Of a stretch of DNA of 64,000 nucleotides, positions 1 to 64,000 are shown piece by piece. The DNA is taken from assembly GCA_951406725.2 (NCBI GenBank), contig OX597824.1:60698001-60762000 (forward strand). The letters run 5' to 3'. The notes under the pieces are model-generated. The model was not told the DNA's origin. It searched no databases and worked only from the letters and a program-made list of their open reading frames with translations. Numbering within the stretch: position 1 is the first letter of the stretch; every line of letters begins with the position of its first letter. The DNA is from Octopus vulgaris. Taxonomy: Eukaryota. The position numbers and the translations under genes are program-made.

Positions 1-379
1 CGAGTTGCTATGTACATCTTGTGGAGGTCGACGGTGTTGAAAGGCGACGGTGGTGGTGGAAGGCGACTGTAGTGGACTTGGGACAACATCGTTCTTAGTG
101 ATGATGGCGACGAAGATAGCGACGACGTGAAGTAGACAGACGACGATGATGATGACGAAGGCAGAGAAAAAGCATCGATGAATTGATGGCGTCCGTCATC
201 ATGGCTGTAGAATAAGAAAAGAGGCTCCTTCTACAACTGTTTGTGGTGGCCGGAAACAAATCGTCGAAAGATGAATGCGTAGAGTTAAATCGTGTTCCGA
301 CCTCGCAGAAAAACTGGATTTCTTTGTTGTTGATAAGTGATCTCTGGTTTTAGACCAGAATCACGTCGGGGGTCACCAC
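1..379 (-). mobile_element. 5' internal region of a Gypsy-type LTR retrotransposon including the primer-binding site (361-378); continues off the window
   Basis: Minus strand reads LTR end ...CATTACA-G-TGGTGACCCCCGACGTGA, complementary to the 3' end of tRNA-Trp (one extra C). The CpG-rich sequence contrasts with the AT-rich surroundings. Confidence 0.8.
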
Positions 380-976
380 TGTAATGAACTTCGAGAGTGT
401 GTCAATCTCTTGTCTTGTACTTTCGGGGTACAAGAAAGCAATCACTCACTCGTTCGTTAATAATCCAGAATTCTACTAGTCAGAAACAACAAGACGCAGA
501 CGTGAAATATATATAACTACTTTATTCTCTTTCTTGGTAACAATAACAATAAGTGTGTTATCTGATGTCCTTGATTCTGGGCGCGCAAGGCTGAAAGTTA
601 ATAGATTGTAATATTTACAATGTCCAGCCGCTAAACCAGAAAGGGGTCAAGATGGCGTCGAACAGGGAAGTTGAATGTGGTCGGCAACAATTTGGTTAAA
701 GGCATTCGGCCGACTGCTGCTATCAACCGGAGAGAATATATGCGTGACCGCCGCCTTCAATCGCTGGGTCCCAAGTCCCCGCTTGCTGCTGCTAGTGGTC
801 AAACGTTCTACGATCCCCCTGCCCTGCTAACTACCACGATAGGCAAGCGGGTCGTGCTTCCGGTGGTTCGCGCATGCGCGAGAGGGCCCTTCCTTTCTGT
901 GCCTTGGTGAAGGCACCAACACGCGCGAAATACAAATGGACGGTGCGCGAGCGCGCACCGTTGTAGGATCACTACA
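380..976 (-). mobile_element. 5' LTR of the Gypsy-type element (~597 bp)
   Basis: TG...CA termini with an imperfect inverted repeat (TGTAATGAAC at 380 vs GATCACTACA ending 976, 8/10). AATAAA on the minus strand at 521-526. Directly adjacent to the PBS. Confidence 0.75.
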
Positions 977-1839
977 CATACTATGTAAGATAAGAGAAAG
1001 TCTTTAACCATTCTGTTCGTATGAGAGTGCATGAGATTGTTAAAGTTATTGAGGATCTCTCCGGAGCGGATAGAACCTCGTAACTCGTTGTCAGACGTTT
1101 GTCATGCACCATCTCTTTTAACCCAGAGGGAGGGTGTGATTTCTTTTTTTACTTTCTATATGCATTACTTGGTGCTCCGGGGTTGCTGGCTGTAGAGAAG
1201 AAGGTGACTTGTTTCTTCTATGTCTCATATGAAGGTGCAGCTAATGCAATGTTTATCATTTGGTTGTCTAGACTTAGATAGCTGCCAACTGGCGTATTTT
1301 GCCTGTTTTCTACAAGTGATCACATGACCATACCTGTTCAGGCCGATTGTATGCTTTAAGTCATCCAATAAGACCTCTTACCAGAACAGCAAAAGTGTGG
1401 TCTGTTTTGAGTCAACAGACGTCTAAAAGTAAGGAATTTCTATGATATAGCCAGAGAGGAGAGAATTGTCACTAGAGATCTTTGACACAATGGTTTGTGT
1501 TTATCCTGCACACATCACCATATACAAGCTGCACAAGGAACCGATGTACTTTTGTTAGCAGAATTATTCATACCTTTGAAATACAATCAATACTTTTTTC
1601 TTTTTGTTAGTTTTCGTCACGTAGTGTCCCACATTTTGAAATACTGGCAATTTGTATTTTTACTGCTTATGTTTGCTTCCCTTGATATATTTCCGAAATT
1701 AAAGAATTTAACGTACTAAATGTACTTCACATTATCACATATACTATACGTTAATGCAAAAAATATTGTGCTTATTGACTATCTTCACACTGAGCACAGC
1801 ATCGACAGAAAGTTCACCAGAAAAACTGATGAATGGAAT

Positions 1840-2090
1840 CTTGCTTCAGCACACAAGTCCTTGGTTTCAATAGCTGCTGTGCGTAACTGGCTTTGAACTG
1901 GTTTGATCATCCTCCTTATGTTAGTGATTTGGTTCCATCTGATTATGGTATGAAGAAACACTTGGCTGGGGACCAGTATCAATGTGATGATGACGTTTTA
2001 TTTGTTGTTGATGACTATTTTGACCAACTGCATAGCATCTTCACCAGTGCGATCCAAGCACTGCAACAACTGATGGAAGTGTGTGGACAG
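1840..2090 (+). mobile_element. mariner transposase C-terminal fossil
   Basis: Translation FDHPPYVSDLVPSDYGMKKHLAG resembles the mariner HPPYSPDLAPSDY motif. Confidence 0.8.
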
Positions 2091-2589
2091 TATTCTTTAA
2101 TTCTTTTATTTGTTTCAGTCATTTGACTGCGGCCATGCTGGAGCACCTAGAGGAACTATGTTAAAAAATAATCTTCATTTGGTCATACACTATCTCGTTG
2201 CTCACATGTGACCAACGTTCATTCTTTCTTTATTCCACTTCCTTCCTAAAGACAAGACCTGCTTTTATCTGTCTCTTCTCAAAGCTCGTTTTTCCAACGT
2301 TCATCACTTCACATCATCTTGACTTAATAACGCTCACCGTTTGTTTTTATTGTTTTGTTCTCACTGTCCTGTTTTTGTTACCACTTTCACCCTCCGCAAA
2401 AAATCCCAAATTTTATTTCATTTGCTTTGCGGGAAGAACTGTTTTAACGAAGTCGCGTCTTGTCCTTACCTGCAAAACGCGGAGTAGATAAAACAGGGGA
2501 CAACTGATGAAGGGAATGTTCTTTATGCCGTCTGTCTCGTTTCTCATTCTGTTCACATTTTTTATGTCCTTTTTAAATGTTTTTATACC

Positions 2590-2645
2590 CATATATGCAT
2601 GTATATATACATATATATGTACATATATGTATGTATATATGTATG

Positions 2646-2722
<77 letters not shown>

Positions 2723-2725
2723 CTA

Positions 2726-2801
<76 letters not shown>

Positions 2802-2822
2802 GATATATATATATATATATAT
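2590..2822. repeat. compound microsatellite (TA)n/(TG)n/(TATC)n
   Basis: Directly visible. Confidence 0.95.
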
Positions 2823-2823
2823 A

Positions 2824-3072
2824 TTGGGTTGGTGCATAATGATTGCGGCTTTTTTCAACAAATCTTATTTGTCAAAAGCAAGAGCAAAATATAACAAAAA
2901 CGTTTTTAAATGATTATTCTGGAACATATTCACAATCTACTTCAATTACTGCTTCCCATTTGCTTGGCAGACGGTCAGACCGTCATTTAAAGATATTTTT
3001 GTTAAATATTGTTATTGCTTTTGTTGAATAAAATGTGTTGTAAAAAACCGCAATAATTATGTACCAACCCAA
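2824..3072. mobile_element. mariner-derived MITE / internally deleted element
   Basis: TIRs TTGGGTTGGTGCATAATGATTGCGGCTTTT / AAAACCGCAATAATTATGTACCAACCCAA flanked by TA. Confidence 0.85.
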
Positions 3073-3078
3073 TATATA

Positions 3079-3990
3079 TAGTGAATAAATTGTCGTCTAA
3101 ATTACACCAAAATATAAAATAACGCGGACATCTTATTTTAACAGATATATTTACCAGAATTACATAAAAATATCTTGAAATACTAAAGAGTAAATTTATT
3201 CAATATAATCGCCATTGCCTTCAACCACGGCTTCCAGATGACTTCGGAATTTCCTACAACTATTCTGCACGGTCTTCTTGTTAAAGTTGATGACTGCTGC
3301 TATGAACCTTGCCTTCAGTTCATCTTTGGTGTTTCAAGGAGTTTTGTTGGTATCTCGCTCAGCTGCGCCCCATACATAATAACCATGGGTGTTGCAGTTT
3401 TTAGAGTTAGGTGGCCAGATATTAGGGGTGATGCTGTCGCAGAAATTATCTGACAGCTATGACTGGGTTTTCCTGCTTGTGTAGTATGATGCGGACTCCT
3501 GTTTCCAGACATAGGGTCTTCCAGCAGCTACCCTCTTGACTCGAAGCAGCATTACCTCCTCCAGGCACTTGATGTAGGCCTCCGTGCTGAGTCTGAGGCC
3601 GTGTGAGAAAATGAATGGAGGCATAACGTCGCCAACACTCCAAACACCATGATGTTGACTGGCTGTTTGATTTTTATCACTCTCAGTACATGTCCTTAGA
3701 TTGCACTTTCCGCAGATTGACACCCAAACACACTGAGATGTTCGCATTGGAGCTTCCAGGGTGTATGCCTAGCGGTAGCACCACCGTTTCCAAATTTCTG
3801 ACAGAGTAAATTGAGTCATGGTGCTGTTTTTTTCACGAACGGTGCCCAACTGTCCCTAATATACTGTGTAGTCGACAAAATTAAAAACAAACAATGCGCA
3901 TGCTCAGCGGGAATTTGAGAGATGCAGAGTTCAATTCTCTGTAGCAGCTGCTTGTCACTTTTCCCAGTCCATGGGGGTATTTTTACCCGA
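3079..3990 (-). mobile_element. degenerate Tc1/mariner-superfamily (DD37D/maT-like) transposon
   Basis: Minus-strand fragments GDVMPPFIFSHGLRLSTEAYIKCLEEV..GRPYVWKQES and NIWPPNS..YYVWGAAERDTNK. Confidence 0.75.
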
Positions 3991-4045
3991 TTTTCTAAAT
4001 CTGTTTTCACAGCTGTTTCTCCTGTATTTGATATTTCTTTCATTC

Positions 4046-4262
<217 letters not shown>

Positions 4263-4433
4263 AGTTCAATTTGACGACTCCACTAGAATGAACGAAAGCG
4301 CTAATTTATGATATATGATGTATAAAAACATCTAACATACAAATAAATATCTGTAAATATAAAACCATCCGAATTTTTGAGTACCTCATTTCTTCTAATA
4401 TGAAATACCTGTACATCATCTCCAAACCTTCTA

Positions 4434-4434
<1 letters not shown>

Positions 4435-4521
<87 letters not shown>

Positions 4522-4538
4522 GTATGTATGTGTATACA

Positions 4539-4575
<37 letters not shown>
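4435..4575. repeat. (TA)n microsatellite
   Basis: Directly visible. Confidence 0.95.
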
Positions 4576-4577
<2 letters not shown>

Positions 4578-4790
4578 TTTTCCTTTGATAATCAATACTA
4601 TCCACAAGTACAAGGCACTTCGATAGTGACGAAAGTCGCACCAACATATTTGCCACACTAGTAATGGGATACCTAGAAGAAAAAATCTACACCCCATCCA
4701 AACCTACTTCCAAACCTACCTTGTCGAAACTGGAACAGATTCTTAGATGACTGCTTTATATTTTGGAACCGAAATAAGGAGAACCACCAC
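4575..4790 (+). pseudogene. Penelope-like element reverse transcriptase fragment (frameshifted)
   Basis: Manual translation across two frameshifts gives [38 protein letters not shown].../WNRFLDDCFIFWN. This matches PLE RT motifs Q..GTAMG...AP.YA.L.M and W.RYLDD.F..W. Confidence 0.8.
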
Positions 4791-5769
4791 AAAACTAACA
4801 ACTTCCCCTTTAAGGGTGCGTGTGTTGCAAAAGGTTTAACGAAAGCGCTCACACTAGGAAAAATTCTCAAAAAAAAAGGTTAGTAACATTCTCATTTTCA
4901 TAACATTTTATTAAAAAGTATTGTTTTAGAAAAATCACATTTACACTTCAAAAACTGTATCTCCATAGACTTTCAAATATATATATGTATACATATATAA
5001 TGCATACATACACGCACGCGCGCGTGTGTATTCATCTTAAATGAAACTATATTCCGTACAAATTCAGGAAAGACTGTTTTTTGTTGAATTTTACCCATTT
5101 TCAGACAACGATAAACAGCAGAACCTGAGATGTTGGATGTCATTATGCTCCTGGAAATAAAAAAATATTTTAAAGGGACTGAAGAAAGTAAAAGATGAAA
5201 CCAAACTGTGATATCAAAAACATAATTTCATTGAATATTTTGACATTCATAGAAATGGGGATTGAGTTACAACGACTGAGCTGGAAATATAAGGATTTCT
5301 ATTTTGACGGAAAGCATCCAGCAACAACAAGCTTCCATTGAATGTGGGACAACACAAGAACTGTAATGATATTGATTAACGGTGGTCAGCTAATTGAGAT
5401 AATTGTAATTGTGAATATTGGACAGTAAAGGAACTGATGAATGCCAATATGCTAATAGTGTATTTCAGTAGCGAAGGGTGACTTGGAAATTCGGACATAC
5501 AGTACATGATGTAGTTCACTCATCAAGGCCGAATGTGGTAGTGAATTATTTCTCTTCTCTGCGAAAACTATATTCGCCCCCTCCTTCTGTGACTGCTATA
5601 TGAACTAATTTCTATTTGAGAAAATGCACTTCTGCCAACAGGCCACACTTCAGTGGGTTTTGATATCCCTCTCAACTTGACTTAGTGTCCTCCCCCCATA
5701 AGTGATACCCTGATTATAAGAGAAATCTGAGAAAAATAATACAACCTACAAATAATGAGCCATTTTAAA

Positions 5770-8700
5770 TCTATTTGTAAACCAGTCCAATTTTTCATTT
5801 CTTTTGGCAAATTTATCGATCATAATAATAATAATAATAATAATTGTGTACAGTGCTCAGGTGCACTACAACTCATCTAAAGTGTATATATAATCAGGTG
5901 AAGTTTCGGCGGATTTCGGAAAGCATGAGGGCCTTAAAAGATGCAGTGTCATGGCAGTCAACAACTGACGCAGGCAGTTTATTCCATGCTTCAGCAACTC
6001 TGAGCGTGAAAAAATGTTTCCGAAAGTCATGGGAGCTGTATTGTTTTCTGACTTTGTAGGCATGTCCACGTGTGTTAGACACATGGAGATCAAAAAGGTG
6101 TTCAGTGTTGTTGTTGGTGAGGTGGTTGATAACTTTGTGGGTGTTTACCAAGTCCGTCGCCAAACGCCGGAGCTTCAGTGAATCCATGCCCAGGGAAACA
6201 AGGCGCTCAGAATATGGTAGGTGTCTGATGGAGGGTATGCGTTTGGTTGCACGTCTCTGGACAGATTCCAGGAGGTCAATGTTCTGTGCAAGATAGGGGT
6301 TCCAAACTGATGATGCGAATTCCAAGTGTGGTCGTACCATAGCTGTATACAGTTTTAAATAGATGGCTGGAGAGCGGCTAACAAAAGACCTGCTGAGTGA
6401 TGCCAAGACACCCTCGGCCTTCCTGACAATCTTAGAGATATGCTTTGACCAACGCAAATCACTGCTGACAGTGATGCCTAGGTCACGCTCGCAAGAGGAT
6501 TTCTTGATATCAGTGTTGTGGAGGGAGTATGTGAACGCAGGGTTTTTTCTCCCAAAATGCATGGTGGTACACTTGTCCACAGCCAGTTTCAGTTGCCAGT
6601 CTGTGATCCATTGCTGCATTGTGTCTAGGTCTGATTGCAGGAAAGAGTTGTAGACATCAGGATCTGTCCTCTTGATTTCAAGGTACAGCTTGATGTCGTC
6701 TGCATATTTCAATACTGTGGCATTCTTTAAATTGGCATCTATGTCGTTAATGTATGCCACAAACAAGAGGGGGCCAAGGACAGATCCCTGTGGTACACCC
6801 GATGACATCTCATATGGTGTAGAGTGCTGTCCTAGAACTGTGACTACCTCCTTTCGGCTGAGGATGAAGGATTTCAACCAGTTAAAAAGGTCATCCCCCA
6901 CACCCATTGCAGAGAGTTTCACCATAAGCCTTTTGTGTGGCACAGAGTTGAAAGCCTTAGCAAAGTCAAGGTAGACAACATCCACCCATGAGCCACTGTC
7001 AGTAATCATGTTGCTATAAAATGTATTAGCATCACGCTCTACCTTCATCTTCTTCAAAAGGTCTTTATTCAAGCAAATGAAGACCAAATTACTCAATCAC
7101 CCTTCCCTTTGAGAACACCTCATGTAATTATTTACTCACTTTAACAAAGAAAGTGGTTTTTCGCAGGAAGAAAATGTGGTAGGTATAGTCAAAATGTAAT
7201 GATTTTATTACTTCTGTTAGAGCTCGATTTAGTTCAAGCTTCCGTATAATGTCTGTAACTTTTTGAATGCTTGACACTGGTTTTGAAAAATCTGCAGCAT
7301 AAACTGATTTTGGCTCGCATCTAAATCGTATCCATCTAAAACTAATGTTTTTATAGACATCCAAAGATGAAAACGCTTCCATCTAGAATACTTTTCGTAA
7401 GTGCGAAAACATCTTCAGATTCAAGAATTCAACAAACCTGAACTAAAATTCAGCGACACCATCCAGAACCCGGCAGTAAAATTCTTCAAACTTTTTTTTT
7501 GACATGGTAGTGTGCTCTATGAGTTGAACCATTTTCACTAAATTATCAGTTCACCACTATGAGTGAGCCATAGTTGGGGCATGCGATCTTCATGTGAACA
7601 ATTTATCGACCAATTGGTTTGCAGGAGATTTGACTAACAGTTAAAGCATAATCTTGAGTCTCCTTGAGATTTGCACCATTTTGTGCAGATCAGCAGTTTA
7701 GCACCAGAAATCAACCAGATCTCTCATGGCATTCGAAGAGAACATAATTCAAATCTTGCCGAGCAAATCGGGGATAAATATTCAACAAGATCTGGCGGTC
7801 TCGCATCTTAAAGGTAACTAATGGTCGAGCAAACACAGTTAGGTCGATACCTATATACTAGACTCTCTGCTAGAGAGGATTTGATAATTTATATATGTAT
7901 TCATGTTCAGCCTTCCCTTAAAGAAACCTGATGTTATATGTTCAAGAGTTTTGCTTCTGTTTGTAATATACGCAGCCAGCCTAATCTCACACCACGACTA
8001 ATATTAATATTGTTTTTTTAAGTTTTCTACCTCACAAATACACCTCGAAATATCAAGCAAACTTTTAGGAAGAATCCAAAACAGAATCTCTGAACCACTC
8101 AGAATTGATTAAAAAACTACGAACAAAAATTTGAAAACCTAGGATTGCAATGAATCCCCTTGCCTGTGTTAATTCTGAAGCATTCCGATCCTCTGGATTT
8201 TCTAGCATGGCTGAAAATACCCCAGAAAATTAATTTATTGGACAAAATGGATACTTATTGAGATGAATAATTCTAACGTGCCTCAGGTGACTTTCAAAAA
8301 TCACCTTCCAATTATTTCATTTAGTAGGGCTTGAAATGCCATTGATCTTAGGAAAAAATTTGAAATTCCTTTTAAAGTTAGGAAGAAAATTCGACGTTCA
8401 CGAATACTTGATTCTGATTGAGAGAGTGAATGTGCATAACAACGTACAGATATGAAGTCCGCATCAAACATCTTTATTCTTGTTTGCACTCTGTTCGAAT
8501 ATCATTACACTTGCTCCATCATAAGTTTGTATGAACTTTGGCCACAAGTGAATTCGTTAATAGATTTTTGAACTTCTGTCCGCGATGCAGCTTTTCTGTC
8601 TTCACTGACATCAACATGGCCCACAAACGTTCCTTGAGGCTTTTCCTTCTCGTCAATAAATTTCAAAACGTGTGACAATTGAAATTCCTAACAGCAACAA

Positions 8701-9340
8701 ATACTCTATTTTCGATCATTTCCTTAATTTCACCTTCAATTGTAACAGCTATACAATTAATGATCTCATTTTGATATATCACTTGAAAGTCCAGAAAATG
8801 TGCAGTCAGCATTTTCCTTCACAAAATCTAAATGCGACCTTAAATAATCATTGTATTCTTCTACTACTTCATATATTGTTTAATTCTTTGGTTCCATCGT
8901 GTCCTCCAAAAGGTAATTCTTGACAAAGCAAAAGTTCAATACAGCAACAACCTTATCACTATATCATGATTTTTTTTCTCGACTGATCTATTATGGAACT
9001 GAATCGAAGCTGCTTTCCAAAGGTTTTTCGGAGCAATTACGTAATTCAGACAGTTCTGAGATTTTTTGTGTTTTGTTAAAGTTGTAATCAAATTGCGCCT
9101 ATCGCAGGAGTCAAGAGTTGCCTTGAGTTCTTATGCTGACAAAATAACAGAAATGGGAAACTGAACAATTTGTTCAGAATGGGACATCCCATCATCTCAC
9201 TTATACACTTTCATAATACTTGAAATCAAAATAACTGTGACATCTCTTGCTGCCCACTTTGGTTCAAGCTTTGGCTTCTCTTTTCCGAGAATGATAATTT
9301 TCCTTTCTTCAAAGCTTCCTGTGGCAAAAGGTCGGGAAAA
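5770..9340 (-). mobile_element. degenerate hAT (ZMYM1-like) transposase fossil, interrupted by a CR1 LINE and probably a second fragment at ~7490-7930
   Basis: Minus-strand remnants GHVDVSEDRKAAS, QTYDGASVM, VRCYAHSLSQS..IFFLTLKGISNFF, ARxNYSS, and the dimerisation domain LSNLVFICLNKDLL..FYSNM|IDKFAK (resumes below 5819). Confidence 0.8.
5824..7004 (-). mobile_element. 5'-truncated CR1-clade LINE with an open RT ORF (stop at 5894) and (ATT)n tail
   Basis: VDVVYLDFAKAF, SGVPQGSVLGPLLF, KYADD, VRPHLEFA..WNPY, TRGH..K motifs. 5-bp TSD ATCAT at 5819-5823 and 7005-7009. Confidence 0.95.
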
Positions 9341-9429
9341 AAGTGATGAAACTTAGCTAATTGCTAACTTGGTGGTGAAAGGACCGAAAAGGATCAAAAC
9401 GTGAAAAATATTACTAGATTATAATTTTT

Positions 9430-9760
9430 AGTACTTGTTGGTTATCTCACCCCCATTAAAAGATTGGGTTATCTCCCCCGGGTTTTCGAGAAATATCGGT
9501 ACTTTTGGTTATCTTCCTCAACTAAAAAAATTGTTTAATCCTCAATAAAACAAACAAAAAAGAGTGAAAAAATTAACAAACATCAAAAGTGAAAAGATGA
9601 AATATCGTTTTGAATCTGATAATATTTTTGTAACAAATCATACAAAACTGAAAAAATTAATAATTGTCGCCACATTAACTCAATTTATTAGCGAGGAGAT
9701 AAACCAATTTTTAAGGGCGATTTTTTAATAGGGATGAGATAACCAAAAAATACCTATTTT
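9430..9760. repeat. MITE-like segment with GGTTATCTC motif three times forward and twice inverted
   Basis: ggttatctcaccccc, ggttatctccccc and ggttatcttcctc, then gaggagataaacc and ggatgagataacc. Confidence 0.45.
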
Positions 9761-9979
9761 TTAAAAGTGAATCAAAGCTTTATTCTTACAAAAATTTAGG
9801 TGCTGATTTACTTTTTTGCGTAACCTTTTGTAAATAATTTTAAATATCTAAAATTAAAATTTTAAAGCATTTATATGGATAAATGAATGGGAAACTTACT
9901 TTTTAATCACAAAAAATGAACTTTACCGATTGCTTAAGAGATCAAGAATATTCTCCATGAGTTAAAGCTTTTTAAAAAA

Positions 9980-11258
9980 CAGTATACCCAAAAGTAACCA
10001 GAAACGTTCTCTGTGGGGCAAGCCCATTGTAGATCAGGCTTCCGCCGCTGGAAGCCACTTGATGCGGCCATCAGGCATCGAGTGAAGTCGTACTGCCATG
10101 TGGTGCATCTTTGTTTTACCATGTTTCTCCTCTGTTCGTCGATTTTTTGCGATGGTTGAAACGAAAGAACGGCTTGCTCCCATGAAATTATGTTTTCTGC
10201 TGGGGAAGACGGTAGCCAAAACAGTTTTCATGTTTCAAACAGCTTACAAGTACGCTGCCATGAGTGGAACACAAATTTATGAGTGGTTTTCACGCTTTAG
10301 GAATGAATGGTCACTTGTCACTTGTAGACCAACCTCGTTCATGCTATCGTCAACCTCCCGAACGAATGAAAACATCATGAATATTCATGAACTGATCTTG
10401 GAGGACAGTCGCTGAACATTTGATAAATTTGTCGATATGACTAGTGTATCTTGGAGTTCTTGTCAACGAATTTTCAGCGAGGAATTGCGAATGAAAAGAG
10501 TTGTAGCAAAATGTGTGTCTCGCTTGCTCACGGAAGGGCAAAAGTAGTCATGACTGAATGCATGTCGTGAACTGAAAAAACAGTTGGAAGTTGATCCGAA
10601 GCTTTTTGCGGTCATCATTGATGACGAAAGCTGGCGCTACAGCTACGATCCGTAAACGAAGCAGCAATCAAGTCAATGGAAGCATTCAATGTCACCATGC
10701 TCCCCAAAGCGCATCATGTCCAATGTCATGTTTCATCGATGCGAAAGGAATTGTCCACACAGCATTTATTCTTTCTGGTCAAACTGTTGACCAGACATTT
10801 TACTTAACAGTTCTGAAGCGTTTGCGAGACGCGGTGTGACAAGAACGTCCCAACCAGTGGCAAAGTGGAGAGTGATGGTGTCATCACGACAATACACCTG
10901 TGCACACCGCATAGAGTGTGAGACAGCTTTTGTCACAAATGGTATGATCTTGCTACCCACTTTTCCAATTCGACCGAACTTGCACCCTGCGGCTTTTTTT
11001 CTGTTCCACCGAATGAAAAAAGTCCTTAAAGGAAAACGTTTTGCAGATTTGAAAGAGGTAAAGAAAGAACGGCGGAGGCGTTAAAAGGTATCACTTCGCA
11101 AGAGTTCCAGAACTGCTTCGAACAGTGTAAAACACATCTGGACTGATGCATTCCTTCAGATAGAGAATGCTTTGAAGTCGATAAAAGTGTAAACATATAA
11201 AACTAAGTAAATAAAATAATATTGCAAAATTCCGGTTTCTTTTGGGTACCCGTTCGTA
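9980..11258 (+). mobile_element. near full-length decayed mariner element
   Basis: TIR remnants GTATACCCAAAAGTAACCAGAA / TTCCGGTTTCTTTGGGTACCCGTTCG-TA. Transposase pieces LCFLLGKT..QIYEWFSRFR, DDESW..YDP, HHDN, FFLFHRMKKVLKGKRF. Confidence 0.9.
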
Positions 11259-11501
11259 CACTCTCCAGTATTGAATAATCAGTTGTATGGAATAAACCAG
11301 AATCAGCAATAAAACAAACATGGAGATTGACTAAACACCAAGTGAAGTGAATGAATTGTAAACATTGGTGGATAGCAGTAATAAGGTGAGTTTGCTCACT
11401 AGTGTAGCAAGAGGGGTATGGGTATGAAGGGTATGGGTATGTTAGTTGTCAATTTATGTCTTTTCGATGAACACTCATACTTCGTCTCCGTCATACATAT
11501 A

Positions 11502-12310
11502 TACAGGGTGCAAAGTGTATTTGAGGACACTTGATTATCAGTATATTACTCTCTTCGAACCAATTAAAAGATTTATTTTTCTTTTGGGTCTTCCATAACA
11601 GAAAAGATGCTAACACAAGAAGTGAAACACAGGCAGTCATTGTTGCCATATGAGCGTAACAGTGATTTAGAAATTGCCAACTATCTAAATGTTGAAACCA
11701 CTGGCAGAAATGTTTTAACTGTAGCAGAGAGAAATAAATAGTCTAAGCATTAAGACACTGTTAGGACATTAGAATTCGTCCAGTTGGTGCAAAACATTAT
11801 TGATAATGACATCGGAAAATCAATAAAGTCATCAGCTGTTGGACTATCAGAATTGTAGAACAAGATAATATTTGATATAAGTTGTATGTACCGAGGAGAG
11901 GCTAATTCATGTTTGCAAAGACAGGAAAATCTTTTGAACTGTGCTGTATGGTTACTAAGCAAAATTAAAAACCTTTGTGGACATAATATGTTTTGGTTAG
12001 TTTTTTTTGAGAAAAACTTCTACCAAAACCAAAATTCTGACAGAAGTGACAGATGGCTAAGTGCAAATCCTTCTGATGTTCCTAGAGTGATGTACACAAA
12101 GTTTCCAGCAATTGTGATGGTTTTAAGAGTGATGGATAATGAAGGGCATATATCAGGTCATATCTTTCCACAGGGTCTAAGAATTAATTCCGCTTGGTAT
12201 GCTGACATGCAGGAGATAGTTGCTAAGCCCTGGATAGATGAAGTATGCAGTGGAAGGACATATTTCTTGCAACAAGACTGAATGCCTTCTCACAAATTTC
12301 TTGTAGCGAA
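11502..12310 (+). mobile_element. degenerate DD37D/maT-like transposon (5' end and partial transposase)
   Basis: TA-CAGGGTG terminus; DRWL...DVPRVMYTKFPAIVMVL...IFPQGLRIN...KPWI...YFLQQD. Confidence 0.75.
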
Positions 12311-12775
12311 TAGCTTCCTAGATTCTTAGCCAAGATTCAAAACCGAATCTGGATTTTTCCATGAGTTCTTTCCTATTGTTCTCAACATTTGCATTAAAAA
12401 ATTTATAAAAGTCAACTGCCATAGAAGAGTTCTATTTTTCATTAGACCGTTTTGAGTGAAACTTAGGTCAAGGTAGATAAGACACAGAAATTCCTTTGTT
12501 CAGCCTAACCTAATTTAGAAAAAATACAAATATGGAACCCAAATTCAGTTCTTCCTCCTTATGTTTGGTACTAGCAGAAGTGCCTCATGTGAGAGCCTAC
12601 ACAGTTTTCACCTTCTCTAGTTGTCTAAATTCTCTTAATCTTTTCCTCCCTTTCTTCCACCCGTTCTTCTAACAGTACCTCACAGATGAACTTCACTAAC
12701 TATAAAATGAATAACAAAATTGCAAATAATTTGTGTACAACTTGCTCCTTATATTGTAACCATAAAATAAAAGCC

Positions 12776-13090
12776 ATCATCATCATCGTTTAATGTCTGC
12801 CTTCAATTCTAGCATGGGTGTGATGGTTTCACAAGAGCTGACCAGGTAGAAGCCTGCGCCAGACTTCTGTGACTGTTTGACAGGATTTTTACAGCTGGAT
12901 GCCCTTCCTGACACCAACCATTCAGCGGAGTGGACTTAATACTTTTTACATGGCACAAGCACAGGAGAGGTCAGTTTTTGCAAGGTTTTCACAGCTGGAT
13001 ACCCTTCAGAACACCAACCACTTAACAGTGTAGAGTGGGTGCTTTTAAGTGGCACCTGCACTGACAGGGTCACCAAGTACTTGCAAAATA
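12776..13090 (-). mobile_element. RTE 3'-end-related retroposon fragment
   Basis: Reverse complement resembles the RTE 3' end at ~50020-50180 (ggaagggcatccagctgtaaaa ... catgctagaa ... (GAT)n). Confidence 0.7.
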
Positions 13091-13435
13091 TAAAAAAAAA
13101 TTCAAGTAGGTAGAAAGCACTAGAGGAGGTGATTTTGTGTTGGATGATGAAAGGTTATAGTAAGACAGATAAAGATGTCTTGCCATAGAGGAAGTACAAG
13201 GTTACCTGGCTGGAGAGAGAAAAATCAGGAATGAAGACAGAAACAGGTGTACCACTGCAAAGGAAATGTATGGTTACCCAACCTGATGGAAGTGCAGGAG
13301 AGGGGGAGAGAGAGTGAGAGAAAGAGGGAGAGAGAGAGAGAGAGTGTGAGACAGCAGGATAGAGATGGTGGCAAAATGCTGGGTATACTCACAAAGAATG
13401 GTGATCAGAATATAGATGGGATGGTTGAGTAAAGG

Positions 13436-13490
<55 letters not shown>

Positions 13491-13596
13491 TGGCAAGTGC
13501 CAGGGCATACCCTTGAGGTTCCAACGCCATAATATAAGTGGCAGGATATTGCAAAGGAAGTGTAAGTGACAAAAAACATGGGTATATATATATATA

Positions 13597-14442
13597 CTAG
13601 CAGAATTGCCCGGCGTTGCTCGGGGCTGAATTACTTGAAAGTACTGTTAATGATTGCACTGAATGATGATGATTATTCAGGCAAATATTGATATAAGCTT
13701 ACGCTGGGAGATAAGGACTTAACGATCAAACGTGTGCCATTGCATTGTTTTGGGGGAACCAAATTTCTGATGAGTATTATAGGGGCACCAACTTTAAGTT
13801 TGAGAATGTGTGGTGGTAGTCCGGGGTGCTCAAAGGAATTGAGTACCTCTATTGGATAGTTGATGACGTCCTCTGGGTCAGGAGTTGTATCAATAGACTG
13901 ATATACATAGACTTCCCCAGGAATGAGTTTTAGCATTTCATCATTAATATGGTGAACAGTTTTATTCCTTGGGGCCAGTGTAGCCATTTTGCCAATCCAA
14001 TCCATATTCTGATAATTAGCTTGTAGATCTAGGAACACTGCATCTCTGAGATCAGAAGGCGTCTTAACAATGGTACAAATGGAATCGATGGCAATATTAC
14101 CATTTTCATCCCCTGGTATTTTGCCTTCGCCAAGTGCAATGAGGGTGTGAGGAAATGCTGCTGATGTGATATTACGTCGCATATGAGCATGCATATTGGT
14201 GTGAAGTTTGAAAGTTACTTCCCTTAATTTTAAAAAAATGCATTAAAATGGGAAAAAATGATGGTAAATTATTTGTAAAATTGTAGACTCATCGTAGACG
14301 CGCGCTAATACCCAGAAGGGCTCGATATAAATCACGACTATAAGATACTCGGTTTTGGTTAAACTGCATCGCAAAATGTGGGAGTAGTTAGGAATCTAAA
14401 TCGGAGTAGACAGACACACAACCTTTCTTTTATATATAAAGA
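13597..14442 (-). mobile_element. non-autonomous Helitron carrying a Pif1-type helicase fragment (~13690-14190)
   Basis: Minus strand starts A|TCTTTATATATAAAAG and ends with hairpin CCCGAGCAACGCCGGG plus CTAG|T. Protein LAPRN...PGLPPHILKLKVGAPIILIRNL..CNGTRL. Confidence 0.9.
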
Positions 14443-15265
14443 TTTTCGTCCTAAAAAAACTTTGTATGGAGTGAATGGTTACCTCTATGGAAATATATAC
14501 ACACACATTATACATACATGTGTGTATAGATGAATATATAAATACATTTAAATATCTATATACACTTTTGGACGATCTTTCTGCTTCTTAGAGATAACTT
14601 TAGATCTTATTTTCGTCCTAAAAAACTTTGTATGGGGTGAATGGTTACCTCTATGGAAATATATACACACACGTTATACATACATGTGTGCATAGATGAA
14701 TATATAAATACATTTAAATATCTATATACACTTTTGGGCGATCTTTCTGTTTCTTAGAGATAACTTTAGATCTTATTTTCGTCCTAAAAAACTTTGTGCG
14801 GAGTGAATGGTTACCTCTATGGAAATATATACACACACATTATACATACATGTGTGTATAGATGAATATATAAATACATTTAAATATCTATATACACTTT
14901 TGGGCGATCTTTCTGTTTGTTAGAGATAACTTTAGATCTTATTTTCGTCCTAAATAACTTTGTATGGAGTGAATGGTTACCTCAATGGAAATATATACAC
15001 ACACATTATACATACATGTGTGTGTCTATATACACTTTTGGGCGACTGCTACTTAGAGATAACTTTAGATGTTATTTTCGTCCTAAAAAACTTTGTGCGG
15101 AGTGAATGGTTACCTCTATGGAAATATATACACACACGTTATACATACATGTGTGCATAGATGAATATATAAATACATTTAAATATCTATATACACTTTT
15201 GGGCGATCTTTCTGCTTCTTAGAGATAACTTTAGATGTTATATTCGTCCTAAATAACTTTGTATG
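14443..15265. repeat. ~166-bp tandem repeat, about 5 units (one internally deleted)
   Basis: Unit TTTTCGTCCTAAAAAACTTTGT...TAGAGATAACTTTAGATCTTA starts at ~14443, 14610, 14776, 14942, 15075 and 15241. Confidence 0.95.
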
Positions 15266-16179
15266 AATTGAAAAAGAAAATGAATTGAAATTCTAAAAGA
15301 AAGGAATTTGTTTACATACATGTGTAAAATGGCAAATGTTTGTGCAGTTGTCTGATGGAACTGATGTATTATAATGAATAGTCCTTCTTCTTGTGAATAT
15401 TAATTTGATTAATATGAACTGAAAACCAGTGGTGTAGCATAGGTGATCTTCTAGCAAAAAGGATGACCAGTCTGAATGGGTCATCCCTGTCACACACACA
15501 CACACACACACGCACCCTCACACACACGCACACACACACACACACACACACACGTTAGCTTACAATGTCTGTCAACAATTGACACTGTCGCATATATTAG
15601 CGTGTCTATGTGTCTATGTGTCTAAAGAGGAAGTGGGAGTAATAGGCAGAATAAAGGCTTCAAAGTGAAATGTTAAAATATTGAGTTTTCTCGAATTTTG
15701 TCTTAATTGGGGGTGAAATTGAAAGAAATTGTGTATGGCATGACCCAATGGAAGTTCTTTGAAAAATCATAGGTAAAGTCTAATTGAAGAAATTGTGTGA
15801 GGAGTAAATCGTTATGTATTTATTTGTTTCTGTTTGCTGCTTTTTTTATTTTTGAGTAGTGTTGTAAGGTAGACTTGCAAAGAGAAAGTGGGAGAAGTGA
15901 GAGTGATAGCGTGAGTGAATCAGATCGCTCCCTTTGTGTGTGTGTGTGTGTGCGAGTGCTGTAACCCACACTAAGAAATGCATTTGACTTATACACCACA
16001 ATGTGAGTTTTCTCTAAATTTTGCTTAATTGGGGTTGAAATTTTAAAAACTGGACCTGGCACGACCCGATGCATTCTACTCTTAAAAATGCTAGGTAAAT
16101 TGTAATTGAAGAAATCCTATATTGTAGATTTCTATAAGATACAAAGGGAGGCAGATAAAATCTGCCTTTTATAATAAGA
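14443..16179 (-). mobile_element. second Helitron (5' end only visible) hosting the 166-bp array
   Basis: Minus-strand 5' end A|TCTTATTATAAAAGGCAGATTTTATCTGCC; internal duplication ~15680-15800 / ~16005-16130. Confidence 0.55.
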
Positions 16180-16194
16180 TATATATATATATGT

Positions 16195-16225
<31 letters not shown>

Positions 16226-16569
16226 GAGGGGCGGGGCTATCAGATAGCAGTGATACAGAGGAACAGGGCCCTGAGGACAAGATTGTGAAGTGAGAGCTAG
16301 GCATAGTGTATGAAGGAGGAATTGCGAGAAAGAGAAGAGATGTGGGGATGTAAATTGGTTTGTTTAGGTAGGGCGAGGGAAAAGTTTTCTTGTTATGTGT
16401 GGGTGGAACACAGGTTGGGGGCTAGCAGATAGCAACAATACAGTGAGACAGGCATGTGGGTAGAATAATTAAGTGCATGCAAGCACGCACACACACACAC
16501 ACACACACATATTCACCCGTGTAATCATCTACTGGATTAAAAATAAGAACGCACAATGAATGTGTTATC

Positions 16570-16575
16570 TTTATT
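16570..16575 (-). terminator. candidate polyadenylation signal of the CAP-EGF-ShKT gene
   Basis: AATAAA on the minus strand ~460 nt downstream of the predicted stop. Confidence 0.45.
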
Positions 16576-17034
16576 GAAAATAGACATATTTTTCCAAAAT
16601 AATTTTAGACTTAAATCTTCAATCTTTAATAGGATATGCTTTTAGTTATATAGTTTGAGATTTTTTCTTCTGTTTTAGTTTGAATTATAAAATATATTTT
16701 GTTTGTTCGTATGCATTTAGTAAAGATAGTATTAATTGTTAGTCAGTATGGCAATAAAATTCATTTCACTGTTAGCATGTATAAAGTAAAATTTGTTATT
16801 CGTATGAACATCGGAAGGTAATTTCGTTTGTTAGTATGTACATGGTAAAATGTATTGTGAGTATGATCATAGCAAAATAAATTTTGTTTATTTGTGAGTA
16901 CATGGTAATAAAATTCGAAGTGGTTGTTAGTATATACATTGTATTAGTTTTGGTGTTAAATTTTGAAAAGCCAAATATCTGGTACAATCAAATCAGTATC
17001 AATTCATGTTACAATTCCGTCTGGTATTTTCATG

Positions 17035-17114
17035 CTAGATGCTACTAGGGATCAAGAAATAGCAGGACACAGCAGCAGATACAATAAACATCTGTTTCAA
17101 AGCTCGGATGGTAA
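17035..17114 (-). CDS. module A exon 11 (terminal): hydrophobic C-terminus, GPI-signal-like
   Basis: Acceptor gtttttttacag; phase 1; (V)TIRALKQMFIVSAAVSCYFLIPSSI-TAG. Confidence 0.75.
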
Positions 17115-17371
17115 CTGTAAAAAAACATGCAAAAATGGTATAATTAGATAACTGTTGCATCACACACATGCTCACACATACACAAACACATCTTTTCAAA
17201 GAATAACAGAATCAGTTTACCAGTTGAATGACCAGAAACATGTAACTTGGGGTCGTGGATTTATGAGCCTTCCAGTTACAACCTATCAAAGAATACTTTA
17301 CACCTAAATATTGAACTCTGTGATTTAATGCTTCTCTGTGAATCAACAGAATTGTATGTATATATATATAT

Positions 17372-17779
17372 ATTCTTTTACTCTTTTACTTGTTTCAGTC
17401 TGACTGCGGCCATGCTGGAGCACTGCCTTTAATCGAGCAACTCAACCCCGGGACTTATTCGTTTTTTTTGTAAGCCCAGTACTTATTCTATCGGTCTCTT
17501 TTGCCGAACTGCTAAGTAACAGGGACATAAACACACCAGCATCGGTTGTCAAGCAATGCTAGGGGGACAAACACAGACACACAAACACACACATGCATAT
17601 ATATATACATATATACGACGGGCTTCTTTCAGTTTCCATCTACCAAATCCACTCACAAGGCTTTGGTTGGCCCGAGGCTATAGTAGAAGACACTTGTCCA
17701 AGGTGCCACGCAGTGAGACTGAAACCGGAACCATGTGGTTGATAAACAAGCTACTTACCACAAAGCCACTCCTGCGCCT
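17372..17779 (-). mobile_element. tRNA-headed SINE, family 1
   Basis: Reverse complement of the copy at 55071-55470. Confidence 0.85.
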
Positions 17780-17799
17780 GTGCATATATATATGCACAC

Positions 17800-18180
17800 A
17801 TATTTATATTTATTTATATTAAGGGCATTACTATACATAGATGCCTCATGCTATGAGGGACTCTTAAAAGCAGAACTACCCTAATAAATACAGTGTACCA
17901 AACTTGAGAGAATGCAGCTCTCGAAGTGAGCTTCTTAAAAACAGATTCTGTTTTTAAGGAGCTCACTTCAAGAGTATTCCCTCGCATTCGGTACACTGTA
18001 TTTATTATGGTAGTTTTGACTTTAAGAGTCCCCCATAGCATGAGGCATTTATGTATAATAATGCCCTTAATATAAATAAATATATTTAAAGGGAATAATC
18101 AAAAATTTTTCCCTTATGAGGTTTTTCATGCTGAATACTTGATAAATTCTTATAAAAATTTTATCTTATTTTAAAATTTC
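17800..18180. mobile_element. fold-back fragment of the Penelope-like family also at 38401-39230
   Basis: ~140-bp inverted arms centred on ~17946; the right arm matches ~38610-38850. Confidence 0.75.
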
Positions 18181-18246
18181 ATACATATTTATATATATAC
18201 ACACACACACACACATGCATGTATATATATGTATATAATACATAGA

Positions 18247-18765
18247 TATGGTTTCTGATCTTAACTGATTGGAAGTGTTATTATGTACATGGTTTGTCTT
18301 GGCATAAAAGATGGGCTACAGCAAATATTCTGCTCAATACCACAGATTTTTTGTCAGTTGTTTGACCATAGCCATTTGAACATGCCACTTGGTGGCTGGC
18401 GATATGGGCATCTCTGATCACAAGCAGAGGTAGTGGGGGAACATCATAGCCATGTTTTGAGAGGAATTTTTTGGAGCTTGAATAATTCACCTCTGGAACC
18501 ATGGGTGTTTCGTTCAACATCCTTAAACAACTCTTATTCATTGACCTTTCGAGCGGGATGAGTTACTCAACCTGAAGAAAATTCTTACTGAGCCTCTGTT
18601 GCAAGGTCACATGCTATTTATCTTGATATGAAATCATCATCTCACACACATATGCTTGTGATGCAAGTGCCTGGTGTACCCTTATCAGATGGGTAGTCAT
18701 GATGGGTATACTGGGCTTCGTATATTTTACCCCGATGTCACTTTGATGGCATGCAGTTTTTCACT
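18247..18765 (+). mobile_element. ~540-bp (AAT)n-flanked retroposon; other copies at 21032-21590(-), 32570-33075(+), 33146-33686(+), 35115-35671(+)
   Basis: Five collinear copies (ctgatcttaactgattggaagtg ... tgatggcatgcactgctctctcactc), each ending in an AAT-type tail. Confidence 0.85.
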
Positions 18766-18794
18766 CAGCAGCAGCAACAACAATAACAACAACA

Positions 18795-19185
18795 AATTTT
18801 TTTGCAATAGGCACAAAGCCTGAAATTTCAGGGAGTGGGCTAGTCAATTACATTGACCCCATGGCAAAACTGGAACATATTTCATCAACCCTAAAAGAAT
18901 GAATGGTAAAGTCAACCTGATGGAATTTGAACTCAGAAAGTAAAGATGAATGAAATGCTGGTAAGCATTTTGTCCAGTGTGCTAACAATTCCACCAGCCT
19001 TAATAATACTAATAATTTCAAATTTTGACACAAAGCCAGCAATTTCAGAGGGGGAGTAAATTGATTACATTGACGCCAGTATTCAACTAGTATTTATTTT
19101 ATTGACTCTGAAGGATGAAAGGCAAAGTCAACTTTAGTGGACTTTGAACTCCGAATGTGAAAACGGATGAAATGCCACTGACAGA
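18795..19185 (-). mobile_element. two adjacent copies of tRNA-headed SINE family 2; more at ~22500-22940, 40085-40315, 44770-45210, 57830-57965
   Basis: Reverse complements of the copy at 43979-44200. Confidence 0.8.
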
Positions 19186-19640
19186 ATGATTCAGACTAAT
19201 CTACGAAACATAATCATTAAAGACATAGAAGAAAATATTTGTAGATTAATAGATGTAAGTGTTTCCATTGATAAAAATATATCTGATAAATTAAGTAAAT
19301 ATAAGGACCTGGAAATTGAAGTACAAAAGATGTGGCATTTTAAAGCAAGAACTGTTCCTGTTATTGAAGGTGCCCTAGGTATGACAAAAAGGGGATGTCA
19401 GAAACATCTAGACAGCATCCCAAGAGAACTATGTCTCAGAGAAATCCAAAAGTTTGTGCTAATAAATACTGCCCGTATCCTTAGAAAACCTCTATCAATT
19501 TAATGGTCTGTGTTGTATTACATGGCGATATTTCACTACTGCTCCTGCCACTTCCCCTCCCTAAGCTTTATCCTTCACTCACCCTAGGGTGCTGGGTATG
19601 TCTTGGCAAGTGATTTCAACAAACATGCAGATTAAAAGTA

Positions 19641-19675
<35 letters not shown>

Positions 19676-19680
19676 TAATA
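19186..19680 (+). mobile_element. 3' end of an R4/Dong-like non-LTR element (restriction-like endonuclease) with (TAA)n tail
   Basis: LIDVSV..DKNI..KLSKYKDLEIEVQKMW....VPVI.GALG motif. Confidence 0.8.
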
Positions 19681-20320
19681 ATGGTATCCAGTGTATCTGC
19701 CTCAAAGAATTCAGTCTGAGTGACATGGAAAACAATGATAAGGATAATAAGGATGATGATCTCTCTAGTATTAAAAAATAATTGCTTCTAATAAGAAAGA
19801 AATTTTCGATGATACTTCAGTATTAATTTGAAGACTTATGAAATAGATGAAGCAGGTTAGTCTTTCAAGGAGCACAGGTGAAGTAGGTCGGTCATTCAAG
19901 GAGCACATATATCCACTTTTACAGTTTATAAATTCATTAGTAGACTTAATAACATTGTTATTTTGAGAAATGCCGAAAATTTATTAGACATAATTTTATA
20001 CAAGATAAATCTGAACCTTGTCAAGTTTATGGAAAATAGTGGATTGTGCCTTGTCAGCTAGGAAATTGAACATAGAACAATACAGTAATGTATTTCAAAC
20101 TAAGTGTATTTCAAACTAAGCTAGAAGACATGAAGTTGAGCCAAGCTCATGGTTCATGGTTCTCTTTTTTCAAGTGTCCGATTTATTGTACTCCTAGAAC
20201 TAGTGTTCTCAGAGTCAAGTAATGGACAAATGGAGTCAGCAGTTAGTGAAAGTACAGTCTGATGATGACATTTCTGGTGTACAATTTATCAATCGTTTGA
20301 TTTTAAGATGAAATCCTTAC

Positions 20321-20374
20321 CTGAGGCTGTATTAATTTCAGGAAACGGCATGGTTGTATAAACTGTGGTCAGTT
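20321..20374 (-). CDS. module A exon 10: stalk
   Basis: Acceptor ctctctttacag, donor CAG|gtaagg; phase 1-1; (E)LTTVYTTMPFPEINTAS. Confidence 0.8.
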
Positions 20375-20464
20375 CTGTAAAGAGAGAAAGAGAGAGAGGA
20401 TGAAAAGGAGAAATGTAGGAGAAGATAAACTAGAGATAGCTTTTGTGGGAACAGAACATAGGTT

Positions 20465-20930
20465 AGCAACACACATAATGGCAACAATGGCAACAATCAC
20501 AATAACAGCTGATACATTAGCAGCATGCACAATAGCAACAGTCACAACAGCAACTCACGCAATAGCAACTAGTACATTAGGAGCTAACACAATAGCAACA
20601 AGCAAATATCAGCATACATTCTAGCTACATATAACAACAACATAATAGCAACAGTCTCAATAGCAACAATTCCAATGGCAGCTGGCAAATAACAGCATAG
20701 ATAATTCAAGCATAAAATACCAGCACAATAACAATAGCTATAATAGCAATTAGCATAACAGCAACAGTCACAATAGTAAATGGTAACACAGCAACTGGCA
20801 TGATGCTACACTAACTGCAAGGATAATAGCAACAGCAATATACAATAGCAACATGTACAGAAGTAAGAGGCACAACAGGGACAAATGAAATACCAAATAC
20901 CGCAAGCATAATAGCAACATATATAAAAGC
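20465..20930. repeat. degenerate (ATAGCAAC)-type low-complexity tract, intronic
   Basis: Recurrent atagcaac/acaatagca units. Confidence 0.7.
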
Positions 20931-21586
20931 TGGGAGAAACAATATCAAAATACAATATATTTAGTTGCTAAAAAAATTAAGTTTTGTTACTATTATTTTT
21001 ATTATTATTGTCATTATTATTATTATTATTATTGAGTGAGAGAGCAGTGCATGCCATCAAAATGCCACTGGGGTAAAATATACGAAGCCCAGTATACCCA
21101 TCATGACTACCCATCTGATAAAGGTACACCAGGCACATGCATCACAACCACATGTGTGCAACATGGTGATCTCATATCAAGATAAACAGTACATGACCTT
21201 GCAGGCTGGGCCCAGTTAGAATTTTCTTCTGGTCGAGTAGCCCATTCCACTCAAAAGGTCCCTGAATAAGAGTTGTTTAAGGCTGTTGAATGAACACCCA
21301 TGTTTCCACAGGTGAATTATCCAAACCTCTAAGAATTCCTTTCAACACACAGCTATGATGCTCCCCCACTACTTCTGCTCCTGATCAGAGATGCACATAT
21401 CGTCAGCCACTAAGGGACATGGTCAATTGGTTAAGGTCAAACAACTTACAAGCAAATCTGTGGTATTGAGCAGAATATTTGCTGTAGCCTGTCTTTTATA
21501 CCAAGACAAAACAATGTACATGATAACACTTCCAATCAGTTAAGATCAGTAGCCACGAGAGCCACTATCTGGTACTACTTCAGGAC

Positions 21587-21619
<33 letters not shown>

Positions 21620-22434
21620 TACTTTGCACACTGGATACTAGATATTAATTTATTCGAGGAACTACTTAGGATCTGTTAACATATGAAAAGGTATATTTGA
21701 GGGAAGCAGCTTTTCGTCACTCTTATTTGTCATCTGCATGATCTCCCTGACCCAAGTCCTTAGAAATGTGGAAATTAGATATATGCTAATTGATATTAAG
21801 ATCAACCATCTGTTATTAACGGTTGATTTAAAGTTATTTGTGAAAGATGAGGACAAAACTGACAGCTTAACATCTATTGTAAACCTGATTAATCCAGATA
21901 GGATGGTGTTTATAAAAAAAATGGTGTTGTAATACTGAAACTGGGGAAAACTAGCAAAGAGTGGAGGGACCGAGCTTGCAAATGGCCAGACTATTACAGT
22001 AGGAGAGGAAGAATGCAAGGATTTGGGATTCCTTAAGTTGGATAAGATCATAGAGAAACAAATGAAGATGTGAAACCTGTAATGTCATGTAAATTGAATG
22101 AAATGAATAAGACTAAGGTAATGAATACATAGGCTGTGTCCCTCATGCACTGTGGGGCAGGAGTTATTAAATGGAAAACTAGGAAATTAATGACTGTGCA
22201 TAAGGAGCTCCTTGCAAGGAGTGATGTTGCAAAACTTTATGTTGGAAGAAAAAAAGGAGGTAGAGGACTAATAATTTGTGAAAACTGTGTCAAAAGCAAA
22301 GAAAACAACCTAGCTGGGTACCTTAAAAATGTAAGAGACCTTGATGCAATGAAATCTAATGAATGCAGGAAGAGAATGAAAAAAGAATTTGAAAAGGAAT
22401 GGCAGGACAAACCTATGCATGGGCAATACACTAG

Positions 22435-22435
<1 letters not shown>
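21620..22435 (+). mobile_element. degenerate R4/Dong-like RT fragment
   Basis: INHLLLTVDLKLF (cf. HLLYMDDLKL), LYVGRKKGGRGL, WQDKPMHGQY; flanked by (TAA)n. Confidence 0.7.
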
Positions 22436-22503
<68 letters not shown>

Positions 22504-23395
22504 GTTTCAAATTTTGCCACAAGGACAGCAATTTTAAGAGAGGGGATAAATCAAATTCCTCAACCCAGTGTTCAGCTGGTACTTATTTTATCGCTCCTGA
22601 AAGGATGAAAGTTGACCTTGGTGGAATTTGAACTTGGAATACAGTGATGGGTGAAATACTGCTAAGCATTTCATCCAGTATGCTAACAATTCTGCCAGCT
22701 GGCCATCTTAGATCATAATAATAATAATCTTTTCTACTGGAAGCACAAGGCCTCAAATTAGGGAGAAGGGATTAAGTTGACTACATCCACCCTAGTGTGT
22801 AACTGGTACTTGTTTAATTGATTCCAAAAGGATGAAAGGCAAAGTTGACCTTGGCGGAATTTGTACTCAGAACACATGGGTGAAATACTGCTAAGCATTT
22901 TATTCAGCATGCTAACAATTCAGCCAATTGGCCACCATAGCTCATAATAATAATAATGATAGACAATATGAAGAGTGTGATGCAATTGTAATAAATAATT
23001 TACTGGTTGAATGATATTTTGACAGCTTGCCTGTCTTTATGAAGAAAATGACAGGGAAATTTCATCATATTTACACAAAGGTGTTTGATTAAATATTCTT
23101 CTTTTTCCTTTCTCCCCATTCTTTCTTTCTTTCTTTCTTTCTTTCTTTTTGTTTTTTGTCAGTTGTAAACTTGAAAATTGAAGACTGATGATGTCATTCT
23201 ATCAATGTAGAAACGCTGGTTGCACTCGGTCAATCTTTTGAATTTGAATTTCTACGAATCACTTTTTATTCTGAACTCGACAAAGACAGGCTAGCTGTCG
23301 AAATATCGTTCAACAAATGAAATATCTATTGCAATCGAATCACACTCTTTGTATTGCCTATTTACATTTGTGAAAAGTTACATCAATCCTTTTAA

Positions 23396-23449
<54 letters not shown>

Positions 23450-23450
<1 letters not shown>

Positions 23451-23887
23451 TCCGCTCTGGGTGAGGACTCTACTTGTGAAGACCCGTTGAGGCAAGTGAG
23501 GATCAGAATCGAAATCGATCAATGGAAATCGATCAATGGAAATTGCAGATGTGTTACCAGTGCCGGTGGCATGTAAGAGAACTTTCCGTTTCGCGACCGT
23601 TGCCATCACCGCCCCGTTTCGTGTCCGTTGCCAGCCTCGCCTGGCCCTCGTGCCGGTGGCACATAAAAAGCACCATCCGTTCGTGGCCGTTTGCCAGCTC
23701 TGTCTGGCCCCCGTGTTGGTGGCACGTAAAAAGCACCCACTACACTCACGGAGTGGTTGGCGTTAGGAAGGGCATCCAGCCGTAGAAACACTGCCAGATT
23801 TGACTGGGCCTGATGAAGCCTTCTGGCTTCACAGACCCCAGTAGAACCGTCCAACCCATGCTAGCATGGAAAACGGACGCTAAACGA

Positions 23888-23890
<3 letters not shown>
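23450..23890 (+). mobile_element. RTE LINE 3' UTR fragment inside a (TAA)n tract
   Basis: Matches 49620-50180, including the ggtggcacgtaaaaagcacc repeats. Confidence 0.85.
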
Positions 23891-23946
<56 letters not shown>

Positions 23947-23954
23947 TAGTAATA

Positions 23955-24008
<54 letters not shown>

Positions 24009-24092
24009 TAATAATAAATGAATTTTGCAACAGCCACAGCCCCACTGTGGCAGGATATTGAATAATGATGATGAAGAAACAACCATTCTGAC

Positions 24093-24131
24093 CTGTCACT
24101 CTTGTATTATTGGTGGTTACATATTCAGCAT
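24093..24131 (-). CDS. module A exon 9
   Basis: Acceptor ttgttttccag, donor CAG|gtcaga; phase 1-1; (Y)AEYVTTNNTRVT; positional homologue of exon 60380-60436. Confidence 0.75.
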
Positions 24132-25000
24132 CTGGAAAACAAGAATAAGGTAATTGCAATGAGCTAATAAGATATTTTCAAAAAGACCTCTAAGCACTGT
24201 GGGCAAGAAATTAGGTGTGATACCAATAACTAAAACCGATGACAAGATATTATATCAAACAACATATATATTCTGGGAAAGCTTCCATTATCAAATATAA
24301 GATAGAAAATAATCCAAGAGTTTGGAGGAAAGATTTCCTGAAATATAATAGAAGAGTTAAACAACCTATGTAGAATGTAGAGTGATACAATATCTTGTTT
24401 TTGTCTTTATTTGTTAGCATCGCCTTTATGTTGCTTAACATTTAGCCAGCATTACTTAAAAATATATTTATATTAAATCATAAAAAGACAAAATGGAATA
24501 AGCAGAACAAGATGAGAGACATGGGATAAAGAGTCAATGAAAAGGTCAAAGGATGTGTGATGAAAGAGCTTTGACAGAAACTATGGTAATAATAATAAAG
24601 CTGAAGTGAAAACCAAATATATAGTGTGTGTTTAATTGGCTAAGTATAATAATATCTGTTTCAACACATGGTTTCACAAAAAGAACCTTGCAAAACAAAT
24701 ATATAAACATACATTTATATATATAAGTGTGTATGTGTGTGTGCATGCATGCACACATATACATGCATACGCATACACATTCAAGGCTTATGCTAGGAAG
24801 AGAGTTAATATCTGCTGTCAGGTAGGCATACTAAATTACTTGCTTAAAAATGGAACTCCAGGAAAGATTCCTTTGTTTCTGTGGGAGGGCAATAGATATA
24901 AAATATATAAATAATAAATTATGAGTAATAGTGCTGAAATTAAATTATGTTTATTTTCATACGATTTTAACATGTGTAGTAATAAAAAATTCTAACTTAC

Positions 25001-25117
25001 ATGGACAGATTCCACAAAGCCAAGGACATTTCATGGTTACATGAGGATGTAGGGAGCAATCATTGACAGTGTATTTCATTGAACAGTCTGCAGGATCATA
25101 ACCCAGGGAGCAGTTCA
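25001..25117 (-). CDS. module A exon 8: ShKT-like six-cysteine domain
   Basis: ttttttatag / gtaagt; phase 1-1; (M)NCSLGYDPADCSMKYTVNDCSLHPHVTMKCPWLCGICP. Confidence 0.92.
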
Positions 25118-25329
25118 CTATAAAAAAAATATAATGAGATTACTGTTTGAGGATATTTATGTATTGGGTAGTAATACTTAGAACATGTTGACAAAAGAGA
25201 TGGATAGAGGAGAAACAGTGAAAAAGAGAGCAAAGGAGGTAGCTAGATAGAGAGAAAGTAAGGGATATATATATATATATATATATGCTTTCAGTGCAAA
25301 TGGTTTTTTATTATAGCGTCGTGATTTAC

Positions 25330-27600
25330 AATCCTGTAAATAATATCAATGGTACTTTTATTTCTGGCTCTTGCAACATCACCCAAGTCTTTCTCTGCAT
25401 GTTCATTCTCTTCTTCATCCAGTCAAACATCTTCATTCCCTGCCTTCCTCTTGCTCTCCTTCCCACTAGCTCAGTCTCCACCATGTAGTGCTCTATTCTG
25501 TCATCCTCTCTGAGAAAATGACCAACAAATCTCCACTGCCCCTCTCTGATAGTATCCATCAACTGTCTCTTCATTTTCATCTTCTTCAACACTTCCACAT
25601 TCGTCACCCTCGGTACACACGAAGTTCTAAGCATTTTTCTCTAAAACCACATTTCTGTAGCTTTTGTCCAAGACTTACATCCATACGTTAGCACTGACCA
25701 GATGTAGCACTTCAATAGTCTTTTCTAGATTTCCATTCCAATTCTCTTTGCACAAAAAATGCTCCTCATATCCTTAAATCTCTTCTTTACGAACCCAATT
25801 CTGCACCTGATGTCCTTATCTGACCTTCCATCTGATGTTATCCAACTTCCCAGATATATGAAACTGTTCTGCTCTATCCCAGTTCCATTCACCATCAAGC
25901 GACATGCGGGTCCATGTGCCTTCTTGGTATAGACCATTGAGAAGGTTTTTCTTGCAGTTAATCATCAATCCAAGTTTTCCACTCTCCTCAGTCATAATAT
26001 TAATCAATCCCTGAAGCTTGTCTTCTGGGTCCGCAAAGAAAGCTGTATTGTTTGCGTACCTCAGATTGTTATAATTCCTTTCCTGCAGTTGTAGCCCTGC
26101 AATTGTCTTGATCTTGCTTAGAGCTTTCTCGCTATACAGGTTGAATAAATCAGGTGACAAAATACAACCTTGCCAGCCACCTTTCTGAATGTCAATCCAG
26201 TTGCCCAATTCTCCGTGCACTTAGATGGTTGCTTTCTGGTCCCAATATAAATTTCCTATCATTCTTAGATCTTCCCCATCAATCTTGAGTTCATCCAACA
26301 TTCTAACTAACTCTTCATGCTTGATGCAGTCAAATACCTTCACATGGTCAATAAAACAGATGTACAAGTCTTTTTTGTTTCTCTATGCACTTTTCTATCA
26401 ACGTCCTCAAGCACAGAATTGCATTTCTCATCCCCTTTCCTGTTCTATAGCCGAACTGTTCATCTGATAGGTTTCCCCTAATAGTACCTACCTTTCACTC
26501 AATTCAACTCCATTCTCAAAATAATCTTTGTCACATGACTCATTAGGCTTATCATTCTATGATTTTTGCACTCAATTGTTTCAGACTTTTTAGGCAAGGC
26601 GATGAAGATTGATTCCAGTATTTCTTCAGTAACATCCCCTGAGTTGTAAACATGGTTCGCTATCCCTGTTAATTTTTCTACTCCAAAATTCCCCAAAGCA
26701 TTTACAAGTTCAAACACAATGTTATCATTTCCCATCGCTTTTCCACTTTTCATCTGGTCCATAGCCTGCTTGATTTCAGCTGCTGTAATCATATGGCCAT
26801 CCATTGGCTTGCTTATCTCTGGTTTTTCTTTCCTTCCATCATCAGTGTAGAGAACTTTGACTGTGGTCTTCCATCATACTGATCCATGACGTTTTGGCAA
26901 AACCCTGTCCTGATATCATTGTCTAATTTTAGCAACTTTAACTGTAGTTGAGGTGCAGTCTTCTTCCAATAGATTTTCTTTAATTTCAGTCTGATTTTTT
27001 CTGCTAAGCAATATATGATCAGTATCAGAATCGGCTCCTGAATACGTCCTGGCCCTTTGCACTGAATTTCGAAAACTTTCATTGATCAAGATGAATTCAA
27101 TTTTATTCCGGCAACCATGTCTAGGACTTTTCCTGGTGTACAGGTTTCTCAGATGATATTTGAAAAACATGTTTGTTATGATCAAACCATTTTCCTTGCC
27201 CCACCCAACTAGCCTCTCACTTCGTTCATTCCTCTGACCCATACTAAATGATCCAACAGTTTCACCGTCTTTACTCTCCCCAACTTTCACATTGAAGTCT
27301 CCCATAATACATACACATACATACACTTACATCTCCCATGATGATTTTAATATCACGTGATTTGCACTGCAGCTCTACCTCATCCTATTGGACATAAAAA
27401 TCATCTATCTCTTCAACATTACTGTCAGATGTAGGAGCATAGCACTGAATCACTACTGCATCAAACAGTTTACCTTGAAGCCGTACCAACATCATTCTAT
27501 CAGAAATACACCAGTAGCCAGCCAACCTTTTAGCTATTTTTATGATCTGCTGGAAGAAGTATTTTTAGAAACAAAATGACGCAATCTCTCAACCCCAGGG
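25330..27600 (-). mobile_element. degenerate RTE-clade LINE (APE endonuclease + RT)
   Basis: IMGDFNVKVG, GADSDTDH, QGCILSPDLFNLYSE, NNLRYANNT, FIYLGS motifs with many stops. Confidence 0.9.
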
Positions 27601-27731
27601 TTTGTTTTAATAAACCACAGAAACAAAAGTGTGTATAATTTTTGACTTACCTTTGTACATGTGTGTGTATACGTGTGTGTGTGTATAGGTTTGCCACTAA
27701 ATACTGTCAATGTAGATAAAAGTATACTTAC

Positions 27732-27833
27732 TGCCACAAAGTGGTCCAGATGTAAAAGTGTTATTTGTGCAGTGGCACTGACAGGTTTCAGGGTCCATGG
27801 TGCCACCATTTAGACAAACATCACCCTGACAAT
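27732..27833 (-). CDS. module A exon 7: EGF-like domain
   Basis: tctatcatgtag / gtaagt; phase 1-1; (D)CQGDVCLNGGTMDPETCQCHCTNNTFTSGPLCG. Confidence 0.92.
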
Positions 27834-28099
27834 CTACATGATAGAAACATAAAAAAATATTACCAATGACATATAGATCAATGAATCAGTTTGATAGAAA
27901 TTTTATATATTGGTTGGACTGATAATGATGCTGCACTACTAATGGGAAGATAGCGGGTTCAAACCATGCCACTGTAATACTTGGCAATCTTTCAGAGAAA
28001 GTACATGAGAGGTCAAACTGGTTTGGCAATTTCTGTAAAAAAATTCCATTTCTTTAATTTCTTTTTTGCAGCTAAATCGCTTGTGTCTATGTATCTTTT

Positions 28100-28290
28100 G
28101 TGTATGTATGTATGTATGTATGTATGTATGTATGTATGTATGTATGTATGTATGTATGTATGTATGTATGTATGTATGTATGTATGTATGTATGCATGCA
28201 TGCATGCATGTATGTATGTATGTGTGTATCTGTGTATGTATGTATTTGTATTTGTGTGTATGTAATTGTATGTATGTGTATGTATTTTTT
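28100..28290. repeat. (TATG)n microsatellite
   Basis: Directly visible. Confidence 0.95.
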
Positions 28291-28291
28291 A

Positions 28292-28685
28292 TATATTTCT
28301 TTTACTTGTTTCAGTTATTTGACTGTGGCTATGCTGGAGCATTGCCTTAAAGGGTTTTAGTTGAAGAAATCAACCTCATGACTTATTCTTTGTAAGCCTA
28401 GAACTTATTCTATTGATCTCTTTTGTCAAACCATTAAGTTACAGGGACATAAACAAACCAGCATTGGTTGTCAAGCAATAGCAGTGGCTGGGTTGGGAGG
28501 GGATAAACACAGACATACACACACAAATATATACATATATACAATGGGCTTCCTTCAGTTTCCATCCACCAAATCCATCCACAAGACTTTGGTCATCCTG
28601 AGGCTATAGAAGACACTTGCTTGCCCAAGGTGCCATGCAGAGTGATTGAGGGTTAGAGAAACAAGCTTCTTACCACACAGCCATA
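28292..28685 (-). mobile_element. SINE family 1 copy; other copies at ~34186-34575 and ~41220-41580
   Basis: Similar to the reverse complement of 55071-55470. Confidence 0.8.
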
Positions 28686-29255
28686 CTTGTACCTACATGC
28701 ATGTATATGTTTATACTCATACATACACAAATATATATACATCACATAAACGCATACATACATATACTTACATACACACACATAAACACATACTTACATA
28801 CACAAATATACATAAACATAAGCAATTCAACTGAGAAAAAAATGAAATAAAAAATATTTACAGAAATTGCTGAACAAATAGTTTCATGTACTTTCCCTGA
28901 AAGATTGTCTAATACTTTATTCTGTTTACATAAAAAAATAAACCTTTTTTTAAATCCCTTTTCTGACATGCAAAATCAAGTATTCAGTTCAGAATCTTTT
29001 TAGTTTCATCTTCACATTTTATTTCATTTATGCTGTCTTTGGTGAAAATCATATACGACATGTTTGTCCATTATAATAAAGACATTGTTAGCTTAAAGAA
29101 TTCTGTGTCAACAAAAAGACTGGATTACTTTTGACAAAAGAAGTGTGATATCAAGGAATATTTTACCACTTCAGAATGATTAAATTGTGATTTTTTGGAT
29201 CACATTCTACCCCATTAGTGTGTGGACATGCACGTATTCTTCTTGAAATATATTT

Positions 29256-29298
<43 letters not shown>

Positions 29299-29372
29299 TG
29301 TGTGTGCGTGTGTGCATGCGTGTGTGTATGTGTGCATACTTGCATGTGTGTCAGAGAGTATAGTTAACAGAC

Positions 29373-29437
29373 CTGTTAAGGATGTAGTTTCTGAACATAC
29401 TTCATAAGGATGGGATATGTTTGTCACTGAGCTTGCT
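29373..29437 (-). CDS. module A exon 6: reduced hinge
   Basis: cttttatttcag / CAG|gtctgt; phase 2-1 bridges exons 5 and 7; (E)ASSVTNISHPYEVCSETTSLT. Confidence 0.8.
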
Positions 29438-29983
29438 CTGAAATAAAAGAGATACAGACAGTGCTATAACCATAGTAGCAACAACATACATCAATAAAAA
29501 CAACAACAACCACTACTATTACTACTGCTACCACTACCACCATGACAAGATATATTTATACTCTTACAAGAATAGTATTAGTCTATTGACCAGTTTCAGT
29601 CAGAATCTCTCACATATCTTTTCAGTTTACACTGTTGTTGTTGGTTCTAATATTGCACTTTTGGGCACCTTGCATAGGTACATCATCATTTTATACTGCA
29701 GGAGTCTCTCTCTGTGATAATGAATGTTTTGTTACTGTGCAAAACCTTATATATTTTTACTATATGGTTTTGTTTATTTGTTTCATTCATTTTTAAGGTC
29801 ATGCTTGAACAACAATTCCAAAGATACAGTCTACTTCAAATCAATCTTAGTACTTGTTTGACAGTTATTATATCAACATCAGAAGACTTAAATGTAAGAC
29901 TGCCACAGGGAGGATTTGAACTCAGAATATAAAGGCATGTAACCAAATAGCAGAAGGAGTTTCCTTTTTTTCTGGTACCTTAA

Positions 29984-30204
29984 CCCTTTAGCATTTAAAC
30001 TGGCCATATCCAACCCAGATATTCTACTTGTTCTATATTCAAACTGGCTGGATCTAGCCTTGCACACTTATCTTACAATGTCATTCTAAGAATAAGCAAT
30101 CGCATTCTCAAAATTTCCATGCTACAATATTTTTGCATGATTAATTCAAAACAATTCGATTACATAAGCATTACATTTGACAGAATAACCTGAATACTAA
30201 AGGG
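29984..30204. mobile_element. piggyBac-type MITE
   Basis: TTAA on both sides; TIRs CCCTTTAGCATTTA / TGAATACTAAAGGG. Confidence 0.8.
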
Positions 30205-30419
30205 TTAAAAACAAAACTAGCAATGATAGATTGATATCTGCTCCAGGGAGCATAGTGTTTCATAACAGCTAGTGTATTCTTGGGTAGACATATATAATGA
30301 AATTGCTTTAAACAAGAAATAGCAAAAGTTTTAAACCAATTATAAGTAAATGTCTCACAGTAGAGATATATTCCTGATGTATGTATATTAGAAGTATGTA
30401 TCTTAAACTGTGGATGGAA

Positions 30420-30860
30420 CCTAAGGAAGAAACAGGCCCAGGAAGACATGGGATGAGGTGGTGAAGCATGATCTTTGGATGTTGAGTCTCACAGAGACGA
30501 TGACAAGTGATCGAGACCTTTTGCTGATTTGCTGTGCTTGAGAATACATGTCAAGCCAAGTGAAATTGTAGTCGTGGCCAGTGCCAGTGACATGTGAAAG
30601 GCACTTGTGCTGGTGACATGTAAAAAACACTCATGTTGGTGACACATATAAGGCACTCACTATACTCTGTGTAGTTGTTGGTCTTAGGAAGGGCATCCAG
30701 CCATAGAAACCAAGCCAAACCAGACTGGGGCCTGGTACAGCTCTCTGGCTTACCAGTTCCAGTCAGATTGTGTAACCCATGCAAGCATGGATAACAAACA
30801 CTAAATAATGATGATGATGATGAGGAGGAGGAGGAGGATGGTAATGATGATGATGATGAT
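30420..30860 (+). mobile_element. RTE LINE 3' fragment
   Basis: Matches 49450-49570 and the 3' end of the RTE; (GAT)n tail. Confidence 0.8.
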
Positions 30861-31825
30861 GTATCTTCATAGTAGGGAGATACTTCTCCTGGTGGCTGTA
30901 CTGCTGGTTCTACAGGAGTATATCACCTCAGAGCAGATACATCCTCCTGATGTCTGTATTGTTAGTTCATTAGGAGAATATTTCCATGCTGTAGATGGCA
31001 GTACTGCCAGTTTATCAGGAGGTCTGTACTCCGGATGAGCTGATTATTTTGTCAGTTAGAGTCACTTGTTAATATTATAAAGAAAATGAGAATATCACAA
31101 AGTAAGGGCATACTCCTGATATTATATTGTGAGTTCATCCGGAGTATATCACTTCAGTGTAAATATATTCAAGAATGTCACACAATATTATATCAGCTCA
31201 TATATAAGTCCCTGATACAAAGATAGTTGAGCTGGAAGAGCAGTGATGCTAAAATGGTCAACTGCAATGTATTAGTGAGCTTTTAGATATACCTAGGTGT
31301 ACTGTGATATACTGGTGAGGTTTCAGAGATATTCATATAGCATGTTTGATGTGGGTCTGATCTAAAGTCAGTTTAAAAGGGTAAAATCAGTACAAATGTA
31401 ATCACTATGGAATAAAGTAATCTTCTGAGAAAAAGAAACAATCCAAGTGTAAATATTAATGGTTATTTTTACTAGAAGTATAGAAAACTCTCAACATGAG
31501 CATGTAAAAAATGCAACAGGACTTTTCTTTTCAACCTAATATGTTATAAGGTGTGTGTGTGTATGTGCACATGCATGTGCGTATATATATATATAGTTCA
31601 AATTTACACAAAACAAAAGACAAAGACAGGTGAGGGAACAACAAGCAGGTGCATTAGGTTAATGCTTGGGAAGAATGGAAAAGTCTTTGATATTTCAAGC
31701 CTACACTCTTTGACAAAGAATTAAGAGTAAAAACACAGAAAGATAATGAAAAAAACGGAGAGAGAAAAAATGTTTAGGGATTAATTGTTCGACATGATGA
31801 AATATATATATAATGCATTACTTAC

Positions 31826-31911
31826 TCTAGACCATAATGGCAGACGTAGAAATCCATGCTTGAACATTTTGCAAAGCCACAGCCGATTCTTATAGTCTTA
31901 GCTTGTACCAT
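31826..31911 (-). CDS. module A exon 5: CAP domain C-terminal part
   Basis: tattttttaag / gtaagt; phase 0-2; MVQAKTIRIGCGFAKCSSMDFYVCHYGL. Confidence 0.92.
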
Positions 31912-32304
31912 CTTAAAAAATACAAACACAATAAAGACATATTGGTAATGGTTATTACACCTATAACTAGTGGAGGTTATTACATTAACTCCACACAGCT
32001 GTAATTAGTGGGGGTAATTAAATTAATTATCCTCTAGATGTAAAAAAAAAAATCAAATGTTCAATAGGTTTTAGCATGTTATATGGTTATGGAACTTTCT
32101 TCAGTGCTTTCTCTATTAAAGTTTTATCCTCTTTCATATTTTATATTTACCCCTGAAAAACAAAATATTGTTGAAACCAGTATGAGACTTTAATGACTTC
32201 TTTTAAAAAATTTACAATTTGTTTTAAGACCCAGGTGCATTTTGAACTCCCAAGCCAATTCTTTTATATTTCTATTACTGTGGAATTAAGCTTCTTTTTC
32301 ATTT

Positions 32305-32453
32305 ATATACATATGTATACACACACACACACACGTGCATGCATACATATATATATACATACATGTATGCTTGCATGTATGTATGTATGTATGTATGTAT
32401 GTATGTATGTATGTATGTATGTGTGTATGTATGTATGTATGTATGTATGCATG

Positions 32454-32485
<32 letters not shown>

Positions 32486-32530
32486 TGTATGTATGTATGT
32501 ATGTATGCATGCATGTATATATGTGTGTAT
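32305..32530. repeat. (TATG)n microsatellite
   Basis: Directly visible. Confidence 0.95.
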
Positions 32531-33073
32531 ACCTTTTAAGTCCTCTGCTTGCAATAATATTAGTAATAAATGTCCTGCTGCTGTACCAGACAGCAACTCT
32601 CATGGCTTCTGATTTTAACTGATTGGAAGTGTTATCAAGTACATGTTTTGTCTTGCTATAAAAGATAGGTTTCAGCAAATATTCTGCTTAACATTACAGA
32701 TTTGCTTATTCGTTGTTTAACCATAACTGTTTGAGCATGTCCCTTAGTAGGTGACAATATATGCATCTCTAATCACAAGCAGGAGCAGTGGGCGATGGGG
32801 TGGGGTGCATCATAGCCATGTGTTGAGAGGAATTCTTTGTGGTTTGAATAATTCATCTCTGGAAACATTGGTGTTTGGCTCATCATCTTTAAACAAACTT
32901 TATTCAGGAAAACTTTCAGCAGGATGGGCTACTTGGCCATGTGCTGTTTATCTTGATATGAGTCTCCAATGCCTGGTGTACCCTTATGAGACAGGTAGTA
33001 GTGGTGGGTATATTGGGCTTCTGATATTTGTACACCAGTGTCACTTTGATGGTATGCACTGCTCTCTCACTCA

Positions 33074-33147
<74 letters not shown>

Positions 33148-33691
33148 CAGGCAATGGCTCTCATGGCTGCTGATCTTAACTGATTGGAAGTGTTATCATG
33201 TACATTATTTTGCTTGGTATAAAAGACAGGCTATAGCAAATATTCTGCTCAATACCACAGATTTGCTTGTCAGTTGCTTGACCTAAGCTAGTTGAGCATG
33301 TCCCTTAGTGGCTGACGATATGTGCATCTCTGATCATGAGCAGAAGTAGTGGGGGAGCATCATAGCCGTGTGTTGAAAGGAATTCTTAGAGGTTTGGATA
33401 ATTCACCTTTGGAAACATGGGTGTTCATTCAACAGCCTTAAACAATCCTTATTCAGTGACCTTTTGAGTGGGATGGGCTACTCAACCAGAAAAAAATTCC
33501 AACTGGGTCCCACCCGCAAGGTCGTGTGCTGTTTATCTTGATATGAGATCACCATGTTGCACAAATGTGGTTGTGATGCATGTGCCTGGTGTACCTTTAT
33601 CAGACGGGTAGTTATGATGGGTATACTGGGCTTCGTATATTTTACTCTGGTGTCACCTTGATGGCATGCACTGCTTTCTCACTCAATAATG

Positions 33692-33749
<58 letters not shown>

Positions 33750-33750
<1 letters not shown>

Positions 33751-34185
33751 CAATGATTCAGTGTTACCATTAGATGAAACATCTGAAACCTGATGTTCTG
33801 ATGAACAAAAATAAAAGAACTTGCATGATAATCAACATAGCATGTCCCAGTGACAACAGAATCAAAGAGAAAGAAGAAAAACTGAACATCTATGGTGATT
33901 TGAAGTGGGAAATATGCAGGTTGTAGGCAATGAAAAGAGTGGACGCGATACCAGTAGTAATTGGCAGGCTTGGAAGTATCAGCCATCAACTACCAACATG
34001 GCTGAAAAAGATTGGTGCAATTGTGAAGGTAGAACACCTACAAAAAACATCATTGACTGGAACTGCAAGAGTCCTCTGCAGAGTGAAGCATGATCAGTAA
34101 ACAAGTGTCACCTTAGTCTGCTGGATGTGGACAGCAGACACTTTTCATTATACCCCGCAAAGTAAGCTAAGAGTTTACATCAAAT
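33750..34185 (+). mobile_element. R4/Dong-like endonuclease 3' fragment; similar pieces at ~34600-34900(+) and ~44215-44760(-)
   Basis: HLKPDV...IINIACP, YGDLK and IPVVIG remnants; at 34600 IELQRLWKVRVKCIPVVIDALG. Confidence 0.65.
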
Positions 34186-34919
34186 AATTCTTTTATTTGT
34201 TTCAGTCATGTGACTGTGGCCATGCTGGAGTACCACCATTTTTAGTCAGACAAATCGACCCTAGGACATTTTTTTAAAGCCTGGTAATTATTCTGTTGAT
34301 CTCTTTGACTGAACTACTAAGTTATGGGGATATAAACACACCAACAATGGTTGTCAAGTGGTAATGGTTGACAAACACAGACACAAAGACACACACACAC
34401 ATAGATATATATATACATATATACAATGGGTCTCTTTCAGTTTCTGTTTACCAAATCCACTCAGAAAGCTTTGGTTGGCCTTAGGTTATAGCAGAAGACA
34501 CTTGCCCAAGGTGCCACACAGTGGGACTGAACCCAGAACCATGTGGTTGGTAAACAAGCTTCTTACCAAACAACCAATGATGATGATGACGATGATAACA
34601 TTAACTATTGAATTACAGAGACTATGGAAAGTGCGGGTAAAATGTATCCCAGTAGTTATAGATGCATTGGGAACTATCCCTAAAGATCTGAATATGTGGA
34701 TAGAGGGGATAGACATAAAACCCAGTTTAATACAGCTCCAGAAAACAGTGTTATTAGGGAAAGCTAGGATACTTAGGAGGGTTATTGGCATCTAAGGGTA
34801 CTTGCTGTGACCTGATAGGAGGGTTCTTGGTATATAAGGCAACTTGTAGCCCGATGTTAGGATTCTTTGCTTTTCCAACAAGCTAATCTGTTGAATGTAT
34901 ATGAATGATAATAATAATA

Positions 34920-34972
<53 letters not shown>

Positions 34973-35038
34973 CATCATTATTATTGGAGTCAACTTATAC
35001 AAACACAAAGCAAAAGTCAAACACAACAAAATAATAAA

Positions 35039-35100
<62 letters not shown>

Positions 35101-35680
35101 TAATAGTAATAATAACGCCCTGATGCAGTCCCAGACAGTGGCTCTCATGGCTTCTGATCTTAACTGATTGGAAGTGTTATCATGTACATTGTTTTGTCTT
35201 GGTATAAAAGACAGGCTACAGCAAATATTCTGCTCAATACCACAGATTTGCATGTCAGTTGTTTGACCTTAACCAGTTGAGCATGTCCCTTAGTGGCTGA
35301 CGATATGTGCATCTCTGATCATGAGTAAAAGTAGTGAGGGAGCATCATAGCAGTGTGTTGAAAGGAATTCTTGGAGGTTTGGATAATTCACCTGTGGAAA
35401 CATGGGTGGTTCGTTCAACATCTTTAAACAACCCTTATTCTGGGATCTTTTGAGTGGAATGGGCTACTCGACCAGAAGAAAATTCTAACTGGGCCTCACC
35501 TGCAAGGTCATATACTGTTTATCTTGATATGAGATCACCATGTCGCACACATATGGTTGTGATGCATGTGCCTGGTGTAACCTTATCATATGGGTAGTCA
35601 TGATGGGTATACTGGGCTTCGTATATTATATCCCAGTGTCACTTTGATGGCATGCACTGCTCTCTCACTCAATAATAATA

Positions 35681-35731
<51 letters not shown>

Positions 35732-35739
35732 TTCATTAC

Positions 35740-35876
35740 CTCTGTATAACGTCCTACTTTAGAGAAATCATTAGTGACACCATAAGTAAAGCTTTTCCTT
35801 TCATCATACCATGAATGTATGGCTGCTGCCCAACTGTCCACTTGTCTGGCTAAATTTTGACCAGTGTGGAATTTTC
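35740..35876 (-). CDS. module A exon 4: CAP domain core
   Basis: tttttttcag / GAG|gtaatg; phase 1-0; (G)KFHTGQNLARQVDSWAAAIHSWYDERKSFTYGVTNDFSKVGRYTE. Confidence 0.93.
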
Positions 35877-36529
35877 CTGAAAAAAAATATTTCTCAATGT
35901 TAGAAATTATTTGTCAGATCTTAAGAGATTGTAGTCAATGTGGAATAATTCAATAATGCTTGGTGTTGCAGAAGAGAGTGAGAGAGAAGTGTCATAGTGG
36001 AAGAAAGAAAAAGCTAAAAGAGACATAGATAGATAAATAGATAGATAGACAGACAGGGAGATAGATAGATGGATAGATAGATGGATAGAGAGAGAGAGTG
36101 TGAGAGAGAGAGAGAGACAGAGAGACAGACAGACAGACAGACAGATAAGCAGAAAGACATAATGGCAGATAAAGGTGGGAAAAAATGAGAGAGACTCAGA
36201 GGTGGAGTACCAACCTAAGAAGAAACTGTTAGCTCCCAAGTAGTTCCAGTTCATTTGTCGACTTGTATCATAGGGAGGTAAATGGATCTTGGTCGGAATT
36301 TACAATCATAGGTGTTCAATTATTTGACCAACTAAATTACCATGCTCATTGCATTAAACATGTATATGGCTTTACATTAAGCATGTATATGGTTGAGTAT
36401 TCCATAGTGATGTGTACTCTTAATGGAATTCTTAGGCAGAATCAGTGTGACTGCATGTGTGACAAAGGCGAGTCTATGAATTACAATTACAATTCATCTG
36501 ATGGGCTTCTATTTAGATTTAGTTTGTCT

Positions 36530-37050
36530 AGTTTTGCTCATAAGGTTTGGGTCAACCCATGGGTATAGAAAATGGCATTTGCCCAAGGTGCCATACAGCA
36601 GAATAGAAACTAGAAACTCATGATTGCAAAGTGAACTGTGTAATCATTCTGTCATACTGTGCCTACAGTATGGAGGTAATGAGAAAATAAACCATGGATG
36701 TCTAGTGAGTGGACCAGAAGTGATGCCAATAGCAGATACTAGACTATAGTAGGCAGAGCAAGATAAAGGAAAGATATAATCAACCAAGGGGTCTTTACTA
36801 ATTACAGTAATTAACCTATAATTATAGAAAGTGTAGTCATAATGAGACTATTGGCATCACTTCTGGTCCACTCACTAGACATCCATGGTTTATTTTCTCA
36901 TTACCTCCATATTGTAGGCACAGTATGACAGAATGATTACACAGTTCACTTTGCAATCATGAGTTTCTAGTTTCTATTCTGCTGTATGGCACCTTGGGCA
37001 AATGCCATTTTCTATACTCATGGGTTGATCCAAACCTTATGAGCAAAACT
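36530..37050. repeat. near-perfect inverted duplication: 203-bp arms, 115-bp spacer
   Basis: 36530-36732 is the reverse complement of 36848-37050 with 3 mismatches seen. Confidence 0.95.
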
Positions 37051-37672
37051 TTTTTTGAATTAAAATCTTCCACCAAAACTTAGTCACAATTTATGTTCCT
37101 AACACTAGCTTAATAGCTTAGTCACAATTTATGTTCCTAACACTAGCTTAATAGTAACTAAGTTATTTTACTAAATGTTTTGTTATATTTAAAATAATTG
37201 AAAGAAACACAGAGCATCTCAAAATAAATATGGTAATGAAAGGGTTAAGGTCTTCCCGTGGTTAAACAGTAGCGACAATGTTATATCTCAAATATTTCTC
37301 AGCAGAGAAGCATTTATATAGTCAATTGACCCATTACAATAGGTTGCTACATCTGTTTCAAATTAGATTTTACCCTCTTTTAAAAATTCAAGGACATATG
37401 GGATAATGTAGTCCAAGATACATTAAGGCAGAAAAACGATGTAATGGTCATGTCTTAAATACCTATCAAGCCCTGGAAATTCAACAACAATACAGGTTAA
37501 AACTGGCATTATTTTATTAATATAGGAGGGATGAAAGACAGAGTTAATCATAGCTAGATTTGAATGCAGGCAGCAATAACAAAATATTGAAGGCACTTTA
37601 CTGTCTTAGACAAAAACCATTTCTTTATGGTAGTGTGGTAAATCTTGTGAGAAGAAATAAATTATAGTTTAC

Positions 37673-37763
37673 CAGGAATTTGCCGGAAATAAGGTTTATC
37701 GTGGGAGCAATTACAGCTTTCAGCTCGTGCTTGGGCAACTAGTTCCAAATCTTTATCCCAGTA
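37673..37763 (-). CDS. module A exon 3: CAP domain
   Basis: ctaacattgcag / CTG|gtaaac; phase 0-1; YWDKDLELVAQARAESCNCSHDKPYFRQIP. Confidence 0.93.
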
Positions 37764-38200
37764 CTGCAATGTTAGGAACAAAATAATAATGAAGAAATAA
37801 AAGGATTTTTTTCCAAAATTCTGACGACATTTTTTCTCAGTATTTAATTCTGTACATCACACCTAACACTCTATACACACACACACACACACATATACAT
37901 ACATGCATACATATATATAGGAGAAGAAAATGGATATAATAACAATGGGAAACTCGTGGTTTTCACTGGTATGTCTTTAATTAAATAGATAACAAAGAAG
38001 GAAGAAGCAGTGATGAGGGTAGCATTTATGATCGCTTCAATTTACTGGTTTAAGTAAATCTCTTCAGAATGTGAATATAGATAGATGCATTGGCTAAGAT
38101 GCAAAAATAATTGATACATATGTGATGGTAATGTAAACAAAGTGGTAATTCTTACATTAAATTATTGTTTTTGTTCTATCCATATATATATATATATATA

Positions 38201-38400
38201 GGGAGAGTTTACGAAAAAACAAAAGACGAAGACAGGTGGTGTACAAAACAAACAGATGTATTAGTATAATGCTCAGGAATAGAAAAAAGTTTTTTACATT
38301 TCGAGCCTACGCTCTTCTACAGAAAAAACAAAGAGAGAAACTAGGAGAGAAACTAGGAGAGAAAAAAAATGTGTGTAGTGGCTAACGATCTATCATGGCG
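38201..38400 (-). mobile_element. Penelope-like 3' end fragment with a hammerhead-like hairpin; older copy at ~31597-31800
   Basis: Minus strand CTGTAGAA-GAGC-GTAG-GCTC-GAAA-TGTA; abuts (TA)n. Confidence 0.5.
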
Positions 38401-38547
38401 AAGGATAAAATCTTTCTAAGAATTTATCAAGTAGTTAGCCTCTTACATAGATATATAAGTGTAAACAATTTCTATGTACTATGCTGGATACATGTGGTGT
38501 TTGTCTGGTATGGTTAATTTTTGTTTATTTTTATGTCTTGACTATGC

Positions 38548-38607
38548 TTGCACTGATGAGTAAAAAGTGCATTTTGTGCACTAATTACAAAATTATATGA
38601 TATGCAG
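38548..38607 (+). ncRNA. type I hammerhead ribozyme, core mutated (GAAA to AAAA)
   Basis: TGCA-CTGATGA-GTAA..TTAC-AAAA-TT(ATAT)GA-TA-TGCA. Confidence 0.7.
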
Positions 38608-39053
38608 CTGAGTCTGCTTTTAGGAGGCTTGCTTCATGAGTTGCATTCTCTTGTGTTCAGTACAATGTTGTTATTATGGTAGTTTTGACTTTAAGAGTCC
38701 CTCCTAGTGTGAGGCATTTATGTATAGTAATGCCCTTAATATAAATAAATATATTTATAGGGAATAGTTAATAGATTTTTTTTCCTTATGAGGTTTTTCA
38801 TGCTAACTACTTGATAAATTCTTATAAAGATTTTATCCTATATTTAAATTGTAAATTTAATCAGAATATATTCAGTACTGAATTTTATTCTGAATAAACA
38901 CGTGAATCAAAATGCAATTCGAAAAGCCCACCTCTTACATAGATATATGAGTGTAAACAATTTCTATGTACTATGCTGGATACATGTGGTGCTTGTCTGG
39001 TATGTTGATTTTTGTTTATTTTTATATGTCTTGACTATGTAAAAAGTGCATTT

Positions 39054-39113
39054 TTACACTGATGAGTAAAAAGTGCATTTTGTGCCCTAATTACGAAATC
39101 ATATGATATGCAA
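39054..39113 (+). ncRNA. type I hammerhead ribozyme, intact core
   Basis: TTACA-CTGATGA-GTAA..TTAC-GAAA-TC(ATAT)GA-TA-TGCAA; palindromic stem III; AUA cleavage triplet; one A-C mismatch in stem I. Confidence 0.78.
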
Positions 39114-39247
39114 CTGAGTCTGTTTTTAGGAGGCTCGCTTCGAGAGTTGCATTCCCTCGCGTTTGGTACAATGTGGTTATTATGGTAGTTTTGACTTTAA
39201 GATTTATGTATAGTAATGCCCTTAATATATATATACACACACATACA

Positions 39248-39285
<38 letters not shown>

Positions 39286-39527
39286 TACACACATGCACAT
39301 ACTCACACATACACACACATTTACATATATGTATATATATATATATATGTAAAGAAGATATGAGGAGTTTAGATCACGATGACTCAAACTATTAGGTATA
39401 CGTTCTGAATGATCAAATAGGTGTACCACAAAAATCCCAGTTAGAACACCAATTAAAGTTGTGGTCATGTGAAGGTCTTGTTAAAAAACGGTTAATGGTG
39501 GCTTCCCTTTCAGTCAGTAAGTATAGG

Positions 39528-40839
39528 TTAAAGTAGTGAAGAAAGGCAAACAATTAATCAAGGTAGGACAAGGACATTTCATTTCATTTAATTCAATCTA
39601 AACATTTAGCAACATTGGTAAAAAACAGTACAAGACTGGTAAAGATAGTCTCTTGACAGCTGTTTCTGGAATATCCCAGCTAATGAAGCTTTGTATAAGT
39701 TGGGTATTCCATCATATAAGTCGGGTATTCCATCATATAAGTCAGGTATTCCATCATTGGTGAAATATAGGTTAGACAGTGGAAAGGCTGCTCCTCATCA
39801 ATGATATTTGTTGTGGTTCATTATGTCCAGGTGGGGAGGAGGGTCCAGTTAAATCCAGTTGTATTGGGTCTTCTTTAGGTGAGTACATGATCAGAAAGAC
39901 TGATTAAGTGGTACATCAAGGTAAGAAGATTGAAAGAATTGTTATGCAGTTCTCCATATTGAAGGAAAATGAAATTGAATGCTAGCAGATCCAGTGTTGT
40001 GCATGGAATACGGATATATTCTGATGAGAGCAAAGATGAAAAGGTAATGTTGGAACTGCTTACATTCACTCTTCCTGTGGAGTGAATACACTTCAGTATA
40101 CTTTTCTACTCTAATCACAAGGCCAGAAATTTTGATGGAGGGAGCCAGTCAATTAGACTGACCCCAGTACACAACTGGTACTTAATTTATCGCCCCCCCC
40201 CAGGATGAAAGGCAAAGTCGACCTTGGTGAAATTTGAACTCAGAACATAAAGACAGACGAAATACTGCTAAGCATTTCACCCGGCGTGCTAACGCTTCTG
40301 CCAGCTGGTCACCTTTACATTTCAATACACTGAACAGTGTACATCCAATGCATACCTCTTACCTTTTTATCTTTGCTCTCACCAGTATTTATCTTTATTC
40401 CGTGCACAATGCTGGATCTGCTAGCATTCAATTTCATTTTCCTTCAATATGGAGTATTGCATAACAATTTGTTCCCTCTTCTCATCATGATGTACTACTC
40501 TTTCTGATCATGGATTTACCTAAAGAAGACCTGATCCAGATGGATTTAGCTGGATCCTCCTGAACATAATGAACCACAACAAATAACATTGATGAGGAAC
40601 AGCTTTTCCACTATCTAGCCTATATTTCTCCGTTGTTGGAATACCTGACTTGTGTCTTCACTCGATATAAGGCTCCAATAGCTGGGATATCACAGAAACA
40701 GCTGTCAGAGACTCTCTTTACCAGTTTGCACTGTTTTTATACTATTTGTTCTGTAGTTAAATTTTTAGGTTGAATTAAATGAAATTAAATGTCCTTGTCC
40801 TGCCTTCACTAATTATTTGCCTTTCCTCCCTACTTTAAC
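39528..40839. mobile_element. old fold-back Penelope-like element with decayed hammerheads; SINE inserted in the loop
   Basis: Arms ~39528-40080 and ~40320-40839 are diverged reverse complements. GAAACAGCTGTC at 40695-40706(+) and 39655-39666(-). Confidence 0.7.
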
Positions 40840-41699
40840 ACATATATATTTATATGTACACACACAAACATACATGTATGTCACAGGAGAGCTAAATGTG
40901 TATGTATACATGTATACATACATACATACATATATACATACATACATACATGTACACATACACATTTAGCTCTCCTGTCACTATTGACAACCATTTCCCC
41001 TCTTTATACAACCCTGTATCTTGCAAAATAACTCACTCTCTCACCTCTCTCTCTCTACCAAACTTTTTATTGCTATCCTTCCATCTTGATACCCTCTTTC
41101 TTACATGTCATTTTTGATTACTCTTTGTTGACATGCATCATTTCCCTTGTTTATTTGACTCAATCTACCATTGTCCCATGCTTACTATCATTACCTATTT
41201 CCTCTATCATGCTGTCTCTCCTATCTTTTATCTGGTTAAGTCATTACACTGCGGCGATGCTGGGGCACTGCCTATAAGAACTTTAATTGAATGAATCGAC
41301 CCCAGTATTTATTTTTTTAAAGCCTAGTAGCTATTCTATCAGTCTCTTTTTGCTTAACTCCTTAGTTATGGGAATGGAAACATAACCACACCAACACTGG
41401 TGTGGTTATGTGGTGGAAGATAAACAGTGGTGGGGGATAAACAGAGACAGAAAGATACACACACACATGCACTTACGGGCTTCTTTCAGTATCTATCTAC
41501 CAAATCCACTCACAAGACTTGCTCAAGGTACCATGCAGTGGAACAGAAACAGGAACCATGTAGTAGGGAAGCAAGTTTCTTTATTTCATTATATTTGCCA
41601 TAAAGGCAGCACATAGAGTAAAGTAGCTTTGCGGGCTGGACAAGGACATTAATGAAATGAATGATAATGAAAGAAAGATGATAAGGATGGGAGAAGACA

Positions 41700-42270
41700 A
41701 AAAGCATTGGCCGACTTTTGCTACTCTAAAACATTGTTCTTTAAAACCAAACACAAAACGAGGTATTAAACCTCTTACAACTTTTACAACTTTTCAATTT
41801 TTGGACTTAACAGTCCATTACAAACAACAACATAGTTCAATAATTACAAATAATATATGTAAATACTATACACAAGGCCCCTCCTCCCAGACCAGGCTGT
41901 ACACCTCCCTTAGGCAATGCTCCAGCTCCAGGTCGGAGCCCCAGAAGGCATATCTAAACTTGTCCTTTGAGAAGGTGTTCATCACCCTGACCATAGCAAC
42001 CATTGTAGCCCACCTATGGATCCTTGATATACCCCCATAACACCATACAATCCAAAATGGATAAAGATTATCTGATTTGAGCATGTCAATACTTCAGACC
42101 CCATATTGAAGTAGCCATTGATGCTAAAGGTGAATTCCTTGGATAGGTGTAATAAAAGGATTCTCAAGATTATTTGTACCAATTTGTTTTCAAATACAGT
42201 TTTTCTTTGATGAGTTATACATCTTTTTCTAAATTCATTGAAAAGATTGCAAAAGACTGTCATACCCTGT
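41700..42270 (-). mobile_element. probable Tx1/L1-like LINE 3' end, degenerate
   Basis: Minus-strand remnant RWATMVAMVRV followed by a T-rich UTR; weak motif evidence only. Confidence 0.35.
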
Positions 42271-42447
42271 ACGTACACACACACACACACATTATATATA
42301 TATGTGTAAATAAAAACTGATGATGACGAAGATGAAAATGTAGATATCAGTCATGATGATCACAATAACAGGGAGAAATAACAACGATGTCAAAGTATTT
42401 TTACACCACAAATGATGTTAAGCATTACAGAAATGTTTAAAATATAC

Positions 42448-42539
42448 CATTTTCATCATGGAACAGGCTGCTGGAGTCACATTTGCTCGATATTGGTTAT
42501 GTTCCTGGAGTATGGTTTCTCTGTCTTTTTCTGATATTC
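42448..42539 (-). CDS. module A exon 2: CAP domain N-terminal helix
   Basis: tttcaacttcag / ATG|gtatat; phase 1-0; (G)ISEKDRETILQEHNQYRANVTPAACSMMKM (HNxxR motif). Confidence 0.95.
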
Positions 42540-43539
42540 CTGAAGTTGAAATAAATGTATGGAACAGGTTAAATATTGGTGCAGTGATTTATGGACAGTG
42601 CCAACAGATGTGAGTTTAACTAGTTACTTTTGAATACATTTATGCTATGATCTCTAGAATCGCCATCTCAGAATGATGAAATAACTGTAGATACCATTAT
42701 TTCAGACTACTACCTTGTTCCAGTGTTAAAATAAGAAATGAAGACTGTCAAGGCTTCATATGGTCACTGGAAGTGATTATACAAATCTCAACATATTCTA
42801 TTTCATATTTTTTCTTAAAATAAAAATACCAACTTCCTATATCAATAGCTCAGAAAACAAAGAAATTGGAAAATACAAAGAAATACAAAGAAATTGGAAA
42901 AAAAGAGAGATAAGAAAGAAGAGAAAATAAAGGGTGGGGTGGGGTAAAGCAGCAGAAGATGGAGGGAGAGAGGACGATGGGTCACCTCAGAACAAATGGT
43001 GTGCTCAGCCGAGCCCTGCAATAATGATTGTGATGGCATTGCCCCAGAGAATGGTCAGCAATGTTCACTGCAGCAGCCACTCTACCTCATGAGGCTCAGC
43101 AGCATTTTGACACTTTGTGTTCTGAGTTCAAATGTAGTGGAGTTCTTTGCCTTTTATCCCTTTGGGGTTGATAAAATAATCCCTATTTTTCAGGAGAAAT
43201 CGGTAGTATGGGGTTTGAGAACACCTGGTGTCTCAATGGCCATTGACACAAATTGATAGTGGCCGATCAAGCCCCTGTATTTATCACTTTGTCTCACTTT
43301 CACGTAAGATTCTTGAAGGGGAAAAAAAAATAAAACTCTGAACTTTATCTAAAACAAGTTTAATTTCTGTTTGTTGGAACTAATTATTAGGAATAGTAAG
43401 CTATATCCAACATCTTCTCATTTTTATTGACAATAATAAGAATTCTAAGAATGCCATGAATTTTCCTACATAAAACAAAAATATTTTCTTGGTAAAAATG
43501 AGTAAAATAATTAGAATGAAGTTAGTAATTGGTACTTAC

Positions 43540-43618
43540 CAGAGGAAATGACTCTGCTACATTTGCTTGAACATGCTGTGTGGCCTTTTATTCCTTGGAA
43601 CAATCGTGGACAATATTT
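43540..43618 (-). CDS. module A exon 1: cysteine-rich pre-CAP segment
   Basis: ctcttttgaacag / CTG|gtaagt; phase 0-1; KYCPRLFQGIKGHTACSSKCSRVISS (HTxC motif of invertebrate CAP proteins). Confidence 0.92.
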
Positions 43619-43733
43619 CTGTTCAAAAAGAGACAAAGGAGTAAATAAACAATAATGTCTGTTAACCAGCTCTTGCTAACCAAAACTGATTGTTTCATGA
43701 TAAAAAATCAGATCCGACAGCACAGGTCCTTAC

Positions 43734-43827
43734 TTTTTCCCTTGCTTCATTTCCTATCTTGATAGTCATGTGGAGATTATTAGACAAGTGGTCATGGCAT
43801 AGATTGTTGAGAACAAGATTATGGAGG
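43734..43827 (-). CDS. possible extra upstream exon of module A (uncertain)
   Basis: ttttaacactag / AAA|gtaagg; the only open frame LHNLVLNNLCHDHLSNNLHMTIKIGNEAREK ends in phase 0; no recognisable motif. Confidence 0.35.
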
Positions 43828-43978
43828 CTAGTGTTAAAAGAGGACATATAAAATATACACCAAAATATAATTCTTGTGAAATGCCTTTGGTACCATAGAT
43901 AAAAATAATGAAGTAGTTGTTGGAATAGCAAGTACAGAGTACTTTATCATTATCACTATCATTATCATTATTATTATA

Positions 43979-44200
43979 AAGGTGGTGAGCTGGCAGAACC
44001 GTTAGCATGCCAGGCAAAATGCTTAGTGGCATTTCGTCATCTTTATGTTCTGGGTTCAAATTCCGCTGAAATTGACTTTGCTTTTCATCCTTTCAGGGTC
44101 GATAAAATAAGAACCAGTTGAGTACTGGGGTTGATATAATTGATTTACTCCTTCCTCACAAAATTTCAGGCCTTGTGCCTATTGTAGAAAGGATTATTAT
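43979..44200 (+). mobile_element. tRNA-headed SINE family 2, full copy
   Basis: B-box-like GGTTCAAATTCC, central ttcatcctttcagggtcgataaaataag domain, (ATT)n tail; multiple copies in the window. Confidence 0.8.
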
Positions 44201-44970
44201 TATTTATTCTTTTTATCTCAGGTTTTGTTGTAACTTCTGGAGTTACCCCCAGCCTATGGCACCGTGCTATCTGTTCTTTTCAATTATCTAATATTTTCCT
44301 AATTATAGTGGCTGTGCCACGGAGGCAAACCTTTTGTAACAGTTCTACTGGGCACTCTATTCCAATTTCCTTTATATTCCTCTTGGTGCCTTCTGATACT
44401 GTCCCCAAGGACCCAACAGTAATTGGCACTATCTTCTCTTTCTTCATTTTCTATAGCTGGGATATTTTATATTTAAAAAGATTGTATATATCTATCTTTT
44501 CACCTTCTTTCTACACTATTCATGTAGGTCAAGGGGGCATGCAACATCAACTAAATAGCACATTTGGTGCATCATGCCCACCACCACTAGGTTTGGTCTG
44601 TTATGCTCTAGTGCCTGTTCTGTTTGGACTGGGAAATCTCAGAGGATTTTTCAGATTTCCAACTCAGCCACTCTCCATGGTTTGTGCTCATACCATGTCT
44701 TGCCTCTTTCTAGCCACAACTTTTTGCACACTTTTCAATGTATCACATTCCCTACATTATTATTATTGACAAAGTGGTGAGCTGGCAGCATTGTTCGCAC
44801 ACTGGGTAAACTGTTTAGTGGCATTTCATCCACTTTACGGTCTGAGTTCAAATTTTGTCTTCTTTGCCTTTTATACTTTTGGGATCAATAAAATAAGTAC
44901 CAGTTGAGCACTAGGATTGATGTAATCGATTTCACCCCTACTCAGATGTTGCCAAAATTTGAAACCATCA

Positions 44971-45005
<35 letters not shown>

Positions 45006-45262
45006 GAATGTTCTGGCAGTGAGCTGGCAGAATTATTAGAGCATAAGGAAAAATGCCTTGCAGTACATCCTCTGACTATCAATGATCAAAGTTTAAATCC
45101 AATGGAAGTCAACTTTGTCTTAAATTCTCTTCTACAAGTCAACAATGGAGAGTTATCAGTTATAAGTTAACCTCTTCTGAATTTCAGGTGTTGCACTTAC
45201 ATTAGAAACAATTGCTGTTAGATAACCCAGTTGAATATCAGACACAATATATATATATATAT

Positions 45263-48200
45263 ATGGCCCACACCTCCCACACCCTCAGAGTTGGCACACT
45301 CAATGTTGGCACATTGAAAGGTAGGTCTGGAGAGATTGTTGAGCTGCTTGAACGGAGACGTGTGGATTTATGCTGCATCCAGGAAGTAAGGTGGAGAGGA
45401 GGTTCCGCTAGGCTCCTCACAGGCAAGGAACACAGGTACAAGATTTTCTGGGCAGGGAACACTGACGGGGTCGGGGGCGTGGGTATACTTCTTGTGGAGA
45501 AATGGGTAGATAAGGTAATCGAGGTAGTCAGAGTAAGTGACAGAGTACTTAAGATTAGATTAGTGCTTCATCATAGGCCAGCTACCATCATCTCGGCATA
45601 TGCCCCTCAACCAGGGCTACCGGAAGGACAGAAAGACCAATTCTACGACACCCTATTGCGGACTACCTCGTTGACAAATGACAGTGACCTTCTCTTTGTG
45701 GCAGGTGATTTCAATGGACATGTCGGGGGCTTCCATGGCGTTCATGGAGGCTACGGTTTTGGCTCTCGAAATGAGGAGGGAACCAGGCTGCTGGAGTTCT
45801 GTGATGCAAATGAACTTATGGTTTGCAATACCAACTTCAGGAAACCCACCTCTCACCTAGTCACCTACCGTTCTGGCAGGCACACTAGCCAGATTGACTA
45901 CATCCTCGCCAGAAAGAGGGAAAGAAGGCTGCTTATAAATGCCAAAACCTTTCCAGGCAAAGAATGTACTCCTCAACATAGATTAGTAGTTAGCGACTTC
46001 AGGATCAGAGCTAAATGGTTGCCCAGAAGAAGACCAGCTTGGAGGAGAAGGGTCTGGAAGCTTAAAGATCCTGCAAATGGACAGAGATTTAGAGACATAC
46101 TACTCGAAGCCTTTGACGAAATAGAAGGGGATATAGCTTCACTTAATGTGGAAGACAACTGGAGATTTCTACGGGACAATCTGCTGACAGCCACTGACCA
46201 GATCTGTGGATGGAGCAAAGTCCCATCTCGACCCAGAGTAACGTGGTGGTGGAACAATGTGGTTGACAGGGCTATTAGACAAAAGAAACAGGCTTGGAGG
46301 GACTGGAAGAACGGTGGTAGCAGGGAATTGTATCAGACAGCCAGAAGGGAAGCTAGGAGACAGGTTTATTTAGCCAGAAGGGAAGCGGATAAGAAAAAAT
46401 TTGCCAATGTTCTGCGCCGTGAGGATTAAAAACTTGAGGTATTTCGTGTTGCAAGACAGTGTGTGAGAGAGAGTCGTGATGTGGTAGGAGAGAAATGTGT
46501 CCGCATGGATGATGGTTCACTTGCGCTAAATGAGGATGCAAAGAGAGAGGTTTGGAGATGCCACTATGAAAGGTTGCTGAATAAAGAAAATGAATGGGAT
46601 AAAGAGAGTCTGCCGAATGTCAACCCAACAGAGGGACCAGCCATCCGAGTTGACAATTCTTTGGTAGTTAAGGCAATTAGAAGCATGAAGACAGGGAAAG
46701 CGCCAGGCCCATCAGGAATTACTGCAGAGATGCTCAAAATATCTGGCAGTGTCGGCTATAACCTAGTCACCCGTATAGTTAACCAGGTGATACACGAAGG
46801 AGTCATACCCAATGACTGGTGTAGCAGCATACTAGTCAAACTGCTACAAAGGTAAAGGAGACGCCCGAGATACAAATAATTACAGAGGTATCAAGCTGTT
46901 GGATCAGGTAATGAAAGTTACAGAGAGGGTCATAGCCCAACTGATTAGGGAGAGAGTCAACTTAGACGAGATGCAGTTTGGTTTCATGCCAGGGAAAAGC
47001 ACCACAGATGCCATATTTCTGATGAGACAGCTGCAGCAGAAATACCTAGCCAAAGATAAGCCCCTGTACCTGGCCTTCGTTGACATGGAGAAAGCCTTTG
47101 ACAGGGTCCCCCGATCCCTTATCTGGTGGTCAATGAGGAAACTAGGGATAGATGAATGGCTGGTGAAGGCTGTGCAAGCCATGTACAGGGATGCTGTAAG
47201 TAAGGTTAGGGTTGGCAACATGTACACAGAAGAATTCAAAGTAGAGGTTGGGGTCCACCAGGGTTCAGTACTCAGCCCCCTCCTATTTATCATAGTCCTC
47301 CAGGCAATAATGGAGGAATTCAAGACAGGTTGCCCCTGGGAGCTCCTCTATGCTGACGACCTTGCTCTAATTGCTGAGTCACTATCAGAACTGGAGGAGA
47401 AGTTCCAGGTGTGGAAGGAGGGCTTAGAATCGAGGGGCCTTAGAGTCAACCTAGCTAAAACCAAAGTACTAATAAGTAGGAAGGTAGACAATCCACAAAT
47501 GTCTTCAAGAAGATGGCCCTGCTCGATCTGTAGAAAAGGTGTAGGTAGAAACTCTATAAGATGTACCCAGTGTAAGCTATGGACACATAAGAAGTGCAGC
47601 AATGTCAAAGGAAGGCTAACTGGGAAGATAGTTTTTGTACGAGGGGCGTTCAATAAGTAATGCCTCTGACCCACTTGCAGTTGTTTGATCTAGCTGAAAA
47701 TTTACATGTGCAATTATTTATATCTCTATAGATTAAGTGACAAATTACAGCTCTGAACTAATTGTGGTTTCTGATTTACAGGTGTTTGAACTGAGTCAAG
47801 TGTGAAATGGAGCCTGTTGAGTGTCGAGCAGTGATCCGGTTTTTGTATTTGAAAGGACGCACACCATGGGAGACTTTTGATGAAATGAAATTGAATTATG
47901 GTGATGATGCCCCATCATATGACCTTGTAAAACGCTGGCATCGTGAATTCAAACATGGTTGGAACTCTGTGGAAACAGCTCCCAGATCTGGTCGCCCCCC
48001 CTTCTGCCATTGATGAGGCATCTGTCCATCAAGTTGAGGCTGCCATTTTGGAAGATCGACACATAACTATTCGCCAAATAGCCCATGAGGTCAAGTTTAG
48101 TACCGGGTCTGTGGAAACTATCATTCATGACCATTTGCATATGCAAAAGGTGTCTGCCAGATGGATTCCCAGGTTGCTCAAGCAAGAACGCGTCGAGTGC

Positions 48201-50182
48201 TCGAGGATGAATTTGGAGATGTGCCAAGAATATGAGTCAAAAATTTTCAAAAGACTTATTACACAGGATGAAACCTGGGTCCATCACTATGATCCAGAGA
48301 CCAAAGCCCAGTCAATGCAGTAGAAGCACTGTGACTCACCTCCTCCAAAGAAGGCAAGGGTGCAGCCCTCCGCTGGCAAGGTCATGCTCACAGTCTTCTG
48401 GGACCAGGACGGAGTAGTGATGACAGATTTCCTGGCAAAGGCTACCACAATTACAGGAGCCTATTATGCTTCACTTTTGAGGAAATTAAGAGAAGCTATC
48501 AAAATCAAGAGGCGGGGCAAGATCAGCAAAGGCATCCTCCTCCTGCAGGACAACGCTTCGGTCTACAACTCGCGTGTCGCCAGATCAGAAGCACAGGCGT
48601 GCGGCTATGAACTCCTACCCCATCCCCCTACTCTCCTGACCTTGCACCCTCTGATTTTCACCTCTTCCTAGCCATGAAGTTGTTTTTGAAAGGAAAGCGT
48701 TTCCCAGATGATGCAGCCTTGATTTCTGAAGTCACGTCGTGGTTGGAGGACCAAGCTGGGGTCTTCTACAAAAACGGTCTCCAGAGTTGCATCAAACGAT
48801 GGGAGAAATGCGTAACTCTGGATAGTTTCTATGTAGAAAAAGACTAATAACTGTGCCAAGTTTTGTTGCTCTACTGCTATGGGAAATGGGTCAGGGGCAT
48901 TATTTATTGAACGCTCCTCGTATGTGGCAGATGCTCAGGAGCAATAAACTCTGAAAATCTGCAGAAAACAACTTCCGTCACTTTCCAGGGGGAAAAACTA
49001 GAAGTAGTTGATAGCTTCCGTTATCTAGGTGACCAAGTCAGTAGTAGGGGTGGGTGCATTGAAAGTGTAACTGCTAGAGTAAGAATAGCCTGGGCAAAGT
49101 TTAGGGAGCTCTTACCTCTGCTGGTGACTAAAGGCCTCTCGCTCAGAGTAAAAGGCAGACTGTACGATGCATGTGTACGAACAGCCTTGCTACATGGCAG
49201 TGAAACACAGGCCGTGACTGCTGAGGACATGTGTAAGCTCGCGAGGAATGAAGCCAGTATGCTCCGATGGATGTGTAATGTTAGTGTGCATACTCGACAG
49301 AGCGTTAGTCCCTTGAGAGAAATGTTGGACCTAAGAAGCATCAGTTGTGGTGTGCAAGAGAGACGATTGCGCTGGTATGGTCATGTGGCAAGAATGAATG
49401 AAGATAGGTGTGTGAAAAAGTGCCAATCCCTTGCAGTTGAGGGAACCCGTGGAAGAAGTAGACCCAGGAAAACCTGGGACGAGGTGGTGAAGCATGACCT
49501 TCGAACTTTAGGCCTCACTGAGGATATGACCAGCGACCGAGACCTTTGGAAATATGCTGTGCGTGAGAAGACCAGGCAGGAAAAGTGAGTCCAGCCCACT
49601 TATGCATGCCTTTCCTCCCTTGGACACACAAAGACCTGTTGAGGCAAGCGAAGTCGATATCGAACCTCATCCGACGACAGGCACCCATGCCAACCCTCCT
49701 TTGCTTGCGAAGACCTGTTGGGGCAAGTGAAATCGAAATCGGAACGAAATTGAACCAATCCTATGACTGGCACTCGGCAGATGCCAGGACCCCTGGACTG
49801 GTGGTACGTAAAAAGCACTATCCGAATCGTGGCCGATGCCAGCGCTGCCTCAACTGGCTTCTGTGCCGGTGGCACGTAAAAAGCACCATCCGAATCGTGG
49901 TCGATGCCAGTGCCGCCTCGACTGTCTTCCGTGCTGGTGGCACGTAAAATGCACCAATCCGACCGTGGCCGTCGCCAGCCTCGCCTGGCACCTGTGCAGT
50001 GGCACGTAAAAAGCACCCACTACACTCACGGAGTGTTTGGCGTTAGGAAGGGCATCCAGCTGTAGAAACATTGCCAGATAAGACTGGAGCCTGGTGCAGC
50101 CTTCTGGCTTCCCAGATCCCCGGTCGAACCGTCCAACCCATGCTAGCATGGAGAACGGACGTTAAACGATGATGATGATGAT
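45263..50182 (+). mobile_element. near full-length RTE-clade LINE (APE + RT + PHD finger) with one stop, one frameshift and a mariner insertion
   Basis: GTLNVGT, IQEVRW, AGDFNGHVG, QIDYIL, HQGSVLSPLLF, LLYADD, RRLRWYGHV. Lesions at ~46427 and ~46840. Tandem ~58-bp repeats in the 3' UTR; (GAT)n tail. Confidence 0.97.
47640..48920 (+). mobile_element. full-length mariner (DD34D) element, pseudogenised
   Basis: TIRs CGAGGGGCGTTCAATAAGTAATGCCTCTGACCCA / TGGGTCAGGGGCATTATTTATTGAACGCTCCTCG; TA duplication at 47638-39 and 48921-22; WIPRLL, QDETW, QDNA, PDLAPSDF. Confidence 0.97.
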
Positions 50183-50199
50183 ATATATATATATATAAT

Positions 50200-50643
50200 A
50201 TTAGGGAATATGATTCCAAACTTACAGGGAAAAATTCAATTTAGTAATACTAAATCAAATTTCACAATATATAATATATGAATATAAATTAGAGAAGCAC
50301 CACCTTGTAGCAATTCAACAATGATATAATAAAATCATACCATATAGAAAAAAATTAAATATACAATAAAACATATACCTATATGTAAGTAAAGTACAAA
50401 ATAATAATGATAAATAAATTGTATATAATTAGTAAATTAAAGACTACAAGTGTTTCGTGGCTATATTTTCAAATTGATAACAGTAAAATCATTTATTTAT
50501 TATTATATACTATTTATTTATTATTTTGTACTTTACTTAATTATAGGTATATGTTTTATTGTATATTTAATTTTTTTCTGTATGGTATGATTTAATTATA
50601 TCATTGTTGAATTGCTACATGGTGGTGCTTCTCTAATTTATAT
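50200..50643. mobile_element. fold-back Penelope-like fragment with half a hammerhead
   Basis: ~50283-50410 is the reverse complement of ~50515-50643; minus strand C-GAAA-C(ACTT)G-TA-GTCT at 50441-50457. Confidence 0.55.
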
Positions 50644-50644
50644 A

Positions 50645-50690
50645 CATACATATACATGCATGCATGCATACATACACATACATACATACA

Positions 50691-50722
<32 letters not shown>

Positions 50723-50810
50723 CATACGTACGTATGTATGTATGTATGTATGTATGTATGTATGTATGTATGTATGTATGTATATGCATGCATGTATATG
50801 TATGTATATA
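50645..50810. repeat. (CATA)n followed by (TATG)n, a self-complementary microsatellite
   Basis: Directly visible. Confidence 0.9.
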
Positions 50811-51026
50811 AATTAGTTATTTCTTTGTGTTCAAATATTTTTCTTGAAATCACTCCAACCAAGGTGACACATCAAAGAAACCCAGTACAATCTGTAAAGT
50901 AGCTGGCATTAGGAAGGGCATCCAGCCATAGAAACCAGGCCAAAACAGACAACAGGAGCCTGGTGCCACTCTCCACTAACCTACATCAGCATGGAAAATG
51001 GACATTAAATGACGACAACGATGATG

Positions 51027-51062
<36 letters not shown>

Positions 51063-51434
51063 TTATAAAATGAGATAGGGGTTGAAAATTCAACCCACCA
51101 TGGGATAATATATATCCAATATACTGCTAGATAGGTACCCAACAAAATTAATACATAGATGTTAAAAATTGTCAAGCAATCAGTTCATCTATTGTATTAA
51201 ATGGGTAAAGGTAATAATATTACCGTAAATTAATACTACAAAATTAGAGAATGGAGAAACATACTTAAATCAGTAAAACATCAACTATCCGATGATACTC
51301 AATCCATACTTTAATACACCATTACATATGAGTAAAGGCAATATATAAAATGAAATGAGATATACAGTAATAGTAAAAGTAAAAAGATAAAGAGATATAA
51401 GTAAAAAATTTCAAATATAATATGCAAATAAATC

Positions 51435-51550
51435 AAAACTGACAGCTGTTTCGGCAGTGAGGATAGTCATACCTCATTTAACCTATAAGCCATAAAGGCA
51501 GGTATAAATGAGGCATTAACAAGGATGCCCCACGGCCTCTTCAGAGAATT
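51435..51550 (-). ncRNA. type I hammerhead ribozyme with long stem II (inverted copy)
   Basis: Reverse complement of 53999-54114. Confidence 0.8.
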
Positions 51551-51903
51551 AAATTAAATTTGTTATAATAGTGAAAAATATTATATAATCATATACATAT
51601 AAATATAAAAATATAAAAATGTAAAATATAAAAACTTATACATCATAATGCTACACTTATATAATATAATACACATTTGTACAAAAAGGAAGGTAAACAG
51701 AACAAAATAAAACAAAATATATAACAGTGTATATATTAATATTAATAAGTACCGATATTATACATATTTGGCTAATATTTTTTTTTATAAAAAAAAAAAA
51801 AAAAAAAAAAAAAGGGCTAACACATATGGAGATGAAAAATAATAATTAAATCCGTGGTACAGTTCATAAAATTCTAAAGCTATAAAAGTTAATAAAAATT
51901 ACT

Positions 51904-51953
<50 letters not shown>

Positions 51954-53598
51954 TAATAATAATAAAAAAAATACTAAAAATAGATACAGTTAAGTTAGTA
52001 CCAAGTCCATCCTTTCAAGATCGAAATAACTATGAGTTAAGAAATGCTGACCACTAGGTAAAGAAAATTTAGATTAATTCGATTGGCTATTGGTTTGAAA
52101 TTTAAATCACAAAAGAAAATTATACGGTTGGTTAGTCAAGGAACGCCAATATTCACACACGCATCTACAGATCAATCGCACATACACACATAGTTATATG
52201 TATATACATACACTTATACACATACACAATCACAAGCAACAACTAGCACTTAGATAAACAAAAAAGGGAAGCAACTATGCTAACATTTAGTCCTTCAAAA
52301 TTATAACTGAGCCAACAAAAAAAGAACCATCCATGCATTCTATAAAATATTTAATTTAGATATAAATATATTTATAAATATCAGTATGTTACTAATTCAG
52401 ATAATTATTTCATGGGTAACTTAAAATTTATAACACCGGTTTGTTACAGAGTAAACATACGGTTGTTAGGTTTATCGTAAGTTTGTTATGATTTTAAGTA
52501 CGCTAAATTATAAAATATAAAATATAAAATATATATTAATTTAAATATTATAAATAAGTCACTTATTAACTTAATAAATATAGTGCCATAATATACCAGT
52601 TTAGGCATTAAAGAATAGAAGGGGAAGTATTAATGTAAACGCTTATGAGAACATCACAGAAATTTTAAATAAATTTTATATTATAAAGACTTAAGATGAA
52701 AAGAGATAAAATAAATAAAAAGGAATAAATACGAAGGAATAAATACGGTTATACACATAATTATAAGTACAAACTAGTATATATGTATTCATATATTATT
52801 AAAATTAAATAAAAATAAATGATAGATATGTATGTATAAAACTACACCAGTATAAGTAAATAAGTAAAAAATAAATAGGTAACAAATTAGATGACTTGAT
52901 ATGTATGTAAACATCTACACTTAAATAGGCAAATAGATAAATGAATAGAAGACTAGATGCAAAGATTGATAATATTACAATAAAATGGGAAATAAATAAA
53001 AATAAATAAAGTGAATATATATATTTTATATTGTTGAAAGTAAATATGTATGGAAGGATAGTTTAAAGTACAGATCCAGAGGACTATAGATATAAACTAA
53101 ATATATGAGGCTGGTAATAATATAAATTTTAAGTTACCCATGAAATAATTATCTGAATTAGTAACATACTGATATTTATAAATATATTTATATCTAAATT
53201 AAATATTTTATAGAATGCATGGATGGTTCTTTTTTTGTTGGCTCAGTTATAATTTTGAAGGACTAAATGTTAGCATAGTTGCTTCCCTTTTTTGTTTATC
53301 TAAGTGCTAGTTGTTGCTTGTGATTGTGTATGTGTATAAGTGTATGTATATACATATAACTATGTGTGTATGTGCGATTGATCTGTAGATGCGTGTGTGA
53401 ATATTGGCGTTCCTTGACTAACCAACCGTATAATTTTCTTTTGTGATTTAAATTTCAAACCAATAGCCAATCGAATTAATCTAAATTTTCTTTACCTAGT
53501 GGTCAGCATTTCTTAACTCATAGTTATTTCGATCTTGAAAGGATGGACTTGGTACTAACTTAACTGTATCTATTTTTAGTATTTTTTTATTATTATTA

Positions 53599-53648
<50 letters not shown>

Positions 53649-53998
53649 AGTAATTTTTATTAACTTTTATAGCTTTAGAATTTTATGAACTGTACCACGG
53701 ATTTAATTATTATTTTTCATTTCCATATGTGTTAGCCCTTTTTTTTTTTTTTTTTTTTTTATAAAAATAACTATTAGCCAAATATGTATAATATCGGTAC
53801 TTATTAATATTAATATATACACTGTTATATATTTTGTTTTATTTTGTTCTGTTTACCTTCCTTTTTGTACAAATGTGTATTATATTATATAAGTGTAGCA
53901 TTATGATGTATAAGTTTTTATATTTTACATTTTTATATTTTTATATTTATATGTATATGATTATATAATATTTTTCACTATTATAACAAATTTAATTT

Positions 53999-54114
53999 AA
54001 TTCTCTGAAGAGGCCGTGGGGCATCCTTGTTAATGCCTCATTTATACCTGCCTTTATGGCTTATAGGTTAAATGAGGTATGACTATCCTCACTGCCGAAA
54101 CAGCTGTCAGTTTT
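53999..54114 (+). ncRNA. type I hammerhead ribozyme with long stem II
   Basis: CT-CTGAAGA-GGC...GCC-GAAA-C(AGCT)G-TC-AG; predicted cleavage after 54108; stem I weak. Confidence 0.82.
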
Positions 54115-54332
54115 GATTTATTTGCATATTATATTTGAAATTTTTTACTTATATCTCTTTATCTTTTTACTCTTACTATTACTGTATATCTCATTTCATT
54201 TTATATATTGCCTTTACTCATATGTAATGGTGTATTAAAGTATGGATTGAGTATCATCGGATAGTTGATGTTTTACTGATTTAAGTATGTTTCTCCATTC
54301 TCTAATTTTGTAGTATATATATATATATATAT

Positions 54333-54975
54333 ATGAATAAATAAATGGAGTTTAACGCAGGTGTAATCAAATATTTTTACTTTCAACACATGTTTCGAAA
54401 ATTCCACTGATACTATTCAAAAGAATAAATGGTATTAACAATGCAATCTTCTCCTCAGTGAAAAAAACGAAACTCGTCAATAAGACATTTTAGCAAAAAA
54501 TGATGGATTTGTATAGCGATTGACAGAACGCTATTAATATTGTTTAAAAAAACGTTATATGATATAACGTAATAAGTAGCTAGTACTCTTTCTGTTAGCT
54601 ACTTATGACGTTATATAACGTCATAAGTAGCTAACAGAAAGAGTACAAATCCATCATTTTTTGCTAAAATGTCTTATTGACGAGTTTCGTTTTTTCACTT
54701 TCCTGAGGAGAAGATTGCATTGTTTATACCATTTATTCTTTTGAATAGTATCAGTGGAATTTTCGAAACATGTGTCGAAAGTAAAAATATTTGATTACAC
54801 CTGCGTTAAACTCCATTTATTTATTCATATATTATTCAAAATATTCAACGTAAACACGAAGTTTCTACCTTTATAAACAAGGAGTTACAACACCTTTACT
54901 TGTGAGATTTTTGCTGCCCTGGTAACTATTTATTTATTTTTTCCGTGTTAATTGTTAACAAGGTAAAAATACACT
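54333..54975. mobile_element. fold-back Penelope-like element of another family with a perfect 64-bp palindrome (54583-54646)
   Basis: ~54333-54513 is the reverse complement of ~54644-54830; TA-flanked. Confidence 0.8.
54697..54782 (+). ncRNA. type I hammerhead ribozyme, fully intact
   Basis: ACTTTC-CTGAGGA-GAAGATT...AATTTTC-GAAA-C(ATGT)G-TC-GAAAGT; predicted cleavage after 54776. A damaged inverted copy lies at ~54379-54464(-). Confidence 0.88.
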
Positions 54976-54992
54976 CATCTATTTATATATAA

Positions 54993-55070
<78 letters not shown>

Positions 55071-55072
<2 letters not shown>

Positions 55073-55470
55073 AGTGGCTGTGTGGTAAGTAGCTTGCTAA
55101 CCAACCACATGGTTCCAGGTTCAGTCCCACTGCGTGGCATCTTGGGCAAGTGTCTTCTGCTATAGCCCCAGGCCGACCAATGCCTTGTGAGTGGATTTGG
55201 TAGATGGAAACTGAAAGAAGCCCGTCGTATATATGTATATATATATGTATGTATGTATGTGTGTTTGTGTGTCTATGTTTGTCCCCCCTAGCATCGCTTG
55301 ACAACCGATGCTGGTGTGTTTATGTCCCCGTCACTTAGTGGTTCGGCAAAAGAGACCGATAGAATAAGTACTGGGCTTACAAAGAATAAGTCCCGGGGTC
55401 GATTTGCTCGACTAAAGGCGGTGCTCCAGCATGGCCGCAGTCAAATGACTGAAACAAGTAAAAGAGTAAC
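55071..55470 (+). mobile_element. tRNA-headed SINE family 1, full copy within (TA)n
   Basis: A-box TGGCTGTGTGG, B-box GGTTCAGTCCC, internal microsatellite; many copies in the window. Confidence 0.88.
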
Positions 55471-55474
55471 AGAG

Positions 55475-55507
<33 letters not shown>

Positions 55508-55596
55508 GTATATTCAAATATGAAATAGATGCAGTGCTAGTATAATAAACATTATTAACCACATATAGTTAACATACATACTTCAGGTATTTGCCA

Positions 55597-55743
55597 GTAG
55601 GCTGCAATTTGGCATGATGGAGAGTATTCTCTCAAAGTGCCAGGTGTTAGAGGTGAGTTATCTTGCCTGTCCATGACTCTAAGTTGTTTTAACACCCAGC
55701 GCTTCAAGAGAATATTCTCCATCATGCCAAGCTGCAGCCTACC
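55597..55743. repeat. ~55-bp imperfect inverted repeat (MITE-like hairpin)
   Basis: gtaggctgcaatttggcatgatggagagtattctct / agagaatattctccatcatgccaagctgcagcctac. Confidence 0.75.
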
Positions 55744-56314
55744 AGAAAATATACTACGAATATACATTAAGTATATGTGGTTGACATATACATATATATA
55801 TATATATATATGAGCAAAATAGCTAGTTGTAAAATATCAAGAAGAGATCAGAGTAGTAACTATGCTAAACAGGAAAGTCAGCTGCCACATCAAAGTGGTT
55901 GTTACCTGTTACTACTAGTTTAACCCCAGGTAGATCTTCCACCAGCTAGTGTCGGTGTGATGCTGCACCCTTTATATGCAATACATATTGCTTGCTAGGG
56001 TAACAAACTCCTACCATCCTTGAACTGATAACAAAATTGTGAGACTGACTCAGTTTTGAGCCATTTAGTTCATCCTCAGTCTGAGCACTGGCCACCAGAG
56101 TGATAGCCAGAGTCTGTTCCAGCCAGCAATATATTGCAAACAAAGTGACCATTGGTCACTGATTTGCAATAAGTAAAATAGCTAGATGTAAAATCTCAAG
56201 AAGTGATCAGAGTAGTAACTATACTAAAAAGTATATATATTATGCATTTACACACACATTTAAATGTATTTAAGTATAGACATATATGTATCTATGCATG
56301 TCTGTATATAAGTA

Positions 56315-57494
56315 CTAGCATTAAAGACCCGTCGTTGCCGGGTCATAGTGCTAGTGCATGTATATATGTGTATATATATGTGTACATATTACATGTACAT
56401 CTATATATATATACATCTACACATAAAATACAAAATCATATCTTGATATCGCTAGTGATAACAATACTCAAAATATATAACAGACTGGAATTGTTTGCCC
56501 GTCTCTTGTAATTTCGATCAATTGCATCTTGTCCTCCCTCTTGTATAGAAGTGTGGCTACAATCCAGCCTACCTGTACTTCTGGGGGAGGGGGGGCATTT
56601 TTGGTTTTTTTCCAGGACGTCCTATGTCCCAGATATAAAGGTAAAAATAAAATATTTCCACTTTGCAAGTTCGAGTCGAGTACTCCCTTGCATGCTCCGT
56701 TGACTCGAACCTTGCTTCTATTGTGGCGAATTTACCGCCTCTGATTAGATACCTTTCATAGTCGCACCAAAACACTTTTCGAAGGTGCTTTCCTCCATGT
56801 GTTCAAATCTTCTTTTTTCTCTACATTGTATACTTTATAGACAATAGTCTTTTCTTTAATTTAATTTATTATTATTCATCTGGACTATTCCATTTCTGCA
56901 CACTAATTTTATTTTTAATTTATTCCCATTCATGTGAAACCACTTATTCAAGTTCGAGTCATTGATGCAATTTTATACCAATTGCTATTTTTACTTTTGT
57001 TATGTTATGATTATATTATACTTTAGTTTGATTTTAATTATTACTTACTACATATAATTCAATTGTTATTATTATTTTTATTGTTAAAGTGAAAGTATCT
57101 GACATAAAATAGAGAAACGTTTTTGTTTCACTTTTAACACGTAATACTGAAATAGTGGAGAAGATATGATATTGCTATGGGCTCGCCCTAGGCAAGAAGT
57201 TGAACACTTTTTTTGCCCATGAAACTACATGGACCCTGAGTAAGGCATGTGTAAAATTTGAATGGAATTGGTTGTGTTGTTCTCAAGTTTTAGGGAATCG
57301 TAGTGGAGAAGATATGATATTGCTGTGGGCTCGCCTTAGGCAAAAAGTTCAAAATCTTTTTTGCTGATGACACTCCCCGGACCCTAAGTAAGGCATATGT
57401 AAAATTTGAATGAAATTGTAGTTCTCAAGTTTTAGGGAAACACACACACAGACAGACAGACAGACACACATTCTCAGTTTTATATATATATAGA
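56315..57494 (-). mobile_element. non-autonomous Helitron with a captured coding-like fragment and a ~148-bp internal duplication
   Basis: 5' A|TCTATATATATATAAAAC; 3' hairpin GACCCGGCAACGACGGGTC plus CTAG|T; duplication ~57152-57300 / 57301-57440. Confidence 0.82.
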
Positions 57495-58223
57495 TATTCA
57501 TATATATGTATACATGCATGTGTGTGTGTGTAAATGCCAAATCAAGAACTTTCAGTTCAGTATTTACAAGTACACAGTTCAGTTAATTCTATGAAAATGG
57601 TCATGACAAACCTAAAGAGACAATATATTCCCCACTGGCCATGGGAAGGAGAAGTGAGATGAAGAGCTTCTATTTTGGAATTTCTTTCCTTTCAGTCTTT
57701 TTCTTTTTTCATTTTTGTCCCATTTTCCAGCTAGATAACCTCATCTTCAGAGTATATTTTTTCAATATTTATAGCTATACCAAGTAGATATAATTCACGT
57801 CAACACATGCTATAAAGTGTTTGTAAATATTCTTTTCTACTCTAGGTACAAGGCCCGAAATTTTATGGGAGGGGGCCAGTCGATTAGATCGACCCCAGTA
57901 CACAACTGATATTTAATTTATCAACCCCGAAAGGATGAAAGGCAAAGTCAACTTTGGCAGAATTTGAAAGTGTTTGTAAATATTAAAACATTGACACAAA
58001 ACATGAGGTAAATAGTGTGGAAAATAATATAATCTTATTAACAATGCTTCATATCAGATTTTAGATATACAGTATACTTTTATATAGTTGCTAATATTTG
58101 CTAGAGGTTACTGGGGGGATTAGCAGAAAATAATGCACTTTTATACTAACAAAGAGGGAATCAAATTTTCTTTTTAATTAATGTTAAAGAGTATTCTAGG
58201 AATAACATAATGAAATGTCTCAC

Positions 58224-58360
58224 CTGAGTGGATAACATAACAGTTGCAGTAGAAGCCATAGTAGTAACAGTTGTAGCAGCAGTAGTAGTAGGAATAGTAG
58301 TAGCAAGAATAGTAGTAGTAGCTGTTGTAGCAACTGTAGTGGTATGCTTAGTTGATGTAG
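58224..58360 (-). CDS. module B exon: Thr-rich mucin-like linker
   Basis: ctttgttccag / CAG|gtgaga; phase 1-0; (A)TSTKHTTTVATTATTTILATTIPTTTAATTVTTMASTATVMLSTQ. Confidence 0.85.
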
Positions 58361-58539
58361 CTGGAACAAAGCAGTAGTAATTAAAGAGAACTTCAAAGAA
58401 GTAGAAGAACCCTGATAGACAAAAGGAATACAAAGTCTATATGAAGTAATTTGTAACTGGAATCTGAATCGAAGAGAAAATCTAGACATACGAAACTGGG
58501 CTGAAAGGTTCACAGGCTGACTATGAAGATGTGATGCTA

Positions 58540-59180
58540 GAACTGTGAGATCTTACACGCATTTATTTCAGTCGTTCTTATTGGTAACTGCATTATTTCT
58601 TTCCAGGCAAACTGGGATCTGACTGTTCAAATAAGACTTCAAAACCCAATAGCTCGTAGTAAATTTTCTTGAAACTCGACAAAATTTGGCATCGTGGTAT
58701 TATCAAACACCTGCAGAAAATAGCTTTAGCACCCCAAGGACATTCATGCAGACACGCTCACTACATTAGAGAACGACACTCAAGTTTTATCAACAGTGCA
58801 AAAGTGGGCAGCTGAATTTAGTGAAGGAAGGGAGAGACTTGAAGATGACGCAAGATCTGGATTTCCTACAAGTGCTACCACCGAGGGAAACATTGATCAT
58901 GTTCACTGCATGCTGATGGATGGTGATTGATTGTAAATCAAATAGTCAATGCTATGTGCATATCCCATGAGAGAATTGAGAATGTTCTCTACAATGAGCT
59001 TAGAATGACAAAGGTGACTGCAAGAGTATATCAAGCTGATCACATCACTAGAAAATCTGACATTTTTTCAGGCAGATCCAGCTGGTTTCCATAAACGTTT
59101 CTTAAGCCAGGATGAGTGTTAGTTTAATCACTTTGAGCCAGAGACAAAGAGACAGTCCATGTAGTGGAAACACCTCCTCC
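58540..59180 (+). mobile_element. mariner transposase N-terminal fossil
   Basis: KWAAEF..GRE.LEDDARSG.P and QDEC*FNHFEPETKRQSM*WKH remnants. Confidence 0.8.
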
Positions 59181-60379
59181 TGTAATTTCTACGATCAGCA
59201 GGAATTGCATGTCCTGAGATTGTATATGAGCCAGCAATCTCCAGGATGGGCACATTTAGGTTATCAGCAAACAAAGGCTTGATGTTTGTTGACAGGAATT
59301 CATCCAATGGCAACAATAAGTTAGGTCAAAATCTGGAACCTCATTGAGCTGCAAGATTTATCTGTGATCAGAATTTTCAACCGACCATTATCATTACTCA
59401 GAAGTTATCTCTCATCTCATTAAGAGCATACAGGCAGGAAATTTTAACCTGGGAAACTACATTTTGCATTTTTTTTTTGTATTAAGAGGATCCTTTCTGG
59501 AAGAGTGAGCTGTTGTTCTAAGGAGAAAGTTATCTCTTTTTTCACCATATGATTTGTGTGTAGGATCCACACATATGCACATACATGCATACAGACACAA
59601 CTCTCAAAAACACTTGTCAGTATAAGTATTAAATATTAAAGACATGACAGGGAAGAGTGAGACAGGGAGAAAGATAGAGAGAAAGAGGGCAAGAAAAGAG
59701 GGAAAACTGTAAATTGAGGAGGAAGTTTGGGAAAAATCCAGAAACCATGTAAAGATTTGGGAATATTTTAGAAGGGGAACTAAATTTGTAAATATAAAGA
59801 CCCATAAAGGATCTATGTTGGCCATAAGGCTCGGTTGGGAAAGGAGCATACTTGGGAAAGATTAGAGTCCTATGAAGAAGTACTGGACTTGAGTATGAAT
59901 ATTTTCTTGTGCATATAGTGGGTGAAGTTTTCTGTTTTGGCATTAAGCTAAGAGCATGCTTTCTGAAAGGTCTTCAAAAATATTCTCTTTTATGCTCTGT
60001 AGATGTTGCATCTCCTAGAAGCATTCAAGTATAGTCTAGAATTTTTGGCGATCTTCAAGTTTATGTCAAAAACTGTACCATTTTCTTTTAGCTGTCACTT
60101 GTAGCTTGTGGCCATTGTCATATTTGAATTCATGGTGCTTCTGAATGAGCTGGTGTAGCTATAGGATCTTCATTAAGTGAAGGGTTTACAATGTTTGTGC
60201 GTATGTGTGTGTGACTCTGTGTGTGTGTGTGCGTGTGTGTGTGTGTATCCATGTATAAAACAGCAAAATAAATAAAAGGATTATAAGGTTTTTAAAGATT
60301 TAGAAACGAAGACTTGATTGTATGCATTTCAAAAAATATCTACAAATAGCTGATACAATGAAATGTTTAAAGTAATTAC

Positions 60380-60436
60380 CAAGAGTAGTTACTGGCTTTG
60401 TTGAATCTGTAGTCCAATCAGAACCATAATTGGCAT
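60380..60436 (-). CDS. module B exon following the ShKT domain
   Basis: ttttcattctcag / TTG|gtaatt; phase 1-1; (Y)ANYGSDWTTDSTKPVTTL. Confidence 0.82.
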
Positions 60437-60479
60437 CTGAGAATGAAAAAAGTATTTAAGATAAAGCAGTGTATTCCAT

Positions 60480-60659
60480 AACTGGAGTCTGTTTTAGCTG
60501 AAGAATGGGCAAAAATTCTTTTGGAAACAATTCAAACTTTGTAAGAGTCCATACCTCATAGAATTCAAGCTGTAATTACTGCCAAAGGCAGTCTTACCCC
60601 ATATTAAAGTAAATTTGTTTGAAATTTTAAGGTGTTTCCATTATTTTGTCCAATCCCTA
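60480..60659 (+). mobile_element. Tc1-like transposon 3' end
   Basis: EEWAKI..ETIQTL*ESIPHRIQAVITAKGSLTPY* followed by a terminal repeat remnant. Confidence 0.75.
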
Positions 60660-60784
60660 TATATATATAGACAGATAGATATGCATGCACATGTATATAG
60701 ATCCAGCTTTCTTTCTCTCACTGTCCCTCTCTGTACACACATACACACACACACAATAATACATTATACAAAAACAAATGGCTC

Positions 60785-61161
60785 TCTCTTGGTTACGACG
60801 ACGAGTGTTCCAGTTGATCCAATCAACAGAACAGCCTGCTCATGAAATTAACTTAGCAAGTGGCTGAACACTCCACAGACACATGTACCCTAAACGTAGT
60901 TCTCGGGGAGATTCAGTGTGACACAGAGTGTGACAAAGCTGGCCCTTTGAAATACAGGTACAAGAGAAACAAGAAGAAAGAGTGAGAGAAATTTGTGGTG
61001 AAAGAGTACAACAGGTTTCACTCCCCACCCCCCGTCAGAGCCTCGTGGAGCTTTTAGGTGTTTTCACTCAATAAACACTCACAACTCCCAGTCTGGGAAT
61101 CGAAACTGCAATCGTAAGACCGTGAGTCCACTGCCCTACCCACTGGGCCATTGTGCCTCCA
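60785..61161 (-). mobile_element. tRNA-headed SINE family 3
   Basis: Minus-strand head TGGAGGCACAATGGCCCAGTGG (A box) ... GTTTCGATTCC (B box). Confidence 0.75.
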
Positions 61162-61662
61162 CTACATTATAATACTTTATAATAAATTATAAAACAGCTG
61201 TTAACTGTAATTTAAATAATAGGCTTTATCTTCACACCTGTAACTCTTGCTAGTTGTTGGCCCTATACAAAGCACACATTATATTGCTACCATATATAGG
61301 ATACCTCTGTGTCTAAGTAACTGGACTAGCTATATCTTGTTGCAGCTTACTTCCATATACACACTTCTATCACAACAATTCAGTTTTAGCTTCTGAAATG
61401 TTCTTCAATATTGACATCATTGATGTTTGTGAAAGACAAATTGTGCACAAAATAGATGGGAACAAGAGATAGCAAGGAAGAGATGGCAGATAGTGTTGTT
61501 ACAGCTTGCATTTGGTTGTCTTTTTCTTGTTGACTTCAGAAAGCTCAGTATCTAATCTGTCTTTATAAAATATATGTCACACAAATTTTGATTAGAGTAT
61601 TTTGTGAGCTGCTATTAGAGAAGGAAGGAAGAAGTAAAAGCATAAAAATACAAGTTACTTAC

Positions 61663-61779
61663 ATGGACATATTCCACACATTTTGGGACATAGGTTTGGA
61701 ACATTGGCATACTTAGTACACCATTCTGGTTTGTAGTATGAACCACAGTAACCATTATCTTTGCCTAGAGAGCAATTCA
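61663..61779 (-). CDS. module B exon: ShKT-like domain
   Basis: gttctttatag / gtaagt; phase 1-1; 117 nt like its paralogue; (M)NCSLGKDNGYCGSYYKPEWCTKYANVPNLCPKMCGICP. Confidence 0.92.
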
Positions 61780-62059
61780 CTATAAAGAACAAAAAATTAA
61801 TACAGGAGACAAAATGAGGAATTGGCTTTATAGGGAAAACAAAATTTCACTTCTATGCAAAAAGTAGCATTACTCAATATTTAGTTATAGAGATTACAGG
61901 AATTCTATAATGTATATGTAATGTAAACAGTGTGAAATACAAAAAAGAAGTAAGTAGGGTCTCTTGAGGTGTGATAGATGCATATGTGACTTAATAAACA
62001 AAACAGCTAGATATGGTGAAAAAATAGTTGTTAGTATGAGGAACTTGTTCATTCTGATT

Positions 62060-62535
62060 CTTTGTGGAGAGGTTGACTGCATAAAGGCAGTGTGAGATGT
62101 GTGATACCAAAAGGTTGTGGGATAAAGACATGGACTGAGTATGGAAGATCTATTTCAGAGGTTGGAAAGAAATGACACATGCATGATATATGGGATGTGA
62201 CATTGAAGACATCAGCCAATGTATCCAAGAGAGAGAAATGTTCTGGTTATGGGCAAGTGATGTGAATTGGTGAGGACTGGTAGATGAAATAGTAGTTTGA
62301 AGTGATAGAAAATGATGATGCAGGTGAGAGAAGAGTGAGAAAGATGTGTGAAGTTTTGGAAAAGACAGTTGTCATGATGTTGAGCCTAATTGATGTTGAA
62401 TTGAAATAGTATTAAGCATCACATTGGGACTTATTTAAGCCTGTAACTGTATGGAAAAGCATATGTTAAAACAGTGATAATAAAGACAATGACAACAACA
62501 ATGAAGACGAGGATGATGATGATGATGATGATGGA
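62060..62535 (+). mobile_element. highly degenerate RTE 3' fragment
   Basis: Remnants aligning by eye to 49190-49570; (GAT)n tail. Confidence 0.5.
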
Positions 62536-62699
62536 GAAGGTTTACCTAAAGCTAATCTGTTTTGTTTAAAACCGTCAATGTCATATTATATAGGAACATA
62601 ATAATAAACAGAAACAGTGAATGTATAACAAAACTCACAATGATAATTTCAGAACTAATTACTGTCCAAATTTCTTATTATTTGATATTATTGTCATAG

Positions 62700-62800
62700 T
62701 TGTCATCATCATCGTCATCATCATCATCATCATCACCATCATTTTCGTCTACATCATTATTGTCATCATCATCATCATCGTCATCGTCACCGTCAACGTC

Positions 62801-62832
<32 letters not shown>

Positions 62833-62850
62833 CGTCAGCAACAACAACAA
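62700..62850. repeat. (CAT)n/(CAA)n microsatellite
   Basis: Directly visible. Confidence 0.9.
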
Positions 62851-63118
62851 TTTATCTTATATTTCTCCACCCATGGTAGTTTGGGTAGATTAGCTACAGT
62901 ATATAACAATTTGTTTCAATCAGCATCATATCTTGGGAGGCTTGGTCCCATCAACATAATAAGCTGTTCTTTATCCAACAGCAGTTGTCAATATACAACA
63001 CTGCCAACTCACCTGTACAAAGGATGGTGCAATTTGGGATTTCTTTTTGTACTTTAATTATTATTATTATTATTATATATAAATAGTTAAAGTATCAATA
63101 TTAAATAAATATATTTAC

Positions 63119-63220
63119 TTGAACAGTCTGGTTGAGAAAAGTATTTTGAACTACCACATTTACAATTACAACCATTATCAATCCTTGAACCTTCATTCAG
63201 ACAAACCTTTCCTTTACAAT
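63119..63220 (-). CDS. module B exon: EGF-like domain
   Basis: tttactttcag / CAA|gtaaat; phase 1-1; 102 nt like its paralogue; (D)CKGKVCLNEGSRIDNGCNCKCGSSKYFSQPDCS. Confidence 0.9.
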
Positions 63221-64000
63221 CTGAAAGTAAATTAGAAAGTTTTCATGGCTTAATATATTACATTATTGAATTATGTCAGAAATTACATTTTAATTATAAT
63301 GCATTTCTGATAAAAATATAAAACTAAAAATGGGAATATTTGTAAAAAAACAATGCTTTTGTCAAGTTGTAAGAAGGTGGATTGATGACTCATCGTCTGT
63401 TCAGATTTGCCTGATCATGTCTGACCATTGGAACAGTGTATTTCATGGCAGGATGCCCTTTCTGTTACTAACTTTCCCTTCCTGTTTCCAAGCGAATTAA
63501 TAACCTCCCAAGCCTAGTGAACAAATCTCAGACAGTTCAAACATGTTTTATGGAGAGTGGTAGAAATATATGACACTGCATGAATGAGCCATTTGTTTTG
63601 AATGGTGTGCTACATGTGAAGAATTTTCAAAGAGTCTTGACCATGCTTTTGTGGTGGACTGCAAGAAAATCAACCATCAGAATGCTATTCTTTACACATG
63701 CAAACTCACACAGAAACACACACACAACAAGCTTTTTCACTTCCCATCTACCAAATCCACTCACAAGGCTTTGTTCAGCACAAGGTACCCTGCAGTGGGG
63801 TTGAACCCTAAGCCATGCAGTTGGGAAGGAAAGTTCATAACCATGCAGACATGTCTGTGCATGTATAATCCTTTTCTATTATTATTATCTTCTGCAGTAC
63901 CTTCTCCATCATTCCTCGAGTCATTCATGTGCTACACTAAATTATAAAAGACAGTGCAGGAGAACCTGCCATCGTTCTCTTGCAAACCTTTTCTCATGAA

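What the first reader, a model, noticed from the sequence alone, without database searches (positions are those of the whole stretch)
17035..63220. Possible double-module CAP-EGF-ShKT cell-surface protein invisible to the ORF track
Seen: fifteen short minus-strand exons with GT-AG borders and compatible phases. Module A (11 exons, 313 aa) is CAP, EGF, ShKT, stalk, hydrophobic tail. Module B repeats EGF and ShKT with identical exon lengths (102 and 117 nt) and ends in a Thr-rich exon. I found no convincing stop exon for B and no ATG/signal-peptide exon for A. B's last exon ends in phase 0 (...STQ, 58224) and A's first begins in phase 0 (KYCPR, 43618). Inference: they may splice across a 14.6-kb intron into one tandem [CAP]-EGF-ShKT-linker-CAP-EGF-ShKT-GPI protein; B's CAP domain would lie beyond the window. 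Double-CAP proteins are known from nematodes; I do not know this architecture from molluscs. The alternative is two tandem paralogues.
Basis: partly seen in the sequence, partly recalled or inferred. Interest (0 to 1): 0.75.

Follow-up and report, generated by a model that had tools for sequence, protein, structure and literature searches.

The report
Six-module octopus CAP surface protein
These exons are the last third of one very long octopus gene that likely strings six copies of a known mollusc CAP-EGF-ShK unit into a single, probably membrane-anchored protein; it is already in public gene models but appears undescribed.

Summary
All 15 exons are real: GT-AG borders, matching phases, 313-aa module A. 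They are the 3' end of a 287-kb, 66-exon minus-strand gene on G000:C11. It matches a public 1,934-aa Octopus vulgaris model exon by exon (P0001, CAI9730330.1): one signal peptide, six CAP-EGF-ShK modules (F, E, D, C, B, A), Ser/Thr-rich linkers and a GPI-like tail.

B's exons are spliced in 3 of 4 runs laid. In two runs a contig leaves B's last exon at 58224 and continues for 1,425 and 1,359 nt. The longer length equals module A plus a 3' UTR ending 18 nt after an AATAAA. The junction letters themselves were not seen in RNA.

So the fusion reading holds, but with six modules, not two. The unit is a known molluscan type (CAP-ShK type II, Mr30/Tex31-like). Abalone and clam models hold two-unit versions, apparently of separate origin. 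O. sinensis models have four modules, one an E/C chimera. Function is inferred: a multivalent, non-catalytic surface binder. Verdict: new variant of a known kind, moderate interest.

The parts
63119..63220 (-). Module B EGF-like exon (102 nt, phase 1-1); B's CAP and hinge exons lie beyond the window (extended coordinates 88251-64750)
   Evidence: joint 61779/63119 in 3 of 4 runs
61663..61779 (-). Module B ShK-like exon (117 nt, phase 1-1)
   Evidence: Pfam ShK E=0.052, below cut-off
60380..60436 (-). B-A linker exon 1 (57 nt)
   Evidence: joints 60436/61663 and 58360/60380 in 3 of 4 runs
58224..58360 (-). B-A linker exon 2, Thr-rich (137 nt, phase 1-0)
   Evidence: contig pieces in X3 and X12 stop at exactly 58224, with 1,359 and 1,425 further letters
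43619..58223 (-). 14,605-nt intron between modules B and A; holds a LINE and a 1.2-kb inverted repeat
   Evidence: splice inferred from public models and contig lengths
43540..43618 (-). Module A exon 1 (N-terminal Cys pair, phase 0-1)
42448..42539 (-). Module A CAP exon 2
37673..37763 (-). Module A CAP exon 3 (first cavity His kept)
35740..35876 (-). Module A CAP exon 4; second cavity His replaced by Arg
31826..31911 (-). Module A CAP exon 5
29373..29437 (-). Module A hinge exon (65 nt, phase 2-1)
27732..27833 (-). Module A EGF-like (CxCxC-type) exon, 102 nt
25001..25117 (-). Module A ShK-like exon, 117 nt
   Evidence: no Pfam hit
24093..24131 (-). Stalk exon 1
20321..20374 (-). Stalk exon 2 (predicted GPI omega region)
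   Evidence: GPI is inference
17035..17114 (-). Last coding exon: hydrophobic C-terminal tail and stop
   Evidence: highest hydropathy window of the protein, residues 1918-1934
16552..17034 (-). Inferred 3' UTR; AATAAA at 16575-16570
   Evidence: implied end of the X12 contig at 16552; inferred from length

Best explanation
The window holds the last 15 exons of one octopus gene that likely encodes a single 1,934-aa, predicted GPI-anchored surface glycoprotein of six tandem CAP-EGF-ShK modules, which would act as a multivalent, non-catalytic binder. Shown: the exons, their phases, six modules in order on one strand, one detectable signal-peptide exon pair at the 5' end, splicing within module B, and the CAP fold. 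Inferred: the B-to-A splice (about 0.93), all six modules in one mRNA (about 0.8), and the GPI anchor (about 0.7). Function (about 0.4): the protein is exported and tethered by its C-terminus. Ser/Thr-rich, probably O-glycosylated linkers hold six CAP heads away from the membrane. Each head binds lipid, sterol or a membrane surface weakly, and repetition gives avidity. The membrane-proximal module A has lost a cavity His and is likely a structural spacer or binds a different ligand. Origin (inferred): the array grew by tandem intragenic duplication of a single-module cephalopod gene, because phase-compatible borders let whole cassettes be copied in frame.
For: P0001 maps colinearly by exact matches across 304474-17035, with the second signal exon placed separately. 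Pfam finds 6 CAP stretches in it. A search with the signal peptide over 464 kb finds only its own two exons at E<1. In RNA contigs, B's joints appear in 3 of 4 runs. The X12 contig carries 1,425 letters beyond 58224: 942 coding nt of A plus 483 nt, ending at 16552, 18 nt past AATAAA 16575-16570. The X3 contig's 1,359 letters imply an end at 16618, just past an ATTAAA at 16630. Four O. sinensis isoforms and three O. bimaculoides models join a Thr-rich exon to KYCPR. The Thr-exon-plus-A1 pair has a duplicate inside the C-B linker with homologous splice flanks. Modules D and C are 2,264 nt apart with one linker exon between. Hydrophobic tails occur in 40 of 113 relatives that carry the unit. The model of O. 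bimaculoides module A has mean pLDDT 79 and matches CRISP/CAP structures, best E 6.5e-15. A review argues that concatenated CAP domains point to a stoichiometric, non-catalytic role (PMC10189770, passages).
Against: The letters across the B-A junction were not seen in RNA; the join rests on contig lengths and gene models. The O. vulgaris model carries the O. sinensis locus name, so those two may not be independent. No RNA was examined for the other four module-to-module joins. B's last exon can read through to a stop after 20 codons. One weak ATG/hydrophobic phase-0 candidate exon lies in the intron at 57105, against one in the antisense control. The 2022 O. bimaculoides model (P0008) enters module A at exon 3 and lacks this junction. 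Run X5 showed no spliced joint. No GPI predictor, tissue data or binding test was available.
Confidence: 0.75

Rival explanations
1. Two or more separate tandem paralogues: B ends by reading through its Thr-rich exon, and A has its own undetected 5' exon.
For: A read-through stop exists 20 codons after 58224, with a mildly hydrophobic stretch and AATAAA sites at 57082-56870. A weak ATG candidate lies at 57105. Single-unit genes are the family norm: 108 of 157 relatives have one CAP and one full unit. Low-depth unspliced contigs exist in these introns.
Against: Contigs in X3 and X12 leave the genome at exactly 58224, with lengths that fit module A plus UTR. No signal-peptide homologue lies between modules. 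The D-C gap is 2.3 kb. Models in three species join the Thr exon to A1.
Confidence: 0.06
2. One locus, but mostly shorter isoforms: module skipping or early polyadenylation gives 2-4-module or secreted forms, and the six-module protein is minor or a modelling product.
For: Equivalent exons share phases in all modules, so skips stay in frame. O. sinensis models join E's CAP to C's EGF-ShK (98% and 100% identity). The 2022 O. bimaculoides model jumps into A at exon 3.
Against: Those joins are equally explained by assembly collapse of 94-97% identical duplicates or by real deletion. All module exons mapped in this genome are open and have canonical sites.
Confidence: 0.15
3. A venom or salivary CRISP-like polyprotein that is cut into single ion-channel-active units.
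For: The closest solved structures are snake-venom CRISPs. Related CAP-ShK type II genes are salivary-gland specific in a vampire snail (PMC6409789, section 2.2). The RefSeq name by similarity is 'latisemin-like'.
Against: There is no R-x-K/R-R site in 1,934 aa, the C-terminus looks like an anchor, and the linkers are mucin-like. The same paper reports oyster type II genes as mantle-specific (passage). Relatives occur in a brachiopod, a bryozoan and bivalves.
Confidence: 0.08

Closest known systems
Molluscan CAP-ShK type II proteins (Conus Mr30/Tex31, Cumia CreCAP-ShK 4-7; PMC6409789)
   Same: Signal peptide, CAP domain, then EGF-like and poorly recognisable ShK-like Cys arrays. An oyster 'Mr30-like' protein is among the best hits.
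   Different: The Cumia proteins described have one CAP domain, 295-452 aa, and vary their Cys-rich tail. Here the whole CAP-EGF-ShK unit is repeated six times and ends in an anchor-like tail.
Single-module cuttlefish 'CRISP' (Acanthosepion pharaonis CAE1258453.1) and O. bimaculoides A0A0L8H9P6
   Same: Same unit and hydrophobic tail; same 99-support clade as all 13 octopus modules in the quick tree.
   Different: One module only.
Two-module models in Haliotis asinina (XP_067656171.1) and Mactra antiquata (KAL4224526.1, plus a Reeler domain)
   Different: Two units only, and outside the cephalopod clade in the tree, so likely separate duplications. Uncharacterised.
Vertebrate and snake CRISPs (pseudecin, natrin, triflin) and GLIPR1
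   Same: CAP fold plus a C-terminal six-Cys domain; best structural matches.
   Different: Single unit, no inserted EGF-like exon. The octopus hinge has one Cys, and Pfam Crisp is not detected.
Multi-CAP proteins: hookworm Na-ASP-1 (two CAP), Trichuris (2-3 CAP), Raphidocelis A0A2V0P999 (eight CAP)
   Same: Concatenated CAP domains (PMC10189770 and PMC9778506, passages). 7- and 10-CAP proteins also appear.
   Different: In one search the proteins with three or more CAP domains carry no EGF-ShK cassette; the passages read describe CAP repeats only.

Membership tests
CAP superfamily | CAP domain above Pfam cut-off | tested here: met
   PF00188, 6 stretches, E 1.9e-122
CAP superfamily | alpha-beta-alpha sandwich fold | tested here: met
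   Model of the O. bimaculoides module A orthologue (91% identical), CAP core mostly pLDDT >90; Foldseek E 6.5e-15
CAP superfamily | His-Glu-Glu-His cavity tetrad | tested here: not met
   The first Glu is Gln in all six modules and in 50 of 50 aligned relatives. The second His is Arg in module A but His in 46 of 50 relatives and in modules F-B. Mapping of columns to tetrad positions is from motif recall.
CAP superfamily | Sterol, lipid or metal binding | not testable with these tools
   Inferred from family knowledge (PMC10189770 passages)
Molluscan CAP-ShK type II | Signal peptide + CAP + EGF-like and non-canonical ShK-like Cys motifs | tested here: met
   definition from PMC6409789 section 2.2
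Molluscan CAP-ShK type II | Falls in the clade with Mr30/Tex31 and CreCAP-ShK 4-7 | not tested
   The paper's reference sequences were not knowingly in my tree
ShKT domain | Six-Cys ShK pattern at Pfam cut-off | tested here: inconclusive
   Six Cys and three short helices in the model. Pfam ShK 14.6 bits against cut-off 20.9 for B, no hit for A.
EGF-like domain | Canonical six-Cys EGF pattern at Pfam cut-off | tested here: not met
   CxCxC spacing. EGF_2 12.8 bits against cut-off 22.1 for B; A matches CXCXC instead. EGF-like by resemblance only.
Vertebrate CRISP | Crisp domain (hinge + ion-channel-regulator) directly after CAP | tested here: not met
   No PF08562 hit; an extra EGF-like exon intervenes
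GPI-anchored proteins | N-terminal signal, small-residue omega site, spacer, terminal hydrophobic stretch with no cytoplasmic tail | tested here: inconclusive
   Hydropathy peaks at both termini; no predictor or assay run

The most novel reading that the evidence does not exclude
The gene is an accordion-like recognition protein of Octopus. Its module number and module composition change by unequal recombination between near-identical cassettes (six modules here, four with an E/C chimera in O. sinensis), and its middle modules diversify under positive selection, as expected of a gamete- or microbe-recognition surface protein.
Probability: 0.2. Interest if true: 0.65.

Novelty: new variant of a known kind. 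Interest (0 to 1): 0.4.

Why it matters
It is the longest array of the CAP-EGF-ShK unit among the relatives examined: none of 157 has more than two full units. Repetition of this unit seems to have arisen separately in octopus, abalone and clam. That supports an avidity-based, non-catalytic role for CAP domains, whose function is a long-open question. The six natural variants in one chain, including a cavity His-to-Arg module and a D/C pair with an excess of amino-acid changes, are a ready series for binding tests. It also warns that 'latisemin-like venom protein' labels on octopus fragments can be pieces of an anchored surface protein. Interest is limited because the sequence and junction are already in public annotation and no function is shown.

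Tried and rejected
Pfam CAP search of the own genome missed this locus because its exons are short. A single-exon search found 5 of the 6 modules and two other loci, so these counts are lower bounds.

No holder was listed as RNA on record; the runs are judged RNA from their GT-AG joints. Contig depths were not used to rank modules or isoforms. The loose-end table was cut (426 rows not shown) and did not show the letters beyond 58224.

A word-index search with the four-module protein among 739-2,354-aa proteins returned only the two Octopus clusters, 2 of 7,981 candidates scored. This is weak evidence of absence.

Positive selection was not shown. D vs C: dN/dS 2.06 (41.2 non-synonymous, 5.8 synonymous changes), Fisher p 0.146. 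E vs B: 0.55, p 0.122. Older pairs: 0.48-0.49.

The careful tree and the one-clade test did not finish; only the quick tree is used. The ESM Atlas gave single-unit CAP clusters only and has no model. The wide VIA fold search did not run, so the EGF and ShK folds were not tested separately. Earlier findings of this scan: none returned.

Literature: searches listed no paper on this gene or on a multi-module octopus CAP protein. The five accession or locus terms gave 0 papers. Main texts only were searched; supplementary tables of octopus transcriptome or proteome papers were not seen and may list the locus.
Full report
Observation. The window is G000:C11:60698001-60762000 of a 2.8-Gb genome. All 15 exons are present on the minus strand. 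Module A's 11 exons sum to 942 nt, or 313 aa plus stop, with canonical sites. B's four exons and the 102/117-nt match between modules are as stated.

What lies beyond the window. I took 400 kb upstream of the gene's 3' part; extended coordinates continue the window's numbering. Exon-wise tblastn shows six ordered sets of CAP, EGF-like and ShK-like exons, named F, E, D, C, B, A from 5' to 3', and no further set above 265836. A search with one exon of A returned 4 proteins among 7 candidates. P0001 (CAI9730330.1, labelled Octopus vulgaris, 'uncharacterized', 1,934 aa) maps by exact colinear matches from ATG at 304474 to the stop at 17035. Its second signal exon lies near 271160. The span is 287,440 nt, with 66 coding exons by my count. 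Pfam finds six CAP domains. P0001 and four O. sinensis isoforms contain STQ|KYCPR; three older O. bimaculoides models join a Thr-rich stretch to KYCPR. The gene is therefore annotated publicly, though invisible to an ORF track.

RNA evidence. Four runs were laid on 57500-63500. X1, X3 and X12 show all three GT-AG joints among B's exons; X5 shows none. In X3 a 1,579-nt contig holds the Thr-rich exon at letters 84-220, and in X12 a 1,645-nt contig holds it at 1,426-1,562 in reverse. Both leave the genome at exactly 58224, with 1,359 and 1,425 further letters. Subtracting A's 942 nt leaves 417 and 483 nt. These place the ends at 16618 and 16552; the latter is 18 nt past an AATAAA at 16575-16570. 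The fit strongly favours splicing into A, but the letters across the junction were not displayed, so the join remains an inference. An X3 contig also joins a hinge exon (E or B type) to the EGF exon, and its EGF piece matches module E at the one listed difference. No other module-to-module join was examined in RNA.

Testing the two-paralogue rival. Phase 0 is uninformative, since every module starts in phase 0. The signal peptide has no homologue at E<1 in 464 kb apart from its own exons. A scan of the 14.6-kb intron gave one weak start-exon candidate at 57105, and one on the antisense control. B's last exon could read through to a stop after 20 codons, so a minor secreted form is possible. 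Modules D and C are 2,264 nt apart, with one linker exon. The C-B linker contains a second Thr-rich exon followed by a copy of A's first exon (66% identical with flanks; donor flanks homologous), kept in frame. The Thr-exon-to-A1 adjacency is thus older than that duplication.

History. Modules E and B are 94% identical and D and C 86%; the two pairs are about 64% alike, and F and A are 43-50% to all others. Intron-containing blocks of E and B align at 90-99%, and of D and C at 91-96%. In O. sinensis models, module 2 is E's CAP (98.4%) joined to C's EGF-ShK (100%), giving four modules. This may be a deletion, a skip or an assembly collapse. The 2022 O. bimaculoides model joins a C-like module to A at exon 3, which tells against the junction being universal in models. 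dN/dS is 2.06 for D vs C but not significant (p 0.146), and 0.48-0.55 for the other three pairs.

Relatives. A full HMMER search gave 3,075 hits, of which the best 150 were listed. I scanned 157 non-query proteins (148 listed plus 9 cluster members) with HMMs built from the same set. Of these, 113 carry at least one CAP-EGF-ShK unit, 40 of the 113 have a hydrophobic tail, 3 have two units (Haliotis, Mactra, Nucella) and none has three or more. Named relatives span cephalopods, gastropods, bivalves, a chiton, a brachiopod and a bryozoan. A quick tree of 71 complete units, midpoint-rooted, was built from the top of the list; lower hits and incomplete units were left out. It puts all 13 octopus modules in a 99-support clade with single-unit cuttlefish and octopus proteins and unnamed sequences, apart from the abalone and clam pairs. 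Module F groups weakly (85) with the single-unit proteins. Separate origins of the arrays are likely but were not formally tested.

Mechanism. The model of the module A orthologue is confident over CAP, EGF-like and ShK-like parts and of low confidence in the linkers. It matches CRISP and other CAP structures. P0001 has 125 Cys, 25 N-glycosylation sequons, no R-x-K/R-R site and hydrophobic ends. Linkers are 21-47% Ser/Thr. I infer a GPI-tethered, extended, multivalent binder rather than a cleaved polyprotein. The cavity reads His-Gln-Glu-His in five modules and His-Gln-Glu-Arg in A, the Arg being shared by all three Octopus species. Metal binding is therefore doubtful in A. A Lys-Tyr pair follows the third Cys of the ShK-like domain in B, C and D; its relation to the channel-blocking dyad of ShK is recalled and untested.

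Known context. PMC6409789 (passages and section 2.2 read) defines molluscan CAP-ShK type II proteins with EGF-like and non-canonical ShK domains, of unknown function, mantle-specific in oyster. PMC10189770 (passages) notes proteins with up to eight CAP domains and argues for a stoichiometric role. PMC9778506 (passages) lists whipworm proteins with 2-3 CAP domains. Other papers were seen only as search listings. Searches listed nothing on this gene; supplements were not seen.

Verdict. The feature is real and the fusion idea is very likely right, but the protein has six modules. The unit is known, concatenated CAP domains are known, and the sequence is in public annotation. A six-fold array of this cassette appears undescribed. 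New variant of a known kind; interest 0.4.

Noticed in passing
L003:7160-7238 (extended 91238-91160): An orphan copy of module A's first exon, with two Cys, is kept in frame inside the C-B linker in O. vulgaris and O. sinensis models; a fossil duplication breakpoint.
   Followed up: yes
window 45206-49585 (+): A broken LINE-like element in the B-A intron, antisense to the gene; endonuclease domain by Pfam, with related copies near extended 200-204 kb.
   Followed up: partly
window 51233-52432 and 54316-53121: A 1.2-kb inverted repeat, 99.3% identical, with a related pair at extended 76.9-79.6 kb in a module B intron; possibly a foldback-type DNA element.
   Followed up: no
window 5897-7096 (-): A 400-aa open frame with a reverse transcriptase domain (RVT_1, E 7e-27), downstream of the gene; a LINE fragment.
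   Followed up: partly
window 25329-27326 (-): Degenerate LINE-like frames in the intron between A's EGF-like and ShK-like exons, judged by eye; the two pieces scanned gave no Pfam hit.
   Followed up: partly
G000:C1:105066464-105119497 (+): A cluster of five apparently intronless CAP genes (open frames 315-359 aa), one with an internal TAG.
   Followed up: no
P0002 vs P0001, F-E linker: Three O. sinensis isoforms carry an extra 19-aa linker segment absent from P0001 and P0005; probably an alternative exon, not looked for in this genome.
   Followed up: no
P0012 (Mactra antiquata KAL4224526.1): A Reeler domain fused to two CAP-EGF-ShK units with a hydrophobic tail.
   Followed up: no
P0011 (unnamed ENA protein, 2,254 aa): Ten CAP domains and a hydrophobic tail, more than the eight cited as the maximum in PMC10189770.
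   Followed up: no
window 61663-61779, run X3: A contig differs from B's ShK-like exon at 9 places; of the four listed, two match module E and two match neither, suggesting another allele or module variant.
   Followed up: partly
window 20325-20621 (+): A Thr/Ile/Ala-rich low-complexity frame antisense to the stalk intron; likely a degenerate trinucleotide repeat.
   Followed up: no
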